A stretch of 64,000 nucleotides of DNA from the IMG/VR virus record IMGVR_UViG_3300045051_000720, positions 62,001 to 126,000 of that record. The stretch is one strand, 5' to 3'. The notes below the pieces were generated by a model. It saw only the letters and a list, made by a program, of their open reading frames with translations. It did no database searches and had not been told where the DNA came from. Made by a program: the position numbers and the translations under genes. Positions 1-64,000 of the stretch are shown here, piece after piece. Within the stretch, counting starts at the first letter, position 1. Each line of letters opens with the position of its first letter.

Positions 1-1
1 T

Positions 2-36
2 AAAAAGCCCCCGCTCGGCGCGGGCCAAGAGGGGGC
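2..36 (-). terminator. Intrinsic terminator after the 60..626 gene
   Basis: On - strand GCCCCC...GGGGGC hairpin followed by TTTTTA. Confidence 0.7.
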
Positions 37-59
37 GAAGGAGTTAGGTTGGGTCAACC

Positions 60-626
60 TTAGATCGCACCAAACGCATGGTCGGTCGAGTACCAACGCG
101 CGCCATAGGCGAGGAAGTTGAATGTCATGCCGCCCGTGAGGGTCGACGCGACAGACACACCTACCGAAGACGCCGCCGTCGCGCCTGCGTTAACAATCAG
201 GTCAGCCGCGTTGGCACAGCGGATGGTCGCCGTACCAGTCGTGGCCGTCTTGATCGTAACCGTCTTGCCCTGCATGTTGGCGGTCGGAGGAAGCGTGTAG
301 ATGACCGGCGCGAACCCGGACAGCAGCACGAAGTTTTCCGCGATGCCAGTGAAGTTGCTCGTCAGCGGGCCGACGCCGCTGAAGGAGGGCAGCGCGGCAA
401 TCCAGCGGCCCGTTGTGGGCGTAGAGAGGACGTTGATGTTATCTACCGTCGCAGTCGACGATGCCGAGAAGTAGTAAAGGTTGGCGCCACCGTCGTTGGG
501 GGTGTTCGTTCCAAGGGTGCGAACCACAGCGTTCTCACCAAGGGTTGCAACACTGATGGCGGCTAGGGCGGCATTGGTGGCAACCGCGCCATTGGGGAGA
601 GCAGAGATGGGGACGATAGTAGCCAT
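60..626 (-). CDS. Putative virion structural / tail-fibre-like protein
   Basis: Ala/Thr/Gly-rich beta-type sequence with GGxxxYxF...GRW and YTLP...GKTVTIK motifs typical of fibre or baseplate modules; GGTGTATA motif upstream. Confidence 0.5.
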   Translation of the reverse strand: MATIVPISALPNGAVATNAALAAISVATLGENAVVRTLGTNTPNDGGANLYYFSASSTATVDNINVLSTPTTGRWIAALPSFSGVGPLTSNFTGIAENFVLLSGFAPVIYTLPPTANMQGKTVTIKTATTGTATIRCANAADLIVNAGATAASSVGVSVASTLTGGMTFNFLAYGARWYSTDHAFGAI

Positions 627-681
627 GGAAGTAAGAGGGGTTGTCCATCGCTATACACCCGCGCTCGCGCGGTTTATGCCG

Positions 682-987
682 CTAGGGATAGAGTTCTATC
701 CCGTAGGGTAGCTCGACTACGTAGGATGCATGGAACCGCTCCTTGCCATCCGCCGCGAAATAGATGCACTCCTGATTGTTGTGGAAGGTCTCAAACCCCT
801 TCTGGCTACCCCGACTCCACCACGTGTTGCTATTAGCCTTTAGCCACGCCTCGAAGGCGTTTGCTGCCGCCTTGTAGTCGGGAGTTAAAAGCAAGGTATC
901 GCCGTCCCCACCCTCGGCTAGGCAGGCCTGTTCGAGGGCGAGGAAGATGGTGGGGAGGGTGGTTGACATGGGGTTGAATTGAGCCAT
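682..987 (-). CDS. Hypothetical protein
   Basis: 101-aa ORF co-oriented with neighbours. Confidence 0.55.
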   Translation of the reverse strand: MAQFNPMSTTLPTIFLALEQACLAEGGDGDTLLLTPDYKAAANAFEAWLKANSNTWWSRGSQKGFETFHNNQECIYFAADGKERFHASYVVELPYGIELYP

Positions 988-1847
988 TTGTCTCTGATGG
1001 CGAGAACGGTTTCTGTTGTAAAAGCCACCCCACCTACATTGGTTGGGTTGTATTGCCTAAGATAGGCTATAAATTTATCGTATTTCCTTGACATTCTGAT
1101 AGTTGCATCAGAGTAAAGATAGTCTAAAAACACTATGGACCCTCGGGTTGACAGTTTTATATCTTTAGCTCGGCTATGGGAGTAACCATGCAAACGGGGT
1201 TTGACCCCTAATCGTTGTTCAATAAATGTTTGAACTCCTTCACAAAAATATGGAGAACCCGTAATTGAAACCCCTATTTTTCTATCTTTGGTATTAAAAT
1301 ATACGCTTCCATCTCCGTCGAATACTCCTCTTAAAAAATGAGACATCAAATCTCTAGGTACCTGCTGTTCGCTTGGAAACTGGAGAATGAGTGACTTGGC
1401 CGGTACGCATCCTAATTTACTAAGAGCATCGCTAATTTTTCGGCTGTAAATAGCCAGTACATACTTTTGCTTATGGAAAGGTTTACGTTTTGCCGGTTGA
1501 TGTAAATTTTGTGGAGAACCCATGGCACGCGCCATTTCAATAAGTAGGTATTGGTCGGGTTCGCACAACTGAAGTGTCAATCCCTCACGATTATTACATC
1601 CGTCCGAATACATCAGCCCTAAAAAATAAGCCTTTTCCGGATCGTCAATACGATCAAAATACGTTTCATTACACGATCTAAACCTAGAAGTGCGACTAAC
1701 ATATGAATCATATTTCTTGAGGATATTTCTTATCTGATCTTCGGTCACGCCATAGTCTTTCGCTATGTCAGACGGCTTCCTATGTCCGTTGACATGAGCA
1801 TCTATGATTCTTGGATGCTGCGATGGAAGTATTTTGACGTTTGGCAA
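918..1847 (-). CDS. LAGLIDADG homing endonuclease with N-terminal HTH
   Basis: YFLGLMYSDGC and FLRGVFDGDGS motifs; AT-rich. Confidence 0.9.
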   Translation of the reverse strand: MPNVKILPSQHPRIIDAHVNGHRKPSDIAKDYGVTEDQIRNILKKYDSYVSRTSRFRSCNETYFDRIDDPEKAYFLGLMYSDGCNNREGLTLQLCEPDQYLLIEMARAMGSPQNLHQPAKRKPFHKQKYVLAIYSRKISDALSKLGCVPAKSLILQFPSEQQVPRDLMSHFLRGVFDGDGSVYFNTKDRKIGVSITGSPYFCEGVQTFIEQRLGVKPRLHGYSHSRAKDIKLSTRGSIVFLDYLYSDATIRMSRKYDKFIAYLRQYNPTNVGGVAFTTETVLAIRDKWLNSTPCQPPSPPSSSPSNRPA

Positions 1848-1848
1848 G

Positions 1849-2946
1849 TTACAAATCTTTTAGCAAAATGTCTACGGCTTGTGCATAGGTGTGGTTTTGC
1901 AGTTCCAAACCTGCCTTGTTTAATCCCGTTTTCGCCCGTCGTTCAGCCTCCTCAAAACCCGCTATGATGTCGTCATCACCCGCTACGAATAAGTTGCCTA
2001 CGTTAAATTGGCCCTGCGCGGCAAAATGTACCCCATCAGCAGCGGGTCGCTTCCCATTAGGATTGACTAACACGGCAGTGTCGTCCGCCAGATAGTCCAA
2101 ATAGGCATGGGCACGCATAGCCACAGGCCATGCCCCCATGGCAGTAGCGTGGTAGCACGGAAGGTCCCGGCCTTCGCCTCCCGACATTGCAATCACAATC
2201 TCGCTAGACTGAAGAGTCTGATTGTAGATGGCATTCGTGGAAGCCCACGGAAGGAAGTTGATATTGTTGTACCGCTTTCCTTCAAGAGCCTGCCCTATAA
2301 ACTGCTCTAACGCGCCGGGCGGAAGAAACCCATTATGTACCGCACAGTTGAGACGATAGTCCTTGTTATTACCATACCGCTTAGCCCAAAGACGCAGAAC
2401 CTGAGGATGACCTTTACGAGCCTCCCACTTTCCGGCCATCAAGAACGAAATCGCGCCTTCTATCGCAGGTCGCTTAGGTAATAGACTAAAATTGTGAGCA
2501 TCAAATCCCAGCGGCAGGTATTCACTTTGGACCCCAAACATACCAAACACGGTTTGGGTATACCGACTCGTCACATAGACCCTGTTCTGCTGACGGAGCA
2601 CATTGATTTCGCAAGGCGTTAGACTGTCCAGCTCGAAGAACGTCAGGAGATTGTTGCCTCGCTCAGAGTAGGAATGGATGCTATCATTGATGTGCCACAA
2701 TCGGATTGTGGCATGTTTGCGCGAATGGCGTTGCTGCGCGCTGTTGTGACAAGCACAAAGCCACTGCGTAAATCCCGGGTCATCTTTCTGAGTAGATAGA
2801 TCAAACGGATTGCGTGGGTCTGGAGTGATAGGAAACAGAGCGGGATTTAACCCACGCTTGTACATTTCACGCAGCAGGGCAATAGAGACATTGCCAAAAC
2901 TCAGGGCGTTGATAGCAAACGAGGTTGCGAAGGGGGGAGTAGACAT
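1849..2946 (-). CDS. Glycosyltransferase (GT-B / GT4-like)
   Basis: GKWEARKG and SGGEGRDLP...AMG motifs. Confidence 0.75.
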   Translation of the reverse strand: MSTPPFATSFAINALSFGNVSIALLREMYKRGLNPALFPITPDPRNPFDLSTQKDDPGFTQWLCACHNSAQQRHSRKHATIRLWHINDSIHSYSERGNNLLTFFELDSLTPCEINVLRQQNRVYVTSRYTQTVFGMFGVQSEYLPLGFDAHNFSLLPKRPAIEGAISFLMAGKWEARKGHPQVLRLWAKRYGNNKDYRLNCAVHNGFLPPGALEQFIGQALEGKRYNNINFLPWASTNAIYNQTLQSSEIVIAMSGGEGRDLPCYHATAMGAWPVAMRAHAYLDYLADDTAVLVNPNGKRPAADGVHFAAQGQFNVGNLFVAGDDDIIAGFEEAERRAKTGLNKAGLELQNHTYAQAVDILLKDL

Positions 2947-2950
2947 AGGA

Positions 2951-3622
2951 TTACGTGATACCAAGGTGCGCCTTCACCAGCGCGAGGTTGTCGAAATAGA
3001 TCTGACGCGCGTGCTCGTGACTCACGTGCAACCGCTTTCCCACCTCACGCCAGCTCATGGTCTCATGGTCGGGTGAGAAATGCCTCCACTTGAGGATCAG
3101 ATCAAACCGCTTGTCCGTGCACACCTCGGCCGCGGCGCGGCGCACCTCATCGATCCCAATGTCGCGGTTGGTGGTTTGCACCACGTCGGTCTGCTCATCC
3201 TCAAGGGTGACAAACCCCCCGTTGGTGACCTGATAGGTATCGTCATCCACATCCAGCGGCGCCATGCCGGTGCCCGCATAAGGCCCAGCCGAGATCGGGT
3301 CGCGCGCGCCCTTCTTGAGCAGTCCACGACACATGTAGTCGGTGCGGTCGCCAATGTAGGTCGAGAGTTTGGTCCCGCGGCCCGGCTCGTACGCACAGAT
3401 GAACCGGTACAGATTGAACAGCTTCTCGTCATCCAGATCGCGCGCGTGGATGGTGTTGGGGTACGCGCTGGCATAGCGATTGACGACGGTGAAATAGATG
3501 CCCGAGTGCCGCTGGACCAGCTCAACCAAGGCCGTGCTGTCCTGCTCGGTTTTGACACGCGTGATGAGGTCGGATTCGGAGAGGCCGGTGTCGAGAGGTA
3601 AGGTGGGGTCGCGGCGACTCAT
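2951..3622 (-). CDS. Phage-encoded sigma-70-family factor
   Basis: Region 2-like ALVELVQRH...YEPGRGTKLSTY and region 4 HTH MSWREVGKRLHVSHEHARQI. Confidence 0.8.
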   Translation of the reverse strand: MSRRDPTLPLDTGLSESDLITRVKTEQDSTALVELVQRHSGIYFTVVNRYASAYPNTIHARDLDDEKLFNLYRFICAYEPGRGTKLSTYIGDRTDYMCRGLLKKGARDPISAGPYAGTGMAPLDVDDDTYQVTNGGFVTLEDEQTDVVQTTNRDIGIDEVRRAAAEVCTDKRFDLILKWRHFSPDHETMSWREVGKRLHVSHEHARQIYFDNLALVKAHLGIT

Positions 3623-4407
3623 CGGGTCTGTTCGTAGTCGAGAGGGTTGAAGGGGGTATCAGGACCGTCGATGAAGGTGCAGGTCTTGACGGGTACGTCA
3701 CCACATACATCGCGCGTCTGACCCGGGTCCCACCGGAGGCGATACATCAGTTCGCCCCACGTACTCGAACAGTCGTCACCGTTACGAAATCCATGTATGA
3801 TGGTACCAGTCTGTCCGTTGAAGTGCGTTGTGCGTACTCGGCGACCATACAGTGGGGCACAAGTGAATCCGCGCCCCCACTCACCCATACCGCTAGTGTA
3901 ATGCATCGTCCATCCATCTGGAATGGGACCTACCCATGGTGGGGGAGGTGGATTGAGACAGACTCTCATACTCTCGGGTATCTTGACCCCATCTCCTACC
4001 GCCACCTCCGCGCCTTTCAAGGGCACCAGCCCGCTTGCGCCTAGCGGCGCGCCAGATGTGGCTAGAACCGTCGATCCGCCGCCAGTTGAGGTCAGGGTAC
4101 CCCCCATGACGATCGGGGGCGTATTGGCCCGTTCTAGGGCCTTTAACGCCTCATCCAGCACCAGCATCAAGATCGGTGCGGCACACAGTGCTTCTAGGTC
4201 TATCAACACCCAGCCCGTTACCAACCATTTGAGGAGGGTGAGTCCCACTCCCACCCACCAGCCAAAGCAGACCGGACACCCCAATGGGTACACGATCCAC
4301 TCGGGGGACACCTTCCGTAGCCACGCCCGAGGCCGCGCGCAGATGCGTGATTGCCCAAGTACCCAGAAGGCGAAATATACAACCAGCGCATAGACAACGA
4401 GTTCCAT
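3619..4407 (-). CDS. Membrane protein (CPVCFGWW motif)
   Basis: N-terminal hydrophobic segments with CxxC; overlaps neighbouring stop/start. Confidence 0.6.
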   Translation of the reverse strand: MELVVYALVVYFAFWVLGQSRICARPRAWLRKVSPEWIVYPLGCPVCFGWWVGVGLTLLKWLVTGWVLIDLEALCAAPILMLVLDEALKALERANTPPIVMGGTLTSTGGGSTVLATSGAPLGASGLVPLKGAEVAVGDGVKIPESMRVCLNPPPPPWVGPIPDGWTMHYTSGMGEWGRGFTCAPLYGRRVRTTHFNGQTGTIIHGFRNGDDCSSTWGELMYRLRWDPGQTRDVCGDVPVKTCTFIDGPDTPFNPLDYEQTR

Positions 4408-4883
4408 CAGTTCGCGGAGGGGTCAGGCGGCCCCGAATCAGGCGCATGTTCCCCGTTCAGCTCATCCATCAAGGCGAAGCAGATCTGCCCCACCGCCGAG
4501 ATATCGGCATCGGTGATGGCCAACTTGTTGGGCGTGTAGTCATCATACCCCACCATGTCGCCGCACATATCGATCAGGTCCGCTATCAGCTCCGCTGTGC
4601 CGGGGCTAACCACCACCTGCTGCGCGAAGGTGTTGATCGGCTGAGTGAGGATATAGTACCCGTTCACCTTGTCGAGGGGTAACACCAACCCGGCCTTCTC
4701 CATATCATCCAGCGCGGCACGATATAAGGCCTCTTTATAGGGTTCCAGAGGGCTATCCTCGCCTATTCTCACGTTGACCAAATCGTGTTTGAGACTGAAG
4801 GTCGTCTGCCGCAGGAAGTGGCTGAACAAGTGGTTCTTGATGTCGAGGAGGGTCACAATGGCGGGCTGAGAGTGGGCTACCAC
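4407..4883 (-). CDS. Hypothetical protein
   Basis: 158-aa ORF directly downstream of a sigma70-type promoter. Confidence 0.7.
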   Translation of the reverse strand: MVAHSQPAIVTLLDIKNHLFSHFLRQTTFSLKHDLVNVRIGEDSPLEPYKEALYRAALDDMEKAGLVLPLDKVNGYYILTQPINTFAQQVVVSPGTAELIADLIDMCGDMVGYDDYTPNKLAITDADISAVGQICFALMDELNGEHAPDSGPPDPSAN

Positions 4884-4891
4884 TAGGTACC

Positions 4892-4920
4892 ATGATAGGG
4901 GGGTTGGGTGGTGGTGTCAA
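4892..4920 (-). promoter_or_regulatory. sigma70-type promoter
   Basis: TTGACA-N17-TATCAT. Confidence 0.75.
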
Positions 4921-5614
4921 CAGGTTGTTGAGTTGGGAGGCTGGAAACCATAGTATATTACACTGTAGTATATTAAGACTGATCTATTACGTCGCCAGCA
5001 TGGCGTGTTTCAGCCTTTGGCGGTCAGGCTTGCCCTGACCCTGCATCAATCGGGCGGAGCGTAGCGACGCTCGCGCGGGGTTGAGGGGCGCGTAAGCCCC
5101 TCTCCTTATTTGTCCACGGTGTCACTTTCCCTGTCCCCAGATGGGGTAAAACCAGAGAAGCGACAAGCCAATGGAAGTCGGGCGTTTACGAGCGCCGGGC
5201 GTTACTCAACTGGTTATTTTTATCGGTCCCCATTCGTCGTGTGACTCGGTGAGCCGGGATCTCGCGTATAGCTCGACACCGTTGTTGCCAACACTCACCG
5301 TTACCATCCCAATGAACACTCCTCCAGCATCGCAGGTTTGCCTACGACACGCCGCGCCGAAGGCTGGCCGGGAAAGGCACTGGGCGCGCGGCATGGGTAG
5401 AGTGACTATAAAGCCCAATCAGGTCGGCATTCCAGCCAACCATCCCGCCTGAGAAGTGACTACTCGGCGGCAGTAACGGGGACCTATCCATGTGACTAGG
5501 GCGGATGTGGTGACGACCGTCCCAAGCGTCGCCCATTATCCCGGGCCAGTGACTGTGTGCGGGTGTACCGCGAAAGAACAGGCGTTCCGTGTGAGGGATT
5601 GATGCCTACATCCC

Positions 5615-5687
5615 ATCATAGGCCCGTTGGACAGCCTTGTCAACCACGATTTTGGTGTTTGACATCACCACCCAACATGGCTACTAT
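5615..5687. promoter_or_regulatory. Divergent sigma70-type promoter pair
   Basis: - strand TTGACA-N17-TATGAT (5643-5615); + strand TTGACA-N17-TACTAT (5659-5687). Confidence 0.75.
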
Positions 5688-5708
5688 ACATTCTTAGCGA
5701 CCTTCACT

Positions 5709-7100
5709 ATGGCCTTCGGCAATCACTCTCGCCCGCGCGGCACCCGTGTCAACGGGGCTTATGTTCCCAACCCCGGTATCGCGCGGTTGTGGGAGGATTT
5801 CAAGGCATATGCCTCACCCCTCGGGTTTACACCCGATCAATGGCGATTCACCGAGGCGTTCTTCACCGGTCGCAACGTGTGTTTGTTGGGTCGAGCGGGT
5901 ACAGGCAAATCGTATGTGCTCAAGGCGCTGTTCGAGTACCTGACCAAACAGAAAGTGTCGGTGGGACGCACGGCCACGACTGGCGTTTCGGCGTTTGGGA
6001 TAGGTGGTCAAACGATCCATTCGTGGGCGGGGTTGGGTCTTGCGGACGAACATTCCGAGGCTATCATCGCGTCCATCCAGAAGAAGGGCAAGGTCAAGGC
6101 GCGGATTCGCGCGGCGCAGGTGTTGTTCATTGACGAGGTCTCGATGGCCAAGGCCGATCTGATGGACAAGCTGGATGCGGTGTTGCGCTATTACCGTGAC
6201 TCGGGCGATCCTTGGGGCGGCGTGCAAGTCGTTCTCTGCGGGGACTTTTTGCAACTTGCACCAGTCTTCAAGGGTGACGAGACCCAAGCCTTCGCTTTCC
6301 ACTCGGCGGTCTGGGATGAGGGTAACGTGCGTACCATCGTGCTCCAAAAGGTCGTTCGCCAGCAGGGCGATAATACGCTTTTGTCCATTCTCAACGACGT
6401 GCGCGTTGGCAATACCGATTCGCTCCATCTGCTGGACAGCCGGGTGGGCGCGACATGGCCCGACAACGAAATCGAGGCGGTGAGAATCTTCTGCAAGAAC
6501 ATTGATGTCGACGGGTACAACCGCGAACGCATGGCACAGCTCACCAGCGCCGCGAAGACCTACACTGCGCGCGATTCGGGCGAGTCTTTTCACACGGACA
6601 CGTTCAACAAGAACTGCCCCGCGCCGCAGGTGTTGGAGCTGAAGGTGGGGGCGCAGGTGCTCCTTGTTGCCAATCTGGATGTCCAGAGCGGCTTTGTGAA
6701 CGGTAGCGTAGGCATCGTCAAGGCTTTTGGTCCGAACGGGGTGACGGTCAAGTTCACCCAAGGTACGACCGTCGTCGAGCATAACGAGTGGACCATCAAG
6801 GAGCAGGCGGTCGGGATGGATGGCAAGATCATCTATCGCACGGTCGCCACGCGCCGACAGATCCCGCTCAAGGTGTGCTATGCGGTGACTACTCACCGGG
6901 TCCAAGGCATGACGCTGGACCGTGCGATTATTGACATGACGGAGGCCTTCACGACCGGGCAGGTGTACACCAGCCTGAGCCGTGTGCGTGATTTGGAATC
7001 ACTCTCGCTTGCCAGCGCCATTCCCCACTCGGCGATTCGAGTCAATCCCGAGTGCGTGGCGTTCTACGAGGAAGCGGAGCGGGCGGAGAACCCGTTTTAA
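5709..7100 (+). CDS. PIF1-family SF1B DNA helicase
   Basis: GRAGTGKS, IDEVSM, GDFLQLAPV, LKVGAQV, QGMTLD and GQVYTSLSR motifs; start moved to the ATG downstream of the promoter. Confidence 0.93.
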   Translation: MAFGNHSRPRGTRVNGAYVPNPGIARLWEDFKAYASPLGFTPDQWRFTEAFFTGRNVCLLGRAGTGKSYVLKALFEYLTKQKVSVGRTATTGVSAFGIGGQTIHSWAGLGLADEHSEAIIASIQKKGKVKARIRAAQVLFIDEVSMAKADLMDKLDAVLRYYRDSGDPWGGVQVVLCGDFLQLAPVFKGDETQAFAFHSAVWDEGNVRTIVLQKVVRQQGDNTLLSILNDVRVGNTDSLHLLDSRVGATWPDNEIEAVRIFCKNIDVDGYNRERMAQLTSAAKTYTARDSGESFHTDTFNKNCPAPQVLELKVGAQVLLVANLDVQSGFVNGSVGIVKAFGPNGVTVKFTQGTTVVEHNEWTIKEQAVGMDGKIIYRTVATRRQIPLKVCYAVTTHRVQGMTLDRAIIDMTEAFTTGQVYTSLSRVRDLESLSLASAIPHSAIRVNPECVAFYEEAERAENPF

Positions 7101-7829
7101 CGCAGCAGCTCGAAACGCCCCTCCTCCAGCACTATCTCAGGCCGGTGACACTTGGCTCCAGTGCGATGGTCGGTGATGCGACGGTCGATCAGGTTGTAGG
7201 TTCTCACCTTCTCACCCCGCCCGGCTCCGCCGTAGGCCGCGCGGGTTTGCTGTCCCTTAACCCACTGCGCCAGTTTGCCTGCGAGACACTCGCGGGCGAC
7301 GCGGCGGTTTTGCCACTGGTCGCGCCCGTTGATGAAGACCTCAAGGCCGGTTGGGGTGTGGCGTAGACGGACGGCAGAGCAAACCTTGTTCGCGTTTTGC
7401 CCGCCTGCACCCTGTGAGCCGCGCTGGAAGGACTCCGCCAGATCACACTCGCGCATGGTGGTAGACCCTTGAGGCTTGAGCAAGGTCACGGTGACGGCCA
7501 CATAGCTAGTGTGACGCCTGCCACCGCGCTCAGTGTGAGGCACGCGTTGGACGCAGTGACCACCCGTCTCGGCGTCAAACAAATCGATGGCGCGCCGGTC
7601 ATGGATAGTAAAGGACCATTTGGATGGACCCTCCTCGCCCAGTTCGGGCGTTAGCCGATTGCGCGCGGCGTAGGCTAGGTAGGCCGACCAGAGCTGGCCA
7701 GCGAACGCTTTGCTGTCTTCCCCACCCTCGCCGGACTGAACCTCAACGAGAACCCCAACCGCGTCAAAGCGACTCCAGCCGTGCGACGTAGCCGTTAGAC
7801 TGCGGGACCGTGGTGCGGGTTGGGTTCAT
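7097..7829 (-). CDS. Class I peptide chain release factor lacking domain I, predicted +1 programmed frameshift (join 7829-7767, 7765-7097; ~243 aa)
   Basis: GAGGQNANK catalytic motif, QRVPHTE (RF1-type PxT), VEVQSGEGGEDS and RTYN; the 21-codon first ORF ends GGAG-TCG-CTT-TGA-C. Confidence 0.85.
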
Positions 7830-7836
7830 GAGGCGC

Positions 7837-7865
7837 ATCATATACACACGAGGCGAGAACGTCAA
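7837..7865 (-). promoter_or_regulatory. sigma70-type promoter, probably leaderless, for the release factor gene
   Basis: TTGACG-N17-TATGAT, 7 nt before ATG 7829. Confidence 0.65.
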
Positions 7866-7880
7866 GCACAAAAGCTGGCG

Positions 7881-8528
7881 TTATCCCAGAAACGGCTTCC
7901 ACACGGGGTGCTTTGGGTCCTCGCGTAGATGCACGATCGGCGGCACACTCGCCGGAGCCTTCGGGCGCGGGCGCGGTAGACCCGCTTCTTCGGGGGTCTT
8001 GTCGGCCTTCATGGTGTTGATCCGCTTGTCGCAGGTGACGGTATTCTCCCATGTATCGCGACCACCTCGCGAGCGCGGATCGATGTGGTCAACCGACAGT
8101 TCGGCGCGGGTCAGTTTGCGCTTGGTGTAGGCGCAGATGAAGTTGTCGCGGCGGTGCACGTTACCCGTGGACCAGCGCGTGGTGCGCATGGGGATCTTGT
8201 CGAAGTGAGCACAGATGACCACCAGTGGCGCGCGGATGCGGCCCTCGGGATTGTCCGCACTGCGTCCGACGCCAATCCACAGGTCGCCTTCACGCACGGG
8301 CAGCTTAACCCAGTTTTCCCATGCGGTCGGTTGGGCACTGACCAGTACGTGATCGCCATTCTCGTCAACGGCGGTCGTGATGTCGAGCGCGTAGCCCGGG
8401 TGGTCTCCGTCAGACTGGGAGTTGAGAAACACCACCGCGTCTCTCACACTCATCTGATCTACGGGGGACCACGAGCGGTTGAGCTTGAGGACGATGGTCT
8501 TGTCGAGGATGCTGAGGTGATCGGACAT
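7881..8528 (-). CDS. HNH endonuclease (McrA-like)
   Basis: RDNFICAY, SVDHIDPRSRGG..TWENTV.C...N..KADKTPEEAG. Confidence 0.88.
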   Translation of the reverse strand: MSDHLSILDKTIVLKLNRSWSPVDQMSVRDAVVFLNSQSDGDHPGYALDITTAVDENGDHVLVSAQPTAWENWVKLPVREGDLWIGVGRSADNPEGRIRAPLVVICAHFDKIPMRTTRWSTGNVHRRDNFICAYTKRKLTRAELSVDHIDPRSRGGRDTWENTVTCDKRINTMKADKTPEEAGLPRPRPKAPASVPPIVHLREDPKHPVWKPFLG

Positions 8529-8577
8529 GGTGAGTGAGGGGCTAGAGTTAGGGTCTTTGTGTGATCTGATGGGAAAA

Positions 8578-8665
8578 TGGCGGAAGCGAGAGGGCACGAT
8601 CCCCAACGCACGAGTCGTCCTGCGGTGTAGCACACCGTGGCAGTCGCCTGACTGCTTTCGCTTCC
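8578..8665 (-). tRNA. tRNA-Ser(GCT)
   Basis: Cloverleaf, long variable arm, G73-CCA. Confidence 0.8.
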
Positions 8666-8666
8666 G

Positions 8667-8755
8667 TGGCGGTAACAAGTGGGGTTCAACCACTGTGCAA
8701 TGAAGCACACTCTGGGTTTCGGGTCCAGTCGAGGAAAACGTCCTCAGTTGCTACC
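8667..8755 (-). tRNA. tRNA-Ser(CGA)
   Basis: Cloverleaf, long variable arm, GCCA end. Confidence 0.75.
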
Positions 8756-8842
8756 GGCGGAGTGGTGCCGTACTGCCCGGCTGCCGGTTGCCCGACACAA
8801 CGCTTTCCAAGCGCCGTCCACCTCTAGGTGGCCCAACCCTCC
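8756..8842 (-). tRNA. tRNA-Ser(GGA)
   Basis: GGCGC-TTGGAAA-GCGTT anticodon arm, long variable arm, bulged acceptor stem. Confidence 0.72.
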
Positions 8843-8875
8843 AAAAAGATACAGACCCGAGCGGGGTCTGTAAAG

Positions 8876-8969
8876 TGGCGGTGAGTTGAGATCTTGCGTC
8901 CCAAGGCGGGGTTGGCCCTCCTCCATTCGCTTTCAAGGCGGCGGCAGCGCCTCGGCTGCTTAACTCACC
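8876..8969 (-). tRNA. tRNA-Ser(TGA)
   Basis: CTTGAAA loop, long variable arm, GCCA end. Confidence 0.8.
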
Positions 8970-8973
8970 AAAG

Positions 8974-9049
8974 TGGTGCGGACACCCCGAGTTGCACGGG
9001 GACTATCCCTCGTTAGGACCGAGGTTGACTGTCTGTTGCCGATGTCCGC
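8974..9049 (-). tRNA. tRNA-Arg(CCT)
   Basis: CCTCG-GTCCTAA-CGAGG arm, ACCA end. Confidence 0.82.
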
Positions 9050-9537
9050 GAAAAATACTTGTCGCGCTCGACGGTGCGGCGACCCAGCTCTGCGCTGAGG
9101 AAGGCTGTCATCTTGCCGTTGTGACTCATGAGCTTGTCGGCCCACCCCACCATCAGCTGGTTGGGGCACACAAACGGTCCGCGCGCGTTGACGATCAGTT
9201 GGTAGGCATCAGAGTAAGGTATCCTGTGGTGGACCAGCCAGATGAAGGCTGCTGCGCTTGACCGCGATACGCCTGCGAAGCAGTGAAAGAGGATGGACTG
9301 GTCGGGGCTGGTTTGGGCGTAGACACCCAGTAGCCGCCGTATCATCGCCTCTGTGGGAGCGAGAGGGTTGGACGAGTTGCCCGTATCAGCGAACACAAAT
9401 GAGTGGAGAGTGAAGGGGTACTTGAACGCTCGGATGTCGGGGCCGGGTTGGTGGACCTCGTGGAAAGAGATGATGTGGTCCAGCAGAACCGTCGCGAAGG
9501 CAGGAACCTCGGAGACGCCACAAATAGCGAAGGGCAT
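9013..9537 (-). CDS. Cys-dependent (dual-specificity / tyrosine) phosphatase
   Basis: HCFAGVSRS P-loop, FAD acid loop and PN motif; own promoter at 9543-9571. Confidence 0.9.
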   Translation of the reverse strand: MPFAICGVSEVPAFATVLLDHIISFHEVHQPGPDIRAFKYPFTLHSFVFADTGNSSNPLAPTEAMIRRLLGVYAQTSPDQSILFHCFAGVSRSSAAAFIWLVHHRIPYSDAYQLIVNARGPFVCPNQLMVGWADKLMSHNGKMTAFLSAELGRRTVERDKYFSRTSATDSQPRS

Positions 9538-9572
9538 AGCCGATGCTAGTCCGTAATGAGGGCGCTGTCAAG

Positions 9573-9665
9573 TGGCGCGAACGGCAGGATTCTCACCCAC
9601 ATCAGGGCCGAGCGGCCCTTCACCTGCGTTCGAAGCGCAGTTGACGCTATTATGTCGGCGTTCGC
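9573..9665 (-). tRNA. tRNA-Arg(TCG), long variable arm
   Basis: CTGCG-CTTCGAA-CGCAG arm, GCCA end. Confidence 0.8.
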
Positions 9666-9666
9666 A

Positions 9667-9755
9667 TGGTCTCGACGGCGAGAGTTGCACTCGCAGATTG
9701 GCTTGCGCCAGACGGTTTAGAGGACCGTTGCCTTGTCTACCCGAGCCCCGTCGAG
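9667..9755 (-). tRNA. tRNA-Arg(TCT), long variable arm
   Basis: ACGGT-CCTCTAA-ACCGT arm, ACCA end. Confidence 0.75.
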
Positions 9756-9760
9756 GGAAA

Positions 9761-9837
9761 TGGCGCGAGACCGGGGATTCAAACCCCGACTGATCCTCGT
9801 TCGCAACGAGGGCGACTATTCGGTTGCCGAGTCTCGC
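9761..9837 (-). tRNA. tRNA-Arg(GCG)
   Basis: CCTCG-TTGCGAA-CGAGG arm, GCCA end. Confidence 0.82.
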
Positions 9838-9932
9838 AAAGAGATTGCACCGTCCCCAGTCGATGCGTCGCTGGGGAGCAGGACACCAGTAGGACATCGC
9901 ATTAGTCCACCCGGAGATTCCACGGTGCAAAT

Positions 9933-10007
9933 TGGGGCGCACGACCGGATCTACCCCGGCCCTCCAAGCGTCACAGGCTCGGGTGCTTCTACTACACTAC
10001 GTGCGCC
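9933..10007 (-). tRNA. tRNA-His(GTG)
   Basis: G-1:C73 pair, CTGTGAC loop. Confidence 0.85.
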
Positions 10008-10013
10008 ATAAGG

Positions 10014-10089
10014 TGGAGCTTCAGTAGGGGTTCTCACCCTCCTCTCTCGGATACAAGCCGAGGCCATCGAATGTCTATGGGTCTGAAGC
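10014..10089 (-). tRNA. tRNA-Thr(TGT)
   Basis: CTCGG-CTTGTAT-CCGAG arm, CCA end. Confidence 0.82.
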
Positions 10090-10093
10090 GAAA

Positions 10094-10167
10094 TGGAGCC
10101 GAGGACCGGTAACGCTCCGGTGTCTATCGTTTACGAAACGATGGCTCTGCTTTTGAGCTACCAAGGC
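10094..10167 (-). tRNA. tRNA-Thr(CGT)
   Basis: ATCGT-TTCGTAA-ACGAT arm, CCA end. Confidence 0.85.
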
Positions 10168-10171
10168 AAAG

Positions 10172-10247
10172 TGGTGGTCCCGGGAGAGCAACGATCCTCC
10201 ACGTCACGCCTATAAAGCGCGCAGTCTGCCGATTAACTTACAGGACC
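10172..10247 (-). tRNA. tRNA-Ile(TAT)
   Basis: CGCGC-TTTATAG-GCGTG arm, ACCA end. Confidence 0.78.
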
Positions 10248-10361
10248 AAAAGGAGGGCATCGGAATCATCTCGGCGCGCAGTGTGCACCTTACGATCCGT
10301 CAGCCCTATAGGTGGTTTGTTTACGAGACGGTGCGTTTAACGACACAGGGCGCAAACGAAA

Positions 10362-10481
10362 TGGTTCCACGGCTCAGGTCGATCAACCCCACCTTTGGCC
10401 AGCCACCTCAGCGAGGTTTGGTAGCTCGTTAGGCCCTTCGCTTCTGACGCCTCCAGTTGGATTGCCCTCAGTGACCGTGAA
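10362..10481 (-). ncRNA. Oversized tRNA-like RNA (120 nt)
   Basis: TTCACGG/CCGTGGA acceptor-like stem plus ACCA; internal arms non-canonical. Confidence 0.45.
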
Positions 10482-10484
10482 AGA

Positions 10485-10570
10485 TGGTGGGCGTGGAGGG
10501 ATGCGAGCCCTCAAGGACAACGGAATTTGAACCCGTCGCTTCTACCAGTTTCGCTTTCGTCCACACGCCC
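10485..10570 (-). tRNA. tRNA-Leu(CAA), atypical architecture
   Basis: ACGGG-TTCAAAT-TCCGT arm; extra GGACG/TGTCC pairing. Confidence 0.8.
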
Positions 10571-10572
10571 GA

Positions 10573-10655
10573 TCGGCATGGTGGGATTCGGACCCACAGG
10601 GGATAGCGCATTTTAAGTGCGCCGGTTGTCGCCAGTTTCCCTTATCCACATGCCG
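10573..10655 (-). tRNA. tRNA-Leu(TAA), atypical architecture
   Basis: GCGCA-CTTAAAA-TGCGC arm; extra GGATA/TATCC pairing; CCA not encoded. Confidence 0.8.
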
Positions 10656-10661
10656 GTAAGA

Positions 10662-10736
10662 TGGTGGGACCATGGAGCCAACGCACTCCAATCTCCGCGC
10701 TGAGAACGCGGCGAACTACTCTTATTCGATGATCCC
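10662..10736 (-). tRNA. tRNA-Glu(CTC)
   Basis: CCGCG-TTCTCAG-CGCGG arm, ACCA end. Confidence 0.82.
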
Positions 10737-10737
10737 G

Positions 10738-10820
10738 TAGGCGTGGAGAGATTCGGACTCTCAAGGACACGTGATCCTAAGTCACGCGGTTCTGCCAATT
10801 TCCCTTCCGTCCACACGCCC
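10738..10820 (-). tRNA. tRNA-Leu(TAG), atypical architecture
   Basis: CGTGA-CTTAGGA-TCACG arm; extra GGACG/TGTCC pairing. Confidence 0.8.
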
Positions 10821-10826
10821 ATAAAA

Positions 10827-10917
10827 TGGTGGCCTCGGGGGGAGTCGGACCCCCACGCTACTATGATTTCGCTCGCGAATCTCATTCGCGCATGTCTACC
10901 AGTTCCATCACGAGGCC
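10827..10917 (-). tRNA. tRNA-Leu(GAG)
   Basis: Class II cloverleaf, ATGAGAT loop, ACCA end. Confidence 0.85.
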
Positions 10918-10994
10918 GAGGTCCCAGTCGGAGTTGCACCGACCCTGTTCGTCATTACCAATGACGCGCCGTGGCTACACTCGGCATTGGGACC
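10918..10994 (-). tRNA. tRNA-Thr(GGT)
   Basis: CGTCA-TTGGTAA-TGACG arm. Confidence 0.82.
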
Positions 10995-10999
10995 ATAAA

Positions 11000-11076
11000 T
11001 GGGGGCTCAGGTCAGATTTGCACTGACGACCGTCTCCGTATGGGGGAGCCGCGCTAGCTAGCTGCGCCACTGAGCC
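11000..11076 (-). tRNA. tRNA-Met(CAT) elongator (Ile2 not excluded)
   Basis: CTCC-CCCATAC-GGAG arm, CCA end. Confidence 0.72.
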
Positions 11077-11077
11077 G

Positions 11078-11153
11078 TGGTGGTCCCGTCGAGATTCGCA
11101 CTCGCCTCATCCGATTAAGAGTCGGAGTCCTCGCCTATCTAGGAGTCGAGACC
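11078..11153 (-). tRNA. tRNA-Lys(CTT)
   Basis: TCCGA-CTCTTAA-TCGGA arm, ACCA end. Confidence 0.87.
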
Positions 11154-11161
11154 GTAAAGTA

Positions 11162-11452
11162 TTCAACCGCGTAGCCGCGTTTCTGTTGCCGGGCCATCCC
11201 GACCGACATCCATTTCTCTCACCCACGGTCACCCGTGAACGGGTATCGTTTATAGACACCTGCACCAACCACGCCCTGCTTGACGGCCAGAACTAGCCTC
11301 GGGCTCCATTTGGCTTGCTGGTATCGTGTGGTTATCGCGAGTGTCTACCGACGTAACATCGTCGGGACTGCTCTCCCATCGACTTCTGTCCAGACGCGAA
11401 CTTGACCTCTACGCACGCATCGAGTGCGCGGCAGCGGATGTCTGCGGTTGAA
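11162..11452 (-). ncRNA. rnpB: RNase P RNA (compact, ~290 nt)
   Basis: P1 TTCAACCGC/GCGGTTGAA; P2 GACATCC/GGATGTC; CR-I GAGGTCAAGTTCGCGT pairing with CR-V AACAGAAACGCGGCTA (P4); CAGCAAGCCAAAT; GAGAGAAATG. Confidence 0.85.
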
Positions 11453-11455
11453 AGA

Positions 11456-11530
11456 TGGTGGAGGTACCGAGTGCCGCCCTCGGGCTTGAGTCATGCCATG
11501 ACCCTGTGCTGCTGTTATCACTATACCCCC
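11456..11530 (-). tRNA. tRNA-Ala(GGC)
   Basis: G3:U70 pair, ATGGCAT loop, ACCA end. Confidence 0.87.
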
Positions 11531-11604
11531 GCTGCCTCGGAGCGAATTGCACGCCCACCTAACACCTTCAGAGGGTGTCGGACTAGCTGTTATCCCACGA
11601 GGCA
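11531..11604 (-). tRNA. tRNA-Gln(CTG)
   Basis: U1-A72, ACACC-CTCTGAA-GGTGT arm. Confidence 0.85.
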
Positions 11605-11638
11605 AAAGTGATAGGGGTGACAAAACTGACCCGTCATT

Positions 11639-11709
11639 GGGTCAGTAGTGTAGTGGTAGCACGTCCGCCTGACTGGCGGGGGGCGCGGGTTCAAATCCCG
11701 TCTGATCCA
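11639..11709 (+). tRNA. tRNA-Val(GAC), inverted relative to the array
   Basis: Canonical GTGT-AGTGGTA-GCAC D arm and GGTTCAAATCC T loop on the + strand. Confidence 0.72.
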
Positions 11710-11715
11710 TTTAAT

Positions 11716-11791
11716 TGGCTGCCCACCACGGATGACAGCCGTGACCCTCGCCTTCAAAGGGCGGTATGCTTGACGTTTACATCAATGGGCA
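11716..11791 (-). tRNA. tRNA-Gln(TTG)
   Basis: CTTTGAA loop, GCCA end. Confidence 0.82.
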
Positions 11792-11798
11792 ATGAGAG

Positions 11799-11876
11799 TG
11801 GTCGGCGTGGAGGGATTCGCACCCCCGATCCTTCGCTTCCGGAGCGAGCATGTTGGCTAGGCTACACCACACGCCG
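11799..11876 (-). tRNA. tRNA-Pro(CGG)
   Basis: C1-G72, TCCGGAA loop, ACCA end. Confidence 0.85.
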
Positions 11877-11977
11877 ATATTGCGGGCCGGTTATCCATCC
11901 GGCGGCACCCGGCTTGATGGTGAGCAAGACGGAGACTCTGGAATTGGCGTGATTTTATGGCTCACGCCGCCGCAAAA

Positions 11978-12055
11978 TGGTCCTCGCGGCAGGCTTCGCT
12001 CCTGCGGCCTTCTGCATGTCGTGCAGCCGCTCTAACTGGGCTGAGCTACGCGAGG
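11978..12055 (-). tRNA. tRNA-Val(GAC)
   Basis: CTGC-ACGACAT-GCAG arm, ACCA end. Confidence 0.82.
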
Positions 12056-12060
12056 GAAAG

Positions 12061-12138
12061 TGGTCGGGCCAGTTGGATTCGCACCAACGATCTCATGCTC
12101 CCCGAGCATGCGCGATGACTAGGCTACGCTATGACCCG
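12061..12138 (-). tRNA. tRNA-Pro(GGG)
   Basis: CATGC-TCGGGGA-GCATG arm, ACCA end. Confidence 0.87.
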
Positions 12139-12237
12139 ATTGGCAGATACCGTCTGTTACTCCCACCGTGGTGTCCCGTCTGCCGCGGGGCTTTAGGTGG
12201 TGTTTGGGTAATCCAAACGTCTCGTGAACGGCTAAGA

Positions 12238-12336
12238 TGGCTGTACCGGTAGGAGCCGCCCCTACACCGCCGCAGGTCATGCGTACGGGCTCGCTTAACA
12301 GGCGAGTGCAACGAACGTGCTATTTGCCTCGGTACA
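12238..12336 (-). tRNA. tRNA-Asn(GTT), long variable arm
   Basis: CTCGC-CTGTTAA-GCGAG arm, GCCA end, 99 nt. Confidence 0.78.
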
Positions 12337-12342
12337 ATAAAA

Positions 12343-12418
12343 TGGTCGTCGCTGAGGGACTCGCACCCCCGAACCTCTGCGTGTAGGGCAGGTACCGTAG
12401 CTGCTGGGTCAAGCGACG
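12343..12418 (-). tRNA. tRNA-Val(TAC)
   Basis: CCTACAC loop, ACCA end. Confidence 0.82.
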
Positions 12419-12422
12419 AAAG

Positions 12423-12499
12423 TGGCGCGATAGATGGGTGCTGCCCCCACTTGTCTCGGCATAGACAGTGCCGCGAGCATGCTGTTGCTCTTCTACCGC
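12423..12499 (-). tRNA. tRNA-Asp(GTC)
   Basis: CGGCA-CTGTCTA-TGCCG arm, GCCA end. Confidence 0.85.
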
Positions 12500-12501
12500 G
12501 T

Positions 12502-12573
12502 ACGGATGGAGGGACTCGCACCCCCGTTATGTCCGGTCCCAAACCGGAAGCCATTGCTGCTAGGCGACATCCG
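12502..12573 (-). tRNA. tRNA-Pro(TGG)
   Basis: TCCGG-TTTGGGA-CCGGA arm. Confidence 0.8.
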
Positions 12574-12580
12574 TGTGAAA

Positions 12581-12653
12581 TGGATGCAGGGCCGAGGAAT
12601 CGCACCCGGTCAGGGCGACGGGTATGAACCGCGCTTGGTCTAACCTCCCTGCG
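12581..12653 (-). tRNA. Initiator-like tRNA-fMet(CAT) with reduced D arm
   Basis: C1:A72 mismatch, TTCATAC loop, CCA end. Confidence 0.7.
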
Positions 12654-12660
12654 TAAAGTG

Positions 12661-12810
12661 TTCCCTTTGTAGGCGTGCTCCAACGCCTCGTTGTTTGTCA
12701 AAATGGCCGGTGCTCTACCGTTGAGCTAGCATCCTCCTTGCGAAGGACCGCAGGTGTCGAACCTGTATCTCCGGCAAGTGTTACCTTGCGGGCTTTTGAC
12801 CTCTAGGGAA
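12661..12810 (-). ncRNA. YrlA-like Y RNA (circularly permuted tRNA-mimic domain on a long stem)
   Basis: T arm (CAGGTTCGACACCTG), then closed acceptor stem, then D arm (GCTCAACGGTAGAGC), enclosed by GCCGG/CCGGC, GTCAAAA/TTTTGAC and TTCCCT/AGGGAA stems. Confidence 0.72.
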
Positions 12811-12812
12811 AG

Positions 12813-12885
12813 TGGTGGAGCCCCGGGCATCGCAGCCCAACGACAGCCGGATTTTCAGTCCAGCCCGTGCACTCGCACTGACTCC
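12813..12885 (-). tRNA. tRNA-Phe(GAA)
   Basis: CTGGA-CTGAAAA-TCCGG arm, ACCA end; short D arm. Confidence 0.72.
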
Positions 12886-12943
12886 GGAGCCATCGTTAGG
12901 TCCGCCGATGGCGCAGGCGGTCTCGGGTTATTGACGAGGAAGA

Positions 12944-13020
12944 TGGGACGGACGGTGGGTAGCGCGCCCACATGAAGCCGGATTTGGAGTTCGGTGCCTT
13001 ACTTGTCGAGCCACGTCCGT
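12944..13020 (-). tRNA. tRNA-Trp(CCA)
   Basis: CTCCAAA loop, CCA end. Confidence 0.8.
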
Positions 13021-13195
13021 ATGAAAAGGTGGAGCGAAGAGATGGTCATTTATTCACCGGGCTGGGACCAATCCACGAGGTGCCCGATCCAGATGTCTCC
13101 TGCCTCGCTCCGTTTGGAGACCAACGAGTGATGTGGTGTCAGGTTCCTGTAGGCTTCACTGACACCGACCCGCGGCGTGAACCGCGAGGTGAAGA

Positions 13196-13269
13196 TGGTG
13201 GTCAAGTCGGGTGCTGCCCCCGCGTCTAACGGTTATCGACCGTTGGCTCTACTGTTGAGCTACATGACC
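13196..13269 (-). tRNA. tRNA-Ile(GAT)
   Basis: AACGG-TCGATAA-CCGTT arm, ACCA end. Confidence 0.87.
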
Positions 13270-13399
13270 AAAATTGCTGTCGCGGTCAACCCGCGTTTCG
13301 GCTCAGCTTGGCCGTTTGCAAAATGGCGACTACGTTAACCAGTCTTGACCGGAGGCGTGCTTGCGGGCGCGTCGTAGCCCGTTGGGTATTAGCCCAAAG

Positions 13400-13491
13400 T
13401 GGTGGACCCGGAGGGAGTTGCACCCCCGACGCCCCGTTAGGGGTCCAGATTTACAGTCTGGTGCAGCCATCTGACAGCTACCTCGTGGTCC
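13400..13491 (-). tRNA. tRNA-Tyr(GTA)
   Basis: CCAGA-CTGTAAA-TCTGG arm, long variable arm, ACCA end. Confidence 0.85.
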
Positions 13492-13497
13492 GAAAAA

Positions 13498-13572
13498 TGG
13501 AGCGTCGTGCGGGACTCCCACCCGCGTGTGTCTGCTTGGAAGGCAGATGCCTTGGTTCTCGGCCAACGACGC
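13498..13572 (-). tRNA. tRNA-Gly(TCC)
   Basis: TCTGC-CTTCCAA-GCAGA arm, TCCA end. Confidence 0.87.
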
Positions 13573-13632
13573 ATGGGGTTTATCGCCACCGCGGAGCGGC
13601 TGATTGGTTACAGCGGGGTGGAAGCCCCAAGA

Positions 13633-13707
13633 TGGTGGAGTCAACGAGATCCGCCCTCGTATGTCACGGATGCAAACCGTGTGCCTTTCTATGTCGGCCA
13701 TGACCCC
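13633..13707 (-). tRNA. tRNA-Ala(TGC)
   Basis: G3:U70, CACGG-TTTGCAT-CCGTG arm. Confidence 0.87.
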
Positions 13708-13709
13708 AT

Positions 13710-13781
13710 TGGACCCGGCGAGTGCCGCCCTCGCGCCTCCGCGTTGCGAACGCAGCGTGCTACTGTTGTCACCACGAGCCC
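13710..13781 (-). tRNA. tRNA-Ala(CGC)
   Basis: G3:U70, CTGCG-TTCGCAA-CGCGG arm. Confidence 0.85.
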
Positions 13782-13786
13782 GAAAA

Positions 13787-13967
13787 GAGTGACACGATAG
13801 ACTTGTCCGGCAGTCTGGGGAGTCTTGCGGGACTCCTATGGCCTAAACCACGTCTTACGCCGCCTCTTGCCTTAACGCGCGGCCCTTTCCCTTGCGGGTA
13901 CTCAGGGGCTCATCGGCTGTGGATAGAGGACGGACTGTTGGTCCGGGTAGTATCTATCGTGTTGCCC
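13787..13967 (-). ncRNA. 6S-RNA-like rod (~180 nt)
   Basis: Closing stem ACACGATAGAT/GTCTATCGTGT, internal stems, central bubble with 3-prime hairpin GGAGTC-CCGCAA-GACTCC. Confidence 0.45.
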
Positions 13968-14053
13968 CGGTTAGGATCGACTCCGCCGAGGCGAAAAAGG
14001 ATGCCGGACCCCAGCTTTCGCTTGCGGGCGTCCCCTCGCGGGTCCGACGTAAG

Positions 14054-14129
14054 TGGAGGCGCGCCACGGTGCTGCCCCGTGCAAACAGTGTTTTGCAAAC
14101 ACGTCTCGTCGCTGGCTGAGTCGCGCGCC
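14054..14129 (-). tRNA. tRNA-Cys(GCA)
   Basis: TTGCAAA loop, U73-CCA. Confidence 0.85.
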
Positions 14130-14176
14130 ATTGAGCTAACCACGCCAAGGGGGACCAACAGGTGTCGCTCAGGAAA

Positions 14177-14252
14177 TGGTGGGTCCATCGGGCATCGATC
14201 CCGCTTCCACGGTTTAAAAGACCGCTGCTAATCCGGCTACAGCTCTGGACCC
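14177..14252 (-). tRNA. tRNA-Lys(TTT)
   Basis: GCGGT-CTTTTAA-ACCGT arm, ACCA end. Confidence 0.85.
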
Positions 14253-14254
14253 AT

Positions 14255-14326
14255 TGCGGGTAGGGAGACTTGCGCTCCCCTCTCAGCCTTGGCAAAGCCG
14301 TGCGTCGCTATCTACGCTTCACCCGC
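14255..14326 (-). tRNA. tRNA-Gly(GCC)
   Basis: CGGCT-TTGCCAA-GGCTG arm. Confidence 0.82.
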
Positions 14327-14427
14327 GAAAAGTGTCCGATGGGAGAACTGTCAAACCCCCTATGCCCTATGCGCATGGCGTCTCGTTGGTCGGACCCAAC
14401 GGCAGGTATCGATCCTGCGAACATGAC

Positions 14428-14502
14428 GGTGACCGCACCCGGATTCCCACCGGGGTTCTTCGCTGGAAAGGCGAGAGTACTGGGGTGCTATACGATGCGG
14501 CC
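14428..14502 (-). tRNA. tRNA-Glu(TTC)
   Basis: TCGC-CTTTCCA-GCGA arm. Confidence 0.82.
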
Positions 14503-14515
14503 AAAAGTGGGCTGA

Positions 14516-15118
14516 CTACGAAGCCGTCCGACCAGTCGCCGGAGTGAGAAATGACGGAACACAAGGACGGTCAGGACGATTATACCGACTCCTTGGACAG
14601 AGAGCACCTAAAGGTAGAGCCGGTGGGGTAATCTTAGGCGCGTTCTCCCTCTTCCGTTTGTGTTCTATTTGACCATGAAAGCGATCAAATCCTAGCATTC
14701 TAGCGGCTGTGATAGCAACGTGATGGTCTTGTGTCTGTCCGAGACGAAAGGAGAGATCGTTGCGATCTTCTAGTCCGAAATCTTTGACGAGCTTATCTTT
14801 TTGGGAGCTGGTCAGATACTGGAAGATAGCCCTTCGATGAATACTTCGAGGCTCTTTCACCGTTGGCTTGTTTCGGGTAGCCCTTTCTGCGCGGTGATGT
14901 GCCTCGTGACAATCCCGACACAGTACCTCCAGATCCTCCATTCGTTCGTTACCACCTACCCGTTCGTAGGTTTTGTGATGGACATCGGTGCCGTGTTCAT
15001 GACATCGATTACAAACGGGACCATAGTAAGCAATCGCCTCAGCCCGCTTGGCCTTCCAGATGGGTGACTGGAGGTATTGACGATGGAGCAATTGATTGTC
15101 GGTAAGATGCTGGGCCAC
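14516..15118 (-). CDS. HNH endonuclease
   Basis: YLQSPIWKAKR...CNRC...VHHKTY...DLEVLCRDCHEAHH. Confidence 0.88.
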   Translation of the reverse strand: MAQHLTDNQLLHRQYLQSPIWKAKRAEAIAYYGPVCNRCHEHGTDVHHKTYERVGGNERMEDLEVLCRDCHEAHHRAERATRNKPTVKEPRSIHRRAIFQYLTSSQKDKLVKDFGLEDRNDLSFRLGQTQDHHVAITAARMLGFDRFHGQIEHKRKRENAPKITPPALPLGALCPRSRYNRPDRPCVPSFLTPATGRTAS

Positions 15119-15132
15119 GGGTGATATATACC

Positions 15133-15161
15133 ATGATAGCTCGCTATCCGCCTACTGTCAA
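15133..15161 (-). promoter_or_regulatory. Internal sigma70-type promoter before the HNH gene
   Basis: TTGACA-N17-TATCAT; lacks the spacer YAAC element. Confidence 0.65.
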
Positions 15162-15403
15162 TCGCTGTAAAGTGACCATCGCGCAAGCCGGACCAATGGC
15201 CCTGTTGAACGCCTCGCGCACTCAGCTGCGATGGTAACGTCTGCATCTAGAGACCCTTGCCGCGCAATCGGGCAGGTGAGAGGAGCTTGTTAACGCCTAC
15301 AAGCGGAGATAGCATGACTTGATAGGCTCATGCGGGCCGTAGACGCAGGTTGAAGAACATGGCTTCACGCCACACTCTGGGTGTGCATCTGACCTCGACT
15401 GCG

Positions 15404-15415
15404 ATTTCAAAGACC
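15404..15415 (-). promoter_or_regulatory. boxA-like antitermination element
   Basis: GGTCTTTGAAAT just downstream of the attenuator terminator. Confidence 0.45.
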
Positions 15416-15425
15416 TGCTCTAGCT

Positions 15426-15456
15426 AACAAAAAGACCCACCTATCTGGTGGGTCTC
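15426..15456 (-). terminator. Attenuator intrinsic terminator
   Basis: AGACCCACC-AGATA-GGTGGGTCT hairpin followed by TTTTGTT. Confidence 0.88.
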
Positions 15457-15481
15457 GGAAAGGATTAGACTGGATGTCGTC

Positions 15482-15607
15482 TTAGGTCCCGAGACCCCCT
15501 GTGGTGACCGGCTTGGCGTTCAGCCAAAAGCTGATCATATCCACGCACGTATACCCTTCACGGAGGGACCGTGTCGTGGGCAGTGGTGACTTTTGGAGGT
15601 GGGACAT
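15482..15607 (-). CDS. Attenuator leader peptide (41 aa, contains all 20 amino acids)
   Basis: MSHLQKSPLPTTRSLREGYTCVDMISFWLNAKPVTTGGLGT-stop; last codons GGGTCTCGGGA complement TTCCGAGACCC of the terminator 5-prime arm. Confidence 0.78.
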   Translation of the reverse strand: MSHLQKSPLPTTRSLREGYTCVDMISFWLNAKPVTTGGLGT

Positions 15608-15637
15608 TGAAGGTGAGAAAAGTGAAGGTTGAGGCGA

Positions 15638-15698
15638 TATACACCCGCACGGTGCGGGTTTATATCGACATCATAGGCGAGTTAGACGCGCTCGTCAA
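15638..15698 (-). promoter_or_regulatory. Tandem promoters for the leader / tRNA unit
   Basis: TTGACG-N17-TATGAT (15698-15670) and ATAAAC-N12-GGTGTATA (15663-15638). Confidence 0.7.
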
Positions 15699-15766
15699 GG
15701 GTTGGTTGCGCTGATCTCGCGTGGGTTGTGTAACACACTGGCGCGGAGCAGGTTGGGTATAAAGAA

Positions 15767-15909
15767 AGGATGGATGGGGTTACGACCCACTGATTGACCG
15801 TTCACGTACCACGTTCGTACGCCGGTTTGTCTTTCGACCGTGTGCGTTCTGATGGTCAGCACACTCGCGTCATCAACCGTAGCGTGTCAGCAATCCACGC
15901 CGCCATCCT
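15767..15909 (-). ncRNA. Expanded tRNA-like RNA B
   Basis: AGGATGG/CCATCCT acceptor stem, GCGTG-GATTGCTGA-CACGC D-like arm, GTGGG-TCGTAAC-CCCAT T-like arm, ~90 nt insert. Confidence 0.55.
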
Positions 15910-16047
15910 AAAGGTCAACTCCCCTTGACGCGCGTGAGTGGCCTGAAGCAAGGTCGGCATTGCGCCCGAGGGTAGCAATCCTAGTCGCGGTACCGTCAGA
16001 GGCGCGCCAGAGGGGGAGTTCAAGGAGGGAGCGACCCACCAAGAGAA

Positions 16048-16170
16048 TGGATAGGTCGGGCGCAACTCCGACTGGTAGGTTTCCCCACGCCGGGCGCGCC
16101 TTTCGGCGGACCACTTGTTGAGGCTTACTCCGCATTACGCTTGCATGTCTGCTTTCCATGCCGCTATCCA
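16048..16170 (-). ncRNA. Expanded tRNA-like RNA A
   Basis: TGGATAG/CTATCCA acceptor stem, GCATG-GAAAGCAGA-CATGC D-like arm, GTCGG...CCGAC T-like arm, ~70 nt insert. Confidence 0.55.
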
Positions 16171-16634
16171 AAAGGATGCCCACCCCTTGCGTTCGCCATC
16201 TTGGGCGACCCAAAGCGTGTCATTCGGGACATGCATCCTAGCTCGTGCTCGACGGGTTGTGATGGTTGTCATGAGACAAGCGCATCGCCGGTAAGGGAGG
16301 ATAGAGCCAGACCACGCGCGACCGCGAGTGATCGTGTATACCTTGAGGGGTGGGCAGAGGGGATGAGAAAGAACAAAAGGGGGCGAGCCGCTGTTATGAG
16401 GTTACGGCTCAGGCGAATGAATGACCACGGCAGCGCAAGGAGGAAAACAGATAAACTCCCTCGCCACAGCGCCTCATTACCCGTCAGTATCCCACGCCAT
16501 CGCGAGACCTGACACTCGGCTTTTACGTGGTACCAAGTCGGGGATGTAACTGACTAGCCTGCTCGGCCGCCACTATTCCCGGCGGGATTGCCCCGCTATG
16601 CACCCGCCGTTGCGGGAAGTGAAAGAACGTATCC

Positions 16635-16714
16635 TATACACCCCATGGTAGGCGTGTTGGATGGCACTGTCAAGAGAGATTGGCGTTGACAGTGGGGTCT
16701 AACCCGACTAGACT
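16635..16714. promoter_or_regulatory. Divergent promoter pair
   Basis: - strand TTGACA-N17-TACCAT (16673-16645) plus GGTGTATA; + strand TTGACA-N17-TAGACT (16686-16714). Confidence 0.75.
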
Positions 16715-16720
16715 GAGGGG

Positions 16721-17428
16721 ATGAAGTACATGGGGTCCAAAGCGCGCTATACCAAGAGCATCTTACCCATCATCCTTGCCAACCGCGCGCCCGACCAATG
16801 GTATGTTGAGCCGTTCGTAGGCGGAGCCAATGTGATTGACAAGGTATCGGGGCCGCGCATCGGGGCCGACATCAATCCTTACCTCATCGCCCTGCTAGAG
16901 GCGCTACGGGATGGTTGGATACCACCACGGTTGACCCGCGACGAATATAACACCATCCGCGCGGACAAGGGCGCACACGAGACCTGTTTGGTTGGCTGGG
17001 CCGGTGTTGGCTGCTCATACAGCGGCAAATGGTTTGGCGGCTATGCTGGTACCGTTCAAACCCGAGACGGGGTCCGCGATTACATCGCCGAGGCTATCGC
17101 CAACGCGACGCGGCAGGCCAAGGGATTAGCGGGAGCCGAGTTTGTCAGTCTGTCGTACGACCAGATCACTTTGCCACCATCGAGCCTTGTGTACTGTGAC
17201 CCGCCCTATGCGGACACAACCTCATACGCTAACACGTTTGACACGCCTGCGTTTTGGGAGTGGTGTTGTCATGCTGTGGACGCTGGCCATCGGGTGTTTG
17301 TCTCGGAGTATCGTGCCCCCGAGGACTGGTGCTGTGTGTGGGAAGGTCGGGCGACGAGCAGCTTGTCGGCCAACGGCAAGTGTGGAGGTAACAAAGTCTC
17401 GACCGAGAGATTATTCACCAAGGGTTGA
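16721..17428 (+). CDS. DNA adenine methyltransferase (Dam / D12 class)
   Basis: KYMGSK, YVEPFVGGA, YCDPPY. Confidence 0.9.
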   Translation: MKYMGSKARYTKSILPIILANRAPDQWYVEPFVGGANVIDKVSGPRIGADINPYLIALLEALRDGWIPPRLTRDEYNTIRADKGAHETCLVGWAGVGCSYSGKWFGGYAGTVQTRDGVRDYIAEAIANATRQAKGLAGAEFVSLSYDQITLPPSSLVYCDPPYADTTSYANTFDTPAFWEWCCHAVDAGHRVFVSEYRAPEDWCCVWEGRATSSLSANGKCGGNKVSTERLFTKG

Positions 17429-17459
17429 CAGTGAGGTTCAACACCCCTATGATAGGGTC

Positions 17460-18356
17460 ATGGTCGTCACGTGTTATGGTTTTCGCGGGGTGGGTAGTCA
17501 GATCGATAGAATCGAAGAGGGCTTTCGCGCGCTTGGTCACGAGGTGACCTCTGACGTGGGGTTGGCCGATTTGGTATATTGCAACGATTCGGGGTCGTTC
17601 GGTCAGGTCATCGACGCCAAGGCGCGCGGGACGATTCGCGGCAAGGTGGTGTTTAACCAACTGGATCTTGCGCCACATCTCGGTGCGGCTTTCCCCCTTG
17701 CGCTCATTCGAGAGCAACTGACCCACGCCGATGCGGTGACTACCATCTCACAGACAGTCGCGCGCGACATCAAGGCGCGGCTGGGTATTGACGCGACCGT
17801 CATCTACAATCCGATCCGGGCGGTCACCCGCGCGCGGGGTGTGCGTCTCTATAAGGGGCTGTTCGTCGGTAGGGTTCAGGACCATGAAAAAAGAGCGGTC
17901 ATCGGAGCGGCGGCTCTTTCCATCCTTGGCTATGGGTGGGACGACATGGTCACGGTGGGTCGCGAGCTACCGCCCTATGGAGGTCAGTACTATGGCGAGG
18001 CTACGGATGCGGAGCTGAGCGGGTTTTACAACACCTGCGACTATCTGATTTGCCCCACCCGCAACGCCTTTCTCGGGCCCCCCATCCTCGAAGCGATGGC
18101 GTGCGGGTGCATCCCGGTCGTGTGTCGCGACCTTGACATCCTCGACGAGTTCCTGCCCGCGACTCTCTTTCCCGAGTACCGGGAGGTGGAGCCCACCGCC
18201 CCGTCGATCGCTCGGTTCATCGCGAGGTATCAGGGCGACATCTCGCGAGCGGAGATGAGCGACCGGCTGTACAACCACTACGCGCGCACGTGGGCGGGGG
18301 CGCTCAGCCCGGCGGGCGTGGCGAGTGCGATTGAGCGGGTTTATCGGAGCCTATGA
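17460..18356 (+). CDS. Glycosyltransferase family 4
   Basis: FVGR...EK and FLGPPILEAMACG; leaderless start after promoter 17425-17453. Confidence 0.85.
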   Translation: MVVTCYGFRGVGSQIDRIEEGFRALGHEVTSDVGLADLVYCNDSGSFGQVIDAKARGTIRGKVVFNQLDLAPHLGAAFPLALIREQLTHADAVTTISQTVARDIKARLGIDATVIYNPIRAVTRARGVRLYKGLFVGRVQDHEKRAVIGAAALSILGYGWDDMVTVGRELPPYGGQYYGEATDAELSGFYNTCDYLICPTRNAFLGPPILEAMACGCIPVVCRDLDILDEFLPATLFPEYREVEPTAPSIARFIARYQGDISRAEMSDRLYNHYARTWAGALSPAGVASAIERVYRSL

Positions 18357-19198
18357 CCTACACCGAGCCCCCCCTTGCCGTCCTCGTCCTTGACTTCGAG
18401 CGTGAGGAGGAGACCCGTGCATGTCTCGCCTCCATCCGCGACCACATCAAGATCCCGCACAAGGTCATCTATCTCCATAACGGACCCGCTGATTACCCTT
18501 CCGCCCTCCTCAAGGAGGGACTCATCCACCAGCTCATCCAGCCCGCAACGAATAACGGCCTCGGCATCGGGACGCGCGATCTGTTCGCGGCATCGTTTAG
18601 TCGCTACTCGCTCTACCTCCAACCCGATCAGGTCTTGCGTGTGGACATCACTCCCGAGGTCTTCGCCAACCTGACGGGCATGCTGGGGGGTAAGATGATG
18701 CTCCAGATCAAGGACGAACCCACGCCGCGCGATTCAGGGTGGACGGTCGCGTCTGTCAGCCTCGCCGGACAAGTGTGTGGTCCAAGTGAGTACAGTGAAA
18801 GGGCACACCTCATCGAGACGGCCTTCTATAAAGGGTTGGAGTGGAACGGATTGCCGTGCCACGGCGCAGGACCTTATCACGATGGCGAGTGGCGCGAGGC
18901 TACCATTCAGCGGTACTACCGCGAGCACCAGCTCATTCACGCGACCCATCTCCCTCCCCTCGTAGAGGACCGAGGCTATCGTGCGCGACGCCAGAATCCG
19001 GATGGTTCGGTGTGGGAGCACCAACCCGACACGAAGGCCTTGACACTTGTGCGCGGGCCGGTGCGCGAACGGTATGTGTATCCCAAGCTCAGTCCGCGCG
19101 AGTGGGAGTCTGTGCTGGCTACGCAGGCATGGCCGGCGGGCCAGATTCCTGAGGACGAGGTCAAGGACAGCTTCACGGTACCCCATTGGCACGCATGA
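18353..19198 (+). CDS. Glycosyltransferase (GT-A / GT2-like)
   Basis: LAVLVLDF.R...CLASI, HNG, NNGLGIG, YLQPD. Confidence 0.7.
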   Translation: MTYTEPPLAVLVLDFEREEETRACLASIRDHIKIPHKVIYLHNGPADYPSALLKEGLIHQLIQPATNNGLGIGTRDLFAASFSRYSLYLQPDQVLRVDITPEVFANLTGMLGGKMMLQIKDEPTPRDSGWTVASVSLAGQVCGPSEYSERAHLIETAFYKGLEWNGLPCHGAGPYHDGEWREATIQRYYREHQLIHATHLPPLVEDRGYRARRQNPDGSVWEHQPDTKALTLVRGPVRERYVYPKLSPREWESVLATQAWPAGQIPEDEVKDSFTVPHWHA

Positions 19199-19992
19199 GT
19201 CTATCCTTGTACGCTTACGCGTTTAACTGTGCCAAAAGGGACTTCGATCTCGACGGCGCGGTTGCCAACTTCCTTGCCTTCAGCGACGAGGTCGTGATCG
19301 CCACTCTCGCCACCCAAGAGGATGACACCCTAGATCGCCTCCGCGCCCACGCTGCGGCCAACCCGCGCCTCAAGGTGGTGGTTTCCGACATGGACATCAA
19401 GCGCAACAACCGCTTCGACGGCGACCTCAAGACCCTCGCACTTCAGGCCTGCACCCATCCTATCCGAGTCATCGCGGACGCCGACGAACGTTTCGTCATC
19501 AGCCAGCGCATGTGGTGGGATGCGTTGGGGGCGAGACTGTTGGAGCAACCGACAATCGATGGGTGGCTCATCCCTGTCATCGATCTGTACGGGAGCAAAG
19601 ACACCATCCGCGCCGACCAGCATGTTGGGCTCAAGATGCGCATCCATAAGGCCACGGTGGTCAAGAGGGGAGTGCATCACCTAGCGGAGCGCGGCGCGGG
19701 GCTTATCGACACCTCGATGTCCGACACTACTGACCCGTTGCTCGCGGACGGCAGCATGGCGAGGTTCGCGCCGGTTGTCAATCCCAGCCAGCTCCATCCC
19801 CTGATGTGCAACCAACTGCCGGTGTTCGTGTTGCACTACGGCTACCTTGACCTCGCCCGCCGCGCCAAACTCGGTCGCGAGTTTTGGAAGACTCACTGGG
19901 AAGCGCGCTCGGGCCACGTAGAAAACGTGGCGGTTGACAAGGCCTCGTTGGAGGGTTATCCTGTGGTGCCCCATGGACTGAAGCTGACATGA
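19195..19992 (+). CDS. Glycosyltransferase (GT2-like)
   Basis: DEVVI, DDT, DADE and LHYGY motifs. Confidence 0.8.
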   Translation: MSLSLYAYAFNCAKRDFDLDGAVANFLAFSDEVVIATLATQEDDTLDRLRAHAAANPRLKVVVSDMDIKRNNRFDGDLKTLALQACTHPIRVIADADERFVISQRMWWDALGARLLEQPTIDGWLIPVIDLYGSKDTIRADQHVGLKMRIHKATVVKRGVHHLAERGAGLIDTSMSDTTDPLLADGSMARFAPVVNPSQLHPLMCNQLPVFVLHYGYLDLARRAKLGREFWKTHWEARSGHVENVAVDKASLEGYPVVPHGLKLT

Positions 19993-20479
19993 CCACCAAA
20001 CCCTTCATCGAGATCCACGAGACCGTGGGCGGCAAGGTTGCAACAGCCTATCGTCCCGCTGAGGGACACTGTCCCATGCTGATGGGTATTGCCTTGGCAT
20101 CGGCCACTCGCGTTATCACCCAGTCCTTCCTCGCCGAGATGGAGTTGGGCGAGGAGCATCGCAAGCCCATTGAGCGCGAGATCGTGGCGACCTACCTGCG
20201 CGACCTCCAGATGGGAGACATGGGCGAGGCCGAGAGCACGGATGTGAAGGATTTGTCATGACCCACCGCGAACGCATCCTCACCAAGCTCGCCGCCGCGT
20301 GGGATCACGCACCCAACGCGCGTCTCGGCCAGCTCCTTGAGTCGGTTGAGAACGTAGGCTGGGACATCAGCCCTCAGCGCGTGGCTGCGCCGAGGCTTTT
20401 ATGGATGGGTAATGACCTGTTCGAGGCGGCGCTGGACCAGTGGAACGCCGATGCGGGGCGGAAGGTGGTGGGGGTATGA
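19989..20479 (+). CDS. Two small hypothetical proteins (19989-20261, 20258-20479)
   Basis: ATGA-coupled ORFs. Confidence 0.6.
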
Positions 20480-21330
20480 CCGTGCCGCGCAACTGGCTCT
20501 GCCTCATCACGTCTGACCGGGAAGAGGTTAACGTTGATGAGTTGACCCGCGACGTGTGGCCTCACTTCGACGGTATCTGTGCGGTGGTCCACCCACAGGG
20601 CGGAGACGACAAGGTCAAAGCCATCCTTGAGGACCGCAAGGGCGACGGTTTCGTTGTCGAGCAGCCCTACCTCTGGCATCATAGCCACGCGATGAACCGT
20701 TGGCTGCTTGACCCGCGCGTTCACCTGATGGACGCCTGTTGGATTCGCGACAGCTCTGAACGCTTCAATCCCACCTTCACCGCGAGCCTCGCCGCGTTCT
20801 CGGCCGACCTCCTACGTCATGACATCTGGAACCTCGCCCAGCGATCCAAGCTTCTCATGTTCCGCCGCTGGTACGGGCAGCAGTTTTTCAACGGCCTGCA
20901 CTGGGGATTGAGTGGCACGAACGGTGCAACCATCGCGATGGACCGCATGGCCCAGTTCGCTAACGACCGCGACTATGCCTACTCTGTGCGCGACGAGAAG
21001 CGGCCCGCGACGCACCGCTACGAGCACGAATTGAGGTATTTGATCGACTACGGTCCCAACGGCAACCACCTTGCACTATTCCACCCCAACCAAGCTGACC
21101 TCGAACGCGCGCAATGGGGTCTGTTCCACTACACCACGTGGCTGCGCGGGCAGGGTGTGACCACTGCTGACCAGCTCATTAACTGGTGGCAGCGCAACCC
21201 CATCGACGCGCAACACGTGGCATGGATCAATGCCGAGCGTCCGCTCCGCAACGCCTACCGTTTCTTTGCTCTCCACCATACCAACGAGGCCATCCTTGCC
21301 GATGAGGACACATGGAGGCTAACCCTATGA
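20476..21330 (+). CDS. Probable GT-A-fold glycosyltransferase
   Basis: FDGICAV, DSSE, GLHWGL; cluster context. Confidence 0.5.
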   Translation: MTVPRNWLCLITSDREEVNVDELTRDVWPHFDGICAVVHPQGGDDKVKAILEDRKGDGFVVEQPYLWHHSHAMNRWLLDPRVHLMDACWIRDSSERFNPTFTASLAAFSADLLRHDIWNLAQRSKLLMFRRWYGQQFFNGLHWGLSGTNGATIAMDRMAQFANDRDYAYSVRDEKRPATHRYEHELRYLIDYGPNGNHLALFHPNQADLERAQWGLFHYTTWLRGQGVTTADQLINWWQRNPIDAQHVAWINAERPLRNAYRFFALHHTNEAILADEDTWRLTL

Positions 21331-24300
21331 GTGATCCCATCACCCTTACCGAGGCCCAGTGCTACGAGGCGATTGAACGCTGGCAAGACTATGCGGTGTT
21401 CATGTATCACACTGAGCGCGGGGTAGCCTTGTTTGCGACCAACAGCATCCAGCACGATGGACGACACGTTACCATGTCTATCGAGCCGGACGGACGTATC
21501 GCGGCAACGCGCAAGGAGGACGGTGTCAAAGTGGTCTACGATGTCGTCATCACTACCGCGCCCTTACAGGGAGACAACAGCCTCGACAACGTCCAGTACC
21601 TCGCGCGGGTGTCGGACGTGGCTTCGCTTCCGCCAAACGACCAGACCTATTTCAACGGTTTGCGCCCGTTTGTCTATTCTCTGTTCCAGCGTACGGTGGC
21701 CAATCAGTTCATCGCGCGCATGGCTCCCGAGACTATCAAGGTCATCGCTCATGACCTGTCGTTGGCTGCGCCTAAAGCCGCCCCATGACCATCTACCTTG
21801 TCCTCCGCCACGATGGGACCTTTCGCGCCCACTCCTACGTCTCCTACTGGACCGACGACATGCAGGCGGCGCGAGTGTACACCAAGCTTGGACCGGCCAA
21901 GGCTCTGGTCACTCGCTGGCAGCGCGAGAACCCCAATGAACCCACGCCTACCCTGCTCATGCTGCCTTTCGAGGCTGCCGACATGCACGTGGTAGACCTG
22001 AGCGAGTCTACATCCAAGGCCATCGCGCGCATTGAGCGGCGTAAGCTGGAGCGGGCCAAGATGCAGGCCGCGTGGGAGATCGAGGAGCTACAACGCAAGC
22101 AGGCCGAGATCCAGCAGCGACTGGCCACCCTTCACCATGAGCACTAGAACCTCCCACGCCGACGCCAACTATTTTTCCGTCTCGGCGAACACCTACCAGT
22201 GGTTCGCTGGTACCCCCGAAGCCCGTTCCGATACTCAGCCGCCGAGCGATCTGACCTTTAGACCCGACCAACCCGCCAACTGGGATGCGGTTCTAAAGAT
22301 CTGCGACGAGACGAACGGGTTGCGGTGGTATACCGTTCGCGCAGCACAGGGGCGAGAGAATGCCCTTGACCTCAACAACCGCGTGACCGATTGCCTGATC
22401 AAAGGCGAGTGGGGGCTGGACGCTGCATCTGGTGATCAGGTTATCACGGTCAAGGGTGGGTGCAGAGGCATCCGGCTGTGGGGAGAGGTTTACTCCACCG
22501 GTCGCAACGCCGACATCGTGGTTGGAGCATGGAGCGATCAGTGCCACGACGTGTCAACCGATCTCGATTTCTCGCAGCTTGGTCGTCCTGATGGACGGCC
22601 TTTGACCGTTATCCTTGCGCGTTGTAAGGGGGTGAAGCTGCCACCCGGCGCGCGTGTGTTGCGCCTCAAGAGTCTCGGCTATTCCGCGTACTGGTGGCTC
22701 AAGCTCGCCGCCGTCAAGCTGGGGGTGCTGCGATGAACGTCTCGGTCCCCAACGTGTCTACCTACATCCCCCTCCTCATCTGCGGAGAGGGTACCAGTCA
22801 AGAGATCGCTCGCGTGGGTGCGGACGGCACCGTCGTCCTCTCCAAACCCGGCGCGGACAAGGAAGCGGCGCGGCTGTTCTGGGACGCCATCCAGTTTAAG
22901 GGCAAGACCTTTCGCGCGCGCATTGCCGAGCTGGAGGCCGCACAGCCCAAGGAGGTGTACGTCGTGACAAAGGGCCAGTACAGCGACTACGGCATCCTTG
23001 GGGTCTATCTTGACCGTACCCTAGCCGACGAGTTCGCGGCCCAGCGTCATGCTGACGTTGAAGTCTGGCCTCTTGGTGCGCTTGACTTGCCTCGCGGCCA
23101 TCGTCGCTACTCCGTGATCATGGATGGCGAGGGCAGCACGGCGGTGTATGGCGTGAACGAGGTCGACTCATCGGACGAGGGCGCGGATGAGAACCTGACG
23201 GAGACTGATGACACTGGTCCCAAGAACGAGTGGGGTTACTCTACTCGCTATGTCTACACCGGCTATCGCCGGTTCTATGTCACCACCGACATGGGTGAGC
23301 AAGGCGCACTCAAGATCGCCAACGAACGGCGCGCCCAACTCATCGCGCTCAACCAATGGCCACAAAAGGGTGCACTCGTCGAGTAAGATGGCATCCCATC
23401 ACCCAGCCGCCGCGCTGCGCGGGCCGGGTGCTTGTTTATTGCCCTACCTACCCTCACCGTCGCGTCCGCCCCATCTCAATCGACCTTCTGCAATGGTGCA
23501 CCGACGCTACGCATTGGCATCCTCTGGTTGATCCCTATCCATCCCCGCCATGACCCATCGCCCGCGCCTTTGGTTCCTCACTCGCTACGAGCACCGGGGT
23601 TGTGTGCGCCTTGCTATCTATCACGCGCGCGATGCGCTTGACGCAAAGGCGATGGTAGAGCGAGAGCCGGCGGTGAGGGAGATCGATCCCGACTGGGTTC
23701 GATCCCACCAGATCGAGGCGGACCTCCTGACCAGCCAGTGGGCAGATCTCGTGCTGCGGCAGTGGTTCCGGGCCGACTATGTGCGCAAGCTCCGCCAGAG
23801 CATCGACACCCTCGCACCGTGGGCCTTCGCTTATGGTCACCGCGCGCCTTAGGGGTTGACACCGCCATCCAACCCGGCTACCATGGGATCATGACCCTTG
23901 ACTATACCCCCACCATCCGCGCCGAGATCGAGGTAGAGGTTGCTCGGCTCAAGAGGCGGTTGGAGGCGAGGGCCGAAGTTGCCGGTTGGCCTATCGTCGA
24001 TGATGTGGCGGCCGAGTACGTCGAGCTGGGCTATCTCGTCAACCTCCATCACGGGCACGACCTGTTTGGGGAGAACGACACGATTTGCGGTCTGCCTATC
24101 TCCATCAATCGCGCCTGTCCGCGCACCATTCGGGTGGGTGCGGACGATGTGTACTCCGTTGATGAATGGGTGGTCTATGATGAAGACGGCGAGCCCGAGA
24201 CGCGTTCCCTTACCCACAAAACCGACCTGTTTGAGGAGACCATCTGGTAATGCTCATCCAACACGCCATCTACGTTCCGGCCGAGGACTGTTTCCTCGTG

Positions 24301-24967
24301 TCCGCCCACCGCGACATCCCGAATGTTTACACCTTCCCCGATGGTCAGACCCTCGCCATCTCTGGTGCGCTTGAGTGGACACATCGCGATGGTGACCTTA
24401 TCGCGCTGGAGGGGCGTTATGAGGAATGGAACTTGATGGACGACTGGCCCTTCGAGGACATCGCCGCGCGATTGCTGTTCCAGCGCGGGGACGAATGGCG
24501 ACCCATCAAGGAGGCTACGGCGAGTGAGCTGGAGACCCTCGCGCGCGGCGAGGGGTGGACGGCACGGGTGGCGGCGCACTGGTTGACCAAATAATATGCA
24601 CTATCGCGACGGTACGGAAGCCCAAGTGGGCGACATTGTAACAGGCCGAGGCTACAACCTCCCCTATCTTATCGTGGGTCCCGTGACCCAGCTCATCCCC
24701 GCTAACGGGGACGCTTGCAATCTGCGCGTCGAGGTGCGCGTGGCCAAGTGGCATGACTACTCTCACGAGGACGGTTGTCCCGACACCCCCGCCCACTTCA
24801 CCTTCGAGACCTACGAGGAGGCAGGCGCGGTACGGGACTTCGAGCTGGTCTATCGCGAGGGCTGGAAGCAGACGCAGGTGGCCCGTTCGATCTGGCTGCC
24901 CAAGGACGCGAGGGGGTTTGTCGAGGACGAACGGGGGCGGCGCTGCATGGTGGTAGAGAAGCCGTGA
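21327..24967 (+). CDS. Run of translationally coupled hypothetical proteins (21327-21788, 21785-22147, 22137-22736, 22733-23386, 23550-23852, 23891-24250, 24250-24594, 24596-24967)
   Basis: Overlapping start/stop codons and consistent GC3; no recognisable motifs. Confidence 0.6.
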
Positions 24968-25599
24968 TCTCACGTCGCTCATTCCTGACCCGCATGTTGG
25001 TGGCTGCTGGGCTGGCCCCGCTGGCAGCGCGCGCCGCCAAAGACCCGGGTTATCATGTCGGCATTGACCCTGCTGGTCCCGGCTCTGATGCCACGGACCA
25101 TCACGCTGTCTGGGTGAATGGCCCGGCCATCAAGGTCCCGAGCAATCGGGTGATGTGGCCTCACGATGACGTGTTTCGGCGCGAGTGGGTGATGGTGTCC
25201 CGCTATATCGGTGATTGGGACGGCACGTTCAAATTGGCGCGCGGCTGCACGAATCCCGCGTATATCCTCGCGGACTTGTATGACAGGGCGCGGGAAGGGC
25301 GGTTGCCCGAGCCAGACTGGGTCCTGCAAGATAGCGTGGGTTTCCTCGACTGGCAGATGCTGTATGATTTCGGGCGGTGGTGCGACGAAACTGTGGTCGG
25401 TACAGGGGTAGTCATCACCAACGGTAGCGCGGTTCATACGCGACTGAACGCCTTCACCCCCCGCTTGACGGTTCACGCAGCCCTTGTAAACGAAGAGCAG
25501 ATTGACGGGCTCCGCGAGACCCTCCGTATGCACTGCCTCAGCTGGCAGTCCACGGACCCGCGCTATCGCACTAGTTGGCCGGGTATTTCCTACGCATGA
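24964..25599 (+). CDS. Tat-signal protein carrying a tail-tip protein J-like segment
   Basis: SRRSFL, hydrophobic stretch, ARA; KVPSN..Y.G.WDGTFK....NPA..L.D...D...LY..G..CD..V...PR.T as in lambda gpJ. Confidence 0.7.
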   Translation: MISRRSFLTRMLVAAGLAPLAARAAKDPGYHVGIDPAGPGSDATDHHAVWVNGPAIKVPSNRVMWPHDDVFRREWVMVSRYIGDWDGTFKLARGCTNPAYILADLYDRAREGRLPEPDWVLQDSVGFLDWQMLYDFGRWCDETVVGTGVVITNGSAVHTRLNAFTPRLTVHAALVNEEQIDGLRETLRMHCLSWQSTDPRYRTSWPGISYA

Positions 25600-26351
25600 C
25601 CTCACGTCTACCCATCACCCTTTGTTTATGGACCAGCACGAAGGGCCACTTCGGTCATAGAGACGTGTACCGGACAACGCTTGCGCATCTAGACCGCCAG
25701 TTGCCGATCTCCACGTTTGGACAACTCGTTACACACGCGAAAGTTAGCCCCGGTGACGAGGCTGTGGCTGCCGATATGGTTGCCGATCTTGAGGCGCGCG
25801 GGTTTAAGGTACTCACCACCACCGCTGACTGGGGGCGTGGTCTCAGTCATCAGGCTCAGTACATGGCCGATGTCGTCAAGCTGTCCAAGGAGAAGGCGGT
25901 TTACGAGCAGCCCTACGTGCTGTGGCTCGAAGACGACTCGACGTTGGATAGTCATGTCGTTCCACTTGACGACCTCCTCGCGCAGTCCTGTCAGATGCTC
26001 GCTAAGGACCATGACCTGACTTCGATTCGCTTACTCCGTCCCACCGATTTGAGCACGAGCCCTATGGTGAGCGTACCACCCGAGCAATCAGACCCGCGCT
26101 GGTTCTACTCGCCCGATTTCAACTTCCAGCCCGCATTGCTTCGCTCTCGCGACTTCTACCTTGCCGCGCGGTTTGTCGAGGAGAACCCCCAAGCCGCCGC
26201 GTTGGTTCAGTGTGAGGCGCTATGGCGCATGGTGCTGACTCCGTTCTCGCGGTCCCCGCGCCAGCATCTGGTCTATCATCCAACCTACGCGAGCACTACG
26301 CATCTCGGTGTTCCTGAGTATCCCGCTATCAAAGCAAGTCTCAACCTATGA
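25596..26351 (+). CDS. Probable GT-A glycosyltransferase
   Basis: YVLWLEDD motif and C-terminal HLG. Confidence 0.6.
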   Translation: MTSRLPITLCLWTSTKGHFGHRDVYRTTLAHLDRQLPISTFGQLVTHAKVSPGDEAVAADMVADLEARGFKVLTTTADWGRGLSHQAQYMADVVKLSKEKAVYEQPYVLWLEDDSTLDSHVVPLDDLLAQSCQMLAKDHDLTSIRLLRPTDLSTSPMVSVPPEQSDPRWFYSPDFNFQPALLRSRDFYLAARFVEENPQAAALVQCEALWRMVLTPFSRSPRQHLVYHPTYASTTHLGVPEYPAIKASLNL

Positions 26352-26511
26352 CCCTCCCCCTCCCCCCCCACGCCTTGGGTAAGGCCCACCAATACCGCCT
26401 CGTCAAGATCGGTAACCAAGAAGCGTGGGTCCAGCGCAAACGGTTCCGGCGCTCCAAGCACCGCGGCGCGTGTGTGGGGGCGTTTGGGGGAGGTCGGAAG
26501 TGAACAGATAG

Positions 26512-27297
26512 ATGGAAGATTTCATGATTACGCATCGCGACACAGATTGGGCGTGGAAAATACCTTTACGAGACACAAGGGGTGAAGTTATTGCCTATGC
26601 ACTGGTTGATGAGGAGGACTATGCTTGGCTTTCATCATTTCGCTTTTCTGTCAAGCGAAACAGACTAAAACATGACGTTATTCTTTACGCCTATACTAGT
26701 CACCGAGAGTCACTAACAGCAAGCGGGCCAGCCTTACATCGGATGGTTATGCATCGCCATTATGGCGATATTGAGGGCAAGATAGTGGATCATAAAAAAG
26801 ATACTTTGGACAATCGTAAGGATAACTTGAGGTTAACTGATCGCACCGGGAACGCCCGCAATAAAAGCAAGCATGTTCAAACGACATACAAAGGGGTTCG
26901 ACAGATTAAGGGCTATGGACGATATAGGGCTTATATCTGTATCGAGTATAAGCAAAAACACATCGGATCTTTCGATGACCCTAAGGATGCAGCCATCGCC
27001 TATGATTTGATAGCTAGGCAAGAATTTGGAGAGTTCGCCCATCTCAATTTTCCACATGCGACCGAATCAGACTATGATCGGGTTAGGATGATGATAGCTG
27101 AAGCAAAAGTAGTTAAGGGAACCTCTCGATATAGAGGAGTATCAAAGAGTTTTGGTAAATGGGTAGCACAGCTTTCTACTGGGGGACAGCACTACCGTCT
27201 TGGCAGATTTGATTCCGAGGAAGAAGCGGCTTTGGCCTATAACGAAGCTGCTGCCAAACATTTTGGCCCCAAAGCTCGACTAAATATAATCAAATGA
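26512..27297 (+). CDS. HNH-AP2 homing endonuclease
   Basis: VDH...LDNRKDNLR; two AP2 domains (YKGV...AAIAYD, SRYRGV...AALAYN); AT-rich. Confidence 0.9.
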   Translation: MEDFMITHRDTDWAWKIPLRDTRGEVIAYALVDEEDYAWLSSFRFSVKRNRLKHDVILYAYTSHRESLTASGPALHRMVMHRHYGDIEGKIVDHKKDTLDNRKDNLRLTDRTGNARNKSKHVQTTYKGVRQIKGYGRYRAYICIEYKQKHIGSFDDPKDAAIAYDLIARQEFGEFAHLNFPHATESDYDRVRMMIAEAKVVKGTSRYRGVSKSFGKWVAQLSTGGQHYRLGRFDSEEEAALAYNEAAAKHFGPKARLNIIK

Positions 27298-28031
27298 ATC
27301 AACTACAATGGCGTAAAATGGGGATACGGATGTCGGGGTGTGAGGCACCAATAGAAGACCTTATCAAGCAGCATTCTTCTCTGCTACCCACTGATCACAT
27401 CTACACGTTATTAGAAGTAGGGTCGGCGGGGTGTGTGACGCTGCGTGCATTTAGCGATATTTTACGTGAGGCTCGTGGGGACAAATGGCGCACAATAGGA
27501 CTCGATCTCACGCTAGATAAAGCATGGTCAGTTGATATGACTGAAGTCCATCAATCATTTGCAGGTTTACGTGAGCAGATTATTGTTGCGGGCCAGTTAG
27601 ATGCTCTGATGGGGGACTTGCGTGGGATGAGTCTCTTGTTATTGGACGACCCCCGTGCGTTCGTTCGGGATACGCTATCCTACGCACCGGACCTGACTTT
27701 TATTGATGGGTCTCACGGTGTAAGTTGTGCCAGAGACTTCGTCGCCGTCGAACCGAAAGTGCCGATTGGAGGACTCATCCTATTCCATGATTATGGCATC
27801 CCAGAGCAGGGCACCGACTGGCAGACCCTTGACCGCGAGTTCATCTCTGTCCGCTCCTATGTCCACCGATTGGGCCTCAACCAACCCTGCAACGCGCCCC
27901 GCAAGGGCTGGCGGTGGGTGGGCGAGATCAAAGGGTCCCGGCATTGGGGCGGCGACGGTAACTCATGCGCGGTCGTCCAGCGGACGGAGGAGCCATTGGC
28001 AGACCAGTCGGAGCTGTCGATTGATCCATGA
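27294..28031 (+). CDS. Class I SAM-dependent methyltransferase
   Basis: LEVGS, FIDGSH, GGLILFHDY. Confidence 0.8.
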   Translation: MNQLQWRKMGIRMSGCEAPIEDLIKQHSSLLPTDHIYTLLEVGSAGCVTLRAFSDILREARGDKWRTIGLDLTLDKAWSVDMTEVHQSFAGLREQIIVAGQLDALMGDLRGMSLLLLDDPRAFVRDTLSYAPDLTFIDGSHGVSCARDFVAVEPKVPIGGLILFHDYGIPEQGTDWQTLDREFISVRSYVHRLGLNQPCNAPRKGWRWVGEIKGSRHWGGDGNSCAVVQRTEEPLADQSELSIDP

Positions 28032-28039
28032 GACAGGGT

Positions 28040-28981
28040 TTACAGATCGGGTACCGGAGGCAACGCGAGCAGGCTTCGTGCACTTTGTCGCGCCTGTTGC
28101 GGGGTCCACGACCGAATAGTCTCTTCTCTGACGCGACAGATCTCCATCCACTTAACATATTTCCGCTCCATCCTCAGCCCTGTATGTTCGGCGTAGAGCC
28201 AGTCCATCAGGCGCTGGATGTTGCACTGAGCACCGTAACGCAGCACGTGCGTGCCTCCGTCCTTAAAAATTGTGTTGGGATGGGGGATTCCCAAACGTCG
28301 CTCCAGATGTTGGGCGATTTGGTGCAGAATCGTTGGGGTGCCTACGAGACTCCAACTGGTGATTACAGTGTTGCGTCGTTTGCAATAGGTAATAGAGCCA
28401 TCTCCTTCGAACATCCCGAGAATGAACCAACGGATCAAATGGTCGGGAATAGGAGGCAGCGGCAAGTCAAGATAGGTTTTCCCGGGACGCAAGCCAAGAT
28501 TGATCAGATCTTCATATATTCGTTTTCGGGTCAACGCCAATGTGCATATGTCTTGCGCGGGGTGAAGACACCCCGTCTGGGGACCGACCATGGTAGTGCG
28601 ACGTACGTAGTACAGAGGTTTGGTGTGCCCCATGATGCGATTGATGGTTTGCAGATAGCTTTCATCGGTGATGGCTACTCCAATAGACATCGCCTTAACG
28701 CTCGCACTCATGCATCCATCCGCGTAGATGAAGCCGAGAATCTGGGCTTTCGCGGGGGTGTCGATGACGCTGAAGAAGGTCTCATCCACAGAGTAGAGGG
28801 TGACGAATCGCTGCTTCGAGGTCAGTTTTACCCCGGTTTGGCGCATGTTGCGCGCCAATGCAGAGGCGCTGATGCCGAATCGCTGAGCAAGACCCTTACG
28901 GGTCTCAGTATCGGGGTTGGCGCGCGCCGCCGCAAGGGCGGCTTGCAGGTTGGCCTTGAACAAGTGGCTAGACATATCCAT
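28040..28981 (-). CDS. LAGLIDADG homing endonuclease
   Basis: ILGFIYADGC and FILGMFEGDGS; paralogous to 918..1847. Confidence 0.9.
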   Translation of the reverse strand: MDMSSHLFKANLQAALAAARANPDTETRKGLAQRFGISASALARNMRQTGVKLTSKQRFVTLYSVDETFFSVIDTPAKAQILGFIYADGCMSASVKAMSIGVAITDESYLQTINRIMGHTKPLYYVRRTTMVGPQTGCLHPAQDICTLALTRKRIYEDLINLGLRPGKTYLDLPLPPIPDHLIRWFILGMFEGDGSITYCKRRNTVITSWSLVGTPTILHQIAQHLERRLGIPHPNTIFKDGGTHVLRYGAQCNIQRLMDWLYAEHTGLRMERKYVKWMEICRVREETIRSWTPQQARQSARSLLALPPVPDL

Positions 28982-29065
28982 CTATACACCGCCGCGTTGC
29001 ACAGTTCGGCTGTCTCTCTCGTAATCTATCTCAGATACTAGCCTAACCTTTTACCCATTAACACA

Positions 29066-29446
29066 ATGCGTACCCTAACCAACCATGTCACTAACGGGCT
29101 AAACGAAGCCCTCCGTATCACCGTCCTCGATGAACCCGGCCAAGGTGGAGCCTGCCACGAGTATCTCACCGACTACATCACGACCGACGAGGACGGCAGC
29201 CCCGCGCACGCGACCCAGTACGTCGTGTTCCAGAACGGCCCCGTCAAGGAGAACGGCGTCAACGGCACGTCGCAGGAGGCTCTCCTCGCCATTCTCATCG
29301 ACCGCCTGCGCGGGTTCCAGTCAGGCCAGTTCGCTTGCCCCGATAACGCCGAGGCTCTCGCCCACCTTGAGGGTGCGCTAGCCGCCCTCAATCGACGCAC
29401 AAACGCACGGGTGTTTCGGGGTGTGGAGGGAACGAACGTCGTCTGA
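29066..29446 (+). CDS. tad1: Tad1-family anti-defence (immune-signal sponge) protein
   Basis: GGACHEY, FQNG..KE, LLAILIDRLRGFQSGQF...NAEALAHLE...NRR...R..RGVEGTN; co-linear with Tad1 as recalled. Confidence 0.8.
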   Translation: MRTLTNHVTNGLNEALRITVLDEPGQGGACHEYLTDYITTDEDGSPAHATQYVVFQNGPVKENGVNGTSQEALLAILIDRLRGFQSGQFACPDNAEALAHLEGALAALNRRTNARVFRGVEGTNVV

Positions 29447-29645
29447 ATATGTGGACCATCCTCGCTACCCGCCCTTTTTCCATGTCGTTCACCGATCCGT
29501 GTGGTAATGACCTCTTCCCTACTGTCGCGGAAGGGGTGTTAACCGTTGAGCAGGACGAGTGGGACCACCAGCGTGCGCGCTGGACGGACGGGGTCAGCTC
29601 GGTGAAGATTGATGTGGCCTATGCGTGGGAGCAGATGAAGGGAAC

Positions 29646-30464
29646 ATGAGTATCCTCGCTTCAGTCTACGGTGGCAACCTCGGGGACACCCTCTGGCTCA
29701 CCCCCCTTGCGCGCTACGAGGACCTGACCGTGTGGATGCGCGGCGATGACACCAAAGCCCGTTCTGTCGCTCCGATCCTCGACGGGGTTTGCTCGGTCGT
29801 TCTCAAGCCCAACCCCCCCGAGACCCTCAAAGCGCCTATTCGCGCGCATGTGACGCAGCAGATCTTGGCGGCATATGGTCATGGCGGTAAGCCCTCCATC
29901 CCGCGGGTCATCTTGCGTCCCGACGAGGTGCAGTGGGCGGTTGACTACGTTAAGGGCGTAACGGGCGGTCACTCCTCCAAGATAGTAGCCATGGTCAACC
30001 ACTGCTCTGGCTCCGCCGACCCAACCAACTATCGCGCGGCCTATGTGCGGGGCAACCCGGCGGTGTTCGAATCCCTCGCGCGGTTTTGGAAGGGCGCTGG
30101 TTACAAGGTGCTTCAGTTCGGTCCCGCGCCGGGATTCTACACCCCAGACGTGTTCACGCCGATCGAGGGCGCTATCCCCGTGCGCGGGCTCAGCGTGCGG
30201 CAGCTCGCGGCGGTTTATCATGTCATTGGTAAGCTCATCTCGCTCGATACAGGCGACCGATGGCTGATGCTGGCCGTTGGCGGCAAGGTTGCTTGCCTCG
30301 TCCCACCTCATTCCGACCAGATGGGCTATCGCCATTGGGACCTACTGCTCGACGCCACCTGTTGGGGCGACGAACGCTCGCGCGAGGGTTATGCTCTTCA
30401 TCACGACTGGACCCATCTGTGCAACACCCACCTGTTTGACGAGATCGAATACCTCACGCTATGA
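29646..30464 (+). CDS. GT9 (heptosyltransferase-like) glycosyltransferase
   Basis: GNLGDTLWLTP and ISLDTG motifs. Confidence 0.75.
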   Translation: MSILASVYGGNLGDTLWLTPLARYEDLTVWMRGDDTKARSVAPILDGVCSVVLKPNPPETLKAPIRAHVTQQILAAYGHGGKPSIPRVILRPDEVQWAVDYVKGVTGGHSSKIVAMVNHCSGSADPTNYRAAYVRGNPAVFESLARFWKGAGYKVLQFGPAPGFYTPDVFTPIEGAIPVRGLSVRQLAAVYHVIGKLISLDTGDRWLMLAVGGKVACLVPPHSDQMGYRHWDLLLDATCWGDERSREGYALHHDWTHLCNTHLFDEIEYLTL

Positions 30465-31140
30465 CCATCTACCTTGCCCATCCTGTCGGCTACGCCTACG
30501 ATCTCCTTGCTCGCGCCGCGGTTAAGGCGCGTTGCGATCCCACTAGCATCCAAGCCAAGGAGACCCTCCTCCTGCTCGACGAGGCCATTCAGGCGCAGGT
30601 CGGTGTTCTCCTTCACGAGCAGATCTGCGCATCGGACGAGTATCGCGTGTTGATGGCCATCAACGAACAGGGAGGCGACCATGACGCCGCTCAACGCGCG
30701 CTAGGAGCACGCTTCGCATGATTCGGGTACCCGTAGACGAGGCGTATGCCTTCGACATGCTCTCGATCCTGCGTGTCAAGAATGAGCATGTATTGACGGA
30801 CGCGGGAGTTGACGCCCACGACCGCCTTGCCAACGCCATCCGCGACGAGGTGGGTGGTGAGCTGTTTACCGCCATCATCGCGTCGCCCGAGTACACTGCG
30901 CTCGTGCGCATCAACAGCGCGCTGTTTGACGCCCTTGAGATGCTCAAGCGCACCGACAAGCACTTCGAGGCCGCGACTGATGGCGAGTGGCCACCCAAGC
31001 ACACGATAGGCGAGTGGCCCGGCGCGGCCAGTGAGGTGGACCAGATGGTCTATCGCCGCTACCTCTGCAAGCGTGCGCTTCAACAACGCTTCTTCCCAAC
31101 CGTCGCCCTGACCGAGCGCAAGATCGGTTATTCATCATGA
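30461..31140 (+). CDS. Two related small helical proteins (30461-30721, 30718-31140)
   Basis: Both share YAxD.L....VK and I.AS.EY..L..IN, resembling small proteins linked to GT9 clusters. Confidence 0.6.
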
Positions 31141-32096
31141 GTCTGCCTACCAATCGTCCTGTCCGATGCTGGGGTGTTAGGGCCAGCCTAATCGGAGACA
31201 CGCTGTCTGCACTGCCTACGTTGAACTGGCTCGAACGCCGCTTTCCCGGGTCTTACAAGCACTGGGTGGTCGCGCGCAAGTGCTCGCAGTCCATCCAGCT
31301 CTACCTCAATCACCCGCTCATCGACAAGCTGGTCGTGACCGATTGTCACGAGGGCATGGGGCCACGCGACATTGAACTGGCCAACACGTGTGACATTCGA
31401 TTCGACATCATGCCCCAGCACCCCGAGGGCGACATCTGGCCCAACCGGCGCAACCTATGGGAGGAAACGTGGGTGATGGCCGGGTTGCCACTGAGCGAGT
31501 ACCATGCGTTGCCACCTGCTGAGCAGCGGTCACATCTGGTGCAGTGGTTCGAGGTCGAGAAGCAACCCGCCAAAACCATCGCGCTGTGGCCTTGTGCGGG
31601 CTACGGCATCGAGAACAAGCGCAACCCTAGTCGCGAGTGGTATGTCAAACTGCTCAACCAGCTTCACGCCGAGGGATGCATCATCTACCAGTTCGGCCAC
31701 CCCAAGGACTATACCTTCGACCTGTGGAGTGGTCCGACCTACCGCGATTTCCGCCGGCTGGCGTTCTTCGATCAGATCAAGCTGACGCTGGGGTGTGACC
31801 TGATGATCGGGACCGACAGCGGGTCCGCGCTGGTTGTCGGGGCCTACGAGAAGATCCCGCAGATTAGCCTGCTTACGAATCATTGGCCGGGGCATACCGA
31901 AAATCCGACTGCGTTCGCGACCCTCAACCCGCTCAACACCAGCTTCTTCTCGCCCGGCACGGCGGACGGTATCAAGCAGGAGGAGGTAGTCGCTAAGGCC
32001 TTGGAGCTGGTTGCCTCGCGCGCGGGTGAACAACACGCTGCCGATGGTACGGTGCCTAACGTCGCCGAGAGCGTGACCCATGGAGGACGACACTGA
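31137..32096 (+). CDS. GT9 glycosyltransferase
   Basis: SLIGDTL..LP and IGTDSG motifs. Confidence 0.82.
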   Translation: MSLPTNRPVRCWGVRASLIGDTLSALPTLNWLERRFPGSYKHWVVARKCSQSIQLYLNHPLIDKLVVTDCHEGMGPRDIELANTCDIRFDIMPQHPEGDIWPNRRNLWEETWVMAGLPLSEYHALPPAEQRSHLVQWFEVEKQPAKTIALWPCAGYGIENKRNPSREWYVKLLNQLHAEGCIIYQFGHPKDYTFDLWSGPTYRDFRRLAFFDQIKLTLGCDLMIGTDSGSALVVGAYEKIPQISLLTNHWPGHTENPTAFATLNPLNTSFFSPGTADGIKQEEVVAKALELVASRAGEQHAADGTVPNVAESVTHGGRH

Positions 32097-32728
32097 TGAG
32101 TGTGGTCATCGACTCCAACCTGTTCGCGGATCTGCCTGCGTGGGAGATGAAGAATGTGCTCGGCAGCGCCACGCATACGTTTTTCGGGCTCACCATGAGT
32201 CAGCATCCCCACGCGGTCATCAAGCTCAACCAGCTCCTGAACGCCACGAGACCGGCGCGCATCGTGGAGGTCGGGACGGGGGCGGGTGGACTCACGGTTT
32301 TGTTTGCCCTGTTCTGCAAGGCCACAGGCGCGGCCCTTCACTCGTACGACCAGCAGGGTGGGAAACATCACGAGCTACTGGCTCAACTGGGGTATCCCGT
32401 GCGACGTGGTGACGCGTTGGGAGATCCGGCGGTAGTGGAGGAAATCAAATCTATCGTCGCGCGCGAGGGGCGTTCGGTGATCTTCGCGGACGCCGGGAAA
32501 GCGATCGAGGCAAATCTGCTCATCCCCGTCATGAAGCCCGGCGACCTCATCCTCATGCACGACTTCGCCCCCGATGCAGAGACCTTCCGCCGCGACATCC
32601 AAGGTGTCCGATGGAACTGGTTCGAGGCGTGGTACGAGCGCGTGGCGGAGGTTTCAAACGCGCACGGTATTGTGTACTCACCCTATACGAACGACGTGGT
32701 CTGGAGCGTCGGAATAAAGACCCGCTGA
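32096..32728 (+). CDS. Class I methyltransferase (CmcI-like)
   Basis: IVEVGTGAGG, PGDLILMHD. Confidence 0.75.
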   Translation: MSVVIDSNLFADLPAWEMKNVLGSATHTFFGLTMSQHPHAVIKLNQLLNATRPARIVEVGTGAGGLTVLFALFCKATGAALHSYDQQGGKHHELLAQLGYPVRRGDALGDPAVVEEIKSIVAREGRSVIFADAGKAIEANLLIPVMKPGDLILMHDFAPDAETFRRDIQGVRWNWFEAWYERVAEVSNAHGIVYSPYTNDVVWSVGIKTR

Positions 32729-33744
32729 TGCGCGTTGCCTATTTCGATTTGGGGCTCTCTCGGGAAGAGTACACACTCCAGCCCCGCCATTACGGCGGAG
32801 GCGCGGTCGCGGCCCGCTACCTCAAAGAGTCCGATGTCGACTTCCACATCTTCGCGCCGCCCGATGCGTTCGACAACGTCGGGGTGGACGAACGTCGGGA
32901 CCGGTGCAACCCGTTACCTTACGAGGTCTGCAAGTGGTTGGCCGAAGGTGGCTCCCTAGACAAGGTGTGGCCCAATGGGGCGGCGGGGTTTCCTTTTGAC
33001 CTCATCCTTCATCCACACACCTGTGCCACGATCAATCGGGGGAGCTATCGCGGGCCGGTGTGTCACTTCTGTGGCTTCGATGGGTCTGCCGGGCACCCCG
33101 GCAACGATTACGTCTTATTGTACGACAAGACCTTCCGCGCCCAGTTCGGCGAGTGCGCGAAATATGTGCGCATAGGCAAGCCCGTGCCTGCGCAGTGTCC
33201 CGAGAAACCCAGCGCGTTCAGCAGTGCGGAGCAGCCCTTTTTGTTCCAAGTGAGCCGCCATGACGACCACATGGGCAGCATTGCCATCGCCAAGGCCTGT
33301 CTTGAGGCGGGTATCCCGGGCGTGTTCGCCGGACCGATTCACCACGATTACCCCCTGCGCGACTACATTGATGGCAAGACCACGACGTACCTCGGTGAGA
33401 TCGACGAACAGACCAAGATGGACCTGCACCGCCGCGCGCGGTTGGGTGTGTTGTGCGCCGACTGGGACCTGCCTTTTTCGCAGACCCTGATCGAGGCCCA
33501 AGGTCAAGGCACACCCATCTACGTCAACCGACGCGGCCCGTTCCTCAAGACCTATCTGAAGGACGGGGTGAATGGGTTTGACGCGGCGGGGTGTTCGCTG
33601 CGGGAGGCGTTTGAGCGCGCGCCGTTGATTGACCCGCAAGAGTGTTGGGCGTCAGCCAAGGCATATGACGTGCCGGTGATGGTCGAGTCCTTCCGCCGAG
33701 CCTTCAACGAGATCGTCGCCGAGTGGCGCGCCACTCATCCCTAA
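32728..33744 (+). CDS. Glycosyltransferase family 4
   Basis: HYGGG, PFSQTLIEAQGQGTP, DGVNGF. Confidence 0.8.
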   Translation: MRVAYFDLGLSREEYTLQPRHYGGGAVAARYLKESDVDFHIFAPPDAFDNVGVDERRDRCNPLPYEVCKWLAEGGSLDKVWPNGAAGFPFDLILHPHTCATINRGSYRGPVCHFCGFDGSAGHPGNDYVLLYDKTFRAQFGECAKYVRIGKPVPAQCPEKPSAFSSAEQPFLFQVSRHDDHMGSIAIAKACLEAGIPGVFAGPIHHDYPLRDYIDGKTTTYLGEIDEQTKMDLHRRARLGVLCADWDLPFSQTLIEAQGQGTPIYVNRRGPFLKTYLKDGVNGFDAAGCSLREAFERAPLIDPQECWASAKAYDVPVMVESFRRAFNEIVAEWRATHP

Positions 33745-34487
33745 TGCACCTATCCTATGTCACCGTGTCGGTGGACTACTCCGACTATCTGGCTATCACC
33801 CTGCGCCACAACCGCCCTCACTTCGACGATATGATCGTGGTCACCGCGCCGCGCGATCGGGCGACGCAGGAGTTGTGCGCGCGCGAGGGGGTGCGGTGCG
33901 TGGTAACGGACGCTTTCTACCATCCATTCGGCGTGGCCTTCAACAAAGGCGCGGGACTGAACGCGGGGCTGGCGGCCCTCAAGGAGCCGCAGTGGGTGGC
34001 GATTTTCGACGCCGATACCTTTGTTCATCCCACCTTCCGGCAGGACCTCGAAGCCCTGCCGCTGGACATCGAGTGGCTCTACGGCACCGAGCGCGTCCTT
34101 CTCCCTACCTACGCCGACTACATCGCCCTTGTCACTGGCGCGCGGTCTGTTGAGTCGTTTGAGTCGCCGCGTGGCTTTGCGTTCGGCTGGATGCAGTTGA
34201 TACACTGGGGTAGCCACGCCATGCAGTCCTGCGTGCCGGGTGAGTGGTATCCCCAAGGGCGGGATTGCACCGAGGTGGACTGGAGATTTTTTCGGCGCTG
34301 GGGCAATCTGATCAACGACTACGCCGCCGCTGAGGGGCGCATTGCCAAGCTGCCGTTCAAGTCGTTCAATTTGGGTCCCCACGGAGTCAACCATCAAGCG
34401 CGCCGGTCTCCCGCTTTCGTCCCTTCCATCTGGGGCGACGGTAGTGACGACATCCCAATGGGTGGACCCCCAATGCCTCATGACTGA
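33744..34487 (+). CDS. Glycosyltransferase family 2
   Basis: FNKGAGLNAG, FDAD. Confidence 0.8.
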   Translation: MHLSYVTVSVDYSDYLAITLRHNRPHFDDMIVVTAPRDRATQELCAREGVRCVVTDAFYHPFGVAFNKGAGLNAGLAALKEPQWVAIFDADTFVHPTFRQDLEALPLDIEWLYGTERVLLPTYADYIALVTGARSVESFESPRGFAFGWMQLIHWGSHAMQSCVPGEWYPQGRDCTEVDWRFFRRWGNLINDYAAAEGRIAKLPFKSFNLGPHGVNHQARRSPAFVPSIWGDGSDDIPMGGPPMPHD

Positions 34488-35136
34488 TCCTCTCTCCCTC
34501 ATCAACTGGGTCCTCAAGGACCTGCCGGTCCCTCTCGTTGGGTCGGTGTGTTACGACGGTCAGAAGCAAACCAAGGAGTGCACCGCCAAGGCGTTTGCGG
34601 CCTTCACTGAATGCTACTCGCTCGTCCGACCGCGCCGTGTCCTTGAGATCGGCACCCACGCAGGTGGCTCCGCGCTGATGGCCCTCGCGCTGACCGAGGC
34701 GTCTGTGCTGTCCGTCGATATAGGCTCGACGTGGATCACACCCGAGCGTTCATTCGCCGATTGGGGGTGCGAGTCAGGTGAGGGCGGCCTATATCAGGTT
34801 GAGCGCGTGTTGCGTGCGGCGTTTCCAGACCGGTTTAGTTTGCTCATTGGCGATTCAACTGACCCTAGCACTCGTGCGACCATCAAGGTGTGCCATACGT
34901 TGGAGCCCTTTGACCTCGCGTTTATCGACGGGAATCATGCCTACGAGTACGTGCTCAGCGACATCCGGTTCGCGCGCTCGTTAGGTGTTAAGACCCTCAT
35001 CCTCGACGACATGAACAGTAGCGACCCCAACAGCGATGTGGCCCGCGCCGCGCGCGAGGAGGGGTTGGTGATTGTCAAGGAGTGGGCGACTATCCATTCG
35101 GGTGGCGTGAGCTTCGCGTTGACGCGGGTGCCCTAG
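34480..35136 (+). CDS. Class I SAM-dependent methyltransferase
   Basis: LEIGTHAGGS, FIDGNH, ILDD. Confidence 0.85.
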   Translation: MTDPLSLINWVLKDLPVPLVGSVCYDGQKQTKECTAKAFAAFTECYSLVRPRRVLEIGTHAGGSALMALALTEASVLSVDIGSTWITPERSFADWGCESGEGGLYQVERVLRAAFPDRFSLLIGDSTDPSTRATIKVCHTLEPFDLAFIDGNHAYEYVLSDIRFARSLGVKTLILDDMNSSDPNSDVARAAREEGLVIVKEWATIHSGGVSFALTRVP

Positions 35137-35152
35137 ACGACTATCATAGGCT

Positions 35153-36331
35153 ATGCCCCTACCGCGATTTGACTGGCCTCTCGCTACGGATTCGTTCAGC
35201 CTGCTTGACCGCGCCCGCATTGCGTGGTGGCAACTGACCACCCCCCAGTTCACCATGGGTCCGCGCGTCGAGGAGTTCGAGCGCGAGATGAGCAAGCTGG
35301 CGGGGGTGCGCGCGTTGGGGGTATGCAACGGATCTGTTGCCAACCAGCTGGTGTTCGAGCTGTGGAAGGTCAAGCATCCTGACCAGCCGAGGCCCCTCGT
35401 CATCGTTCCTGCCGTGACGTGGGTGTCCAGCATTACCCCGGCCATGATGGCGGGTTTTGAGATTGCGTTCTGCGACATCAACCTGACCGATCTCAGCTTC
35501 GACTACGACATGCTCGCGCGGATGCTGGAGAACCGGTCTGGACAACCGACCATCATCTGGCCCACCGCCTTGATTGGCTTTTGTCCCGACATGGAGCGCC
35601 TCCATCAGCTTGCCGCCAAACACGGCGCGGAGGTGTTCCTTGACGCTTGTGAGAACACCCTCAGCTATACGCGGTGGGACCAGTCTATCCTCGCAAGTGC
35701 CGCACTGACAACGACTAGCTGCTATTTCAGCCATCAGATCACTGCGGTGGAACTGGGTTTTGTTTTCTTCCGCGACGAGTCCGACTACATGCTCGCGCGG
35801 ATGTTCCGCAACCACGGCATGTCACGCTCGCTGACCGGCCCTCACGCCGCCGCGCGCAAGCTGATTGAGGACGCCAATCCGTCTATAGACCCGTCCTTCC
35901 TATTCGCCGTACCCGGCACCAACCTGCGCCCGAGCGATGTCCACGCTATGTTCGGGCTGAGAGACATCAAGCGGGTGGACCGGTACCGCCTGCACCGCAC
36001 GGCCATCTACCGCCGGTTCCACGAGGGGTTGGACCAATCCCGCTACTACCTCCCGCCACTCACCGAGACCCATGTGGGGTTCTGTTTACCGATCATGCGG
36101 CGAGACGATGCAATCGGCTTTGTCAAGCAGATGCTGAACGGGATGGGTGTGGCCACTCGTCCGCTCATTGGCGGGAATCTCCTCCATCAACCCCCGTTCA
36201 AGCGGTACGGGCGGCCGGAGGACTATCCTAATGCCGAGTGGGTTCACCAGCACGCTGGGTATTGCGGCCTACATCCGGGCGTGACCGAGGACATGGTGGA
36301 TGGGCTCGTGGAGGTCCTCAACGGTCTATGA
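35153..36331 (+). CDS. DegT/DnrJ-family PLP enzyme, ColD-like 3-dehydratase
   Basis: NGSVAN, DACE, SCYFSHQITAVE (His in place of the catalytic Lys), RNHG. Confidence 0.8.
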   Translation: MPLPRFDWPLATDSFSLLDRARIAWWQLTTPQFTMGPRVEEFEREMSKLAGVRALGVCNGSVANQLVFELWKVKHPDQPRPLVIVPAVTWVSSITPAMMAGFEIAFCDINLTDLSFDYDMLARMLENRSGQPTIIWPTALIGFCPDMERLHQLAAKHGAEVFLDACENTLSYTRWDQSILASAALTTTSCYFSHQITAVELGFVFFRDESDYMLARMFRNHGMSRSLTGPHAAARKLIEDANPSIDPSFLFAVPGTNLRPSDVHAMFGLRDIKRVDRYRLHRTAIYRRFHEGLDQSRYYLPPLTETHVGFCLPIMRRDDAIGFVKQMLNGMGVATRPLIGGNLLHQPPFKRYGRPEDYPNAEWVHQHAGYCGLHPGVTEDMVDGLVEVLNGL

Positions 36332-36753
36332 AGACGCTCGCGGAACTGCCCGCGCTAGATCAGCTAGCCCACTGCCCTCTCAACACCCGCATCTGGTTTG
36401 AGGAGGAGAGTCAGCCGTACCGCGTGCGGGCGCGTAGCTCGCGCTATCTTGTCTGCACCAAACCGTTCAACCCAAAGCACACCGTCCTTTACACCATCGT
36501 GGACCTCGTGGAGAACGTGCGCGGCCCAGAGAATCTCGTCTTTGGGATGGGTGCGGAGAGCGACGAAGACTGCGTTGCGATGATTGAGCGGCTACACGGG
36601 ATCACCAGACCGCTAACCGCCAAGGAGACGGCGGAGGTAAAAACACTCCCGCGCAACCTGCGGCGGGTATGTCAACCACTGTTGGTTGAACCAACCGAGG
36701 TATCTCATCGTCACCGCATCGATCTCAAGGTGGCGCGGGTAGCGTTGTCATGA
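36328..36753 (+). CDS. Hypothetical protein
   Basis: Coupled ORF. Confidence 0.6.
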   Translation: MKTLAELPALDQLAHCPLNTRIWFEEESQPYRVRARSSRYLVCTKPFNPKHTVLYTIVDLVENVRGPENLVFGMGAESDEDCVAMIERLHGITRPLTAKETAEVKTLPRNLRRVCQPLLVEPTEVSHRHRIDLKVARVALS

Positions 36754-36919
36754 TAGCCCGCGCCAAGCGTTACCGTCTGGTCAAGCGTCTCGTCAACGAG
36801 TACCTCGACGCGGCCATTCGTGATCAACGCCGTCGTCCTCACATGGCGCGACTCAACTTGACCGGCGCGCAGGGTGTGCTGGACGCCGCGGTGAGATGCG
36901 AAGCGAAGGCGGGATTTGG

Positions 36920-37618
36920 ATGACCCCCCAACCGATCCTCCTCCCTGATGGCGAGACTCTCTTACCGATCACCCTCTACGGAGTGAATCGCGACCCTCTC
37001 GTTACTGATTGGCACCGCCGCGTCATCAACCACTTCTGCTGGACGTGGAATTATATCGAGGCCCCTTTCCACCTCGGGGTCTCGCACGGCTATGTGATGA
37101 ACACCATCCTGCGCGCGCTGGTGCAGGAGGTGAATCCCCCAACCTACGTCATGTTCTGTGATAATGACAACATCCCCATGCGGCGGGAGGCTTTGGACAG
37201 CATGGTTATGTCGGTGCGGAACAAGGTCACGGTCTATGGCTGTGCGTGGCAAAGTTCGCATAAGGTAGGGCCTAACGGGTCGGTTCAGCACGCCTATGCC
37301 AGCCAAGCCTGTTTGTGTTTCCCTCTTTCGCTCTATCGCGCGTTAGGGTGTCCCGATTGTGACCATTTCAACCCGTGCTCTGACACGAGCGAGGAGATTA
37401 CTTACGAAGCCCAGCTCCGCGGGTACCAGCTCTCGCTTTTATACCCATCTCACAGTGAGGAACCCACCGTCGCGCTGGACAACGGGTGTCAATACGGCCA
37501 CTCTATCGTGTACGGCCCGAACCTCTGGTTCCATGAGACGCGCGCTGATTTGCCGGGTGCTAGTGAGCGTTTTGTAGCGATGGCCAAGCGGGTCATCGCG
37601 GGGGAGTTCCAATGCTGA
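36920..37618 (+). CDS. Probable GT-A glycosyltransferase
   Basis: SHG..MN, FCDND (DxD). Confidence 0.6.
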   Translation: MTPQPILLPDGETLLPITLYGVNRDPLVTDWHRRVINHFCWTWNYIEAPFHLGVSHGYVMNTILRALVQEVNPPTYVMFCDNDNIPMRREALDSMVMSVRNKVTVYGCAWQSSHKVGPNGSVQHAYASQACLCFPLSLYRALGCPDCDHFNPCSDTSEEITYEAQLRGYQLSLLYPSHSEEPTVALDNGCQYGHSIVYGPNLWFHETRADLPGASERFVAMAKRVIAGEFQC

Positions 37619-37843
37619 TCGCCGACTCGTTAGGTGGCAACCTTACCGATTACCCCTCGGTCCTTGACGCCCTGCGCGAGGCCAATGTGATGACCATCAA
37701 ACCAATGGATGGTCACTCTCGCGTGCGCGAGAGGTGTGATCGGTACTACCAGATCTACTTGACCCGCGATCAGGTGCTGGCGTGGGCTGATGAGTTGCGC
37801 GCAATGGTTGACAAGGGGGTCTAACCCCGCTAACATGGGGTCA

Positions 37844-39160
37844 GTGGATACCCCTTTCGCCGCTGATTTCCGCGCGTTGTTGACCAAGCATGGGATCACT
37901 GCGCCTCGGGCTGCACATGGGTCCTATGTCTTCAATCCCGCCAAGCCCAGTGTGCTTTACTCTGGCCCCGTGCACGACGCCGAAGAGATGGTTGCGGCGG
38001 TGAGTGCGCTCGTGGAGTCTCGATGGTCAGTTGCGGGGGAGCAGGTGGGACGGTTTGAGCGCGCGTTTGCTCAGACCGTGGGCAACCGCTACGGCGTCAT
38101 GGTCAACTCAGGGTCCTCAGCCAATCTCGTTTTGATTGGCGCGGCGAAGGAGGTGTTTGGGTGGACCACGGATGATGAGGTCATCACCTCGTGTGTGGGT
38201 TTCCCCACGACCGCATCCCCTATCGTCCAGCACGGACTGACTCCTGCGTGGGTGGACATTGAGTGGGACAGCCTGAACCTAGACCTCGGCGCGGTCAAGC
38301 GGGCTATCACGAACCGCACTCGCGCGGTGCTGGTCGCGCCTGTATTGGGCAACCCACCCGATATGGATGCTCTCATCGCACTGTGCCGCGAGAACGGGCT
38401 GGTGTTGTTAGTCGATGACTGCGATGGACTCGGCACCAAATGGGATGGGTTACCACTGCCCGCGCTGCCGGGCGTCTATGCTTCCACTTGTTCGCTTTAC
38501 CCCAGTCATCATATATCGACTGGGGGCGGCGGCATGGTGACCTCCAATGATGAGAGGGTGATCGATGTCGCGCGCAGTCTCGCTAGTTGGGCCAAGGACT
38601 GCTTCTGTTCTGGCGTGGGCAACCTTATCCCCAACGGTTGCTGCGGCAAACGATTCTCGCGCTGGCTTGAGTCGGAACCCGACCTCATCGTGGACCACCG
38701 CTACACCTTCCCTCGGATCGGCTACAACCTGCTCCCCCTTGAGATCCAAGGGGCAATGGGTCTCACCCAGCTGATCAAGCTGCCCTCCATCATTGCCAAG
38801 CGGCGCGCTAACCACGATCTAATCGCGCAGTGGTTGTACGCTATCCCCGGAGTGCGCGGCGTGAGGGTTGAGCCCAAAGCAGAGGTGTCGTGGTTCGGGG
38901 TACCAATCGTTGCGGAGACACAGGCGCTCAAGGAGGAGCTGCTCAATCACCTTGAGGCACACGGGATTCAGACGCGCGGGTATTTCGCCGGCAACCTGCT
39001 CGCGCAGAAGGGTTTCGCTCATCTGGGTGACTATCGCGCCTATCCGAATGCCAATCAGGTTCTACGGAAGGTATTTTTCGTGGGCTGTGCGCCCACGTAT
39101 AGTCCCGCGCATCTTGCCCATATCGAATCGACCCTCAAGACCTTCGTGCCACCGACATGA
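37844..39160 (+). CDS. rfbH: CDP-4-keto-6-deoxyglucose 3-dehydrase (RfbH/DdhC-like)
   Basis: NSGSSANL, FPTT, LGNP, DDCD, SLYPSHHISTG, Fe-S Cys cluster DCFC...CCGKRF, IGYNL. Confidence 0.85.
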   Translation: MDTPFAADFRALLTKHGITAPRAAHGSYVFNPAKPSVLYSGPVHDAEEMVAAVSALVESRWSVAGEQVGRFERAFAQTVGNRYGVMVNSGSSANLVLIGAAKEVFGWTTDDEVITSCVGFPTTASPIVQHGLTPAWVDIEWDSLNLDLGAVKRAITNRTRAVLVAPVLGNPPDMDALIALCRENGLVLLVDDCDGLGTKWDGLPLPALPGVYASTCSLYPSHHISTGGGGMVTSNDERVIDVARSLASWAKDCFCSGVGNLIPNGCCGKRFSRWLESEPDLIVDHRYTFPRIGYNLLPLEIQGAMGLTQLIKLPSIIAKRRANHDLIAQWLYAIPGVRGVRVEPKAEVSWFGVPIVAETQALKEELLNHLEAHGIQTRGYFAGNLLAQKGFAHLGDYRAYPNANQVLRKVFFVGCAPTYSPAHLAHIESTLKTFVPPT

Positions 39161-39871
39161 CCTCATCCATTTGGACCAGCCAAGACGGTAACACCACTCT
39201 CATTCTCTCTAAGGTGGACGGTTTCACACTGTGGCCCGCAGGAAGCAGCGGCAGCAGCAGCTACCCCCGCCGTCTCTCGGTCTATGTCAATGGGGTAGAC
39301 GTGCTGATCCGTGAGGATGCTGACATCGAGTCGCTACTCGCTATGCTGAAGACGCGAGTGGCGAAAGGAGCAATGGGATGACCAAGACCACCATCGAACT
39401 GGAGCGTCATACAGTTGTCGAGACTGACAACGGGACGCCCCTATGTGCCATAAGTCCATCGGTTGACGTGATGGATCGTGTGATGCAGACGGCCAACGAG
39501 GCTGGACTCAAGGTCTATCACCACGCCGTGCGTGGCGCGCGCCAAGTGTTGTCGACGCGTACCGTCGCCGATCCGGTTCGATCCTACGATACTTATGCCG
39601 CAACGATGACCGAGCGGACAGTCGAATACGTCTGGTTTGTTGACATCTACCTCCAATGAGCCTCACCAATCACGACCTGTGGCAGCTGCGCTGGTTCTGG
39701 GAGGACAAGGGTGATGTCACCCGCTACTGCCGGTGGGATGAGATTGAGGCGGAGGTAGAGCGCACGCACCCCGAGATCACGCAGGCCTACCGCAACCTGA
39801 TCGCGGCGCGACGCACGCTGTCCGCAGTGCTGGTAGCCGCGACGAATGGGCTACCGGAGGACGAATCATGA
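39157..39871 (+). CDS. Three small hypothetical proteins
   Basis: ATGA-coupled ORFs 39157-39381, 39378-39659, 39656-39871. Confidence 0.55.
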
Positions 39872-40707
39872 GCGCGTCCGTTATGGGGGTAGGTTTCGTC
39901 GGTGGTCGCTACTGCGCGATGTACCCGGACGCCATGCCGGAACCTCGCTATACCGTCAAGCCCACGCGAGATGACGTTCTCTTCACCCGTTCGACCGTCG
40001 ATAACTACGCGCCGCTTCACGGTGATTTCCACACCGACATCGAGACCAACTTGCTTCACCTAACCGAGGTGCTCCCCCACGTCTCCGGGATATTCAACTT
40101 CGTGTCGAGCTGGTTCACGGTCGCCAACGCCGGGCAGTGTTTCGATTCGCCCGCGCGCGAGGACGACCTCTGCGACCCCAACGGGTACTACAGCGCGACA
40201 AAGGCCTGCGCCGAACACCTTGTACGCTCCCACACCCAAACCGCTCAAGCGGGGCTTATCCCCGGCCCGCGTGCCTACCGCATCCTGCGTCTTGGTAACG
40301 TGCTTGGCATTGACCCACGCGCGTCCAAGACTAAAAACGCGCTTGTTCACCTGCTCGCCAAGGTCAAAGCGGGCGAGGACGTGACGGTGTATACCGGCGA
40401 TTGTCTGCGCGACGTGATGCATGTTGATGACACTTGCCGCGCGATTCGGCTGTGTCTTGAGCGTGGCACACTCGACACCATCTACCATATCGGCTACGGG
40501 ACCAGTGTGCGTACCATCGATTTGATCGAGCACGCGAAGGGCGTGACGGGGTCGCATTCACGCATTACGCTCGTCGCGCCGCCGAGGTTCCATCAAATCG
40601 TGCAGGTGCCTGATTTCCATTTTTGCACAGCCAAGCTCCGCGGGCTGGGCTTCGTCCCTGATATGGACCCCTACCAAGCGGTTGAGCGGGTGTTGGCAAA
40701 CCTATGA
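39868..40707 (+). CDS. NAD-dependent sugar epimerase / reductase
   Basis: GxGFVG, YSATK, RLGNVLG, RDVMHVDD. Confidence 0.85.
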   Translation: MSASVMGVGFVGGRYCAMYPDAMPEPRYTVKPTRDDVLFTRSTVDNYAPLHGDFHTDIETNLLHLTEVLPHVSGIFNFVSSWFTVANAGQCFDSPAREDDLCDPNGYYSATKACAEHLVRSHTQTAQAGLIPGPRAYRILRLGNVLGIDPRASKTKNALVHLLAKVKAGEDVTVYTGDCLRDVMHVDDTCRAIRLCLERGTLDTIYHIGYGTSVRTIDLIEHAKGVTGSHSRITLVAPPRFHQIVQVPDFHFCTAKLRGLGFVPDMDPYQAVERVLANL

Positions 40708-41174
40708 GACCTAAGCTGCGCATCTGGGTCTTCTCCTATGGCGAGGAGAACACCATGTACGACCCCTCATGGCCGACCGTTCGGGTTCGCGCCCGCACTC
40801 GCCGCCAAGCTCGTCGTCGTGCTGAGGTCAAGGCTCAGCAGCTCCTCCGCCAACACCGCGCGCGGTGGGAATGGTTGGATGGTGATTGGCAACCCATCCC
40901 GCTACCTAAGGGCGGTATCATGCCATGGTCGAAGGGAGAGGTCGTCAAACCGCGCGGGCGGCGTAAGGCCCCCAAGCCGTTCGTATGGCCCAAGTGCCTT
41001 GGGGGCAGTCAAGAGGCCTTCGCGTCGTTCATCAGTGGGCCTATCCTCCAGACCATTGAGGCGGCTCCTGCGCTGGCGGACCTGTTTGGCAAGACGACTT
41101 TGAGCGACGGACCAACCATTCCCCTCGCGCAGTTTGCCTACACTCGCGCGCGACCTACGTGGAGGCCAGTATGA
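40704..41174 (+). CDS. Hypothetical protein
   Basis: Coupled ORF. Confidence 0.5.
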   Translation: MRPKLRIWVFSYGEENTMYDPSWPTVRVRARTRRQARRRAEVKAQQLLRQHRARWEWLDGDWQPIPLPKGGIMPWSKGEVVKPRGRRKAPKPFVWPKCLGGSQEAFASFISGPILQTIEAAPALADLFGKTTLSDGPTIPLAQFAYTRARPTWRPV

Positions 41175-42007
41175 TCATCGCCTCGGCCCTCTACTATGCC
41201 GGCTCTCTCGCCAATCCGGCGAGCCTCGTGCGGGACAATCGTTTTTATCCAGCCAAGGCAGTTCAAACCTTTGGGGTCTGGTGGCAATACCTGCGCCGCC
41301 ACTATCCCGACGTGCCAGTAGTGCTGTTTGCGGACACCGCGTCGCCGATACCCATCCGTCCTCTGTTAAACACACTGCCCGAACCGTGGTGGGACGTGGA
41401 CGAGCGACACCTACCCTGCTCAGAGGACATGGTCCCGCAGGTGATGGTCAAGTGGCTTTCTGCTCACTCGGGCAAGTACTTCTGGCCCATGCAGCGTAAC
41501 CTCGTCGAGGCCATTTGCTGGGCCTATCGCGCGAACAAATCGCTGCTGTGGATCGATGCGGACGCTTTTCTCAATACCGACATCCGGCCCCTCCTGCGCG
41601 GGTGTGATTGCGCCGCTAGTGGAATCCAACCCCACCAGATGACCATGGATTCGGTGTGCTTCTATCTCAGCGCGCGCCGTCTCCACGCACTGGACGGTCT
41701 GGTAGACCTTCCGTCCTTCCTCACCACCATGCTGAATGAGGGACCCACGGAGACGCGCATGCACACGCTCCAAGAGGGTGGTCTATACAAGCTGTTTGCG
41801 TATGGCGACGTGCGCGCGCTCGGCCGCGATATCCAACTCGCGCATCTGAGCTGCTACGATCGGTTTCTCACTTTCCTCCGGCGCAATCCCCTCGACACAC
41901 CCGAGTACCGCGCGCTCGTCACGGCGCTGAAGGGGGTGGATTGGACAACACTGCCCAGCGTCGAGCGCGCCTTCTGGGACATGCTTTATCCCGACAACGC
42001 TGTATGA
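41171..42007 (+). CDS. Probable GT-A glycosyltransferase
   Basis: LWIDADAFL DxD motif. Confidence 0.6.
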   Translation: MIIASALYYAGSLANPASLVRDNRFYPAKAVQTFGVWWQYLRRHYPDVPVVLFADTASPIPIRPLLNTLPEPWWDVDERHLPCSEDMVPQVMVKWLSAHSGKYFWPMQRNLVEAICWAYRANKSLLWIDADAFLNTDIRPLLRGCDCAASGIQPHQMTMDSVCFYLSARRLHALDGLVDLPSFLTTMLNEGPTETRMHTLQEGGLYKLFAYGDVRALGRDIQLAHLSCYDRFLTFLRRNPLDTPEYRALVTALKGVDWTTLPSVERAFWDMLYPDNAV

Positions 42008-42520
42008 CCATCACCGAACGCAACGACTTCATCACCCATTTGACCTGTATCCTCAACGATCTGCCCGGGGACTTGCACACCATGGTCAATGTCAATGGGC
42101 CAACTGGCCCTGCGCTCGACCTCGTGATGTATGAGCGCAAGTCGTGGCCGAGTGGCCGGGCTATCGTGACCAAGAGCGACCTTCCGTTGTGTGCCACGGT
42201 GACCATCACCTATGACGAGCTGGGTGAGGCCATGACGCGCGGCTGGGGTTATCCGCAACACCTGATCCGCAAACGCTGGGACATCGCCCTTGCGGCGCAA
42301 CGTGCAGATTCATGACCATCACCGACCGTATTGCCTCGCTCCTCTGGGACTACACCATCGCGCATAACGCGCGACCGACCGTGCTGCGTTTGACCCGCGA
42401 GGACGAACAGGCTCTAGGTGTGTTGACCTGTTTATACGGTGGACCCGATGTGTGTGGCGCGCCCCCTCCTCCACGCTTCATGGGGATGGTTATTGAGCTG
42501 GACGCCGAGAGGACAGAGGT

Positions 42521-43096
42521 ATGCTGACGCGCCTGCATCACGTCGTCGAAATCGGCGCGGGTGACGTTGCGTCATCTGCCCTGAGCTGGGCTACCCACGC
42601 GGACCGCGTTTCGCTTTATGAACCGAACGTCCTGCTTTGGAGCGACCTGATGCGCGGCGCGGCGGGTCTGGACAACGTGACGGCGCGCAACATGGCCGTC
42701 AGCGATGTTGGAGGTAACCAACCCCTCTATCATCTGGGCCTCGGGTCATACCTCGCGGGTGCGCCGTCGTTTTATGCGACATCTATCGAGCCTGAGGGTG
42801 TGCCGTTCATCGTGTCCCTCGCGCGCGCGGTGGAGGTCATCACAATCAATCAGGCGGTGCCCGAGGACACGGATCTCCTCATCATCACGATTGGCGGCGG
42901 CGAGTGGCGGTTGCTGGCCCCCATGACAATGCGCCCCAAGACCATCGAGACGGCGCACTATTGCCACAATGCCGCGCAGTGGGCAGACACGCATCGTACG
43001 TGGGATTGGTTGCAGGGAGCGGGCTACGTGGGGATGGTGATGGCGACTAATCAGCACTCCACCTTCCACCGTGTGAGATGGACCTTGACACCCTAG
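42521..43096 (+). CDS. FkbM-like methyltransferase
   Basis: VEIGAG, YEPN, NMAVSD. Confidence 0.65.
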   Translation: MLTRLHHVVEIGAGDVASSALSWATHADRVSLYEPNVLLWSDLMRGAAGLDNVTARNMAVSDVGGNQPLYHLGLGSYLAGAPSFYATSIEPEGVPFIVSLARAVEVITINQAVPEDTDLLIITIGGGEWRLLAPMTMRPKTIETAHYCHNAAQWADTHRTWDWLQGAGYVGMVMATNQHSTFHRVRWTLTP

Positions 43097-43280
43097 GTCA
43101 ACCCCGCTACGATAGGGTCATGCGCTTCATCACTGATCCTCGGGTGTTCAACTACGTCATCATGACGCTGTACGCCCTGTCGGCAGCTCGCTGGGCCTAC
43201 CTGCACAAGTGGGCGGATATGTGTTACTGGCTCTCGGCTATCGCCATCACGGCGACGGTGACGTGGGGGTATAAGCACTG

Positions 43281-44138
43281 ATGAGCCTCATCATCGAGAC
43301 CGACATCGGTCATGACCCCGATGACCTGTTCGCCATCTGCTACCTCGCGGCGGCGGGAGCGGACATCCTCGCCATTTGCGTGACGCCGGGTGACCCTGAC
43401 CAGATAGCCATCGCGCGGTTTGCGTGCGAACGGTTGGGGTTGGACATACCCATCGGCGCGGCTAAGCTGGGGCGCGAGAAGCTGTCGTCCGGTTCCATCC
43501 ACCACGCGCTGCTCAAACGGTACGGCAAGGACCTGTGTGCGGAGGCGGACGGGTTAGGGCACGACATCATCGCGTCAACAGTGCAGCATGGCAGCGAGCT
43601 GTTCGTCATCGGTCCGGTCACCAGTGTAGGGACCTACCTGTCGATCCATCGACATCAACGATGCCCTTTCACTCGCGCGACCATGCAGGGAGGGTTCGTT
43701 CCCTACTCACTGTACCGCCCTCCGGTGACCCTTCCCAAGTTTGAGGGGCGCGGGCACATGCCCACTTTCAACCTAAACGGCGACGTGGGGAATGCTTACT
43801 ACTTCCTGTCTGCGCCTATGGCGCGCCAGATGGTTGGCAAAAATGTGTGCCATACGATGCTGTTTGACGCGGCCCGATTCGCACGGTTCACCAAGCCCAC
43901 CTGTGCCGCCGCTGAGCTGTTCGCGGAGGCGGCTACTCTACTTCTCGCAGACGGTCGGACCAAGGCTTTCCACGACCCCACTGCCGCGGTGTGTCACCTC
44001 CATCCTGAGGTTGGCACATGGATCGACGGCAAGACCATCCGGTGCAAGGATGGGTGGACCACGGTCCCCGGCGAGGACAAGGTGTTGGTGGACATCGATA
44101 GGGATGCCCTGTGGGGGCGACTGGAGACGTGGTCATGA
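43281..44138 (+). CDS. Nucleoside hydrolase (IUNH family)
   Basis: ETDIGHDPDDLFA, IGPVT, MQGG, FN...D, HDP. Confidence 0.85.
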   Translation: MSLIIETDIGHDPDDLFAICYLAAAGADILAICVTPGDPDQIAIARFACERLGLDIPIGAAKLGREKLSSGSIHHALLKRYGKDLCAEADGLGHDIIASTVQHGSELFVIGPVTSVGTYLSIHRHQRCPFTRATMQGGFVPYSLYRPPVTLPKFEGRGHMPTFNLNGDVGNAYYFLSAPMARQMVGKNVCHTMLFDAARFARFTKPTCAAAELFAEAATLLLADGRTKAFHDPTAAVCHLHPEVGTWIDGKTIRCKDGWTTVPGEDKVLVDIDRDALWGRLETWS

Positions 44139-44662
44139 AGAGGGGTGGCAGGGGTCGCGGTTGGAGTAAAGAAGACGAAGACGTTCTTCGAGCAGAATAT
44201 CCAAAGGGTGATTTGGCGGCGGTTGCATTGCGTCTTGGGAGAACAGAGACGGCAGTGAGGATGCATTCAAAAATACTTGGATTTCGTCGGCCTCGACGTT
44301 TCCATGGTAGCCGTAATCCAAACTTTGCTGGTTATGGCAGGATATCAAAAAGTTATTTTAGTCGAGTCAAAAGAGGTGCTTATAAAAAGGGGTTAGAAAT
44401 GTCAGTGTCATTGGAATATCTTAATTCTATCACAGTAGATCGTTGTCCTTTTTGTGGTAGGGCCTTGGTTTACAAAAACTTTAGTGTTGGGGAAGAGGTG
44501 ACCGCCTCCTTGGACCGTATTGATTCTAGACGGGGCTATATTGAAGGTAATTTACGTTGGATTCATAAAGACATTAACATCATGAAGTCTAATATGACCG
44601 ACGCTGAATTTTTGGGTTGGGTGTTTGACATATGGAGGCACACACATGATCAAGGGATCTAA
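44135..44662 (+). CDS. HNH-like homing endonuclease with N-terminal HTH
   Basis: TASLDRIDSRRGYIEGNLRWIHKDINIMK; AT-rich. Confidence 0.75.
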   Translation: MKRGGRGRGWSKEDEDVLRAEYPKGDLAAVALRLGRTETAVRMHSKILGFRRPRRFHGSRNPNFAGYGRISKSYFSRVKRGAYKKGLEMSVSLEYLNSITVDRCPFCGRALVYKNFSVGEEVTASLDRIDSRRGYIEGNLRWIHKDINIMKSNMTDAEFLGWVFDIWRHTHDQGI

Positions 44663-46082
44663 TTGGACCGCAGAAGAAGATTGCGTGCTCCGCGCTCTTT
44701 ACTCCCACGCTACGACAAAGCGTGAAGATTTGTTGTCAGCGTTACCCAAACGCACTTGGAAAGCCATTCTTAGTCGAGCTAACAAAAAATTAGGTCTGAC
44801 ACAAAAATATCATATTGGCAGCCCGCGGGGCACAGCCAATCCGTTAGCTACAGGAAAGGGTCAAATTATTGGCTCATTTATGTATCAAATGAGACAGAGC
44901 GCGGATACTCGTAATTTGGAGCGTCCTTTGCTTGATGGGTCTGATGAGGGCTACGATTACCTTAACGAAATCATTACAGAAGTCTGTCCGTTGTCAGGTA
45001 GGCCGCTTACGTTTCCTAAATTTAGTGGAGATCAGTCTAAGACTGCGTCTCTTGACAGAATAGATTCTTCACTAGGCTATGTTAAAGGTAACGTAAGATG
45101 GGTTCATAAGACGGTCAATATCATGAAAAAGAATATGGGAGACGCACAATTCATGGACCTTATCGAGGATATGGTTGAGCATTGTGTTGTAGCAAAGCCA
45201 AAAACAGACGAAGAGCGTTCGCGTATGAAAAAGATACTTGTTTGCACGATTGCCCGTAATGTTGAAAAGCAATTACCAGAGTGGGCCAAACGCCTAGAGC
45301 GGTTACGTTTTTTGCTGGCTCAAGAAGGTTGGCTAACTGATTTCAGTGTTTACGAAAACGATTCAACGGATTTAACCTCTTCTACCGCGAAGGCCTTGTT
45401 AGATGGGTTGGGTAATCAGGATTCTCGGATCTGGTTTACTTCTGAGGTGATTGGTACTAAGCACTATGGTTCAATATGGAATATAGATCGTTTACGTAAT
45501 CTGGCTAATGCCCGGCAAAAATGTTTAGATCAGATTGGGTCAGACGCACTGCAAACCTATCACAAAATTGCGTATATAGAGCCTGACGTTACTTATGACC
45601 CAGTGTGGTGTAGTGAATTGGTGTTGGCTCGTCACCCCCGAGCCGCTGGGCTAGGCGAACCAGACATCTATAGCGGATGGAGTCTTCGCACTCAAAAAAA
45701 TCCAAAGGAAAGTATTTTTTTGTTTGATACCTGTGCCACCCGCGCGACCAAGGATGATGTGTGTTGGGACATCACCGAGCGCAACGGTACTTGGCGCGGC
45801 GCAACGGTTGTACCGACCGATCTGGGCGGTCACGATGCAATGTGCCTCCATCCTGTGTGGTCAACGTTCTCGTGCTTCTGCGTCTACAACGCCGAGCCGT
45901 TCAAACGTGGCGTGCGGTGGGGGTTCGTCAATGCCCGACTCAACACGGGGCAGACGCCCGTGGGAGATACTGCGTTTCTTGGCTGGTTGGATGCGGACAC
46001 TTCGGTAGTCTGCGAGGCGTTCCGCGCGCGGGGCTATGATAAGGTCTATCTCAACACCAACTGTTTGATCAGACACGCATGA
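44646..46082 (+). CDS. HNH-like endonuclease in frame with a glycosyltransferase (GT domain from 45225)
   Basis: TASLDRIDSSLGYVKGNVRWVHK, then KILVCTIARN, YENDSTD, LANARQKCL, EPD. Confidence 0.7.
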   Translation: MIKGSNWTAEEDCVLRALYSHATTKREDLLSALPKRTWKAILSRANKKLGLTQKYHIGSPRGTANPLATGKGQIIGSFMYQMRQSADTRNLERPLLDGSDEGYDYLNEIITEVCPLSGRPLTFPKFSGDQSKTASLDRIDSSLGYVKGNVRWVHKTVNIMKKNMGDAQFMDLIEDMVEHCVVAKPKTDEERSRMKKILVCTIARNVEKQLPEWAKRLERLRFLLAQEGWLTDFSVYENDSTDLTSSTAKALLDGLGNQDSRIWFTSEVIGTKHYGSIWNIDRLRNLANARQKCLDQIGSDALQTYHKIAYIEPDVTYDPVWCSELVLARHPRAAGLGEPDIYSGWSLRTQKNPKESIFLFDTCATRATKDDVCWDITERNGTWRGATVVPTDLGGHDAMCLHPVWSTFSCFCVYNAEPFKRGVRWGFVNARLNTGQTPVGDTAFLGWLDADTSVVCEAFRARGYDKVYLNTNCLIRHA

Positions 46083-46906
46083 ACCCGCGTCGTCAAGTCC
46101 GCTTCGGTTTCCCCACAAACGGGTTCAGCGTAGGCGACACCTTCCTGTTCACTCCGGTGTGCCGCTACACTGACGTGACCTACGAGATCCCCGTCGACTC
46201 ATTTTGCGCGTCGGACATCGCGTCCGTCCTCCAGAGCGTGGCCCGCATCGAGTACGTCCATACTCCCATCAAGGAGGAGGAGTCGTTCGCGCAGTACGTG
46301 GCCCAGTATGGCCCGGTCCCTCAGATCCCACCCGTGCGTTGCCTCCACTCTGCACGACGTTGGTTGCTGCGGTATGGCATTGACGCGCCTAACGCTCTCC
46401 CTTACGCCGAGCCGCCGATGGCGGACGTAGAGTGGGCGATGAAGTGGCTTCGGCTGTACCGGCGTCCCATCGTGTTTACTCCCATTCCCGGCGGTCTGAG
46501 CAATCCCGCCGACCTGTTAGCGCGGTATAAGTACGTGCCGCCGCAGGTGTGGACTGCGACATTGGAGCGCCTCGCGCGCGACCACGACCTCCTCTACTTC
46601 ACCGCCCGGGAACACCACGTGCCCTTTCCCCACGTCAAGACCCTTCTTGGGTTTCCCGTGGCTAAGATCGCGGCTATCATGTGGCTCTGCAAGCGCCACC
46701 TCGGCGTCGAGAACGGGCTCCTGCATCTGGCCATTGCTATGGGAGCGACCTGCCGGGTGGGTATGCCCACCATTGACGGCAAATCCCTCTGCGAGGTGGC
46801 CGACTACTACGTCTATGCGGGTGATATGTGGCGCACGGAGCCGTGCCGTGCGTTCTATCATCTGTTCGACGACGCATCGGACCACGCCAATATCGTCTAT
46901 TCATGA
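46079..46906 (+). CDS. GT9-like glycosyltransferase
   Basis: VGDTFLFTP and GVENGLLHLAIAMG. Confidence 0.72.
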   Translation: MNPRRQVRFGFPTNGFSVGDTFLFTPVCRYTDVTYEIPVDSFCASDIASVLQSVARIEYVHTPIKEEESFAQYVAQYGPVPQIPPVRCLHSARRWLLRYGIDAPNALPYAEPPMADVEWAMKWLRLYRRPIVFTPIPGGLSNPADLLARYKYVPPQVWTATLERLARDHDLLYFTAREHHVPFPHVKTLLGFPVAKIAAIMWLCKRHLGVENGLLHLAIAMGATCRVGMPTIDGKSLCEVADYYVYAGDMWRTEPCRAFYHLFDDASDHANIVYS

Positions 46907-47436
46907 ACCTCCATCTCGGCTGCGGCAATGTGCGCCTGCCCGGCTTTGTTAACATCGACAGCCGTCACCTTCCCGCGGTAGACCGGGTGGACAACATCCG
47001 CCATTTGCGCTCGGTACCGGATGGTTCGGTCGATCTTGTCTACTGCTCCCACGTACTAGAGCACTTCAGCCGGTGGGACTACCCGCAGGTGCTGGCAACG
47101 TGGCATCGCGTGTTGCGGCGCGGAGGCGTCTTGCGCGTAGCCGTGCCCGATTTCCGTGCCATCGTCAACCGCTATATCGACACGCACGACCTGCCAGACC
47201 TTATCGGTCTGCTCTATGGCGGACAAGACTACCCCGAGAACCACCATCACTACGCGTGGGACATTGCGTCGTTGACGCATGACCTAACCGCAGTGGGGTT
47301 CACTAATGTGCGCCGGTACGACGCGCGAGCCACTGAGTACGCTCACATCCACGATTGCAGTCAAGCCTACCTGCCGCGCATGGACAAGGTCAATGGGGAG
47401 CTGATGAGCCTCAACGTCGAGTGCGAGAAGCGTTGA
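46903..47436 (+). CDS. Class I methyltransferase (type 11)
   Basis: LHLGCG, SHVLEHF, HRVLRRGGVLRVAVPD. Confidence 0.88.
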   Translation: MNLHLGCGNVRLPGFVNIDSRHLPAVDRVDNIRHLRSVPDGSVDLVYCSHVLEHFSRWDYPQVLATWHRVLRRGGVLRVAVPDFRAIVNRYIDTHDLPDLIGLLYGGQDYPENHHHYAWDIASLTHDLTAVGFTNVRRYDARATEYAHIHDCSQAYLPRMDKVNGELMSLNVECEKR

Positions 47437-47467
47437 CACCACCATCCAATCACCCTATCATTAGGTC

Positions 47468-47968
47468 ATGACTCCTCTCACGCGCGCCCACCTTCTCATT
47501 CTCCTCACCTTCGGTCTAATCTGCGGTGTCGTTGCCTGCGGCTACGCTCCCCATAAGGACCCACCCCTTTTTACCTACCCCACCGCGCGCATGGCCGAGG
47601 AGTCGGCGCGCCTGCACGCGCGTGACATTGGCGGGTCTTTTAATCAGAACCTGTGCTGCGGGTCTATGGTGCCGCTTATGCAGGCGGGCGACTGGATTGT
47701 CGTCGCGGACCCAATCAAGGTCCCCTTCACCGACGATCTGCTCGGGCGCCCTTGCGTGTACCAGCCCAAGTGGTTGCCGGCGGGACAATACGTACTCCAT
47801 CGCTTCACCTCGGGCAGCGCGCGCGACGGGTTCATCGCCAGCGGTGATGGGGTCAAACCAGACATCGATCCACGCACCGGGCGCGATTTTCACTCAGAGG
47901 CCAGCTATCGGGTCACCGCCGCGGACTATCGCGGGCGCGTTGAGGGCATCTATCGGGTCAAACCCTAA
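47468..47968 (+). CDS. S26 signal-peptidase-like protein
   Basis: N-terminal TM segment, GSMVP...GD, VLHR, GD. Confidence 0.6.
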   Translation: MTPLTRAHLLILLTFGLICGVVACGYAPHKDPPLFTYPTARMAEESARLHARDIGGSFNQNLCCGSMVPLMQAGDWIVVADPIKVPFTDDLLGRPCVYQPKWLPAGQYVLHRFTSGSARDGFIASGDGVKPDIDPRTGRDFHSEASYRVTAADYRGRVEGIYRVKP

Positions 47969-48193
47969 CACCATGTCGAAAGGCTCACGCAGGAGACCGG
48001 GCAAACCCGGCGCATATGAGCGCGGCTACGAGGCCATCAACTGGGCCAAGGGGCGACCTGTGCGTAGGGTGACCAAGCTGACGACGCAGGAGACGTTGAC
48101 GAAGGACTATACCGACAAGGCGGACTGGGTCATCCTGCCTCTCGAAGACCTGCTTGGTCCTTCCTACGCCAAGCGAGGACGTACTCTCTCGTC

Positions 48194-48508
48194 ATGAGCA
48201 TCAACCGTCGCTTCTTTCTCCGTGCCCTTATCGGCGCACCCATCGCCGCCAAGGCCGTCGAGCGCATCATCGCGGCTGGTGGACCTAAGGTTCAGCCTGT
48301 TAAACCGACACCCGAGCCATCATGGACAAAGGGAGCGGCTGACAAGGTGGACCCCCGCTGTTATGCGATATCGGGGGCCGCTAGGTACTCTAGCGACGGC
48401 TGCCCGTGCTTTTCTATACAGTCGTCACGGCAGACGGGCAGCTTCGGTTTATTCCCTTCTCATGACCGGCGTCATTCTCTGCGCTTTTCAATCCGAGGAC
48501 ACGCTTGA
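48194..48508 (+). CDS. Small protein with Tat-like signal
   Basis: MSINRRFFLRALIGAPIAAKA. Confidence 0.45.
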   Translation: MSINRRFFLRALIGAPIAAKAVERIIAAGGPKVQPVKPTPEPSWTKGAADKVDPRCYAISGAARYSSDGCPCFSIQSSRQTGSFGLFPSHDRRHSLRFSIRGHA

Positions 48509-49235
48509 CGCCTGCCTCGCCCCTTGGCTGGCTACTAAGCGCGCACATCCGGGTGACTATATCATCTGCGCGGTGAGTGTGCCCTTCGAGGGTTTCCCCC
48601 AAGACCCACCCGACCGCACTCGCCAGATCCTAGACGGCTATGCTGCGACCGGTGAGATTGACCATCTCATCACGAGCGACCAACCGATGAAGGAAACCGA
48701 GGCGCGCGGACGCGCGTTGCGGTGGTTGGTGGAGAAGGGGGCGGCGCTGACGGTCATGGTTGACAGTGATGAGACGTGGTCTCAAGAGCAGATCACTGCC
48801 GCGCTGGCTTTCGTCGACGCCAATCCGTGGGTGCAGTGGTTCCGCGTACCCTACAAGCAGATGGTCTTCACGCGCGACCAGTGGTTGGCTCAGCCCTTCA
48901 TCCCGGCGCGTATACACCGCACGCACATCCACGGTGGGTACGTTGCAGCGGGTTTCTGGGACGACAACAACGTGTTCTATCGACGCCCATGGGAGGCAGA
49001 TGGGAAGGTTGTACGGGATGCTGAGCTAGCGTGTCTCGTTATCCCTCAGGCCTTGGTCTGGGTATCGCACGAGACGTGGTTATCGAACGCCCGAAGCCGC
49101 GCCAAGGTGCGATATCAAACGTCTCGCGGCTGGCAGTGTTCGTTCTGTTGGGATGAAGCGACCGATTCGCTCAGATTCAATGACGCCTACTATGCTCTGA
49201 CGGGTGAGTGCATCCCCGAGGTTGTCCATGCCTGA
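48462..49235 (+). CDS. GT2-like glycosyltransferase
   Basis: VMVDSDE, EARGRAL, SHETWL. Confidence 0.65.
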   Translation: MTGVILCAFQSEDTLDACLAPWLATKRAHPGDYIICAVSVPFEGFPQDPPDRTRQILDGYAATGEIDHLITSDQPMKETEARGRALRWLVEKGAALTVMVDSDETWSQEQITAALAFVDANPWVQWFRVPYKQMVFTRDQWLAQPFIPARIHRTHIHGGYVAAGFWDDNNVFYRRPWEADGKVVRDAELACLVIPQALVWVSHETWLSNARSRAKVRYQTSRGWQCSFCWDEATDSLRFNDAYYALTGECIPEVVHA

Positions 49236-49549
49236 TCTTATCGCCCCCGAGGGTTTCCGCTGGGTATGCGTCGGTGAAGATCTCGCCGCCAACGACTTCG
49301 AGCGCAATGCGTGGGGGCAGTGGGAGGGTGTCTACTCCTACTATAAGGTCACTCGCACCCACCGATGCATGGTGCCTTATACCTATCTGCGCGCATTCCT
49401 CGGGGTTTATCAGCATCCGGCGTTTGTCGCTGGGTCGCATCGTGCTGCACGTCTCGCCCCTTTGTGGGCGTGACCTACACCTGCCGCGCCCGCGTTTTGG
49501 GCACAGGTTGTTCACCAAACGGGGTCGTGTATAACCCTTTCCCGCTATC

Positions 49550-52015
49550 ATGACGAAGCAAATTTCGACCACCTATTCTTACGATGAGTGCTTGAGCGCC
49601 TCCCAAGCCTATTTCGAAGGAGATGATTTAGCTGCCAAGGTCTTTGTTGATAAGTATGCCTTACGCGACAATGAGGGGAATTTATTGGAGAAGACCCCCG
49701 ATCAAATGCATTGGCGAATCGCACGGGAGTTTGCGCGCGTTGAGAAGAGCAAGTTCAAACATCCGTTGGGGGTAGATGGGATTTATGGTCTGCTTGACCA
49801 TTTCCGTTACATCATTCCGCAGGGATCACCGATGTTTGGAATAGGAAATCCTTATCAAACCATCTCGTTATCCAACTGCTTTTTGTTGGACGTTCCTCTT
49901 GATTCTTATTCGTCTATCCTTCAGGTAGATGAGCAATTGGTCAATATATGCAAACGACGAGGTGGGGTTGGAATTGATTTGTCTAATCTACGGCCTGCGG
50001 GAACGATAACGCGTAACGCTGCGCGTCAGTCAACAGGCATCGTAACGTGGATGGAACGGTATTCCAATTCTATTCGCGAAGTAGGACAAGGAGGGCGCAG
50101 AGGGGCATTGATGCTGACTTTGTCTATTCATCATCCGGACATCATTTCTTTTTGCACGATTAAAAACGATCCAGCCAAGGTAACGGGGGCTAACATATCG
50201 GTTCGTTTGACGCGGGAATTTTTAGACGCCGTCAAGAAAGACGAAGAATATGAACTGCGGTTTCCCGTAGATGCAGCGAAGCCCATTATCTCTACTAAGA
50301 TGCGCGCCAAGGAAGTATGGGATGTTATTATCAAATCTGCTTGGCTGCGCGCAGAGCCCGGATTATTGATGTGGGACAACGTGACAGAAAACACACCCGC
50401 TGATTGTTATGAGGAATACCAAAGTCGCGGTACCAATCCCTGCTCGGAGTTAAATCTTTCACCATTAGACAGTTGTAGACTTTTATGTCTCAATTTGCTG
50501 TCTTATGTCGTCAAACCGTTCACCAAAGAAGCTGCTTTTGATTTTGCTCTTTTTCATCAGCACGGTAAGATTGCCCAGCGTTTCATGGATGATTTGGTCG
50601 ATTTAGAGTCTGAGAAAATAGACTCTATTCTTGCGAAGATTCAGACCGACCCCGAATCAGATCTCGTCAAACGTAACGAGATAGTGTTATGGCAACGCGT
50701 CAAACGCTTCAATGACGAAGGAAGACGCACCGGTACTGGGATTACTGCACTTGGTGATGCCCTAGCCGCCCTAGGGATTGCTTATGGTTCTGAGCAATCA
50801 ATTCAAGTTACGGAAGATATTTATCGCTCTTTGAAGTTGGCTTGTTATGAGTCGTCTATTGATATGGCAGAAGAGTTGGGGTGTTTCAAAGTTTACGATG
50901 CCGCTCGTGAAAAGGATTGTCCTTTTATCAAGAGAATAGCCAAAGAATCTCCTGCTTTGTATGCACGCATGGTTAAGTTTGGTCGACGGAACATTTCATT
51001 AACGACTACCGCTCCGACTGGCTCGGTCAGTCTTATGACTCGCACCACATCGGGGATTGAACCCTTATTTATGACGGGTTATACTCGGAGGAAGAAAATC
51101 AATCCAAATGAGAAAAATGTAAAGGTTGATTTTGTTGACCAAAATGGGGATGCGTGGCAAGAGTTTGTAGTTTATCATCCTACTATTAAAACGTGGATGA
51201 CCATTACTGGGGAAACGAATGTCAAAAAATCTCCGTGGTACGGATGTTGCGCTGAAGATATTGATTGGATCAATCGTGTCAAGTTACAGGCAGCAGCGCA
51301 AAAACACGTTTGTCATGCTATATCATCTACGATCAATCTTCCAGAAAACGTGACGAAGGTAAAAGTGAGTGAGATTTATCAGACCGCTTTTGAGAACGGG
51401 CTCAAAGGTATCACGGTTTACCGCAAGAATTGTCGTAGCGGGGTCATGGTTGAAACCGCCGCCTCCGATCGCGGTGAGAGGATTGTCAAAACTAAGGCCC
51501 CTAAACGACCCTATAGGCTACATGGGGAAGCGCACCATTTTACAATCAAAGGACACCGTTATTTTGTTGCTGTGGGGCTACTAGAAGGGGAACCATATGA
51601 GATATTTGGTGGTGAGAATTGCGATTCCGAGGGTGAGGTCTTGATACCCAAAAATGTAGTTGAGGGGCAACTCGTCAAACATGCCCGAGGTAAGTATAGT
51701 TTAGTAATTGCCGACCACGATTATCCTGTCGTAGGCCCATACTCCGATACCACTGTAGACTCTCTTACAAGAATGATTTCGACAGCTCTCCGTCACGGGG
51801 CAGATATTTCATTCGTTGTTCATCAGTTGGAAAAAACAAAGGGCGAGATGCAAAGTTTTTCCAAAATTCTTGCGCGTACACTCAAAAAATATATCAAGGA
51901 CGGTACTAAAGTAACAGGAGACAAGTGCCCAGAATGTAAGAGGGAAGATTGTGAACTGATTAGAGAAGATGGGTGCATTAAATGCGTGACATGTGGATGG
52001 ACGAAATGCGGATGA
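49550..52015 (+). CDS. nrdJ: Class II (B12-dependent) ribonucleotide reductase
   Basis: SNCF, RRGALM, TNPCSE, APTGS, SSTINLP, KGITVYR, C-terminal Cys pairs. Confidence 0.92.
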   Translation: MTKQISTTYSYDECLSASQAYFEGDDLAAKVFVDKYALRDNEGNLLEKTPDQMHWRIAREFARVEKSKFKHPLGVDGIYGLLDHFRYIIPQGSPMFGIGNPYQTISLSNCFLLDVPLDSYSSILQVDEQLVNICKRRGGVGIDLSNLRPAGTITRNAARQSTGIVTWMERYSNSIREVGQGGRRGALMLTLSIHHPDIISFCTIKNDPAKVTGANISVRLTREFLDAVKKDEEYELRFPVDAAKPIISTKMRAKEVWDVIIKSAWLRAEPGLLMWDNVTENTPADCYEEYQSRGTNPCSELNLSPLDSCRLLCLNLLSYVVKPFTKEAAFDFALFHQHGKIAQRFMDDLVDLESEKIDSILAKIQTDPESDLVKRNEIVLWQRVKRFNDEGRRTGTGITALGDALAALGIAYGSEQSIQVTEDIYRSLKLACYESSIDMAEELGCFKVYDAAREKDCPFIKRIAKESPALYARMVKFGRRNISLTTTAPTGSVSLMTRTTSGIEPLFMTGYTRRKKINPNEKNVKVDFVDQNGDAWQEFVVYHPTIKTWMTITGETNVKKSPWYGCCAEDIDWINRVKLQAAAQKHVCHAISSTINLPENVTKVKVSEIYQTAFENGLKGITVYRKNCRSGVMVETAASDRGERIVKTKAPKRPYRLHGEAHHFTIKGHRYFVAVGLLEGEPYEIFGGENCDSEGEVLIPKNVVEGQLVKHARGKYSLVIADHDYPVVGPYSDTTVDSLTRMISTALRHGADISFVVHQLEKTKGEMQSFSKILARTLKKYIKDGTKVTGDKCPECKREDCELIREDGCIKCVTCGWTKCG

Positions 52016-53037
52016 CTAACAAGACCAAACAATACCTTGAACGGGCCTGCCAGATTCATAAGAATAAATATGACTATTCACTAGTGAGCGACATCACGAC
52101 GAATAAGCAGTATATTGAAATCAAGTGCCCTATACATGGTGTGTTTAAGCAAGCCGTCTCATCGCATGTCAATGCCAAACAGGGCTGCCCACGATGTGGG
52201 GGTAACTTTCGCAGGACAACAGAAGAGGTGATGGATGAGATTCGCAAGGTACACGGAGACAGATTTACCTATACCCCGTTTCAGTATAAATGTAATAAGC
52301 AGAAAATTGAGATATTCTGTAAAGTGCACGGCTCATTCAAGACTGGTGTTAAAGAACATCTGAACGGTGGTGGGTGTCCTAAGTGCGCTAAGAACGCCAA
52401 AATGAATACGGAGGATTTTATCAAGAAGGCGCGTAAAAAACACGGGGATCGTTATGATTATAGCAAAGTAGATTATCGGTTGTGTGACCAACATGTAACC
52501 ATTACCTGTCGAACTCATGGAGATTATTTACAAACTCCGCACGCGCATCTTGCCGGATATGGTTGTTCTAGATGTGTGGCCAATTCGTCTCGCAAGGAAA
52601 ATTGCTGGCTAGATTCGCTACAGATTGTGGGTTTGCTTAGACAGCATAAGGTCAAAGTAGGAAAAAGGAGATATACAGTAGATGGGTTCGATCCAAAGAC
52701 AAATACGATATATGAGTTTAACGGAGATTATTTCCATGGTAATTACAAGTATTTCGATGGTTGTTGGACTAACCGCGTAACGAAAACGTCGTTTGCCGAG
52801 TTGGCGCGTAAAACACGCGAAAAAGAAAAGGCGTTGAAACAAGCGGGGTATACAGTTGTCTCGATCTGGGAGAGTGACTATCTCGCTTCCTTGGGCAAAG
52901 AATACCGCGATGAGGTTGACTCCACGCAACGGCGGGTCAATCAATTGGCTTTCATTAGAGAATGGCAATTAGCTGACGACGAATGTTTTGATTGGCAGAA
53001 TTTTGCGGCCTTGTTAGGCAAGCCTAAATCTGTCTAG
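52012..53037 (+). CDS. Homing-type endonuclease (repeated C..HG zinc modules plus PD-(D/E)xK domain)
   Basis: CPIHG/CKVHG/CRTHG repeats, VDGFD..YEFNGDYFHG, IWE; AT-rich. Confidence 0.8.
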   Translation: MTNKTKQYLERACQIHKNKYDYSLVSDITTNKQYIEIKCPIHGVFKQAVSSHVNAKQGCPRCGGNFRRTTEEVMDEIRKVHGDRFTYTPFQYKCNKQKIEIFCKVHGSFKTGVKEHLNGGGCPKCAKNAKMNTEDFIKKARKKHGDRYDYSKVDYRLCDQHVTITCRTHGDYLQTPHAHLAGYGCSRCVANSSRKENCWLDSLQIVGLLRQHKVKVGKRRYTVDGFDPKTNTIYEFNGDYFHGNYKYFDGCWTNRVTKTSFAELARKTREKEKALKQAGYTVVSIWESDYLASLGKEYRDEVDSTQRRVNQLAFIREWQLADDECFDWQNFAALLGKPKSV

Positions 53038-53104
53038 GTGCTCGCGCCCTTGGCGAGCCGGTTAGATAGTTGACACCCCCATCCAACGTGGCTAGCATAG
53101 GTGG

Positions 53105-53851
53105 ATGACCATTATCATCTCCGACCTCCACGGGTGTTGGTTTTCGACCGTACGTTTGCTCAACACCTGTGCCGCGCAATACCCCGGCGCGCGGCTGGTG
53201 CTGTTGGGCGATCTGGTTGATCGCGGTCCCCACTCGCGCGCGGTGGTGGAGTTCGCGATGGGTCATCAGATACCCACGGTACTCGGGAATCACGAGTCAC
53301 TTTGCCTTGCCTACTCCGCCCATGCCCGCCAAGGCTACGATGCACGATGTGCGAGCTACTACGAGCGCGACATCTGGCTCTACAACGGGGGTGAAGAGAC
53401 CCTCGCCAACTGGCTCCCCGACGAGTCACAGTGGCGGGAGGGTCTGCCCAAGGATGTGCTCGATTGGATGGCGGCGCTCCCACCCTATATCATCCTTGAT
53501 GAGGTGGACGAACAGGGGCGCAAGTTGCTTTGTTCGCATACCGGCTACGGGCTGGATGCCGATAGCGGCGGCTGGTTCCGCGCGCTATGGGGGCGGCATG
53601 AATATGGCGACGGGGAGTTCCCCGAGGACAACCTATACAGAGCGTTCGGTCACACCCAAAAGCGCGAGGCTGAGGTGACGGACAAGTGGGCGATGATAGA
53701 CAGCGGCGCGGCGTACGCCAAGCGCGGCCTTGGCACCCTCACCGCCTTCATTTGGCCTACCAAAGCCCTTATCCAGCAACGCTTTGACGAGACCCCAATC
53801 CAACCCCAATTCAGTATCGTTGGCGGGTGTATAGAAAAGGCATCCTTCTAA
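53105..53851 (+). CDS. Metallophosphoesterase (Ser/Thr phosphatase family)
   Basis: SDLHG, GDLVDRG, GNHE, FGHT. Confidence 0.9.
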   Translation: MTIIISDLHGCWFSTVRLLNTCAAQYPGARLVLLGDLVDRGPHSRAVVEFAMGHQIPTVLGNHESLCLAYSAHARQGYDARCASYYERDIWLYNGGEETLANWLPDESQWREGLPKDVLDWMAALPPYIILDEVDEQGRKLLCSHTGYGLDADSGGWFRALWGRHEYGDGEFPEDNLYRAFGHTQKREAEVTDKWAMIDSGAAYAKRGLGTLTAFIWPTKALIQQRFDETPIQPQFSIVGGCIEKASF

Positions 53852-53853
53852 CC

Positions 53854-54252
53854 ATGCCCCCCGAATCCACCCCTCCTTTTGTGAGTTCACTCCCGCCTGA
53901 GCTGCTGGACGGTCTGGACGATAGAGGGAGATACCTTTACCAATCGGTAGACCGCATCACGCAGGCCCAAGCGTGGCTGATCGAACGGTCTAAGGAGCAT
54001 ACTGAGACCCTCGCTGCGGTGCGGTTGCAGGTCGAGAAAACAAATGGACGTACGACCGCCAGCGAGGCCAAGATCCTCGCGCTGGAAAGCGACCCCGGTC
54101 TCAAGCTGGCTCGGGTGGGCGCGACCCTTGTGCGATCAAAGTGGTTTTGGGGCGCGGCGGCATCGGCGATTATCGTCACGATTTCGGTAGTTGGTGGATA
54201 TGGAGCCGTTGCTCCGCTACAGGCAATAGTTAAGTTGGTGTTTGGGCTTTAA
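53854..54252 (+). CDS. Coiled-coil plus C-terminal TM protein (holin-like)
   Basis: VEKTNGR coiled coil then hydrophobic helix; GGTGTATA upstream. Confidence 0.45.
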   Translation: MPPESTPPFVSSLPPELLDGLDDRGRYLYQSVDRITQAQAWLIERSKEHTETLAAVRLQVEKTNGRTTASEAKILALESDPGLKLARVGATLVRSKWFWGAAASAIIVTISVVGGYGAVAPLQAIVKLVFGL

Positions 54253-55348
54253 TCTGTTTCCAGCCCTTGCACTTGTGCTTTGGGGGACCACCAATTCTTT
54301 TCCATCCGAGTACTTCGGAAGTTTTTTCTTTGGCCAACCAATAAAAAGGTTCATAGGGCAGGTTGTTTTGGTGGCAGAATAAACGAAGATTATCGATGTG
54401 AATAGTCTGGCCCGTGGGGTCAATGAGATCAAGACTAAGTATTTTTAAGCAACGACGTGAAATAATGGTTTCGTCGGTAGTTTCGGGGAGTTTCCACCCA
54501 CGATGACTTAGTTGTCTCTTAGCCAAGACGGCCCCTATAGCCTGAGGACGAAGGTTGTTCTTTTTACAAAAGTTACCAATTCCAATACCACTAATTATTT
54601 CTCCCGTGGGAGCGCGTAACGTAAAATGTCTTTCACATTTGCTAACCTCATCTAAACGTTCTTGCAGACGCCATCCTTGGTATTCTAGTTGTTTTTTGTC
54701 TAATAGCCGCAAAAACGAGGCAAGGGTAAATCCATACTCTTGAATGGTTTGTCGGATGTTTGATACTACTAGGGTCCTGCCGTCTTTGTGTTGGAGGTAG
54801 TATCGTTTCCCCACCCTCTCGCCCAATTTGGGGTTATCAAGTTGTTCGCGTGTTAAGCTTACAGAACAAAATCCTTTATGTGTGCGGTATTTTTCGGGGT
54901 GTTTGACGATATACTTCATTTGAGAATTAGATAGTCCATGCGTACGACAAAAGGCTGCTAGATTTACTCCTTCAACGATTTCCCATGTATCAATTCGTCG
55001 TACCCGAAATGGGCGCGAATGGTTCGCGCGAATTTTTTCAATTGATTCGGGCGATAACAAACGATTATCTCCGCAATTTTTCAGGTTAAACCCATTGGGG
55101 ATGTACGCATTAAAACGTTGCGCATAAAAATGTTCCAGTTTATTTAGTTGGGCTATGTCAGTGATATCCTTTTCTAAAATTTCAACGTCGAACGCGTGAT
55201 GCCCGTATTTTTGTGCGGCGTTGAACAAAAGCGGGTTGGTTGTTTGCTCCCACCAGCGACCTCCGGAGTATCGGCGTCGAAAAGAGGTAACGCTTTGGCC
55301 GATGTAACTCTTACCCGTCTCTCGATGGTAGATGCGATAGATGATCAT
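54230..55348 (-). CDS. GIY-YIG homing endonuclease
   Basis: IIYRIY...GKSYIGQS...R, PNGFN; C-terminal repeats; AT-rich. Confidence 0.85.
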   Translation of the reverse strand: MIIYRIYHRETGKSYIGQSVTSFRRRYSGGRWWEQTTNPLLFNAAQKYGHHAFDVEILEKDITDIAQLNKLEHFYAQRFNAYIPNGFNLKNCGDNRLLSPESIEKIRANHSRPFRVRRIDTWEIVEGVNLAAFCRTHGLSNSQMKYIVKHPEKYRTHKGFCSVSLTREQLDNPKLGERVGKRYYLQHKDGRTLVVSNIRQTIQEYGFTLASFLRLLDKKQLEYQGWRLQERLDEVSKCERHFTLRAPTGEIISGIGIGNFCKKNNLRPQAIGAVLAKRQLSHRGWKLPETTDETIISRRCLKILSLDLIDPTGQTIHIDNLRLFCHQNNLPYEPFYWLAKEKTSEVLGWKRIGGPPKHKCKGWKQIKAQTPT

Positions 55349-55503
55349 GAGGGTATGGTGTGATACACCTACCGTCGGCATATTTTGGACTAAATGGGGT
55401 GTGTTTATGGTTGAAGGCATCTCTTTCGAGGCGATTTCTTCATTTATGACGGCGTATCGCCTAGGGTCTTGACAAGGGCGGTTAACCCGCCTATGATGGG
55501 GTC

Positions 55504-55785
55504 ATGCCATATGAACACCCCACCGATGACCTGAGACAGGTCCTTGTCGAGCACTGGGAGCAGGTAGGTCCCGAGGGCGCGACCGAGATTGGGTATAGGA
55601 TCTTGAGAGGGCTGCACTATCGCGTGCAGCGCAAGTGGCTTGTGTTTGACGGGGTGCCGTCTGACCCCAAGCAGCACTTTATGGGGACAATGGACGGCAC
55701 CGAGATCAATGGGGTTAAAGGACGACCAGAGTGGTGTGACCTTCCTATCGTGTCTGAGACCGAAGCACAAACCCCTTCTACATGA
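55504..55785 (+). CDS. Hypothetical protein
   Basis: Leaderless ORF after promoter 55469-55497. Confidence 0.65.
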   Translation: MPYEHPTDDLRQVLVEHWEQVGPEGATEIGYRILRGLHYRVQRKWLVFDGVPSDPKQHFMGTMDGTEINGVKGRPEWCDLPIVSETEAQTPST

Positions 55786-56831
55786 CCAAAATCGCTATCG
55801 TCACGGGCGCGAATAGCATGGATGCCAAGTCCCTCGCGCGCTTCCTCCAGTATAAGGACTATCATGTAGTCCTCACCTTCCGCCGCAACTCTCTCTTCAA
55901 TCGCGATGACTGGTATCGTGAGGTACAGATTGACGCCGCCAATGTCGGACGGTTCTCATTTGAGGTCTGTGACATCACCGACCAGAACAGTGTGCGCGAG
56001 TGCCTGACCGCTGTCCTTGCCAAGCACGGTGCGGTGCACGAGCTGTACATGATAGCTGCCATGAGCCACGTGGGCTACTCCTTCACCCAAAAGGAATACT
56101 CCATCGCCGCGAACGGGCAGTCCTACTATTTTTTCCTTGAGGCCCTTCGCCTGCTCTCGCCCACTACGCGCGTCTATGGTGCGCTCACATCCGAGCTAGC
56201 GGGCAATGTGCCTGACGGATCGGTCTTCAATGAAGACACTCTCTGGCATCCCAAGAGTCCCTACTCGATCGGTAAGGCCCTTGGCGGTCACTGGATTCAG
56301 TTCTACCGCGAGTCGCGCGACGCGGGGATGTTCGCTTGCTTTGGTATCCTGTTCAACCACTCCAACTGGTTCAGAACCAACGACTTCTACGTGATGAAGT
56401 GTGCACAAGCGGCGGCGGAGATAGTGGAGGGCAAGCGTATGTCACTCGCCCTCGGAAATCTGTCGTTTTACCGTGACGAACACTGGAGCGACTACGGGGT
56501 TGAGATGATGTGGGCCATGCTCCAACGAGACACCCCCCAAGACTACGTCGTGGGCACGGGGGTGTGTCATCATGGCGAGGAGTATCTCGACCACGCGTTT
56601 GGCCACTTCAACCTTGATTGGCACAAGCACGTGGTGATTGACGAAACTCTCAAGCGCCCCAACGAGGTGCACCGTTTGGTTGCGGACAGTACTCGCGCGC
56701 AACGCGACCTCGGCTGGAACCCGCGTCGGCTGTCGTTCCAGAACCACATGCGGCATCTGTGTGAGTATGCTTATGTCAAAGCGCGCGGGCAGGTACCTGT
56801 GCTGCCAAACATGTATACGCTGTACCCATGA
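55782..56831 (+). CDS. gmd: GDP-mannose 4,6-dehydratase
   Basis: AIVTGANSMD, AAMSHVGYSF, TSEL, PKSPYSIGK, GILFNH, LGNL..RD, RPNEV. Confidence 0.87.
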   Translation: MTKIAIVTGANSMDAKSLARFLQYKDYHVVLTFRRNSLFNRDDWYREVQIDAANVGRFSFEVCDITDQNSVRECLTAVLAKHGAVHELYMIAAMSHVGYSFTQKEYSIAANGQSYYFFLEALRLLSPTTRVYGALTSELAGNVPDGSVFNEDTLWHPKSPYSIGKALGGHWIQFYRESRDAGMFACFGILFNHSNWFRTNDFYVMKCAQAAAEIVEGKRMSLALGNLSFYRDEHWSDYGVEMMWAMLQRDTPQDYVVGTGVCHHGEEYLDHAFGHFNLDWHKHVVIDETLKRPNEVHRLVADSTRAQRDLGWNPRRLSFQNHMRHLCEYAYVKARGQVPVLPNMYTLYP

Positions 56832-58068
56832 CCGACGTAACCGATCAAGTCTCCTTCGGCTCGGTCGACGACGAAGCGTTGCCCCTTCACCGCTGCATCT
56901 GCGGACGCGAGTTCGGCTCGTGGGAGGAGATTCTCTCCATCTATCCCGACCACCCGTGGCAGTGTCCGCACTGCGGCGCGCGGCTGGTGTTTACCAATTC
57001 AATCAGGGTGTACCGCTGTGAGTGAGATTCCCAACGACATCTACGACCAAATCCCACCTCGCTCCATCCTGATCGTCCGGGGGACCGACGAGGAGGCCCA
57101 AGCGGTCAAGGAGAAGGTTGGGCTTACGACCACGGTCTTCCCGGTCAAGCGGGACACCGATATTTTTTGCATCGTCGAGGAGAGTCTCAACGCCGCGGGG
57201 TGGTTTAAGAGGATGACATGACCCCCACCGAATCCATCCGTGCGCTGGTCGGGCGCTATCAACTGGGCTACTACTTCAACCCCGGCGGGTGCGAGTTCTT
57301 CTCGTCCGCTCATCCATCCATCCCGCACTGCCAGACAAGTGGTGGCTATGAAGAGGAGAAAGACGCCGCCAAGCTCGCGGCGTGGTGTGCGCAACACGAG
57401 GCTGTGCTGACCACCCCACAGCCCGACACCTATCTCTGGTATAGCGAGGGGCAGTACCCCGTCCGCGTGATTCGCGGCAAGTGCTTTCACCGATGCACGC
57501 TCGCGTGTCAGGTCGATGGCGATCACGGCGTTGAGGAATGGGAGCAGGAGTTTGACGACATCGAGGAGATCGAGGGTGGGTGGCGACTGCGCTGTGTGAC
57601 ACGCGGCGAACCCGCGACCTATGTGATTGTCAAACCCGACACGCCCGAGGCCCGCGCTGAGTGGGAGAAGAGATTGTTCACTGACCATCCTTGATGGCCA
57701 TCCGCCGCGCTAAAGATCCCTCGGCTAAGCCATCTCGCGCGCAGATGGATGCCATCATCCGGCGGTATGTCAAGGATGGGGTGACGCCCGATTGGCGCAA
57801 GGACATGCCGATTGCGTACAACCTCTTCAAGCGTTACCCCAGTCTGGCGTTCTGGACCCATCACGAGCTACCCTTTGGACTGAACAGCATGGCGTGGTTC
57901 CTGACCGAGCAGGGTGCGGCACAGCTGGAGAGCGATTGGGTAGTGTTTCACTACGACATTCCTAAGGAACCAGAGTTACCGCCTATTGAGATCCTTATTA
58001 AGCCGCCTTCTCCTTATCATGCTTCCCCCGCAAGGCCTAAAACTGTAGCAGAGTTTTTACGTACCTGA
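56828..58068 (+). CDS. Four small hypothetical proteins, the first a zinc ribbon
   Basis: 56828-57025 (CxC..CPHC), 57018-57221, 57218-57694, 57694-58068. Confidence 0.55.
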
Positions 58069-58982
58069 CCGTATTTTTTGTCAAATCTCTTTTGGGTATG
58101 TTCGGTCCATTTGATATGTCCCGCGTCGTATGCTCTAAGCCACTGCTGGTCATCAACGTTGGGGTCTAAGATTACATATTCCTTACCCCATTCCTTACAT
58201 TTTAGAGACGCCGCCTCGGTCTTCAAATGAACTTCATTGGTAGTCCAAAACTCGATAGGTTTGATTTCGTAGACGATTGCTGGGGTGATAAAATCAGGAT
58301 AGTAGAGGCGGGCGTAACCAGTTTCGTCAATGTAGGGAATAGCGTAGGTTGGATTTTCGCCACTTTCCCAAGGAATTTGTTGCTTCTCTAAGATATCTAT
58401 CATGAAAAATAGTTCTGACTTACTACGGAAATAGTGGCCCTTGTACCATCCTTCGTACCCTCTGCTGCTATGCGTCCAACGTCCATTAGAAACACGTCCC
58501 TTGAGTCTTTGTAGGTTATGTTGTTTAATAAGTCGACGTAATATGACCAAACTTACGCCGTATTTGGCACAGATTTGTTTACGGTGTAAACCACTATGGA
58601 CGTAATCCGCCATCATGGATTGTCTAGTTTCGGGTCGGATGTAATAGTCCCGAAGGGTGACTCCATTTTTTATCAAGTGGCGACCAACGCGATTCGTGTG
58701 TATGCCTAATTGACGCCCTACCTCTGACAGTGATAAGCCATCCTTGACATATAGATCGATCATCTTGTTGGTTATTTCTTTACTCCATGGTGCACGATAT
58801 ATCTTCTTGAGATCTAAAAGGGTTATGAGATCGTGTGCGTATATGTATCGGTGTATTGTATGTTGGCTCACTCCTAGTTCTTGTGCGACCTGCCGCTGGG
58901 TTTTTCCTTCTGATAATTGCTTACGTATCAATTGGTCTTCTTCGGGCGAGAAGATCCATATTCCATGAGGACCCCTATTCAT
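58017..58982 (-). CDS. HTH-repeat plus TnsA-like PD-(D/E)xK endonuclease
   Basis: FRSKSE, YYPDF, YEIKP; AT-rich. Confidence 0.78.
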   Translation of the reverse strand: MNRGPHGIWIFSPEEDQLIRKQLSEGKTQRQVAQELGVSQHTIHRYIYAHDLITLLDLKKIYRAPWSKEITNKMIDLYVKDGLSLSEVGRQLGIHTNRVGRHLIKNGVTLRDYYIRPETRQSMMADYVHSGLHRKQICAKYGVSLVILRRLIKQHNLQRLKGRVSNGRWTHSSRGYEGWYKGHYFRSKSELFFMIDILEKQQIPWESGENPTYAIPYIDETGYARLYYPDFITPAIVYEIKPIEFWTTNEVHLKTEAASLKCKEWGKEYVILDPNVDDQQWLRAYDAGHIKWTEHTQKRFDKKYGQVRKNSATVLGLAGEA

Positions 58983-59046
58983 CCGTGTTGACACCAAGGT
59001 CTAACTATCCTATCATTGCACTTACATGCAGCCATTTTTGTTCTTT

Positions 59047-59196
59047 TCATCGCTTGCCCTCCTTTGCCGTGCTCAAAAACGAATCAAGGATGCGTCGGAT
59101 CAGTTCCGCCGTCTTGAGCCCTTGGGTAAGGGCAACTTGTTCGAGGCCGCGCTTCTGCACGTCTGTCAGATAGATATTGGTTCGGATGTATGACAT
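59047..59196 (-). CDS. Ribbon-helix-helix (CopG-like) regulator, 49 aa, below the ORF-track cut-off
   Basis: MSYIRTNIYLTDVQKRGLEQVALTQGLKTAELIRRILDSFL...; ATAAAC-N12-GGTGTATA upstream. Confidence 0.75.
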   Translation of the reverse strand: MSYIRTNIYLTDVQKRGLEQVALTQGLKTAELIRRILDSFLSTAKEGKR

Positions 59197-59231
59197 GGCG
59201 TTCACTATACACCTACTAACCCACCGTTTAT

Positions 59232-60458
59232 ATGGCCACTCCTAAGCCCTCCAAAACTGCACCCGTAACACCCGCTGAACCAACGGGTTCTGCCGAGGCT
59301 CAGTTGACGAAGTTTCTCAACGCCAACAAGGACGAGCACTTCAACTACGTCGAGGACGCTAACTACGCCGTGTCGACTGGGTCCCTCAACCTAGACGCAG
59401 AGCTTGGGCTACTGGGGCCATCGCTGGTACGTTTGGTCGGCCCGAGCGCCAGTGGAAAAACCTCGTTCGCATTCGGCGTCACGAAGGAGTTTCTTGCGAC
59501 CGTGCCGGGTTCGCGCGCCGTGTACATAAAAGCCGAGGGGAAACTGTCGGCCGATCTCAAGGAGCGCACCGGTTTGACTTTCATTACCGATCCCAAGCTA
59601 TGGGCTGACGGCACGGTGTTTGTATTCGAGTCTAATGTGTACGAGGTGGTCATCAGTCTCATCCGCGAACTGATTACCAACAACCCACAGAACCATCGGT
59701 ACGCCTTCATCCTTGATAGCATGGATGGGCTGATCCTACGGGAGGACGCCGCCAAGACGGTTGACCAGAATGTACGCGTAGCCGGCGCCCCCAAAATTAC
59801 AAAGGAATTTTTACAAAAGGTCAGTGTCGCGATGACCAAGCGCGGGCACCTCTGTTTCTTCCTCGGGCAGGTTTCTGCCGAGATCAAGCTGGACCCTTAT
59901 GCTAAAGGCCCACCCCGTCTAGTGCCCGGTGCTGGTGGTTCAGCGGTCCAACACTTCGCATCACACGTGCTGGAGTTCCAGAACTGGTACGAAGGTGACC
60001 TCATCCTTGAGAAGCCTGAGGAGCGGCTCAACCGCATGACCAACAAAGCGTTGGGGCACATCTGCAAGGTCAAGATCAACAAGACCGACCGCGAGAAGCG
60101 GTACGTGACCGTGGAGATCCCCATCAAGCACAGTCAAACGGGTGGGGGGTCTATCTGGCGTGAGCGCGAGATCGCAGATGCTCTGCTTATGTGGCAGCTC
60201 GTTACCAAGACCAATCCCAACCCGCCTGAGCCCAAGAAGGGCAAGGAGGAACCTGCCAAGGACAAGAAGGGCGGTTCGTGGCTCTACTTCGCGCCGTCGC
60301 TGGTTTCTGACCTAGAAAAGGCGGGTATGGAGCTGTCCAAAGACGAACGGGGTTCCGTCAAGATCCAAGGCATGAACCAGCTCTACGACCTCCTCGAATC
60401 CCGCAAGGACGTGTCCGACTACCTCTTCAACCGCTTCCGCGCGATGGTGGGGTCATGA
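59232..60458 (+). CDS. RecA/UvsX-like recombinase
   Basis: VSTGSLNLD, GPSASGKTS, ILDSMDGL, GG.A..HFAS. Confidence 0.88.
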   Translation: MATPKPSKTAPVTPAEPTGSAEAQLTKFLNANKDEHFNYVEDANYAVSTGSLNLDAELGLLGPSLVRLVGPSASGKTSFAFGVTKEFLATVPGSRAVYIKAEGKLSADLKERTGLTFITDPKLWADGTVFVFESNVYEVVISLIRELITNNPQNHRYAFILDSMDGLILREDAAKTVDQNVRVAGAPKITKEFLQKVSVAMTKRGHLCFFLGQVSAEIKLDPYAKGPPRLVPGAGGSAVQHFASHVLEFQNWYEGDLILEKPEERLNRMTNKALGHICKVKINKTDREKRYVTVEIPIKHSQTGGGSIWREREIADALLMWQLVTKTNPNPPEPKKGKEEPAKDKKGGSWLYFAPSLVSDLEKAGMELSKDERGSVKIQGMNQLYDLLESRKDVSDYLFNRFRAMVGS

Positions 60459-60630
60459 TCGATTTCGACCTGATGGGCTGGATGCTGGATGAAGAGGTGC
60501 GCCCCGTTGCGCCGCCCGACATCGACATATCCGACATCCCCTTCGACGAGTTGGGCGAAGCACACATCCGCCGCGCGGCGACCGAGGCGCGCGAAGAGGT
60601 GGACGATCCACGAGGTTTTCTCAATGACCA

Positions 60631-60870
60631 ATGACCGCCGCTGACATCGTCAAGGCTCATCAGTATCTCTACTACGTCCGCGCCCAGCCAATCTGGACGG
60701 ACTATGATTACGACCGGTTCTGTTCGGTCCATTCTATTGAGGGAGGTGGTGGGTCGGACCGCGCGGCCGATTACGCACCTGACATCGTTAACCTTGCCGA
60801 GCGCATGACACTCGCACCGCATGAATGGTGGCCCGATCTCGTGACCGCGCGGCTGCGTGAGTGTATCTAA
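60631..60870 (+). CDS. Small protein resembling NAD-ligase subdomain Ia
   Basis: YLYYV...PIWTDYDYD. Confidence 0.55.
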   Translation: MTAADIVKAHQYLYYVRAQPIWTDYDYDRFCSVHSIEGGGGSDRAADYAPDIVNLAERMTLAPHEWWPDLVTARLRECI

Positions 60871-60881
60871 GACAGACCCAC

Positions 60882-61298
60882 ATGATGTTCAGAACCCTTA
60901 ACGGACGAGAGCGAGATGTCAGCATCAAGAGATATTTGATCGACTGGTCACCCGAGCGGGAGGTGTCCTCGTTCCAGCGCGACACCAAGCGGTTTCTCTA
61001 TCCCTACTGGCGACACGACATCGTGCTCGAAGAATTTCGCATCCCCGGCGCGGGGTTGCTACGTGTTGATTTACTCAACGTGGTCAAGGGCATCATGGTT
61101 GAGGTGTCTCCCGAGTCCAGCCACTCATATAACGCCTTCTTCCACCGCGGCTCGATGAACGTGTTCAAGGATGCGCTGAAGCGCGACTTGGCCAAGGCCA
61201 AGTGGGCTGAGGCCAATGGGTTTCAGTACGTCGAGATCATCGGCTCGGACTTCCCTTTGTCCCAAGCCGTGTTCGAGCGGCAGGGGGTGACGCTATGA
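60882..61298 (+). CDS. PD-(D/E)xK-like nuclease
   Basis: EEFRIP..LRVD...VEV...H...FFH...RD..K. Confidence 0.6.
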   Translation: MMFRTLNGRERDVSIKRYLIDWSPEREVSSFQRDTKRFLYPYWRHDIVLEEFRIPGAGLLRVDLLNVVKGIMVEVSPESSHSYNAFFHRGSMNVFKDALKRDLAKAKWAEANGFQYVEIIGSDFPLSQAVFERQGVTL

Positions 61299-61485
61299 TG
61301 TCATACGAGTACAACCGCGGCTACGAGGCCGCTAAGCGGGTCATCGCGCATGATGTGGAGAACGGGGACTATATCAATCGACGCGTCGCCGCTGCACACC
61401 ACGCCGCGGTGGGGCGAAGTAGCCTCGATCAAGACGAGTGGACGCAGGGCTGGGTGGCGTATTGTGAGGAGGCGGCGGAGATTTT

Positions 61486-62037
61486 ATGATCACCCTCGAC
61501 GTAGAGACCGGCGGACTCATCGCCACCCAACATGCCCTGCTGAGTATCGGCGCAGTGGACTACACAACCGGCGACGAGTTCTATATCGAGTGTCGCGCGG
61601 GGAGTGCCCTAGAATTGGATGACAAAGCCTTGGCGGTGAATGGCTTCACCCGCGAGCAAGCTCTCGACCCTGCCAAACCCTTTCGGGACGTTGCTTACGT
61701 GCGATTCCTTGACTGGTGTAAGGGGCGTGATTGTCTTGTAGGTGGTCAACAGGTGGGGGCGTTTGATCTCAACTGGCTCAAGCAGGTCCACGTCTACACG
61801 GAAAGTGCGGCAAAGGCGGAGAACTACGTCCACTACGAGGACATCAAGGGTATTACGGCGTGGCCGTTCGGTCATCGTTCCGTTGACCTCCATAGCGTCG
61901 CCTATGCCAAGTTGGGTAAGTCACTCTCCCTCGATGGGATTCTCCAAGCACTCGGCTTGACCCCTGAACCCAAACCCCACAACGCGCTCACGGGCGCGCG
62001 GCTGGAGCGGGACGCATTCAAGCTGTTGTTAGCCTAA
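61486..62037 (+). CDS. DEDDh 3-5 exonuclease
   Basis: LDVETGG, FD, HNAL. Confidence 0.85.
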   Translation: MITLDVETGGLIATQHALLSIGAVDYTTGDEFYIECRAGSALELDDKALAVNGFTREQALDPAKPFRDVAYVRFLDWCKGRDCLVGGQQVGAFDLNWLKQVHVYTESAAKAENYVHYEDIKGITAWPFGHRSVDLHSVAYAKLGKSLSLDGILQALGLTPEPKPHNALTGARLERDAFKLLLA

Positions 62038-62047
62038 CCCCTACCTT

Positions 62048-63448
62048 ATGAGTAAGTCCCAGCCCAACCGTTACGATCAAGACACTGTCGCGCAGTTGCG
62101 CACTCACCTCAAGGACTGCGAGAGCATCAGCGATGCGCTGACCGCTCTCCAAGAGCGCCTTCAGATCACGCGCGACCACGCGCAGCGCCTCAATCGCCAG
62201 TACGCTTTCTGGGGCCGTGCCGAGGGGACCAAGGGTTACGACACCCCCCCACAAACCCCCAACGAAGAGCCCGAGAACGAGGCCGATCTACCCGGCGCGC
62301 CGGGGACCCACGTGTCCTTCAAGGGTGACACGGGTGTCATCGATCTCGTGTCCGAGATGCCCAAGACGCTGGATGAGCTGCTCGCTGCCTGTCAAGTCGA
62401 TCCTGAGATCTGGGAGGTCGAGCGGTACGTGTGCAATCAGTGGCAGATGGGCCGCAAAGACAAGCGGGTCAACCTCACGTGGAGAGAGGGCGTCGCTACG
62501 GGTTTTGTCGACGACTCGGGCAAGATTGCCCGCGCGCCGCTGTGGCAGGTGAAGGCGTGGTTGCGGCGCAAGGTCGAGAAGACCACCCTCAACCTGATGC
62601 TGGAGCAGTTCGCCCTAAAGGCGGCCAAACACGCGCCGCGCAAGTGGGTGTTCGAGCGACCCAAGCGCGCGAAAGGCGACTGTTGTTATGTGCTCAACGG
62701 GCAGGACCTGCACCTCGCGAAGCTGGCGTGGTCACCAGAGACGGGCGGGGCGGACTGGGACATCAACATCGCGCGCAAGGTGGACGACGCTGCCGTCGAG
62801 GATCTGATGGGTAAGGTGCCTATCGAGCGCATCGACGAGGTGATTGTGATCGTCGGCTCGGACCTCCTTCAGGTGGACAACGACAAGAGCACCACCACGG
62901 CGGGGACGTATGTCGATTCCGACTCGCGCCTCGCCAAGGTCTACAATGTGGCCTGCGACATGCTCACGGCGCGCATCGAGCGGCTCGCCTCGCGTTTCAA
63001 GGTCAAGGCTATAGTCATCCCCGGCAACCACGATTCGACTGTGTCCTTCTTCCTCGGTCGCTATCTCGCGGCGTGGTTCCGTACCCACCCCAATGTTGAG
63101 GTGGACTCGCGTCCCCTCAGCCGCAAGTACCACGGGTTCGGCAAGACCCTTTTGACGTTTGACCACGGCGACGAGACCAAGATCAAGGACCTCCCGCTCA
63201 TCATCATGCGCGAGAATCAGGCGACTATCAGTCAGTACCGCTTCATGGAGGCCTTGACGGGCCACCTCCACCACGAGGAGAGCAACGACATCAAGGGTAT
63301 CGTGTTGCGCGTCGCGCCCGCGTTGTGCGCGGCTGACAAGTGGCACGCGCGCAAGGGTCTGGTTGGCTCGATTCGGCGTTCGCAAGGGTTGCTCTATCAG
63401 CGCGAGAACGGGCTGGAGGCCATCTACTATTCAACTCCCCTCGACTAA
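62048..63448 (+). CDS. Calcineurin-like metallophosphoesterase / nuclease
   Basis: DLH, GSD, GNHD, HGD, GHLHH. Confidence 0.8.
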   Translation: MSKSQPNRYDQDTVAQLRTHLKDCESISDALTALQERLQITRDHAQRLNRQYAFWGRAEGTKGYDTPPQTPNEEPENEADLPGAPGTHVSFKGDTGVIDLVSEMPKTLDELLAACQVDPEIWEVERYVCNQWQMGRKDKRVNLTWREGVATGFVDDSGKIARAPLWQVKAWLRRKVEKTTLNLMLEQFALKAAKHAPRKWVFERPKRAKGDCCYVLNGQDLHLAKLAWSPETGGADWDINIARKVDDAAVEDLMGKVPIERIDEVIVIVGSDLLQVDNDKSTTTAGTYVDSDSRLAKVYNVACDMLTARIERLASRFKVKAIVIPGNHDSTVSFFLGRYLAAWFRTHPNVEVDSRPLSRKYHGFGKTLLTFDHGDETKIKDLPLIIMRENQATISQYRFMEALTGHLHHEESNDIKGIVLRVAPALCAADKWHARKGLVGSIRRSQGLLYQRENGLEAIYYSTPLD

Positions 63449-64000
63449 TGACCGGCGACCTCCACATGATAGAGCAACTGGCCGCGCAGCGCCGCGCGCG
63501 AGGCGAGCCTGAGACCTTTTACCAACCCGTGACCAAAGACCTATCCGTTCACTTCTCCTCCGCCTCCAACGAATGGCAGACGCCGAGTTGGCTGTTTGAC
63601 CGCCTCAACGCCGAGTTCGCGTTCGATCTTGACGCTGCCGCCAGCGACGCCAACCATCTCTGTGCGCGATACTATACCGCCGAGCAGGACGCCCTCAAGC
63701 AGGACTGGGGGAAGGATGGTACGGTGGCTTTCATAAATCCCCCCTACGGGCGCCTTGGCCCGCGCTTCCTATCATATGGACACGAGCAGACCATCGCTCA
63801 TCCTCATTTAACCGCGGTCTTCCTTGTACCCGCCCGGCCCGACACCAAGGTATGGCACGAGCACTGCGCGCGCGGCGAGGTGCGCTTCATGCGGGGGCGT
63901 ATAGGCTTCATCAATCCCGCCCTGCCGTCGTTTCGCGCGGATGGTGATTTCAAGGTCTCACCCGCGCCTTTCCCCAGCGCCATCGTGGTCTTCGGCGCGA
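63448..64000 (+). CDS. Phage N6-adenine DNA methyltransferase (3-prime end runs off the window)
   Basis: EWQTP..LFD.L..EF.FDLDAAA, NPPY, LVPARPDT, APFPS. Confidence 0.88.
   Translation, partial: MTGDLHMIEQLAAQRRARGEPETFYQPVTKDLSVHFSSASNEWQTPSWLFDRLNAEFAFDLDAAASDANHLCARYYTAEQDALKQDWGKDGTVAFINPPYGRLGPRFLSYGHEQTIAHPHLTAVFLVPARPDTKVWHEHCARGEVRFMRGRIGFINPALPSFRADGDFKVSPAPFPSAIVVFGA

What the first reader, a model, noticed from the sequence alone, without database searches (positions are those of the whole stretch)
7097..7865. RF1-motif release factor expressed through an RF2-type UGA-sensing +1 frameshift
SEEN: a promoter places a leaderless ATG at 7829, and the frame runs 21 codons to ...CTG GAG TCG CTT TGA C (7776-7763). 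The conserved release-factor N-terminal segment (VLVEVQSGEGGEDSKAFA...YLAYA) is in the +1 frame. That frame has no ATG/GTG/TTG until 7582, so the ORF track truncates the protein. Shifting at CTT-T gives about 243 aa with GGQ and QRVPHTE. KNOWN: CUU-UGA-C with an SD-like element 3 nt upstream is the prfB autoregulatory site; PxT marks RF1 (UAA/UAG) and SPF marks RF2. INFERENCE: the phage makes this domain-I-less factor only when host UGA termination is weak. The sensor (RF2) and motif (RF1) mismatch suggests relaxed stop specificity, a ribosome-rescue role or cross-regulation. It would be a second translation-status sensor at the distal end of the tRNA region.
Basis: partly seen in the sequence, partly recalled or inferred. 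Interest (0 to 1): 0.86.

Follow-up and report, generated by a model that had tools for sequence, protein, structure and literature searches.

The report
Phage release factor needing a frameshift
A large phage encodes a shortened RF1-like translation-termination factor that can only be made if the ribosome slips one base at a stop codon, a control device known until now only from the bacterial RF2 gene; relatives carry it with all three stop codons and sometimes twice in a row.

Summary
On the minus strand a 21-codon ORF (ATG 7829) ends in GGAG-TCG-CTT-TGA-C (7776-7763). The +1 frame (7765-7100, stop 7099-7097) encodes 222 aa with the C-terminal half of the PCRF domain plus the RF-1 domain, GGQ and a PHT tripeptide. 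That frame has no start codon before TTG 7582.

The protein groups with RF1, not RF2, PrfH or ArfB. It lacks domain 1. Its model (pLDDT 92.9) superposes on ribosome-bound RF1 (TM 0.85).

The frameshift is not an assembly error. Four close relatives from other assemblies keep TTGGAG-NNN-CTT-TGA-CGC and a 20-21 codon leader. Of 44 non-redundant short phage-type RF loci, 30 carry CTT-stop in the right frame and place, against 1 of 139 bacterial RF1 genes.

In the wider family the cassette stop is TGA (25), TAG (10) or TAA (4). Eight loci carry two cassettes in tandem. Bacterial prfB never uses TAG.

The most likely mechanism is a prfB-type +1 frameshift whose efficiency rises when UGA termination (host RF2) is slow. 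Whether this is cross-sensing or true autoregulation is untested. I found no description of it in the searchable literature. I rate it a new variant of a known kind, of high interest.

The parts
7837..7865 (-). Promoter-like site: TTGACG (7865-7860), 17-nt spacer, TATGAT (7842-7837)
   Evidence: matches 10 of 12 positions; 2 such sites in the 1.9-kb stretch scanned (6900-8800) against 0.3 expected. Function not shown. -10-like boxes also lie 4-7 nt before the leader ATG in relatives L004 and L222.
7764..7829 (-). ORF0 leader: ATG plus 20 further sense codons, ending in the in-frame TGA 7766-7764
   Evidence: Relatives L219, L220 and L222 have leaders of 20-21 codons ending in (Y)VARLESL or HLESL. 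No SD precedes the ATG, so initiation is leaderless or SD-independent (inferred).
7773..7776 (-). SD-like GGAG, 3 nt (TCG 7772-7770) upstream of the shift codon
   Evidence: Same 3-nt spacing as in E. coli prfB (PMC12421855, PMC5009743). In 39 cassettes from 31 non-redundant loci, positions -10 to -7 are G30, G29, A16/G16 and G24 of 39.
7763..7769 (-). Shift site CTT-TGA-C: slippery CUU_U, stop UGA, weak-context C at +4
   Evidence: CTT is invariant in 39 of 39 family cassettes and +4 is C in 28 of 39.
7097..7765 (-). +1-frame body of the release factor: 222 codons (7765-7100) plus TAA 7099-7097
   Evidence: Pfam PCRF (profile positions 98-194 only) 70.8 bits and RF-1 62.2 bits, both above cut-off. 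AF2 pLDDT 92.9. Foldseek best matches are ribosome-bound RF1, TM 0.85.
7532..7540 (-). PHT tripeptide (the PxT position of RF1), within QRVPHTE
   Evidence: Bacterial RF1 has T here in 18 of 18 sequences. The phage clade has T in 24, N in 7, S in 4 and L in 1.
7397..7405 (-). GGQ catalytic motif
   Evidence: invariant in 87 family sequences.
7580..7582 (-). TTG, the first start codon in the +1 frame (start of the 161-aa ORF that a mechanical ORF list gives)
   Evidence: Starting here would remove 61 conserved residues of the codon-reading domain.

Best explanation
This is a phage gene for a bacterial-type class-I release factor that consists of domains 2, 3 and 4 only. It has RF1-type decoding elements: Gln-Arg-Val-Pro-His-Thr, then His-Thr-Ser.

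Proposed mechanism:
1. Ribosomes start at ATG 7829, probably on a leaderless or SD-less mRNA, and read 21 codons.
2. They pause with peptidyl-tRNA-Leu on CUU in the P site and UGA-C in the A site.
3. Either host RF2 terminates and releases a 21-aa peptide, or the tRNA slips from CUU to UUU, helped by GGAG pairing with the 16S rRNA tail 3 nt upstream.
4. After slipping, translation continues in the +1 frame to give the 243-aa factor.

Output should therefore rise when UGA termination is slow. By its motifs the product should read UAA and UAG and not UGA. For this phage the circuit is then most simply a sensor of host RF2 capacity that adds RF3-independent RF1-type activity, rather than a closed autoregulatory loop.

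Shown here: the sequence anatomy, the family-wide conservation of the cassette, the RF1 affinity and the fold. Inferred: that frameshifting occurs, its dependence on RF2, the codon specificity, and the lack of RF3 dependence.
For: Anatomy.

The +1 frame has no start, while 61 residues upstream of the first TTG are conserved and fold with confidence.

Nearest relatives come from independent assemblies (74-78% aa identity, same HNH - RF - Pif1-helicase synteny). They keep TTGGAG-NNN-CTT-TGA-CGC and a 20-21 codon leader.

Across the family, 30 of 44 non-redundant short RF loci have CTT-stop in the correct frame within 120 nt of the GxGG motif, against 1 of 139 bacterial RF1 genes. The cassette consensus is GGRG-TGT-CTT-TRR-C. 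Of 32 called proteins with long N-termini, 28 read xF[DE] or xFS, the +1-frame footprint of CTT-TGA or CTT-TAG.

RF1 affinity: NCBIfam prfA 149 bits against prfB 109; PDB RF1 109 bits against RF2 71; the tree places the short clade with RF1; decoding motifs are.

RF1 without domain 1 still releases peptides in vitro and works in vivo, with codon specificity unaffected by removing the domain; the domain is needed to stimulate RF3 (PMC1586002, citing Mora et al.).

The prfB mechanism is described in PMC12421855 and PMC5009743.

The gene's own stop is TAA, which both host factors read, in 39 of 44 family loci. Flanking genes use TAA 43% of the time. This fits a gene expressed when one factor is limiting.

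The window uses the standard code: TGA 46, TAA 23, TAG 9 of 78 ORFs, and no suppressor tRNA.
Against: There is no expression, proteomic or reporter data.

The SD-like element is only 4 nt, and the phage's own genes show little SD use.

The host is unknown. Some hosts frameshift poorly at this motif, such as Mycobacterium smegmatis (PMC12421855).

If the product cannot read UGA, it does not relieve the shortage it senses, yet TGA ends 59% of the window's ORFs.

In relatives the cassette stop changes freely between TGA, TAG and TAA, even between sister sequences. This is awkward for a sensor dedicated to one host factor.
Confidence: 0.65

Rival explanations
1. True autoregulation by a broad-specificity factor. 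The phage factor reads UGA as well as UAA and UAG, so it terminates at its own cassette and closes a prfB-like negative feedback loop. The cassette stop can then drift among the three codons.
For: The cassette stop varies within one protein family: TGA 25, TAG 10, TAA 4. Examples are TAG against TAA between bodies 99% identical (L020, L021), and mixed tandem cassettes such as TAG+TGA (L013) and TAA+TGA (L218, L032).

In bacterial prfB the cassette stop is always one that the product reads, and TAG occurs in none of 8,164 genomes (PMC12421855).

The Thr of PxT is invariant in 18 of 18 bacterial RF1 sequences but is T, N, S or L in the phage clade. The helix-5 tip is GEGGxD rather than GTGG[DE]E.
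Against: The window's protein keeps the RF1-type Thr, Gln and His-Thr-Ser.

An RF1-type third-base pocket accepts A or G. Combined with relaxed reading of the second base it would also read UGG (Trp), which should be toxic (my inference from RF1 and RF2 structures).

There is no clear correlation between the tripeptide and the cassette stop.
Confidence: 0.2
2. Fixed attenuator. The cassette only sets a low constitutive expression level for a factor that is harmful in excess, and does not respond meaningfully to termination capacity. Tandem cassettes simply lower the level further.
For: RF2 over-expression is toxic in B. subtilis (PMC12421855). Any stop codon would serve as an attenuator, which fits the TGA/TAG/TAA variation.
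Against: A weak start site would do the same job more cheaply. The full prfB-style stimulator set (SD-like element at exact 3-nt spacing, CUU_U, +4 C) is conserved over deep divergence. At such a site, competition with release factors cannot be avoided.
Confidence: 0.1
3. No frameshift. The gene is a pseudogene or carries an assembly error, or only the 161-aa product from TTG 7582 is made.
For: A mechanical ORF list gives only the 161-aa ORF. Many database gene calls for relatives are truncated in the same way: 41 of 120.
Against: The same interruption with the same motif is found in independent assemblies and in dozens of divergent contigs. The 61 residues upstream of TTG are conserved, match PCRF (E = 1.7e-19) and fold with pLDDT above 90. 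A 161-aa product would lack the helix-5 tip of the decoding domain.
Confidence: 0.03

Closest known systems
Bacterial prfB (RF2) autoregulatory +1 programmed frameshift
   Same: A short leader ORF (21 codons here, 25 in E. coli), an SD-like element exactly 3 nt before CUU, the slippery CUU_U, an in-frame UGA followed by C, and a functional body entirely in the +1 frame with no start of its own.
   Different: The encoded protein is RF1-like (PxT rather than SPF) and lacks domain 1. It is phage-borne. In the family the cassette stop can be UAG or UAA. UAG was found in none of 8,164 bacterial prfB cassettes (PMC12421855). The cassette can also be duplicated in tandem. Closed-loop autoregulation is not expected from the motif.
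Bacterial RF1 (prfA)
   Same: The fold of domains 2-4 (TM 0.85 to ribosome-bound RF1), GGQ, QRVPxTE, HTS, and the best HMM and PDB sequence scores.
   Different: There is no domain 1 of about 110 residues. The body after the GxGG motif is about 210 aa against about 240. The helix-5 tip is GEGGxD. It scores far below the prfA equivalog cut-off (149 against 400). No frameshift has been described for prfA (PMC12421855, PMC5009743).
PrfH (RFH), the RF homologue lacking domain 1 that pairs with RtcB2
   Same: It lacks domain 1 and retains GGQ.
   Different: The relationship is distant: TIGR03072 45 bits against a cut-off of 167, PDB 39 bits, TM 0.59. There is no RtcB neighbour. The decoding motifs here are RF1-like, whereas PrfH has its own.
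Release factors already reported in huge, Lak, crAss-like, Jade and Agate phages (PMC7162821; bioRxiv 10.1101/2021.08.26.457843)
   Same: They are phage-encoded RF1 or RF2 genes within translation-related gene sets.
   Different: Those reports concern the presence of the genes and a role in stop-codon recoding. No frameshift cassette or loss of domain 1 is mentioned in the passages I read. The window phage uses the standard code.
Mimivirus/Megavirus eRF1-type release factor gene (PMC3521657)
   Same: It is a viral release-factor gene whose translation needs recoding at internal stops (one frameshift and one readthrough), interpreted as autoregulatory.
   Different: It is a eukaryotic/archaeal-type factor in a eukaryotic virus, with different shift signals. 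The two are not homologous at the cassette level.

Membership tests
Bacterial-type class-I release factor | PCRF and RF-1 domains above Pfam gathering scores | tested here: met
   PCRF 70.8 bits (cut-off 24), RF-1 62.2 bits (cut-off 35).
Bacterial-type class-I release factor | GGQ catalytic motif | tested here: met
   GGQ at 7405-7397. Invariant in 87 family sequences.
Bacterial-type class-I release factor | Fold of domains 2-4 | tested here: met
   AF2 pLDDT 92.9. TM 0.85 and rmsd 2.9 Å to ribosome-bound T. thermophilus RF1.
RF1 (prfA) | PxT tripeptide and RF1-type Gln and Thr of the third-base pocket | tested here: met
   QRVPHTE…HTS. The roles of these residues come from published RF1 structures (my knowledge).
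RF1 (prfA) | N-terminal domain 1 | tested here: not met
   The PCRF match covers only profile positions 98-194. Only 21 + 3 residues precede the first strand.
RF1 (prfA) | NCBIfam equivalog score | tested here: not met
   149.1 and 138.6 bits against cut-offs of 400 and 423.
RF1 (prfA) | Closer to RF1 than to RF2 | tested here: met
   On the RF2-rooted tree the short phage clade (SH-aLRT 88) lies among bacterial RF1.
RF1 (prfA) | Release at UAA and UAG only | not testable with these tools
   Needs release assays.
RF2 (prfB) protein | SPF tripeptide and prfB model score | tested here: not met
   PHT in place of SPF. 108.6 bits against a cut-off of 370.
prfB-type +1 frameshift cassette | CUU_U slippery codon, in-frame UGA, C at +4 | tested here: met
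   7769-7763.
prfB-type +1 frameshift cassette | SD-like element 3 nt upstream of CUU | tested here: met
   GGAG 7776-7773. Only 4 nt long. Conserved as TTGGAG in the nearest relatives.
prfB-type +1 frameshift cassette | Short leader ORF, and a body with no start codon of its own | tested here: met
prfB-type +1 frameshift cassette | Conservation of the cassette among homologues | tested here: met
   30 of 44 phage-type loci against 1 of 139 bacterial RF1. 39 cassettes aligned.
prfB-type +1 frameshift cassette | Frameshift product actually made, with efficiency dependent on RF level | not testable with these tools
   Needs a reporter assay or mass spectrometry.
prfB-type +1 frameshift cassette | The product recognises the cassette's own stop (autoregulation) | tested here: inconclusive
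   The motif predicts UAA/UAG reading while the cassette stop is UGA. The family uses all three stops.
PrfH | TIGR03072 score and an upstream RtcB2 partner | tested here: not met
   45.3 bits against 166.65. The neighbours are an HNH endonuclease and a Pif1/Dda-like helicase.
ArfB / ICT1 | GGQ domain with a C-terminal tail and no codon-reading domain | tested here: not met
   35.3 bits against 100. Domains 2 and 4 are present and conserved.

The most novel reading that the evidence does not exclude
A phage-specific lineage of RF1-derived factors lacking domain 1 has taken over the prfB-type frameshift cassette. It has diversified the cassette into UGA, UAG and UAA versions, tandem double cassettes, and possibly in-frame-stop versions. 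The reason would be that these factors read all three stop codons and so autoregulate at any of them. That would make them the first natural omnipotent bacterial-type release factor.
Probability: 0.2. Interest if true: 0.95.

Novelty: new variant of a known kind. Interest (0 to 1): 0.8.

Why it matters
The prfB frameshift is the textbook case of a gene that measures the activity of its own product. It has been considered unique to RF2 and tied to UGA. A survey of 8,164 bacterial cassettes found no UAG, and a major review states that the RF1/UAG counterpart is unknown.

Here the same device sits on an RF1-like protein in phages. It occurs with all three stop codons and sometimes twice in series. 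This gives a natural set of variants for asking what a stop-codon frameshift sensor really measures: RF1, RF2 or overall termination capacity.

It also shows that large phages monitor and supplement host termination. It offers compact RF3-independent release factors and tunable RF-responsive switches for synthetic biology. On the practical side, gene callers truncate or miss these genes, as in 41 of 120 database entries here.

Tried and rejected
- **DNA similarity to 50,697 phage records:** none. The best protein-level hit was a 595-kb uncultured phage at 41% identity.
- **Genome and metagenome scans:** The loci returned were almost all full-length bacterial RF1, at 41% identity or less. I used them as control and outgroup. 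They do not prove the family is absent from bacteria. Four short ATG-started relatives (L056, L062, L138, L156) turned up on MAG and metagenome contigs.
- **Stop-codon reassignment as an explanation:** rejected for the window. The standard code gives 85% coverage, all three stops are used, and there is no suppressor tRNA. Family flanks also use all three stops.
- **A stimulatory RNA structure at the site:** none found (z = +1.0).
- **PrfH or ArfB identity:** rejected.
- **Start at TTG 7582:** rejected.
- **Correlation between the PxT-position residue and the cassette stop:** no convincing pattern. There is only a weak trend, confounded by phylogeny, for N/S types to carry TGA.
- **SD usage of the window's genes:** inconclusive. 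22% of first starts have an SD-like 4-mer, against 19% background.
- **Literature:** six completed full-text searches (a seventh call failed on a syntax error) and nine papers read. I found no description of a frameshift in a phage RF gene or in any RF1-type gene. The library is not exhaustive.
- Only the two pieces were used.
Full report
**1. What is in the window**

On the minus strand an ATG at 7829 opens a frame of 21 sense codons that ends at TGA 7766-7764. The last bases read GGAG (7776-7773), TCG, CTT (7769-7767), TGA, C (7763).

The +1 frame starting at GAC 7765 is open for 222 codons to TAA 7099-7097. That frame is open for only 31 codons upstream of its GEGG motif. It contains no ATG, GTG or TTG before TTG 7582. 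A mechanical ORF list therefore shows only a 161-aa fragment.

The 14-nt motif GGAGNNNCTTTGAC occurs once in 64 kb, against 0.02 expected. The bare heptamer is not unusual. The case therefore rests on position and conservation, not on motif rarity.

A promoter-like site (TTGACG, 17 nt, TATGAT; 7865-7837) ends 8 nt before ATG 7829. No SD precedes the ATG. A leaderless start is plausible: relatives L004 and L222 also have -10-like boxes 4-7 nt before their leader ATG. It remains unproven. Two more in-frame ATGs (7841, 7838) lie inside the -10 box.

**2. What the +1 frame encodes**

The 222-aa piece matches Pfam PCRF, but only the C-terminal half of the profile (positions 98-194), and the RF-1 domain. 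Both are above their cut-offs.

Scores against release-factor families and solved structures:

| Family | NCBIfam (bits) | Best PDB sequence match (bits) |
|---|---|---|
| RF1 / prfA | 149 | 109 |
| RF2 / prfB | 109 | 71 |
| PrfH | 45 | 39 |
| ArfB | 35 | not among the listed matches |

All NCBIfam scores are far below the equivalog cut-offs; PDB scores are.

An AlphaFold model built on 87 family sequences has mean pLDDT 92.9. It superposes best on ribosome-bound RF1 from T. thermophilus and E. coli and on mitochondrial mtRF1a (TM 0.83-0.85). The match to PrfH is only 0.59.

The decoding elements are of the RF1 type: Q-R-V-P-H-T-E followed by H-T-S, where RF2 has V-R-K-S-P-F-D. GGQ is present.

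The product is therefore a class-I release factor made of domains 2-4 with an RF1-type 'anticodon' and no domain 1. Published work summarised in PMC1586002 reports three things about RF1 lacking domain 1. It still releases peptides in vitro and functions in vivo. Removing the domain does not change codon specificity. The domain is needed to stimulate RF3.

**3. Is the frameshift real?**

The window is part of IMG/VR contig UViG_3300045051_000720, 219 kb. It carries phage-type replication genes and a 14-gene tRNA block. It has no DNA-level relative among 50,697 phage records.

A protein search found a large family of short (about 210-250 aa) release factors in metagenomes. 21 clusters at the 50% identity level score better than the first full-length RF1.

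The three nearest relatives (74-78% aa identity) lie on contigs of two other assemblies, and a fourth locus (L221) is the same sequence as L220 in a separate read-set assembly. They share the synteny HNH endonuclease - RF - convergent Pif1-like helicase. All keep TTGGAG-NNN-CTT-TGA-CGC and a 20-21 codon ATG leader whose peptide ends in (Y)VARLESL or HLESL.

I collected 54 IMG/VR loci and some others and reduced them to 44 non-redundant short RF loci. Of these, 30 carry CTT followed by a stop in the frame from which +1 leads into the RF frame, within 120 nt of the GxGG motif. The same test scores 1 of 139 full-length bacterial RF1 genes.

The 39 cassettes give the consensus GG[A/G]G - TGT - CTT - T[G/A][A/G] - C. 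CTT is invariant and +4 is C in 28 of 39. Outside the window's own clade, most leaders have a canonical SD and ATG 8-22 codons upstream.

Among the 120 family representatives listed by the search, 41 gene calls are truncated at the N-terminus. Of the 32 with long N-termini, 28 read xF[D/E] or xFS, the +1-frame footprint of CTT-TGA or CTT-TAG.

An assembly error or a pseudogene cannot explain this pattern. No RNA structure accompanies the site.

**4. What the family adds**

A tree rooted on RF2 places the short phage factors with bacterial RF1. The short clade has SH-aLRT 88. All cassette-bearing genes fall in one well-supported subclade of 36 rows (support 99). The window sits in a fully supported group in which every member has a TGA cassette.

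Across the family the cassette stop is not fixed: TGA 25, TAG 10, TAA 4. Switches occur between close relatives. L020 (TAG) and L021 (TAA) have RF bodies 99% identical but unrelated leaders. L017 (TGA) is sister to L020 (TAG).

Eight non-redundant loci carry two cassettes in series. One of them is the published 595-kb phage LR756511 (L218). In each, a canonical SD and ATG is followed by 9-18 codons ending in L-stop, then 11-23 codons ending in L-stop, then the RF body.

| Locus | Distal stop + proximal stop |
|---|---|
| L218, L032 | TAA + TGA |
| L013 | TAG + TGA |
| L009, L023 | TGA + TGA |
| L015 | TAA + TAG |
| L033, L045 | TAG + TAG |

By contrast, a 2025 survey of 8,164 bacterial prfB cassettes found 98.6% TGA, the rest TAA and no TAG. 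It found no programmed frameshift in prfA (PMC12421855). The 2016 recoding review states that a counterpart involving UAG and RF1 genes is unknown (PMC5009743).

Release factors have been noted in huge, Lak, crAss-like, Jade and Agate phages (PMC7162821; bioRxiv 10.1101/2021.08.26.457843). No frameshift is mentioned in the passages I read. A frameshift plus a readthrough is known for the eRF1-type gene of mimiviruses (PMC3521657). My searches found no description of the phage cassette. The library is not exhaustive.

**5. How it most likely works**

By direct analogy with prfB (mechanism in PMC12421855 and PMC5009743), a ribosome that has read the leader pauses with tRNA-Leu on CUU and UGA-C in the A site. 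Host RF2 may terminate there. Otherwise the tRNA re-pairs on UUU, aided by GGAG pairing with the anti-SD at 3-nt spacing, and the factor is made.

Output should therefore be inversely related to UGA termination capacity. The window uses the standard code and ends 59% of its ORFs with TGA, so RF2 demand is high.

By its motifs the product should read UAA and UAG. The simplest reading for this phage is a cross-sensor. When RF2 is limiting, the phage adds an RF3-independent RF1-type factor. That factor could take over UAA and UAG stops and free RF2 for UGA.

The gene's own stop is TAA, readable by either host factor, in 39 of 44 family loci, against 43% in flanking genes. This fits a gene that must terminate properly when one factor is scarce.

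I put about 0.9 on 'RF1-like factor made through a +1 frameshift' and about 0.5 on the cross-sensing logic. The overall figure is 0.65.

**6. Rivals**

(a) Broad-specificity factor with true autoregulation (0.2). The free drift of the cassette stop favours this. So does the relaxed Thr of PxT: T24, N7, S4, L1 in the phage clade, against T in 18 of 18 bacterial RF1. Against it, the window keeps Thr. Also, an RF1-type third-base pocket combined with relaxed second-base reading should hit UGG as well.

(b) A fixed attenuator with no regulatory meaning (0.1).

(c) No frameshift, a pseudogene, or only a 161-aa product (0.03). Sections 2 and 3 contradict this.

**7. Classification**

It works like the prfB cassette and meets every sequence-level feature of that cassette. 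The protein is not RF2. It is RF1-like but fails the RF1 equivalog test because domain 1 is absent. It is not PrfH or ArfB. I rate it a new variant of a known kind.

The finding is of high interest to the recoding and phage-translation fields. The interest lies mainly in the family-level picture (UAG and UAA cassettes, tandem cassettes) that this window led to.

Noticed in passing
L218 (LR756511.1, about 413870-414700), L013, L009, L015, L023, L032, L033, L045: Tandem double +1 cassettes precede the RF body. Two successive CTT-stop sites lie 11-23 codons apart, in the combinations TAA+TGA, TAG+TGA, TGA+TGA, TAA+TAG and TAG+TAG. Most have a GGGGG or GGAGG element 3 nt upstream.
   Followed up: yes
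L015, L020, L025, L031, L033, L035, L045 (TAG); L021, L015, L032, L218 (TAA): Cassettes built on CTT-TAG and CTT-TAA occupy the same position as CTT-TGA. TAG is reported as absent from all 8,164 bacterial prfB cassettes surveyed.
   Followed up: yes
L010 around 2480-2500; possibly L029 around 2480-2500: The RF frame is preceded by an in-frame TGA rather than a frameshift (ATG AAG AAT CAG TGA AGA…). This suggests a readthrough-type sensor or local recoding. L029's flanks look like standard code. L029 could instead start at a TTG 7 codons before GEGG.
   Followed up: partly
L046, L047, L051, L052 (TGA) and L022 (TAG), about 95-100 nt after the match start (2501): A single in-frame stop lies inside domain 2, at or next to the position where bacterial RF1 has Trp. 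These genes start with a plain ATG and have no N-terminal cassette. Their flanks appear to use the standard code. This is possibly a third kind of termination sensor.
   Followed up: partly
L019, about 28 nt before its GEGG motif: This locus has a 7-codon leader ending in GTT-TGA-A, a non-CTT shift codon.
   Followed up: no
L020 and L021: The RF bodies are 99% identical, but the leader sequences are unrelated and the cassette stops differ (TAG against TAA). This suggests that leaders are exchanged by recombination.
   Followed up: partly
window 7097-7099 and 43 other family loci: The RF gene's own terminator is TAA in 39 of 44 loci and never TAG. Flanking genes use TAA 43%, TGA 37.5% and TAG 19% of the time.
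   Followed up: partly
window 10827-10917 (-); L027 2369-2451: The phage encodes tRNA-Leu(GAG), the tRNA that reads the CUU shift codon. In L027 the same tRNA species lies immediately upstream of the RF gene.
   Followed up: no
window 8578-13572: The block holds 14 tRNA genes, 13 on the minus strand upstream of the HNH and RF genes. The plus-strand tRNA-Val(GAC) at 11638-11710 duplicates the anticodon of the minus-strand one at 11978-12055. 16 of 42 related loci also have tRNA genes within about 3 kb of the RF gene, and none has a suppressor anticodon.
   Followed up: partly
window 7881-8708 (-): This HNH endonuclease ORF has a listed 5' end that overlaps tRNA-Ser(GCT) at 8578-8665. Its true start is probably further downstream. 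An HNH gene sits at the same place in relative L219.
   Followed up: no
window 5637-7100 (+): A Pif1/Dda-like helicase gene converges on the RF gene and overlaps its stop codon by 4 nt. The arrangement is conserved in L219 and L220.
   Followed up: no
window 9016-9537 (-): A small ORF with a weak dual-specificity phosphatase (DSPc) match sits among the tRNA genes. A DSPc-like gene is also found upstream of the RF in L219 and L220.
   Followed up: no
P0124 (477 aa): A much longer protein matches the RF body in two stretches at 39% identity. It may be a fusion or a mis-called gene.
   Followed up: no

What the first reader, a model, noticed from the sequence alone, without database searches (positions are those of the whole stretch)
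7097..16673. Self-contained translation-rescue module: tRNAs, RNase P RNA, Y RNA, release factor and phosphatase
SEEN: about 9.5 kb on one strand carries 42 tRNAs (isoacceptors partly grouped: 4 Ser, 4 Arg, 4 Leu), an RNase P RNA, a YrlA-like RNA, a 6S-like RNA, orphan structured RNAs, a Cys-phosphatase and a release factor. It is headed by the all-amino-acid attenuator and ends with the frameshift-gated release factor. INFERENCE: the parts act as one inducible system that senses damage to host translation and supplies its own adaptors, 5-prime processing and termination.
Basis: inference. Interest (0 to 1): 0.8.

Follow-up and report, generated by a model that had tools for sequence, protein, structure and literature searches.

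The report
Phage translation island with RNase P
A giant-phage genome carries a 9.5-kb block holding a complete, non-redundant set of 42 oddly shaped tRNAs, a miniature RNase P RNA that standard searches miss, a phosphatase and a release factor that needs a programmed frameshift: apparently a kit for keeping protein synthesis going in the infected cell.

Summary
The block is real and lies on the minus strand (16673 to 7097) of a 219-kb uncultured phage contig. A lineage-specific covariance model plus manual checks recover 42 tRNA genes (41 anticodons, all 20 amino acids, all 61 codons; 4 Ser, 4 Arg, 4 Leu). A DSP-fold Cys-phosphatase is embedded in the array. At the end sits an RF1-like release factor that lacks domain 1 and needs a prfB-type +1 frameshift (GGAG-UCG-CUU-UGA-C).

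The RNase P claim survives although Rfam finds nothing. The 300-nt RNA at 11455-11154 has the strand order, the P4 pseudoknot with its bulged U, J5/15-P15 with the GGU loop, J18/2 and J2/4 of bacterial RNase P RNA. A model built only from the phage copies picks E. coli rnpB as its best foreign hit, and relatives sit in tRNA arrays of at least 45 other viral contigs.

Not supported: YrlA RNA, 6S RNA, the attenuator, and "one inducible operon". Five sigma-70-like promoters and two terminators lie inside the block. In relatives the array with phosphatase recurs, while the release factor is often elsewhere.

Also new: most of the tRNAs have a remodelled elbow (G55, no GG in the D-loop).

The parts
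16645..16673 (-). Promoter-like site TTGACA-17-TACCAT at the head of the block
   Evidence: A comparable promoter lies in L004 at about 1987.
16288..16375 (-). Short non-coding segment conserved with L004 (74% identity); function unknown
15670..15698 (-). Promoter-like site TTGACG-17-TATGAT, conserved in L004
15482..15607 (-). Candidate 41-codon ORF (MSHLQKSPLP...TTGGLGT). It occupies the stretch that could have been taken for a 6S-like RNA.
   Evidence: the L004 counterpart keeps the frame, with third-position differences at the C-terminal TGGLG. tblastn is too weak to see the match.
15432..15456 (-). Intrinsic-terminator-like hairpin (10 bp) followed by a T run
15133..15161 (-). Promoter-like site TTGACA-17-TATCAT (11 of 12) ahead of the HNH gene and the tRNA array
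14516..15118 (-). HNH endonuclease ORF (200 aa), probably a homing element and not part of the function
   Evidence: PF01844; GC3 0.46; not at this place in relatives
14427..14502 (-). tRNA-Glu(UUC)
   Evidence: R1 44.5 bits
14328..14426 (-). Conserved ~95-nt four-way-junction RNA that follows tRNA-Glu. Two loops carry GGUCCGA and UUGAC. Function unknown.
   Evidence: Homologues in L039 (89%) and L002 (82%). 24 pairs, 4 of them with compensatory changes. No Rfam family.
14255..14326 (-). tRNA-Gly(GCC)
   Evidence: Rfam 41 bits; R1 46.4
14177..14252 (-). tRNA-Lys(UUU)
   Evidence: R1 42.1
14054..14129 (-). tRNA-Cys(GCA)
   Evidence: R1 31.1; own scan
13782..14053 (-). 272-nt spacer unique to this genome, moderately structured, with several C-GCAA-G loops
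   Evidence: z -2.69; no homologue in relatives
13710..13781 (-). tRNA-Ala(CGC)
   Evidence: R1 49.3
13633..13707 (-). tRNA-Ala(UGC)
   Evidence: R1 60.2
13498..13572 (-). tRNA-Gly(UCC)
   Evidence: ARAGORN; R1 71.9
13400..13491 (-). tRNA-Tyr(GUA), long variable arm
   Evidence: ARAGORN -ps90; R1 partial match 30.2 bits
13196..13269 (-). tRNA-Ile(GAU)
   Evidence: R1 60.2
13021..13195 (-). Conserved 175-nt spacer RNA (83% identical to L037 1693-1844); function unknown
12944..13020 (-). tRNA-Trp(CCA)
   Evidence: R1 39.5
12816..12890 (-). tRNA-Phe(GAA), weak
   Evidence: R1 11.9 bits (E 0.41 over the whole window, 0.04 within the array); ARAGORN -ps80
12581..12653 (-). tRNA-Met-like (CAU) with a C1xA72 mismatch and a reduced D-arm (initiator-like), weak
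   Evidence: R1 12.8 bits; 82% conserved in L004
12500..12574 (-). tRNA-Pro(UGG)
   Evidence: R1 55.6
12423..12499 (-). tRNA-Asp(GUC)
   Evidence: R1 35.3
12343..12418 (-). tRNA-Val(UAC)
   Evidence: R1 70.7
12238..12336 (-). tRNA-Asn(GUU) with a long insertion
   Evidence: R1 27.7; own scan
12061..12138 (-). tRNA-Pro(GGG)
   Evidence: R1 69.1
11978..12055 (-). tRNA-Val(GAC)
   Evidence: R1 69.0
11799..11876 (-). tRNA-Pro(CGG)
   Evidence: R1 68.9
11716..11791 (-). tRNA-Gln(UUG)
   Evidence: R1 37.2
11639..11709 (+). The only canonical-looking tRNA (T-loop UUCAAAU, D-loop GG), on the opposite strand, with anticodon loop CUGACUG. Unique to this genome.
   Evidence: Rfam 60.3 bits; no exact match in the GTDB genome collection
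11533..11604 (-). tRNA-Gln(CUG)
   Evidence: R1 56.2
11456..11530 (-). tRNA-Ala(GGC)
   Evidence: R1 49.6
11154..11455 (-). RNase P RNA homologue (~300 nt) with P1, P2, P3, J3/4, P4 pseudoknot with bulged U, P5, J5/15, P15 with the GGU loop, a P18-like hairpin, J18/2 and J2/4. The specificity domain is reduced to about 65-70 nt.
   Evidence: five-genome alignment with compensatory pairs; Rfam consensus order; motif chain 32 against null 15.2 +/- 3.2; phage-only model R2 hits E. coli rnpB, 18.4 bits; family in other viral contigs; P4 covariation
11078..11153 (-). tRNA-Lys(CUU)
   Evidence: R1 54.9
11000..11076 (-). tRNA-Met(CAU), elongator-like
   Evidence: R1 68.7
10918..10994 (-). tRNA-Thr(GGU)
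   Evidence: R1 49.1
10827..10917 (-). tRNA-Leu(GAG)
   Evidence: R1 35.0
10738..10820 (-). tRNA-Leu(UAG)
   Evidence: R1 20.5 (E 0.0016)
10662..10736 (-). tRNA-Glu(CUC)
   Evidence: R1 47.8
10573..10655 (-). tRNA-Leu(UAA)
   Evidence: R1 20.1 (E 0.0021)
10485..10570 (-). tRNA-Leu(CAA)
   Evidence: R1 32.2
10248..10481 (-). 234-nt spacer, partly conserved in L039 and L002; function unknown
10172..10247 (-). tRNA-Ile(UAU)
   Evidence: R1 46.8
10094..10167 (-). tRNA-Thr(CGU)
   Evidence: R1 56.5
10014..10089 (-). tRNA-Thr(UGU)
   Evidence: R1 41.6
9933..10006 (-). tRNA-His(GUG)
   Evidence: R1 56.0
9761..9837 (-). tRNA-Arg(GCG)
   Evidence: R1 53.2
9667..9755 (-). tRNA-Arg(UCU) with a long variable arm and C33
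   Evidence: R1 27.9; ARAGORN -ps
9573..9665 (-). tRNA-Arg(UCG) with a long variable arm
   Evidence: R1 18.0 (E 0.008)
9543..9571 (-). Promoter-like site TTGACA-17-TAGCAT; its -10 box ends 6 nt before the phosphatase ATG
9013..9537 (-). Dual-specificity-fold Cys-phosphatase (174 aa; C86, R92 and D51 invariant in the family). It is embedded between the Arg tRNAs in all syntenic relatives.
8974..9049 (-). tRNA-Arg(CCU); overlaps the last 36 nt of the phosphatase ORF
   Evidence: R1 53.8
8876..8969 (-). tRNA-Ser(UGA), weak with the type-I model
   Evidence: R1 12.9 (E 0.21 / 0.02); syntenic with Ser(UGA) in L004 and L041
8850..8872 (-). Intrinsic-terminator-like hairpin followed by a T run, inside the Ser group
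8756..8846 (-). Degenerate tRNA-Ser(GGA)-like gene; the weakest member of the set
   Evidence: Manual reading of the anticodon arm GGCGC-UUGGAAA-GCGUU; own scan score only 17; syntenic with Ser(GGA) of L041
8667..8755 (-). tRNA-Ser(CGA)
   Evidence: own scan 22.5; R1 7.7 bits; syntenic with L041
8578..8665 (-). tRNA-Ser(GCU)
   Evidence: ARAGORN default
7881..8528 (-). HNH_4 endonuclease ORF. Present at the same place in L004, L037 and L039 but absent in L002, so it is a mobile insert.
7837..7865 (-). Promoter-like site TTGACG-17-TATGAT just ahead of the release-factor ORF0
7764..7829 (-). ORF0 of the release-factor gene (MNPTRTTVPQSNGYVARLESL, then stop)
7763..7779 (-). Programmed +1 frameshift site: GGAG, 3-nt spacer UCG, CUU UGA C
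7097..7765 (-). Body of the release factor in the +1 frame (222 aa). RF1-like domains 2-4 with PHT and GGQ; no domain 1.

Best explanation
The block is a conserved translation island of an uncultured jumbo-phage lineage. It is not one operon.

Shown:
- A complete, non-redundant decoding set of 42 tRNAs. CCA is encoded, spacers are short and U-rich, and most tRNAs have a lineage-specific elbow (G55, no GG in the D-loop).
- A phage-type RNase P RNA inside the array, with the specificity domain largely deleted.
- A catalytically intact DSP-fold Cys-phosphatase embedded between the Arg tRNAs.
- An RF1-like class-I release factor without domain 1, whose synthesis requires a prfB-type +1 frameshift at CUU-UGA-C.

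Inferred:
- The tRNAs and the RNase P RNA are made as multi-gene precursors from host-type promoters. The phage RNase P RNA, probably together with the host RnpA protein, cuts the 5' ends of the phage precursors.
- The tRNA set lets the phage translate when host tRNAs are depleted or cleaved, whether by phage-induced shut-off or by tRNA-targeting defences.
- The release factor is produced only when decoding of UGA is slow. This couples its level to the termination capacity of the infected cell.
- The phosphatase substrate is unknown. My guess is a phosphorylated translation component.
- The HNH genes are selfish inserts.
For: tRNAs. There are 41 anticodons that read all 61 codons under standard wobble, and only CAU occurs twice. 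The gene order is conserved in L002, L004, L037, L039, L041 and L042. In relatives 147 of 150 tRNAs encode CCA.

RNase P RNA:
- The order of elements equals the Rfam class A consensus.
- P1, P2, P4, P5 and P15 show compensatory changes, and the GGU of L15 is invariant.
- The motif-chain score is 26-33, against a null of 15.2 +/- 3.2 with a maximum of 27.
- The model R2, built only from phage copies, has as its best foreign hit the 3' half of E. coli rnpB on the right strand and in register: 18.4 bits, against at most 8.4 bits anywhere else in 106 kb.
- 45 further viral contigs carry the J5/15-P15 pattern, and 34 of them are hit by R2. Of the 20 of them scanned with Rfam, most are rich in tRNA genes.
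- The P4 helix with its bulged U is fully paired in 20 of 32 phage rows, in at least 9 compensatory versions.

Release factor. The frameshift site is present in frame in 32 of 37 family loci, with a short ORF0 and a G-rich tract upstream.

Phosphatase.

Internal promoters and terminators.
Against: - No transcript data. A single identical 151-nt metatranscriptome contig over 8786-8936 proves nothing.
- Rfam finds no RNase P family at any threshold. nhmmer of the phage profile against rnpB finds nothing. A model of the 5' half also finds nothing.
- Catalysis is untested. The only viral RNase P-like RNA found in the literature search, from camelpox virus, was inactive in vitro (PMC3001073).
- The factor reads as RF1-type (QRVP-H-T, HTS), yet the shift codon is UGA and about 70% of the phage genes end in UGA. 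Simple autoregulation does not fit.
- The host is unknown.
- The parts occur separately in some relatives.
Confidence: 0.65

Rival explanations
1. The whole block is one inducible unit with an attenuator at its head. It senses damage to host translation and also supplies a Y RNA and a 6S RNA.
For: All parts lie on one strand, and the order is conserved in the closest relatives. In L002 and L004 the release-factor ORF0 follows the preceding gene without a promoter of its own. The frameshift site could act as a sensor.
Against: Five sigma-70-like promoters and two strong terminators lie inside the block. The head region is neither structured beyond chance nor conserved. There is no Y RNA or 6S match and no Ro gene among the window ORFs scanned. 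The presumed 6S stretch holds a conserved small ORF. The parts are separable in relatives.
Confidence: 0.1
2. Codon-usage compensation only. The tRNAs merely top up codons that the phage uses and the host reads poorly, and the other genes are neighbours by chance.
For: This is the classical explanation for phage tRNAs, discussed in PMC10264068.
Against: The set is complete and non-redundant (one gene per anticodon, all 61 codons) rather than a biased subset. It travels with a processing RNA and a phosphatase at a fixed position in at least seven genomes. The host, and therefore its codon usage, is unknown, so this was not tested directly.
Confidence: 0.15
3. The 300-nt RNA is not a working RNase P ribozyme. 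It is a decoy or regulator derived from one, for example a sponge for the host RnpA protein, or some other structured RNA that happens to resemble the RNase P core.
For: The specificity domain is mostly missing in this genome. There is no Rfam hit. The camelpox RNase P-like RNA was inactive.
Against: Every element of the catalytic domain that contacts the substrate or metal ions is kept and covaries: P4 with the bulged U, J5/15, the GGU that pairs with the 3' CCA, J18/2 and J2/4. Nearly all tRNAs beside it encode CCA. RNase P RNAs that lack the specificity domain yet are active are known in Pyrobaculum (own knowledge).
Confidence: 0.2
4. The release factor is a ribosome-rescue factor in the manner of PrfH or ArfB, or a factor that reads all three stop codons, rather than an ordinary RF1.
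For: Domain 1 is absent, as in PrfH. Across the family the shift-site stop is UGA in 26 loci, UAG in 5 and UAA in 1, while the recognition loop stays PxT or PxN. That spread fits neither an RF1-only nor an RF2-only logic. Bacterial prfB never uses UAG at this site (PMC12421855).
Against: The protein scores far better against RF1 than against PrfH or ArfB (149 against 45 and 35 bits). It keeps the RF1 codon-reading residues. No RtcB partner lies next to it.
Confidence: 0.3

Closest known systems
Bacterial RNase P RNA, class A (Rfam RF00010; E. coli rnpB / M1 RNA)
   Same: The order is the same: P1, P2, P3, J3/4, P4 5' strand, P5, then J5/15, P15 with the GGU loop, a P18-like hairpin, J18/2, P2 3' strand, J2/4, P4 3' strand and P1 3' strand. 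P4 is a pseudoknot with a bulged U. Motifs match: GAGG..AAGU, GCAAGCCAAA, GGGUU/UGGUU, GAGAAAUG, AACAGAA.
   Different: Only about 300 nt long. Roughly 65-70 nt lie between the P5 strands, against about 165 nt in E. coli. It scores below every Rfam RNase P threshold. It is encoded by a phage, inside a tRNA array, without a promoter of its own.
Minimal RNase P RNAs that lack the specificity domain (type T of Pyrobaculum, Rfam RF02357; named from own knowledge)
   Same: The catalytic domain is kept and the specificity domain is lost or shrunk.
   Different: No Rfam type T hit was reported. The phage family spans sizes from near full length to tiny: the distance from CR-I to J5/15 is 62-186 nt.
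prfB (RF2) programmed +1 frameshift
   Same: A short ORF0, a Shine-Dalgarno-like GGAG 3 nt before CUU, an in-frame UGA followed by C, and the body in the +1 frame (PMC12421855).
   Different: The protein is RF1-like and lacks domain 1. The shift codon comes about 21 codons into ORF0 and leads straight into domain 2. Family members use UGA, UAG or UAA.
PrfH (RF-H) and ArfB rescue factors
   Same: Small GGQ release-factor relatives without the N-terminal domain. PrfH keeps a codon-recognition-like domain (PMC6514570).
   Different: Weak HMM scores (45 and 35 bits). The RF1 reading motifs are retained. There is no RtcB neighbour and no C-terminal ArfB tail.
tRNA-rich translation gene sets of huge phages (PMC7162821; XacN1 with 56 tRNAs, PMC5852040) and the T4 tRNA cluster with its two stable RNAs of unknown function (own knowledge)
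   Same: Large one-strand tRNA arrays covering all 20 amino acids, accompanied by translation factors and by non-tRNA stable RNAs.
   Different: Here the set is non-redundant, the elbow is remodelled in most members, and one of the accompanying RNAs can be identified as an RNase P RNA.
Phage tRNAs as counter-defence against tRNA-cleaving systems (PMC10264068, PMC11464382, PMC11555353)
   Same: Phage tRNAs deviate from host-type tRNAs at positions that nucleases read. Seven tRNAs here have C33 in place of the near-universal U33.
   Different: The main deviation here is at the elbow (position 55 and the D-loop), and it affects most of the set. No defence system or host is known for this phage.

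Membership tests
RNase P RNA (bacterial type) | Long-range P4 helix with a bulged U, flanked by J3/4 (GAGGAAAG-like) and J2/4 (ACAGAA) | tested here: met
   Window: AG(U)UCGCGU pairs with ACGCGGCU, preceded by GAGGUCAAG and AACAGAA. Compensatory versions occur in L039 and L041. Across the wider family 20 rows pair 8/8 and 3 rows 7/8, in at least 9 sequence versions.
RNase P RNA (bacterial type) | Strand order P2 5', P3, P4 5' ... P2 3', J2/4, P4 3', P1 3' | tested here: met
   Rfam CS line for RF00010 compared with alignment A9. P1 and P2 are supported by compensatory changes.
RNase P RNA (bacterial type) | J5/15-P15 with the GGU loop that pairs with the 3' RCCA of the substrate | tested here: met
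   GCAAGCCAAA ... (U/G)GGUU-GGU. The GGU is invariant in five genomes. P15 covaries: GCC/GGU, CCC/GGG, CGC/GCG. R2 aligns this region to E. coli GCAAGGCCAAAU ... CGGGUAGGC.
RNase P RNA (bacterial type) | Specificity domain (P7-P14, CR-II and CR-III) | tested here: not met
   Only about 65-70 nt lie between the P5 strands in the window copy. The distance from CR-I to J5/15 is 62-186 nt in the family and 185 nt in E. coli.
RNase P RNA (bacterial type) | Score at or above the Rfam gathering threshold | tested here: not met
   No RNase P family hit at E<=1 over 12 kb, at E<=10 over 361 nt, or at gathering score in 20 related loci.
RNase P RNA (bacterial type) | Statistical similarity to a bona fide rnpB | tested here: met
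   The phage-only model R2 scores 18.4 bits on E. coli rnpB 319-452(-). E is 8e-5 in 42 kb and 8e-4 in 404 kb. Background is at most 8.4 bits. The 5'-half model R3 and nhmmer found nothing.
RNase P RNA (bacterial type) | Cleaves pre-tRNA 5' leaders | not testable with these tools
   Needs an in vitro cleavage assay or complementation.
prfB-type programmed +1 frameshift | CUU-UGA-C shift site with a Shine-Dalgarno-like element 3 nt upstream, a short ORF0 and the body in +1 | tested here: met
   GGAG-UCG-CUU-UGA-C at 7779-7763. The site is conserved in L002, L004, L037, L038 and L039, and in frame in 32 of 37 family loci.
prfB-type programmed +1 frameshift | The gene encodes RF2 (SPF motif), so the UGA is autoregulatory | tested here: not met
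   prfA models score 149/139 bits against 109 for prfB. The motifs are QRVPHT and HTS. PDB RF1 scores 108 bits against 71 for RF2.
RF1 (prfA) | GGQ and PxT motifs | tested here: met
   GGQ is invariant. The tripeptide is PHT here and PxT or PxN across the family.
RF1 (prfA) | Full four-domain architecture and the NCBIfam equivalog cut-off | tested here: not met
   The alignment starts at RF1 residue about 88-111, so domain 1 is absent. Score 149 bits against a cut-off of 400.
PrfH | TIGR03072 cut-off and an RtcB neighbour | tested here: not met
   45 bits against a cut-off of 167. No RtcB among the neighbours.
Y RNA / YrlA | An Rfam Y RNA model match and a Ro (TROVE) partner gene | tested here: not met
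   No hit at E<=10 on 14310-14445. No TROVE domain among 38 window ORFs scanned. The rest of the 219-kb genome was not available. GGUCCGA and UUGAC occur in two loops of the 95-nt RNA, which is a lead only.
6S RNA | An Rfam 6S model match, or a long hairpin with a central bubble | tested here: not met
   No hit. The promoter-to-terminator unit 15698-15432 holds a conserved 41-codon ORF.
Leader-peptide attenuator | A leader ORF plus alternative terminator and antiterminator hairpins, conserved in relatives | tested here: not met
   z -0.77. There is no distinctive leader ORF. The region is missing in L004, where the promoter abuts the conserved segment.
Dual-specificity (Cys) phosphatase | The HCxxGxxR(S/T) P-loop, a general-acid Asp and the DSP fold | tested here: met
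   HCFAGVSRS. C86, R92 and D51 are invariant in 36 sequences. pLDDT 93.8; the best PDB matches are DUSP8, DUSP10, DUSP19 and PTPMT1, with TM about 0.5-0.58. The Pfam DSPc score is 25.2, below the cut-off of 33.5.
tRNA | A cloverleaf with a 7-nt anticodon loop and a 3' CCA | tested here: met
   36 minus-strand hits at E<0.01 with R1, plus 6 weaker ones. The canonical elbow (U55, G18G19) is not met in most: about 30 of 40 have G55.

The most novel reading that the evidence does not exclude
Jumbo phages carry their own, so far unrecognised class of RNase P ribozyme inside their tRNA arrays. In this lineage it has lost most of the domain that reads the tRNA elbow. That loss freed, or followed, a concerted remodelling of the elbow (U55 to G55, loss of G18G19) in about 40 tRNAs. 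The result is a partly orthogonal tRNA supply and processing system that host tRNA-targeting factors may not recognise. It is topped by an RF1-like factor whose synthesis is switched on by slow stop-codon decoding.
Probability: 0.3. Interest if true: 0.92.

Novelty: new variant of a known kind. Interest (0 to 1): 0.85.

Why it matters
RNase P RNA is regarded as a cellular housekeeping ribozyme. A phage-borne family that Rfam does not detect would add a ribozyme to the list of translation parts that viruses carry. It lies in tRNA arrays of dozens of viral contigs.

It would also explain part of the unannotated space in phage tRNA clusters. It would supply natural minimal variants for studying how RNase P recognises its substrates.

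The remodelled elbow across most of a tRNA set offers a natural experiment on which cellular factors need the canonical G18-U55 contact. These include RNase P, modification enzymes, the ribosome and tRNA-cleaving defences.

The release-factor family shows that the prfB frameshift device has been transferred to an RF1-like protein and works with UGA, UAG or UAA. This makes the logic of release-factor autoregulation testable in a new setting.

Tried and rejected
- Rfam at gathering score and at permissive thresholds gave no RNase P, Y RNA, 6S, tmRNA, T-box or group I intron match. This covered the whole window, 6000-18000, 15000-16760, 11120-11480 and 14310-14445.
- Searching for the E. coli CR-I and CR-V strings with up to 3 mismatches found nothing in the block. 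The window copy has an inserted base and differs in the helix.
- I first took the 272-nt spacer 14053-13782 for the RNase P candidate. It is not conserved in relatives.
- I first rejected the RNase P reading of the 300-nt RNA because I misremembered the order of the P2 and P4 3' strands. The Rfam structure line corrected this.
- nhmmer of the phage profile against rnpB and a model of the 5' half gave no hit.
- ARAGORN tmRNA mode found none.
- A relaxed cloverleaf scan of the spacers gave only noise-level candidates.
- Expression data: the DNA runs are the probable source sample and one other rhizosphere sample. One RNA run holds a single 151-nt identical contig. This is not usable for co-transcription.
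- Host identification through the canonical plus-strand tRNA found no exact match in GTDB genomes.
- I suspected a split or intron-containing release-factor gene in L037 and L039. It is a gene-calling artefact, because tblastn aligns all 222 residues without a break.
- GenBank phages: no nucleotide match. The release-factor family appears only in one 595-kb uncultured phage. The phosphatase has no match at all.

Full report
WHAT THE WINDOW IS

The window is about 60% G+C. It has no near match among GenBank phages. It is identical to part of IMGVR_UViG_3300045051_000720, a 219-kb viral contig, and the holding runs are rhizosphere metagenomes. Its larger ORFs are typical of a large phage:
- ribonucleotide reductase, a UvsX-like recombinase and a PIF1 helicase
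- an SbcD-like nuclease
- many sugar-modifying enzymes
- several homing endonucleases in low-GC islands

The finding lies on the minus strand and is read from 16673 down to 7097. It is bounded by plus-strand genes on both sides: a D12 methyltransferase starting at 16721 and the PIF1 helicase ending at 7100.

tRNAs

Standard tools see only a fraction of the tRNAs: ARAGORN 14, Rfam 9 at gathering score and 17 at E<=1.

Lowering the ARAGORN threshold adds hits on the minus strand of 8500-14600 much faster than elsewhere. A simple cloverleaf scan of my own did the same.

I then built a covariance model (R1) from 36 confident tRNAs of this genome and two relatives. I ran it without filters over the whole window.
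- 37 hits reach E<0.01, all between 9573 and 14502. Of these, 36 are on the minus strand.
- Four more minus-strand hits inside the array score E 0.16-0.41: Ser GCU, Ser UGA, a Met-like CAU and Phe GAA.
- The first hit outside the array comes at E 1.4.

The 4 Ser, 4 Arg and 4 Leu are partly grouped.

The set has 41 different anticodons, with only CAU twice. Under ordinary wobble it reads all 61 sense codons. It is therefore a complete, non-redundant decoding set, not a biased supplement.

THE tRNAs ARE UNUSUAL

Alignment to the model shows three features.
- About 30 of 40 have G where the near-universal U55 should be. Their T-loops read UGCGAAU or GGCAGCA.
- Most D-loops lack the GG pair.
- Seven have C33.

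In 150 tRNAs from six related genomes, 96 have G55 and 90 of those lack a D-loop GG. Of the 51 with U55, 39 keep GG (Fisher 1e-18). This is not phylogenetically independent, because all 30 tRNAs scored from L041 are canonical. CCA is encoded in 147 of the 150.

The only tRNA in the window with a canonical elbow is the one on the plus strand (11639-11709). It is unique to this genome and has an odd anticodon loop. It has no exact match in GTDB genomes.

CONSERVATION OF THE BLOCK

The release factor and the phosphatase each define a metagenome-only family. Fetching their contigs gave the following contexts.
- L002, L004, L037 and L039 hold the same one-strand array of at least 40 tRNAs, in the same order. 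The phosphatase sits between Arg(UCG) and Arg(CCU). Then come the Ser tRNAs, usually an HNH gene, the release factor and a convergent PIF1 helicase.
- L041 (a circular 184.7-kb genome) and L042 keep the array and the embedded phosphatase, but have no release factor within 10 kb.
- L040 has the phosphatase among replication genes, with no tRNAs nearby.
- L038 (release factor 73% identical) has the factor beside a DNA ligase, with only two tRNAs.
- L005-L011 and L030 (62-64% identical) have the factor among tail genes, with no tRNA within 10 kb.

The array with its phosphatase is therefore the stable core. The release factor is an add-on of one subclade.

RELEASE FACTOR

From an ATG at 7829 a 21-codon ORF0 ends with CUU UGA at 7769-7764. 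The +1 frame, starting at GAC 7765, runs 222 codons to 7097.

A GGAG lies 3 nt before CUU and a C follows UGA. This is the geometry of the prfB site (PMC12421855).

The protein reads as RF1-like.
- NCBIfam prfA models score 149 and 139 bits against 109 for prfB.
- Solved RF1 scores 108 bits against 71 for RF2 and 39 for PrfH.
- It has QRVP-H-T, HTS and GGQ.
- The alignments start at RF1 residue about 88-111, so domain 1 is missing.

Among 37 loci of the family, 32 have an in-frame CUU-stop directly before the body. Each has a short ORF0 and a G-rich tract upstream. The stop is UGA in 26 loci, UAG in 5 and UAA in 1. Five loci start directly, without a shift site.

According to PMC12421855, bacterial prfB never uses UAG at this site, prfA has no programmed frameshift, and the device is absent from Actinomycetota. 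Together with the consensus sigma-70 promoters, this argues for a non-actinobacterial host.

About 70% of the phage genes in the window end in UGA. An RF1-type factor gated by UGA is therefore not classically autoregulated. Either host RF2 activity sets its level, or its specificity is broader than its motifs suggest.

RNase P RNA

Rfam reports no RNase P family at any threshold I could use. The E. coli CR-I and CR-V strings are not found within 3 mismatches.

Comparison of the spacers with relatives showed that several are conserved. The 300-nt spacer after tRNA-Ala(GGC), at 11455-11154, has counterparts at the same array position in L037, L004, L039 and L041.

The five sequences share:
- a terminal helix and a second helix, both with compensatory changes, followed by a hairpin
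- the block GAGG..AAG(U)UCGCGU
- a 4-bp helix that covaries as CUGG/CCAG, CUCC/GGAG, CAGA/UCUG and CCGC/GCGG
- the block GCAAGCCAAA
- a 3-bp helix that covaries as GCC/GGU, CCC/GGG and CGC/GCG, next to an invariant GGU
- GAGAAAUG, then the 3' strand of the second helix
- AACAGAA followed by a strand that pairs with the first block around a bulged U. Compensatory versions occur in L039 (CCCGGC/GCCGGG) and L041 (AA(U)UCGUC/GGCGAUU).

I fetched E. coli rnpB and printed the Rfam class A consensus with its structure line. The order is exactly that of RNase P RNA: P1, P2, P3, J3/4, P4 5' strand, P5, [specificity domain], P5 3' strand, J5/15, P15 with L15 (GGU), P18, J18/2, P2 3' strand, J2/4, P4 3' strand, P1 3' strand.

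Three tests followed.
1. A chained score of five consensus motifs, taken in order, gives 32, 33, 30, 31 and 26 for the five phage RNAs and 62 for E. coli. For 1477 random 305-nt windows of this window the mean is 15.2, the sd 3.2 and the maximum 27.
2. A covariance model (R2) was built only from the 3' halves of the five phage RNAs, with an automatically derived structure. It was searched without filters over 42 kb that included the 1-kb E. coli locus. The top hit is the 3' 134 nt of rnpB, on the right strand and aligned end to end in the homologous register (18.4 bits, E 8e-5). Nothing else in that search or in the 64-kb window exceeds 8.4 bits.
3. The pattern GCAAGCCAAA-N(28-58)-GGTTGGTGCA occurs in 45 other IMG/VR contigs. 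My rough estimate of the chance expectation, from an assumed collection size, is a few matches.
   - R2 hits 34 of them at E<0.01, mostly over the full model.
   - Rfam shows no RNase P family in 20 of these loci, yet most of the 20 are rich in tRNA genes and several are packed with them.
   - Many of these copies resemble the bacterial consensus more closely than the window copy does (UAGAUGAAUG ... ACAGAACCCCGGCUA; GAGGAAGUUCGGGGC).
   - The P4 helix with its bulged U is fully paired in 20 rows and 7/8 in 3 of 32 phage rows, in at least nine compensatory versions.
   - The distance from CR-I to J5/15 ranges from 62 to 186 nt, against 185 nt in E. coli. The specificity domain therefore varies from near full size to almost none. 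In the window copy it is small.

Negative results: nhmmer and a model of the 5' half do not connect the phage RNAs to rnpB.

In the paper library I found no phage-encoded RNase P RNA. A review mentions an inactive RNase P-like RNA of camelpox virus (PMC3001073). A megaphage study notes that Rfam detects only tRNAs and a tmRNA in such genomes (PMC8172020).

I conclude that the element is a homologue of the RNase P RNA catalytic domain (about 0.85). Catalytic activity is untested.

OTHER RNAs

The 95-nt element after tRNA-Glu (14426-14328) is conserved in L039 and L002. It folds into a four-way junction with four compensatory pairs. Two of its loops carry GGUCCGA and UUGAC, which recalls the two halves of the Ro-binding stem of Y RNAs (own knowledge). 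No Rfam family matches it and no Ro gene was seen among the ORFs scanned. The YrlA reading remains a lead only.

The unit 15698-15432 runs from a promoter to a terminator and contains a 41-codon ORF. Its L004 counterpart keeps the reading frame, with synonymous differences. I read it as a small protein gene rather than a 6S RNA.

The head region 16640-15700 is not significantly structured (z -0.77 and -1.81) and is mostly not conserved.

PHOSPHATASE

It is 174 aa long with the motif HCFAGVSRS. The family is tight: 63 proteins, all at least 48% identical, all from metagenomes, and none in GenBank phages. C86, R92 and D51 are invariant.

The AlphaFold2 model is confident (pLDDT 93.8). It matches dual-specificity protein phosphatases at TM about 0.5-0.58, with no closer match to RNA phosphatases among the top 50 listed. 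The substrate cannot be inferred.

Its fixed place between the Arg tRNAs, and its own promoter ending 6 nt before the ATG, suggest that it is made from a leaderless or nearly leaderless message.

TRANSCRIPTION

A consensus scan finds 11 sigma-70-like sites, against 3.2 expected. The five best minus-strand sites stand at the head of each unit: 16673, 15698, 15161, 9571 and 7865. Two strong terminator-like hairpins lie at 15456-15432 and 8872-8850.

In L002 and L004 the release-factor ORF0 follows the preceding gene without such a promoter. The wiring therefore differs between relatives. No usable RNA data exist.

VERDICT

The YrlA RNA, the 6S RNA and the attenuator are unsupported. The 'single inducible damage-sensing unit' is an inference that the promoter and terminator pattern and the modular distribution speak against.

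The most likely function is to make phage translation independent of the host's tRNA pool, its tRNA 5' processing and, in part, its termination. The +1 frameshift is the only built-in sensing step.

Noticed in passing
window 8578-14502 (- strand); L002, L004, L037, L039, L042 against L041: Most of the tRNA set has a remodelled elbow: G in place of U55, together with loss of the D-loop GG. In the related circular genome L041 all 30 scored tRNAs are canonical. The change therefore looks concerted within one subclade.
   Followed up: partly
window: seven tRNAs (Val UAC, Val GAC, Pro GGG, Pro CGG, Met 11000-11076, Ile GAU, Arg UCU): C33 replaces the near-universal U33 in the anticodon loop. In relatives 17 of 131 tRNAs show the same.
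   Followed up: partly
window 11639-11709 (+), with a hairpin at 11620-11645: A single canonical tRNA-like gene lies on the opposite strand in the middle of the array. Its anticodon loop is CUGACUG (U37). On the minus strand its 5' flank forms a hairpin followed by a T run. It is absent from relatives.
   Followed up: partly
L006-L036 (release-factor family loci): The stop codon at the frameshift site varies across the family: UGA in most, UAG in L018, L022, L027, L033 and L035, UAA in L023, and no shift site in L013, L024, L026, L031 and L032. L018 and L013 also carry a tRNA with a CUA anticodon.
   Followed up: partly
L052 1003-1462: A GOLLD RNA (Rfam 191 bits) lies in the same phage tRNA array as an RNase P-like RNA (L052 5565-5707).
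   Followed up: no
L044-L089: The RNase P-like RNA family occurs on viral contigs whose matched stretches have 42-69% G+C and whose lengths run from 4 to 532 kb. Among the 20 loci scanned with Rfam it often lies directly next to tRNA genes. The size of the specificity-domain region varies about three-fold.
   Followed up: partly
window 15482-15607 (-): A candidate 41-aa protein gene with its own promoter and terminator lies at the head of the array and is conserved in L004.
   Followed up: partly
window 9543-9537 and 7837-7829: The -10 boxes of the predicted promoters end only 6-8 nt before the start codons of the phosphatase and of the release-factor ORF0. This implies leaderless or near-leaderless messages.
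   Followed up: no
window 918-1847, 26512-27297, 44111-46082, 54230-55420, 58017-58997: Low-GC islands coincide with homing-endonuclease or HTH genes (LAGLIDADG, HNH-AP2, endonuclease VII/HNH, GIY-YIG/HNH). The ribonucleotide reductase genes at 49550-53037 are also low in GC (0.44-0.45).
   Followed up: no
L041 12603-19804; L042 11681-13507: In relatives the array is followed by a metallophosphatase, an RlaP-family protein and an RNA ligase (L041), or by a TnpB-like gene (L042). This hints at RNA repair functions next to the array.
   Followed up: no
window 8786-8936: A wastewater metatranscriptome run holds one 151-nt contig identical to this stretch (Ser tRNAs and terminator). Contaminating DNA cannot be excluded.
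   Followed up: no
NCBI assembly GCA_040384425.1 (L002, L004, L037): Three different but related jumbo-phage contigs (170, 94 and 180 kb), each with this island, are filed in one assembly.
   Followed up: no

What the first reader, a model, noticed from the sequence alone, without database searches (positions are those of the whole stretch)
8578..14502. Systematic rewiring of the tRNA elbow: no array tRNA keeps T54-T55-C56
SEEN: none of the - strand tRNA T loops I read has canonical TTC. Most have G55 (TGCAA, TGCGA, GGCAG, GGCGG, TGAGA), the Leu set has TCCGA or CTCGC, and many D loops show AG in place of G18G19 (AACAGTA, AACAGCA, CCTAGCC). KNOWN: G18-Psi55 and G19-C56 are near-universal and are read by modification enzymes, RNase P and the ribosome. 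INFERENCE: array-wide selection for an alternative A18/G55 elbow, perhaps to evade a host factor that recognises standard elbows. It would also make automated tRNA scanners under-call the array.
Basis: partly seen in the sequence, partly recalled or inferred. Interest (0 to 1): 0.6.

Follow-up and report, generated by a model that had tools for sequence, protein, structure and literature searches.

The report
Phage tRNA set with rewired elbow
A 219-kb soil phage carries 41 tRNA genes for all 20 amino acids in which the near-universal G18/U55 corner contact is replaced by a matched A18/G55 pair; the same array family occurs in Verrucomicrobia chromosomes, and I found no description of it.

Summary
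Window 8578-14502 (- strand) holds 41 tRNA genes for all 20 amino acids. None has T54-T55-C56; 31 have G55. The change is compensated. Over 751 distinct tRNAs from this and other arrays, a G55-C56 T loop goes with A18-G19 in the D loop (425/456). U55-C56 goes with G18-G19 (245/250). Position 19 stays Watson-Crick to 56.

The new T loops (UGCRA, CGCRA, GGCRG) match the non-tRNA T-loop class, YGNRA with an intercalating adenosine.

The genes look functional. Stems are full of compensatory changes, and synthetase identity elements are kept.

The array is not private to this phage. Syntenic all-A18/G55 arrays occur in other viral contigs and in Verrucomicrobia (Opitutaceae) chromosomes. There the housekeeping tRNAs are canonical (33/34). 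Many of those arrays lie beside Ro60/Rsr genes and Y-RNA-like elements, and some beside RtcB. The Y-RNA-like elements keep canonical elbows. In Bdellovibrionales the only tRNA-Cys has the same elbow.

Scanners under-call the array: ARAGORN finds 13/41 and Rfam 8/41. Why the whole array switched is not shown. Evasion of, or discrimination by, a T-loop-reading activity is my preferred inference.

The parts
14430..14502 (-). tRNA-Glu(UUC); D loop AGCACCCCA (A18C19), T loop TGGGAAT (G55G56); no full CCA
14255..14326 (-). tRNA-Gly(GCC); D AGATAGCG (A18G19), T CGCAAGT; no CCA, abuts next tRNA
14177..14252 (-). tRNA-Lys(UUU); D TAGCCGGAT (G18G19), T ATCGATG (A54 U55 C56)
14054..14129 (-). tRNA-Cys(GCA); U73; D has AG, T GGCAGCA
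13710..13781 (-). tRNA-Ala(CGC); G3:U70; D CAACAGTA, T GGCGGCA; no CCA
13633..13707 (-). tRNA-Ala(UGC); G3:U70; D ACATAGAA, T GGCGGAT
13498..13572 (-). tRNA-Gly(UCC); U73; D AGAACCA (A18C19), T TGGGAGT (G55G56)
13400..13491 (-). tRNA-Tyr(GUA), long variable arm; T TGCAACT; D loop ambiguous, 2 acceptor mismatches
13196..13269 (-). tRNA-Ile(GAU); D AACAGTA, T GGCAGCA; C33
12944..13020 (-). tRNA-Trp(CCA); D GACAAGTA, T CGCGCTA
12813..12885 (-). tRNA-Phe(GAA)-like, irregular D arm, 6-nt T loop TGCGAT
12501..12574 (-). tRNA-Pro(UGG); D AGCAGCAA, T TGCGAGT; no CCA
12423..12499 (-). tRNA-Asp(GUC); G73; D AACAGCAT, T GGCAGCA
12343..12418 (-). tRNA-Val(UAC); D AGCAGCTA, T TGCGAGT; C33; 97% identical to L039 copy
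12238..12336 (-). tRNA-Asn(GUU) with 24-nt variable arm; T GGCGGCT
12061..12138 (-). tRNA-Pro(GGG); C1:G72; D AGCCTAGTCA, T TGCGAAT
11978..12055 (-). tRNA-Val(GAC); D AGCCCAGTTA, T AGCGAAG; C33
11799..11876 (-). tRNA-Pro(CGG); C1:G72; D AGCCTAGCCA, T TGCGAAT
11716..11791 (-). tRNA-Gln(UUG); U1:A72, G73; T CTGTCAT (odd)
11532..11604 (-). tRNA-Gln(CUG); U1:A72, G73; D AACAGCTA, T TGCAATT; no CCA
11456..11530 (-). tRNA-Ala(GGC); G3:U70; D TAACAGCA, T GGCGGCA
11078..11153 (-). tRNA-Lys(CUU); A8; D AGATAGGCG, T TGCGAAT
11000..11076 (-). tRNA-Met(CAU), elongator type; D AGCTAGCTA, T TGCAAAT; C33
10919..10994 (-). tRNA-Thr(GGU); D AGTGTAGCCA, T TGCAACT; no CCA
10827..10917 (-). tRNA-Leu(GAG), long variable arm; D has G18G19, T TCCGACT (C55C56)
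10738..10820 (-). tRNA-Leu(UAG), aberrant long D region, short variable region; T TCCGAAT
10662..10736 (-). tRNA-Glu(CUC); D AAGAGTA, 8-nt T loop TGCGTTGG
10573..10655 (-). tRNA-Leu(UAA), aberrant long D region; T TCCGAAT
10485..10570 (-). tRNA-Leu(CAA), aberrant long D region with TGG; T CTCGCAT (U55C56)
10172..10247 (-). tRNA-Ile(UAU); D AATCGGCA (G18G19), T ATCGTTGC (U55C56)
10094..10167 (-). tRNA-Thr(CGU); D AAAAGCA, T AGCGTTA (A54/U58)
10014..10089 (-). tRNA-Thr(UGU); A8; D AGACATTCG (A18U19), T TGAGAAC (G55A56)
9933..10007 (-). tRNA-His(GUG) with G-1 and C73; D AGTAGAA, T GGTAGAT
9761..9837 (-). tRNA-Arg(GCG); D has G18A19, T TTTGAAT (U55U56)
9667..9755 (-). tRNA-Arg(UCU) with 17-nt variable arm; T TGCAACT
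9573..9665 (-). tRNA-Arg(UCG) with 23-nt variable hairpin; D ATAATAGCG (A18U19), T TGAGAAT (G55A56)
8974..9049 (-). tRNA-Arg(CCU); D has AG, T TGCAACT
8876..8969 (-). tRNA-Ser(UGA), G73; T CGCAAGA
8758..8842 (-). tRNA-Ser(GGA)-like, degenerate (2 acceptor mismatches; D hairpin CCACC-TAGA-GGTGG); T GGCAGTA
8667..8755 (-). tRNA-Ser(CGA), G73; T TTGAACC; C33
8578..8665 (-). tRNA-Ser(GCU), G73; D has GG, T ATCGTG(C)
11639..11709 (+). tRNA-like gene on the opposite strand with canonical elbow (AGTGGTA / TTCAAAT), anticodon loop CTGACTG (U37), no CCA
   Evidence: (60.3 bits)
12679..12796 (-). weak YrlA (Y-RNA)-like candidate: canonical T arm ACAGG-TTCGACA-CCTGC, hairpin, canonical D arm GCTC-AACGGTA-GAGC
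   Evidence: 17.5 bits, below the Rfam cut-off of 69; clearer counterparts in related arrays
9013..9537 (-). ORF inside the array: Cys-based dual-specificity-type phosphatase (HCxxGxxRS)
7881..8528 (-). HNH (HNH_4, Cas9/IscB-type) endonuclease gene directly after the last tRNA; conserved at the end of related arrays
14516..15118 (-). second HNH endonuclease gene directly before the first tRNA

Best explanation
The region is a complete auxiliary set of working tRNA genes: 41 genes, 20 amino acids. The D-loop/T-loop elbow is built with a different but equivalent tertiary solution. The canonical design is G18 intercalating and bonding to U(Psi)55. Here A18 partners G55, while position 19 still pairs in Watson-Crick fashion with 56, usually G19-C56. 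The T loops become UGCRA, CGCRA or GGCRG. That is the T-loop class used by riboswitches and rRNA, in which an adenosine intercalates between loop positions 4 and 5. The L-shape and its outer stacking face are therefore expected to persist. The chemistry read by T-loop enzymes is lost: no U55 means no Psi55, U54 is often absent, and there is no G18. The array belongs to a mobile family, often ending in an HNH gene. That family is shared by several large phages and by chromosomal islands of Verrucomicrobia. In those islands it often lies with Ro60/Rsr and Y-RNA-like RNAs, and in some with an RtcB ligase, i.e. an RNA-damage/repair setting. Shown here: the covariation, the conservation, the identity elements, the distribution and the canonical host set. 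Inferred: the tRNAs are charged and used in translation; the array-wide switch is maintained because it makes this pool insensitive to, or distinguishable by, an activity that reads the U54-U55/G18 elbow of ordinary tRNAs. Such an activity could be a T-loop nuclease or a modifier, from the host or from a mobile element.
For: Covariation. Over 751 distinct tRNAs, G55C56 goes with AG in 425/456 and U55C56 with GG in 245/250. G55A56 goes with AT in 8/13, G55G56 with AC in 8/11 and U55A56 with GT in 3/4. In arrays outside this family the Fisher test gives P = 9e-43.
T-loop class. Riboswitch T loops are UGNRA (89%) or CGNRA (11%) with an intercalating adenosine, and an rRNA type GGAAG exists (bioRxiv 10.1101/2022.12.26.521914).
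Function. All three Ala tRNAs have G3:U70. His has G-1:C73, Cys and Gly-UCC have U73, Ser has G73, two of the three Pro tRNAs have C1:G72 and Gln has U1:A72 with G73. In stem comparisons with same-anticodon tRNAs of related arrays, 2749 pairs changed on both sides yet stayed paired and 118 were lost.
The elbow works in ordinary translation: the only tRNA-Cys of a Bdellovibrionaceae genome has it, and so does tRNA-Cys in about 35 other Bdellovibrionales assemblies.
Family. Syntenic all-A18/G55 arrays occur in viral contigs. They also occur in about 23 Verrucomicrobia loci, including two complete chromosomes.
Host housekeeping tRNAs are canonical in 33/34.
Not one founder: the best canonical match has the same amino acid for 10/24 window tRNAs, against a null mean of 1.6 and a null maximum of 7.
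Internal control: Y-RNA-like elements inside these arrays keep TTCRA with GG.
Repair context: TROVE genes in 15 loci, RtcB beside four arrays and in the phage itself.
Precedents: a tRNase that cuts the T loop between T and Psi exists (PMC9086364). Phage tRNAs escaping anticodon nucleases through loop changes have been proposed (PMC10264068).
Against: No expression, charging or modification data exist. The DNA occurs in one rhizosphere metagenome run and no RNA run. No elbow-reading nuclease or modifier was identified in the phage or in the islands. The same arrays sit in bacterial chromosomes, so a simple 'phage evades host' reading is incomplete. A few members look degenerate (Ser-GGA, Phe, Tyr). 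The similarity to same-amino-acid canonical tRNAs could partly reflect convergent identity elements. The pair counts are not phylogenetically independent. The host assignment to Verrucomicrobia rests only on the shared array and the HNH homologue.
Confidence: 0.7

Rival explanations
1. Historical contingency. A18/G55 is a neutral, fully compensated isoform. The ancestor of this mobile array happened to be all-A18/G55, or drifted there. The state persists only because reverting needs two mutations through a mismatched intermediate. No factor is evaded.
For: The isoform arises sporadically in many unrelated phage arrays and in about 15 different isoacceptor types. It serves as the sole tRNA-Cys in Bdellovibrionales, so it seems functionally equivalent. 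Mismatched combinations are rare: GG with GC in 15/456 and AG with TC in 12/250. This fits a fitness valley that locks in either state.
Against: Elsewhere the isoform is a minority, a few tRNAs per array (L107, L120, L021, L023). In this family it is about 95% across deeply diverged arrays with GC content from about 40% to over 60%. Array tRNAs resemble canonical tRNAs of the same amino acid more than chance allows, which argues for many separate conversions. Y-RNA-like elements in the same loci kept canonical elbows over the same time.
Confidence: 0.2
2. Independence from host maturation enzymes. The set is built to fold and decode without host tRNA-modifying enzymes or chaperones, so that a burst of new tRNAs works at once during infection or stress. 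G55 replaces the need for TruB and Psi55.
For: G55 cannot be pseudouridylated, and 54 is often not U. The anticodon set uses Arg-GCG instead of ACG and Ile-UAU instead of CAU, avoiding dependence on TadA and TilS. The host itself uses Arg-ACG. CCA is encoded in 31/41 genes.
Against: Loss of TruB or TrmA is only mildly harmful in model bacteria (my own knowledge). Other tRNA-rich phages such as Bxz1 keep canonical elbows. Ten array tRNAs lack CCA and still need host CCA addition.
Confidence: 0.2
3. The array is a graveyard of decaying tRNA pseudogenes or tRNA-derived repeats with no role in translation.
For: Scanner scores are low. A few members have irregular arms (Phe, Ser-GGA, the Leu trio). 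There are many departures from 'universal' bases (U8, U33, U54, U55).
Against: The 18-55 and 19-56 covariation is near perfect. Compensatory stem changes are massive. Amino-acid identity elements are retained. The anticodon set covers all 20 amino acids. Gene order is conserved across distant genomes.
Confidence: 0.02

Closest known systems
tRNA gene arrays of large phages and bacterial 'tRNA array units' (e.g. mycobacteriophage Bxz1; Mycobacterium arrays, PMC5966550, PMC6409571)
   Same: A dense block of tens of tRNA genes covering most or all amino acids, on phages and mobile islands. Ro60/TROVE and RNA-repair genes occur elsewhere in the same genome or island.
   Different: Bxz1's tRNAs have canonical elbows: 22 GG/TTC and 2 GG/ATC. 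Here the whole array uses A18/G55, and I found no paper describing that.
Non-tRNA T-loop motif class YGNRA with an adenosine intercalator (FMN and cobalamin riboswitches, rRNA; bioRxiv 10.1101/2022.12.26.521914)
   Same: The loop sequences match: UGNRA, CGNRA and a GGNNG variant. A purine A is donated by the partner loop. G sits at loop position 2.
   Different: That class was described as excluding tRNA T loops. Here it is used inside tRNAs, with the tRNA-specific 19-56 pair retained. No 3D evidence is available.
Staphylococcal non-proteinogenic tRNA-Gly (cell-wall synthesis)
   Same: Natural bacterial tRNAs that lack G18, G19, U55 and C56 (PMC4574755). From memory, GT-Psi-C is replaced there by GUGC.
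   Different: Those are a few specialised Gly tRNAs with weak EF-Tu binding and a D loop without the compensating A18G19. Here it is a full decoding set with a compensated elbow and G19-C56 kept.
Phage tRNAs that escape tRNA-targeting defences through anticodon-loop changes (PMC10264068; PARIS/AriB, PMC12409363)
   Same: The concept of a phage-borne replacement tRNA pool that differs from host tRNAs at the site a nuclease reads. This array also has frequent C33.
   Different: The distinguishing change is in the elbow, not the anticodon loop. No cognate nuclease is known. The only T-loop tRNase precedent I found is CdiA-CT E479.
Rsr (Ro60)-YrlA-RtcB RNA repair modules (PMC4201824, PMC7790460, PMC7824862)
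   Same: A TROVE protein, Y-RNA-like RNAs with a tRNA-like T/D module, and RtcB are present beside the related arrays. The phage has RtcB.
   Different: In these loci the module is interleaved with 20-40 tRNA genes of the alternative-elbow type. The window phage lacks a TROVE gene.
Metazoan mitochondrial tRNAs with non-canonical elbows
   Same: Loss of the G18G19 and T-Psi-C consensus.
   Different: Mitochondrial tRNAs largely lose or weaken D/T docking. Here the contact is replaced by a covarying pair, and the cloverleaf is otherwise standard.

Membership tests
tRNA (Rfam RF00005) | Cloverleaf with 7-bp acceptor stem, D, anticodon and T arms, and a 7-nt anticodon loop | tested here: met
   About 31 of 41 pass a cloverleaf search with a bounded number of stem mismatches, against control scores of 35 or less elsewhere in the window. 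The rest fit with relaxed rules.
tRNA (Rfam RF00005) | Score at or above the curated gathering threshold (29 bits) | tested here: inconclusive
   8 of 41 pass in the standard whole-window scan. 14 of 41 reach 29 bits or more with laxer filters on 8 kb. The others score 20-27 bits or are missed.
tRNA (canonical elbow) | G18G19 in the D loop and T54-Psi55-C56 in the T loop | tested here: not met
   0/41 have TTC; 31/41 have G55; most D loops have A18G19.
tRNA (functional, bacterial type) | Synthetase identity elements appropriate to the anticodon | tested here: met
   Ala G3:U70 in 3/3. His G-1:C73. Cys U73. Gly-UCC U73. Ser G73. Pro C1:G72 in 2/3. Gln U1:A72 with G73. Tyr, Ser and Leu-GAG have long arms.
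tRNA (functional) | Transcribed, processed, aminoacylated | not testable with these tools
   No RNA run holds this DNA.
Phage/MGE tRNA array | 20 or more tRNA genes at high density on one strand of a phage or mobile element | tested here: met
   41 genes in 5.9 kb of a 219-kb virus record with T4-like replication genes.
YGNRA-type T loop with adenosine intercalator | Loop positions 1-5 are Y-G-N-R-A (or the GGNNG variant), and the partner donates an A | tested here: met
   In the G55 class the 54/58 combinations are UA 335, CA 34 and GG 41; position 57 is always a purine; A18 is present in 93%. Consensus taken.
YGNRA-type T loop with adenosine intercalator | Three-dimensional geometry: A18 stacked between 57 and 58, G55 making the turn | not testable with these tools
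   No RNA 3D tool or structure is available.
YrlA Y RNA (RF02553), window 12679-12796 | Rfam gathering score (69 bits) and a neighbouring TROVE gene | tested here: not met
   17.5 bits, and no TROVE gene in the phage. Related arrays have 33-41-bit matches beside TROVE genes.

The most novel reading that the evidence does not exclude
The A18/G55 elbow is an orthogonality tag. It defines a second tRNA pool that is immune to, or separately handled by, a T-loop-directed tRNA-inactivating activity that acts on canonical U54-U55/G18 tRNAs in conflicts among Verrucomicrobia, their phages and mobile islands. The Y-RNA-like elements in the same arrays deliberately keep a canonical elbow and act as bait or sensor for that activity within the Rsr/RtcB repair module.
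Probability: 0.3. Interest if true: 0.9.

Novelty: new variant of a known kind. Interest (0 to 1): 0.72.

Why it matters
G18-Psi55 and T54-Psi55-C56 are treated as invariant features of elongator tRNAs. They are built into gene finders and into models of how RNase P, CCA-adding enzyme, TruB/TrmA, EF-Tu, the ribosome and T-boxes read tRNA. Several hundred natural tRNAs break that rule in a lawful, compensated way. They include whole decoding sets and an essential single-copy bacterial tRNA-Cys. This gives four things:
(1) A natural experiment on what the elbow must be chemically as opposed to geometrically.
(2) A ready-made candidate scaffold for tRNAs that are invisible to T-loop enzymes.
(3) A concrete reason why tRNA complements of phages and Verrucomicrobia are under-annotated.
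(4) A testable lead that the elbow, not only the anticodon loop, may be a battleground in tRNA-targeting conflicts.

Tried and rejected
- MAFFT alignments of the array tRNAs (A1, A2) misaligned the 5' halves. I therefore built no covariance model and used my own segment-wise cloverleaf parser instead.
- Relatives of the Dda-like helicase next to the array (L001-L008, 27-28% identity) carry no tRNAs.
- The array-embedded phosphatase has no relatives in viral contigs by the pattern search. It matches only generic dual-specificity phosphatases.
- GenBank phages hold no match to the array DNA or to two of its tRNAs. The UvsX-like protein has only a 23.5% hit.
- Only one DNA run, the probable source rhizosphere metagenome, holds the region and no RNA run does.
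- The short pattern search for the Cys anticodon loop was uninformative and was replaced by an RF00005 scan.
- The UvsX-like protein found no phage kin in the MAG contigs or in the L015 record. The arrays therefore sit in unrelated genetic backgrounds.
- The phage has no TROVE gene, no CCA-adding enzyme and no PF09414-type RNA ligase.
- Pseudogene decay and a single-founder origin were considered and judged unlikely.
- Five literature searches found no report of A18/G55 covariation. Subscription-only papers are not covered, so prior description cannot be excluded.

Full report
SETTING
The window is bases 62001-126000 of a single 219,464-bp contig with 59% G+C. The tools treat it as a virus record, 96% complete by CheckV. 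It encodes T4-like functions: a UvsX-like recombinase, a Dda-like helicase, a repair exonuclease, ribonucleotide reductase, and GIY-YIG and HNH homing endonucleases. The DNA is held by one rhizosphere metagenome run, probably its source, and by no RNA run.

THE OBSERVATION
ARAGORN at default settings tRNAs on the - strand and one on the + strand. Rfam at its gathering score on the - strand. Three further steps raise the count: lowering ARAGORN's threshold, Rfam in E-value mode, and a cloverleaf search of my own that ignores loop sequence.

The curated count is 41 - strand tRNA genes between 8578 and 14502. They read all 20 amino acids. They are mostly separated by only a few bases, with CCA encoded in 31. 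The ten without CCA include nine that abut the next tRNA.

None has T54-T55-C56. Thirty-one have G55 (TGC, GGC, CGC, AGC, TGG, TGA, GGT). Seven have U55 but not TTC. Three Leu tRNAs have UCC.

Control sets are canonical:
- 33 of 34 class-I housekeeping tRNAs of an Opitutaceae chromosome.
- 41 of 43 tRNAs of a Bdellovibrionaceae genome.
- 22 of 25 tRNAs of mycobacteriophage Bxz1.
The predicted under-calling by scanners is also real.

WHAT THE CHANGE IS
A scan of IMG/VR for one of the odd T arms returned 40 loci. The same motif with a downstream CCA returned 75 loci from bacterial genomes. Parsing all of them gave 751 distinct tRNAs. Within the permitted D-loop register, the pattern is:
- T loops with G55-C56 have AG at 18-19 in 425 of 456 cases, and GG in 15.
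- T loops with U55-C56 have GG in 245 of 250, and AG in 12.
- G55-A56 goes with AU (8/13), G55-G56 with AC (8/11), and U55-A56 with GU (3/4).

The rule is A18 with G55, or G18 with U55, plus a Watson-Crick 19-56 pair. In arrays outside this family, where both types sit side by side, the counts are 182 GG/TC, 39 AG/GC, 1 AG/TC and 0 GG/GC (Fisher P = 9e-43).

The window obeys the rule in detail:
- Lys-UUU, Ile-UAU, Leu-CAA and Ser-GCU keep U55-C56 and also G18G19.
- Arg-GCG has U55-U56 with G18-A19.
- Gly-UCC and Glu-UUC have G55-G56 with A18-C19.
- Thr-UGU and Arg-UCG have G55-A56 with A18-U19.

A published analysis of T loops reports that riboswitch T loops are UGNRA (89%) or CGNRA (11%). It reports that the base intercalating between loop positions 4 and 5 is almost always adenosine. 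It also reports that an rRNA variant GGAAG exists and that tRNA's UUCRA is a separate class. The array's UGCRA, CGCRA and GGCRG loops with A18 therefore look like that other class transplanted into tRNA. G18 is the intercalator in canonical tRNA (established knowledge). The outer G19-C56 pair, on which RNase P, the ribosome and T-boxes stack, is kept.

ARE THEY WORKING tRNAs?
Synthetase identity elements are in place:
- G3:U70 in all three Ala tRNAs.
- G-1 and C73 in His.
- U73 in Cys and in Gly-UCC.
- G73 in Ser and Asp.
- C1:G72 in two of the three Pro tRNAs.
- U1:A72 with G73 in Gln.
- Long arms in Tyr, Ser and Leu-GAG.

I compared window tRNAs with same-anticodon tRNAs of related arrays. 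3095 stem pairs are identical, 2749 changed on both sides and stayed paired, 271 changed on one side and stayed paired, and 118 were lost. These counts are not independent, but the pattern is unambiguous.

The elbow also works in ordinary translation. In a 3.26-Mb Bdellovibrionaceae genome the single tRNA-Cys gene has AGGAGTT in the D loop and TGCGAGT in the T loop, and 41 of the other 42 tRNAs are canonical. tRNA-Cys has the same elbow in about 35 other Bdellovibrionales assemblies. A few window members (Ser-GGA, Phe, Tyr) look degenerate.

THE FAMILY
Viral contigs of 82-238 kb (L015, L029/L031, L032, L039, L042, L027, and partly L047 and L038) carry arrays that are almost entirely A18/G55. 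Where the gene order can be followed, as in L015 and L029, it matches the window.

About 23 Verrucomicrobia loci (Opitutaceae, Lacunisphaera, Akkermansiaceae) do too. They include complete chromosomes of 6.5 and 8.9 Mb, and the second chromosome has two arrays. In the 6.5-Mb chromosome the array is flanked by ordinary genes: a LysR regulator, an ECF sigma factor and an ABC transporter. The scattered housekeeping tRNAs there are canonical.

The HNH gene just after the last window tRNA is 37% identical to the gene in the same position in that chromosome. Homologues occur in 16 array loci. The array is thus a mobile module found in unrelated backgrounds. It also suggests, weakly, a verrucomicrobial host for this phage.

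Array tRNAs resemble canonical tRNAs of the same amino acid more often than chance allows: 10/24 and 8/20 top hits, against null means of 1.6 and 1.4. This argues against descent from a single rewired founder gene.

CONTEXT
Inside or beside the related arrays lie a TROVE (Ro60/Rsr) gene in 15 loci, three of them viral, and an RtcB ligase in at least four loci. There are also Y-RNA-like elements of the YrlA type. These reach 33-41 bits, below Rfam's cut-off of 69, but they have the diagnostic T-arm, hairpin and D-arm order.

These Y-RNA-like elements keep canonical TTCRA loops and G18G19, although they are surrounded by rewired tRNAs. The window has only a weak candidate (12679-12796, 17.5 bits) and no TROVE gene. 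The phage does encode RtcB, 5 kb beyond the window's end.

Ro60 with tRNA-like Y RNAs, RtcB and tRNA sets are known companions in bacteria and jumbo phages, and they are linked to tRNA damage. Bxz1 has both a Ro-like gene and a tRNA array but canonical elbows. The rewiring is therefore specific to this family.

WHY THE WHOLE ARRAY?
This part is inference. Chemistry dictates that G55 cannot become pseudouridine. In many members U54 and G18 are gone as well, so these tRNAs present a different T loop to anything that reads U54-U55 or G18.

A toxin that cuts tRNA between T and Psi in the T loop is on record. The idea that phage tRNAs escape nucleases by changing the recognised loop has been proposed for anticodon loops. 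The array-wide frequency argues for a pressure tied to discriminating the two kinds of elbow. So do the persistence across deep divergence, the canonical Y-RNA-like neighbours and the RNA-repair context.

I hold this at moderate confidence. The rivals are a locked-in neutral isoform and independence from host modification enzymes. The anticodon set supports the second rival: it uses Arg-GCG and Ile-UAU, avoiding TadA and TilS. Pseudogene decay is excluded by the sequence evidence.

NOVELTY
Phage tRNA arrays, Ro60/Y-RNA/RtcB modules and the YGNRA T-loop class are all known. A lawful A18/G55 elbow has three features here: it is used array-wide, it is shared between phages and Verrucomicrobia chromosomes, and it is fixed in the sole tRNA-Cys of Bdellovibrionales. 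Five full-text searches did not find it described. Those searches do not cover subscription-only literature. I rate it a new variant of a known kind.

LIMITS
There is no RNA-level evidence. The host is not established. No 3D modelling was possible. My D-loop register rule is heuristic, although the 19-56 covariation supports it. The loci were found with a G55 T-arm pattern, so frequencies of the isoform outside the family are biased upward. The association tests are not affected by that bias.

Noticed in passing
window 12679-12796 (-); L061:5534-5601 and 6074-6181; L125:2919-2985: Y-RNA-like (YrlA-type) elements with a canonical TTCRA T loop and G18G19 lie inside arrays whose tRNAs all use A18/G55. 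In relatives they lie next to a TROVE/Ro60 gene. The window copy is weak (17.5 bits) and the phage has no TROVE gene.
   Followed up: partly
window 11639-11709 (+): A lone tRNA-like gene on the opposite strand, in the middle of the array, has a fully canonical elbow (60.3 bits). Its anticodon loop is CTGACTG (GAC with U37) and it has no CCA. No counterpart was found in the fetched related arrays. Its role is unknown.
   Followed up: partly
window 10738-10820, 10573-10655, 10485-10570 (-): Leu-UAG, Leu-UAA and Leu-CAA lack a long variable hairpin. Instead, a 5' insertion after position 8-9 (GGAC or GGAT) can pair with the variable region (GTCC or ATCC; it covaries), enclosing a D-like hairpin and the anticodon arm. 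In L027 and L125 some Leu tRNAs are plain class I with 5-nt variable regions.
   Followed up: partly
window 9667-9755, 9573-9665, 12238-12336 (-): Arg-UCU, Arg-UCG and Asn-GUU carry long variable arms of 17-24 nt, some with GNRA-capped hairpins. This feature is normally confined to Leu, Ser and Tyr in bacteria. Similar arms occur on Ile, Cys, Thr, Pro and Met tRNAs in related arrays.
   Followed up: no
window array and related arrays: The 'universal' U33 is C in 16% of G55-class tRNAs, and nearly always in Val-GAC (15/15) and Leu-GAG (10/11). In the window it is C in Val-GAC, Val-UAC, Met, Ile-GAU, Pro-GGG, Pro-CGG, Arg-UCU and Ser-CGA. U8 is often A or G, for example A8 in the Thr tRNAs with a D loop ending in CG.
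   Followed up: partly
window 8578-14502: The anticodon set uses Arg-GCG rather than ACG, and Ile-UAU rather than a CAU/lysidine tRNA. There is no recognisable initiator tRNA. Decoding would not need TadA or TilS but would still need the host initiator.
   Followed up: no
window 9013-9537 (-): A 174-aa Cys-based dual-specificity-type phosphatase gene (motif HCFAGVSRS) sits between Arg-UCG and Arg-CCU. No homologue was seen in related arrays. It could be an RNA-end phosphoesterase, but nothing tested supports that.
   Followed up: partly
G000:C1:131160-132473 (5 kb beyond the window end); L126:978-2567: The phage encodes an RtcB RNA ligase (279 bits), preceded by a PD-(D/E)XK nuclease gene. An RtcB gene also lies about 2 kb past the array in the Opitutaceae chromosome, followed by a SEC-C-motif protein and Sua5/TsaC.
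   Followed up: partly
L195 (G003:C1:566018-566088) and L178: In Bdellovibrionaceae the sole tRNA-Cys has A18G19 with a TGCGAGT T loop. In the same genome tRNA-Gly(GCC) has G18A19 with TTTGAGC, a 19-56 A-U swap.
   Followed up: yes
window spacers, e.g. 13782-14057, 13270-13403, 13021-13199, 11154-11459, 10248-10485 (-): Nearly every tRNA is followed by CCA-YTT(T). The long spacers also end in ...CAC/CCA-TTTT and contain several CCGCAAG (GNRA) hairpins, so they may hold further unassigned small RNAs. A tRNA 5'-half-like fragment (GGCGTGGTTAGCTCAATGG) lies just upstream of tRNA-Cys, at about 14130-14150.
   Followed up: no
window 7881-8528 (-) and 14516-15118 (-); 16 array loci: HNH endonuclease genes with a Cas9/IscB-type HNH domain bracket the array. 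The downstream one has homologues at the ends of Verrucomicrobia, Planctomycetota and other phage tRNA arrays. This suggests HNH-assisted mobility of tRNA arrays.
   Followed up: partly
L107, L120 (Planctomycetota); L078 (Thermophilibacter); L021, L023 (viral): Otherwise canonical tRNA arrays contain a few A18/G55 members, often Cys, Ala-CGC, Arg-GCG, Ser-CGA or Ser-GCU. The switch therefore recurs in single genes in unrelated lineages.
   Followed up: partly
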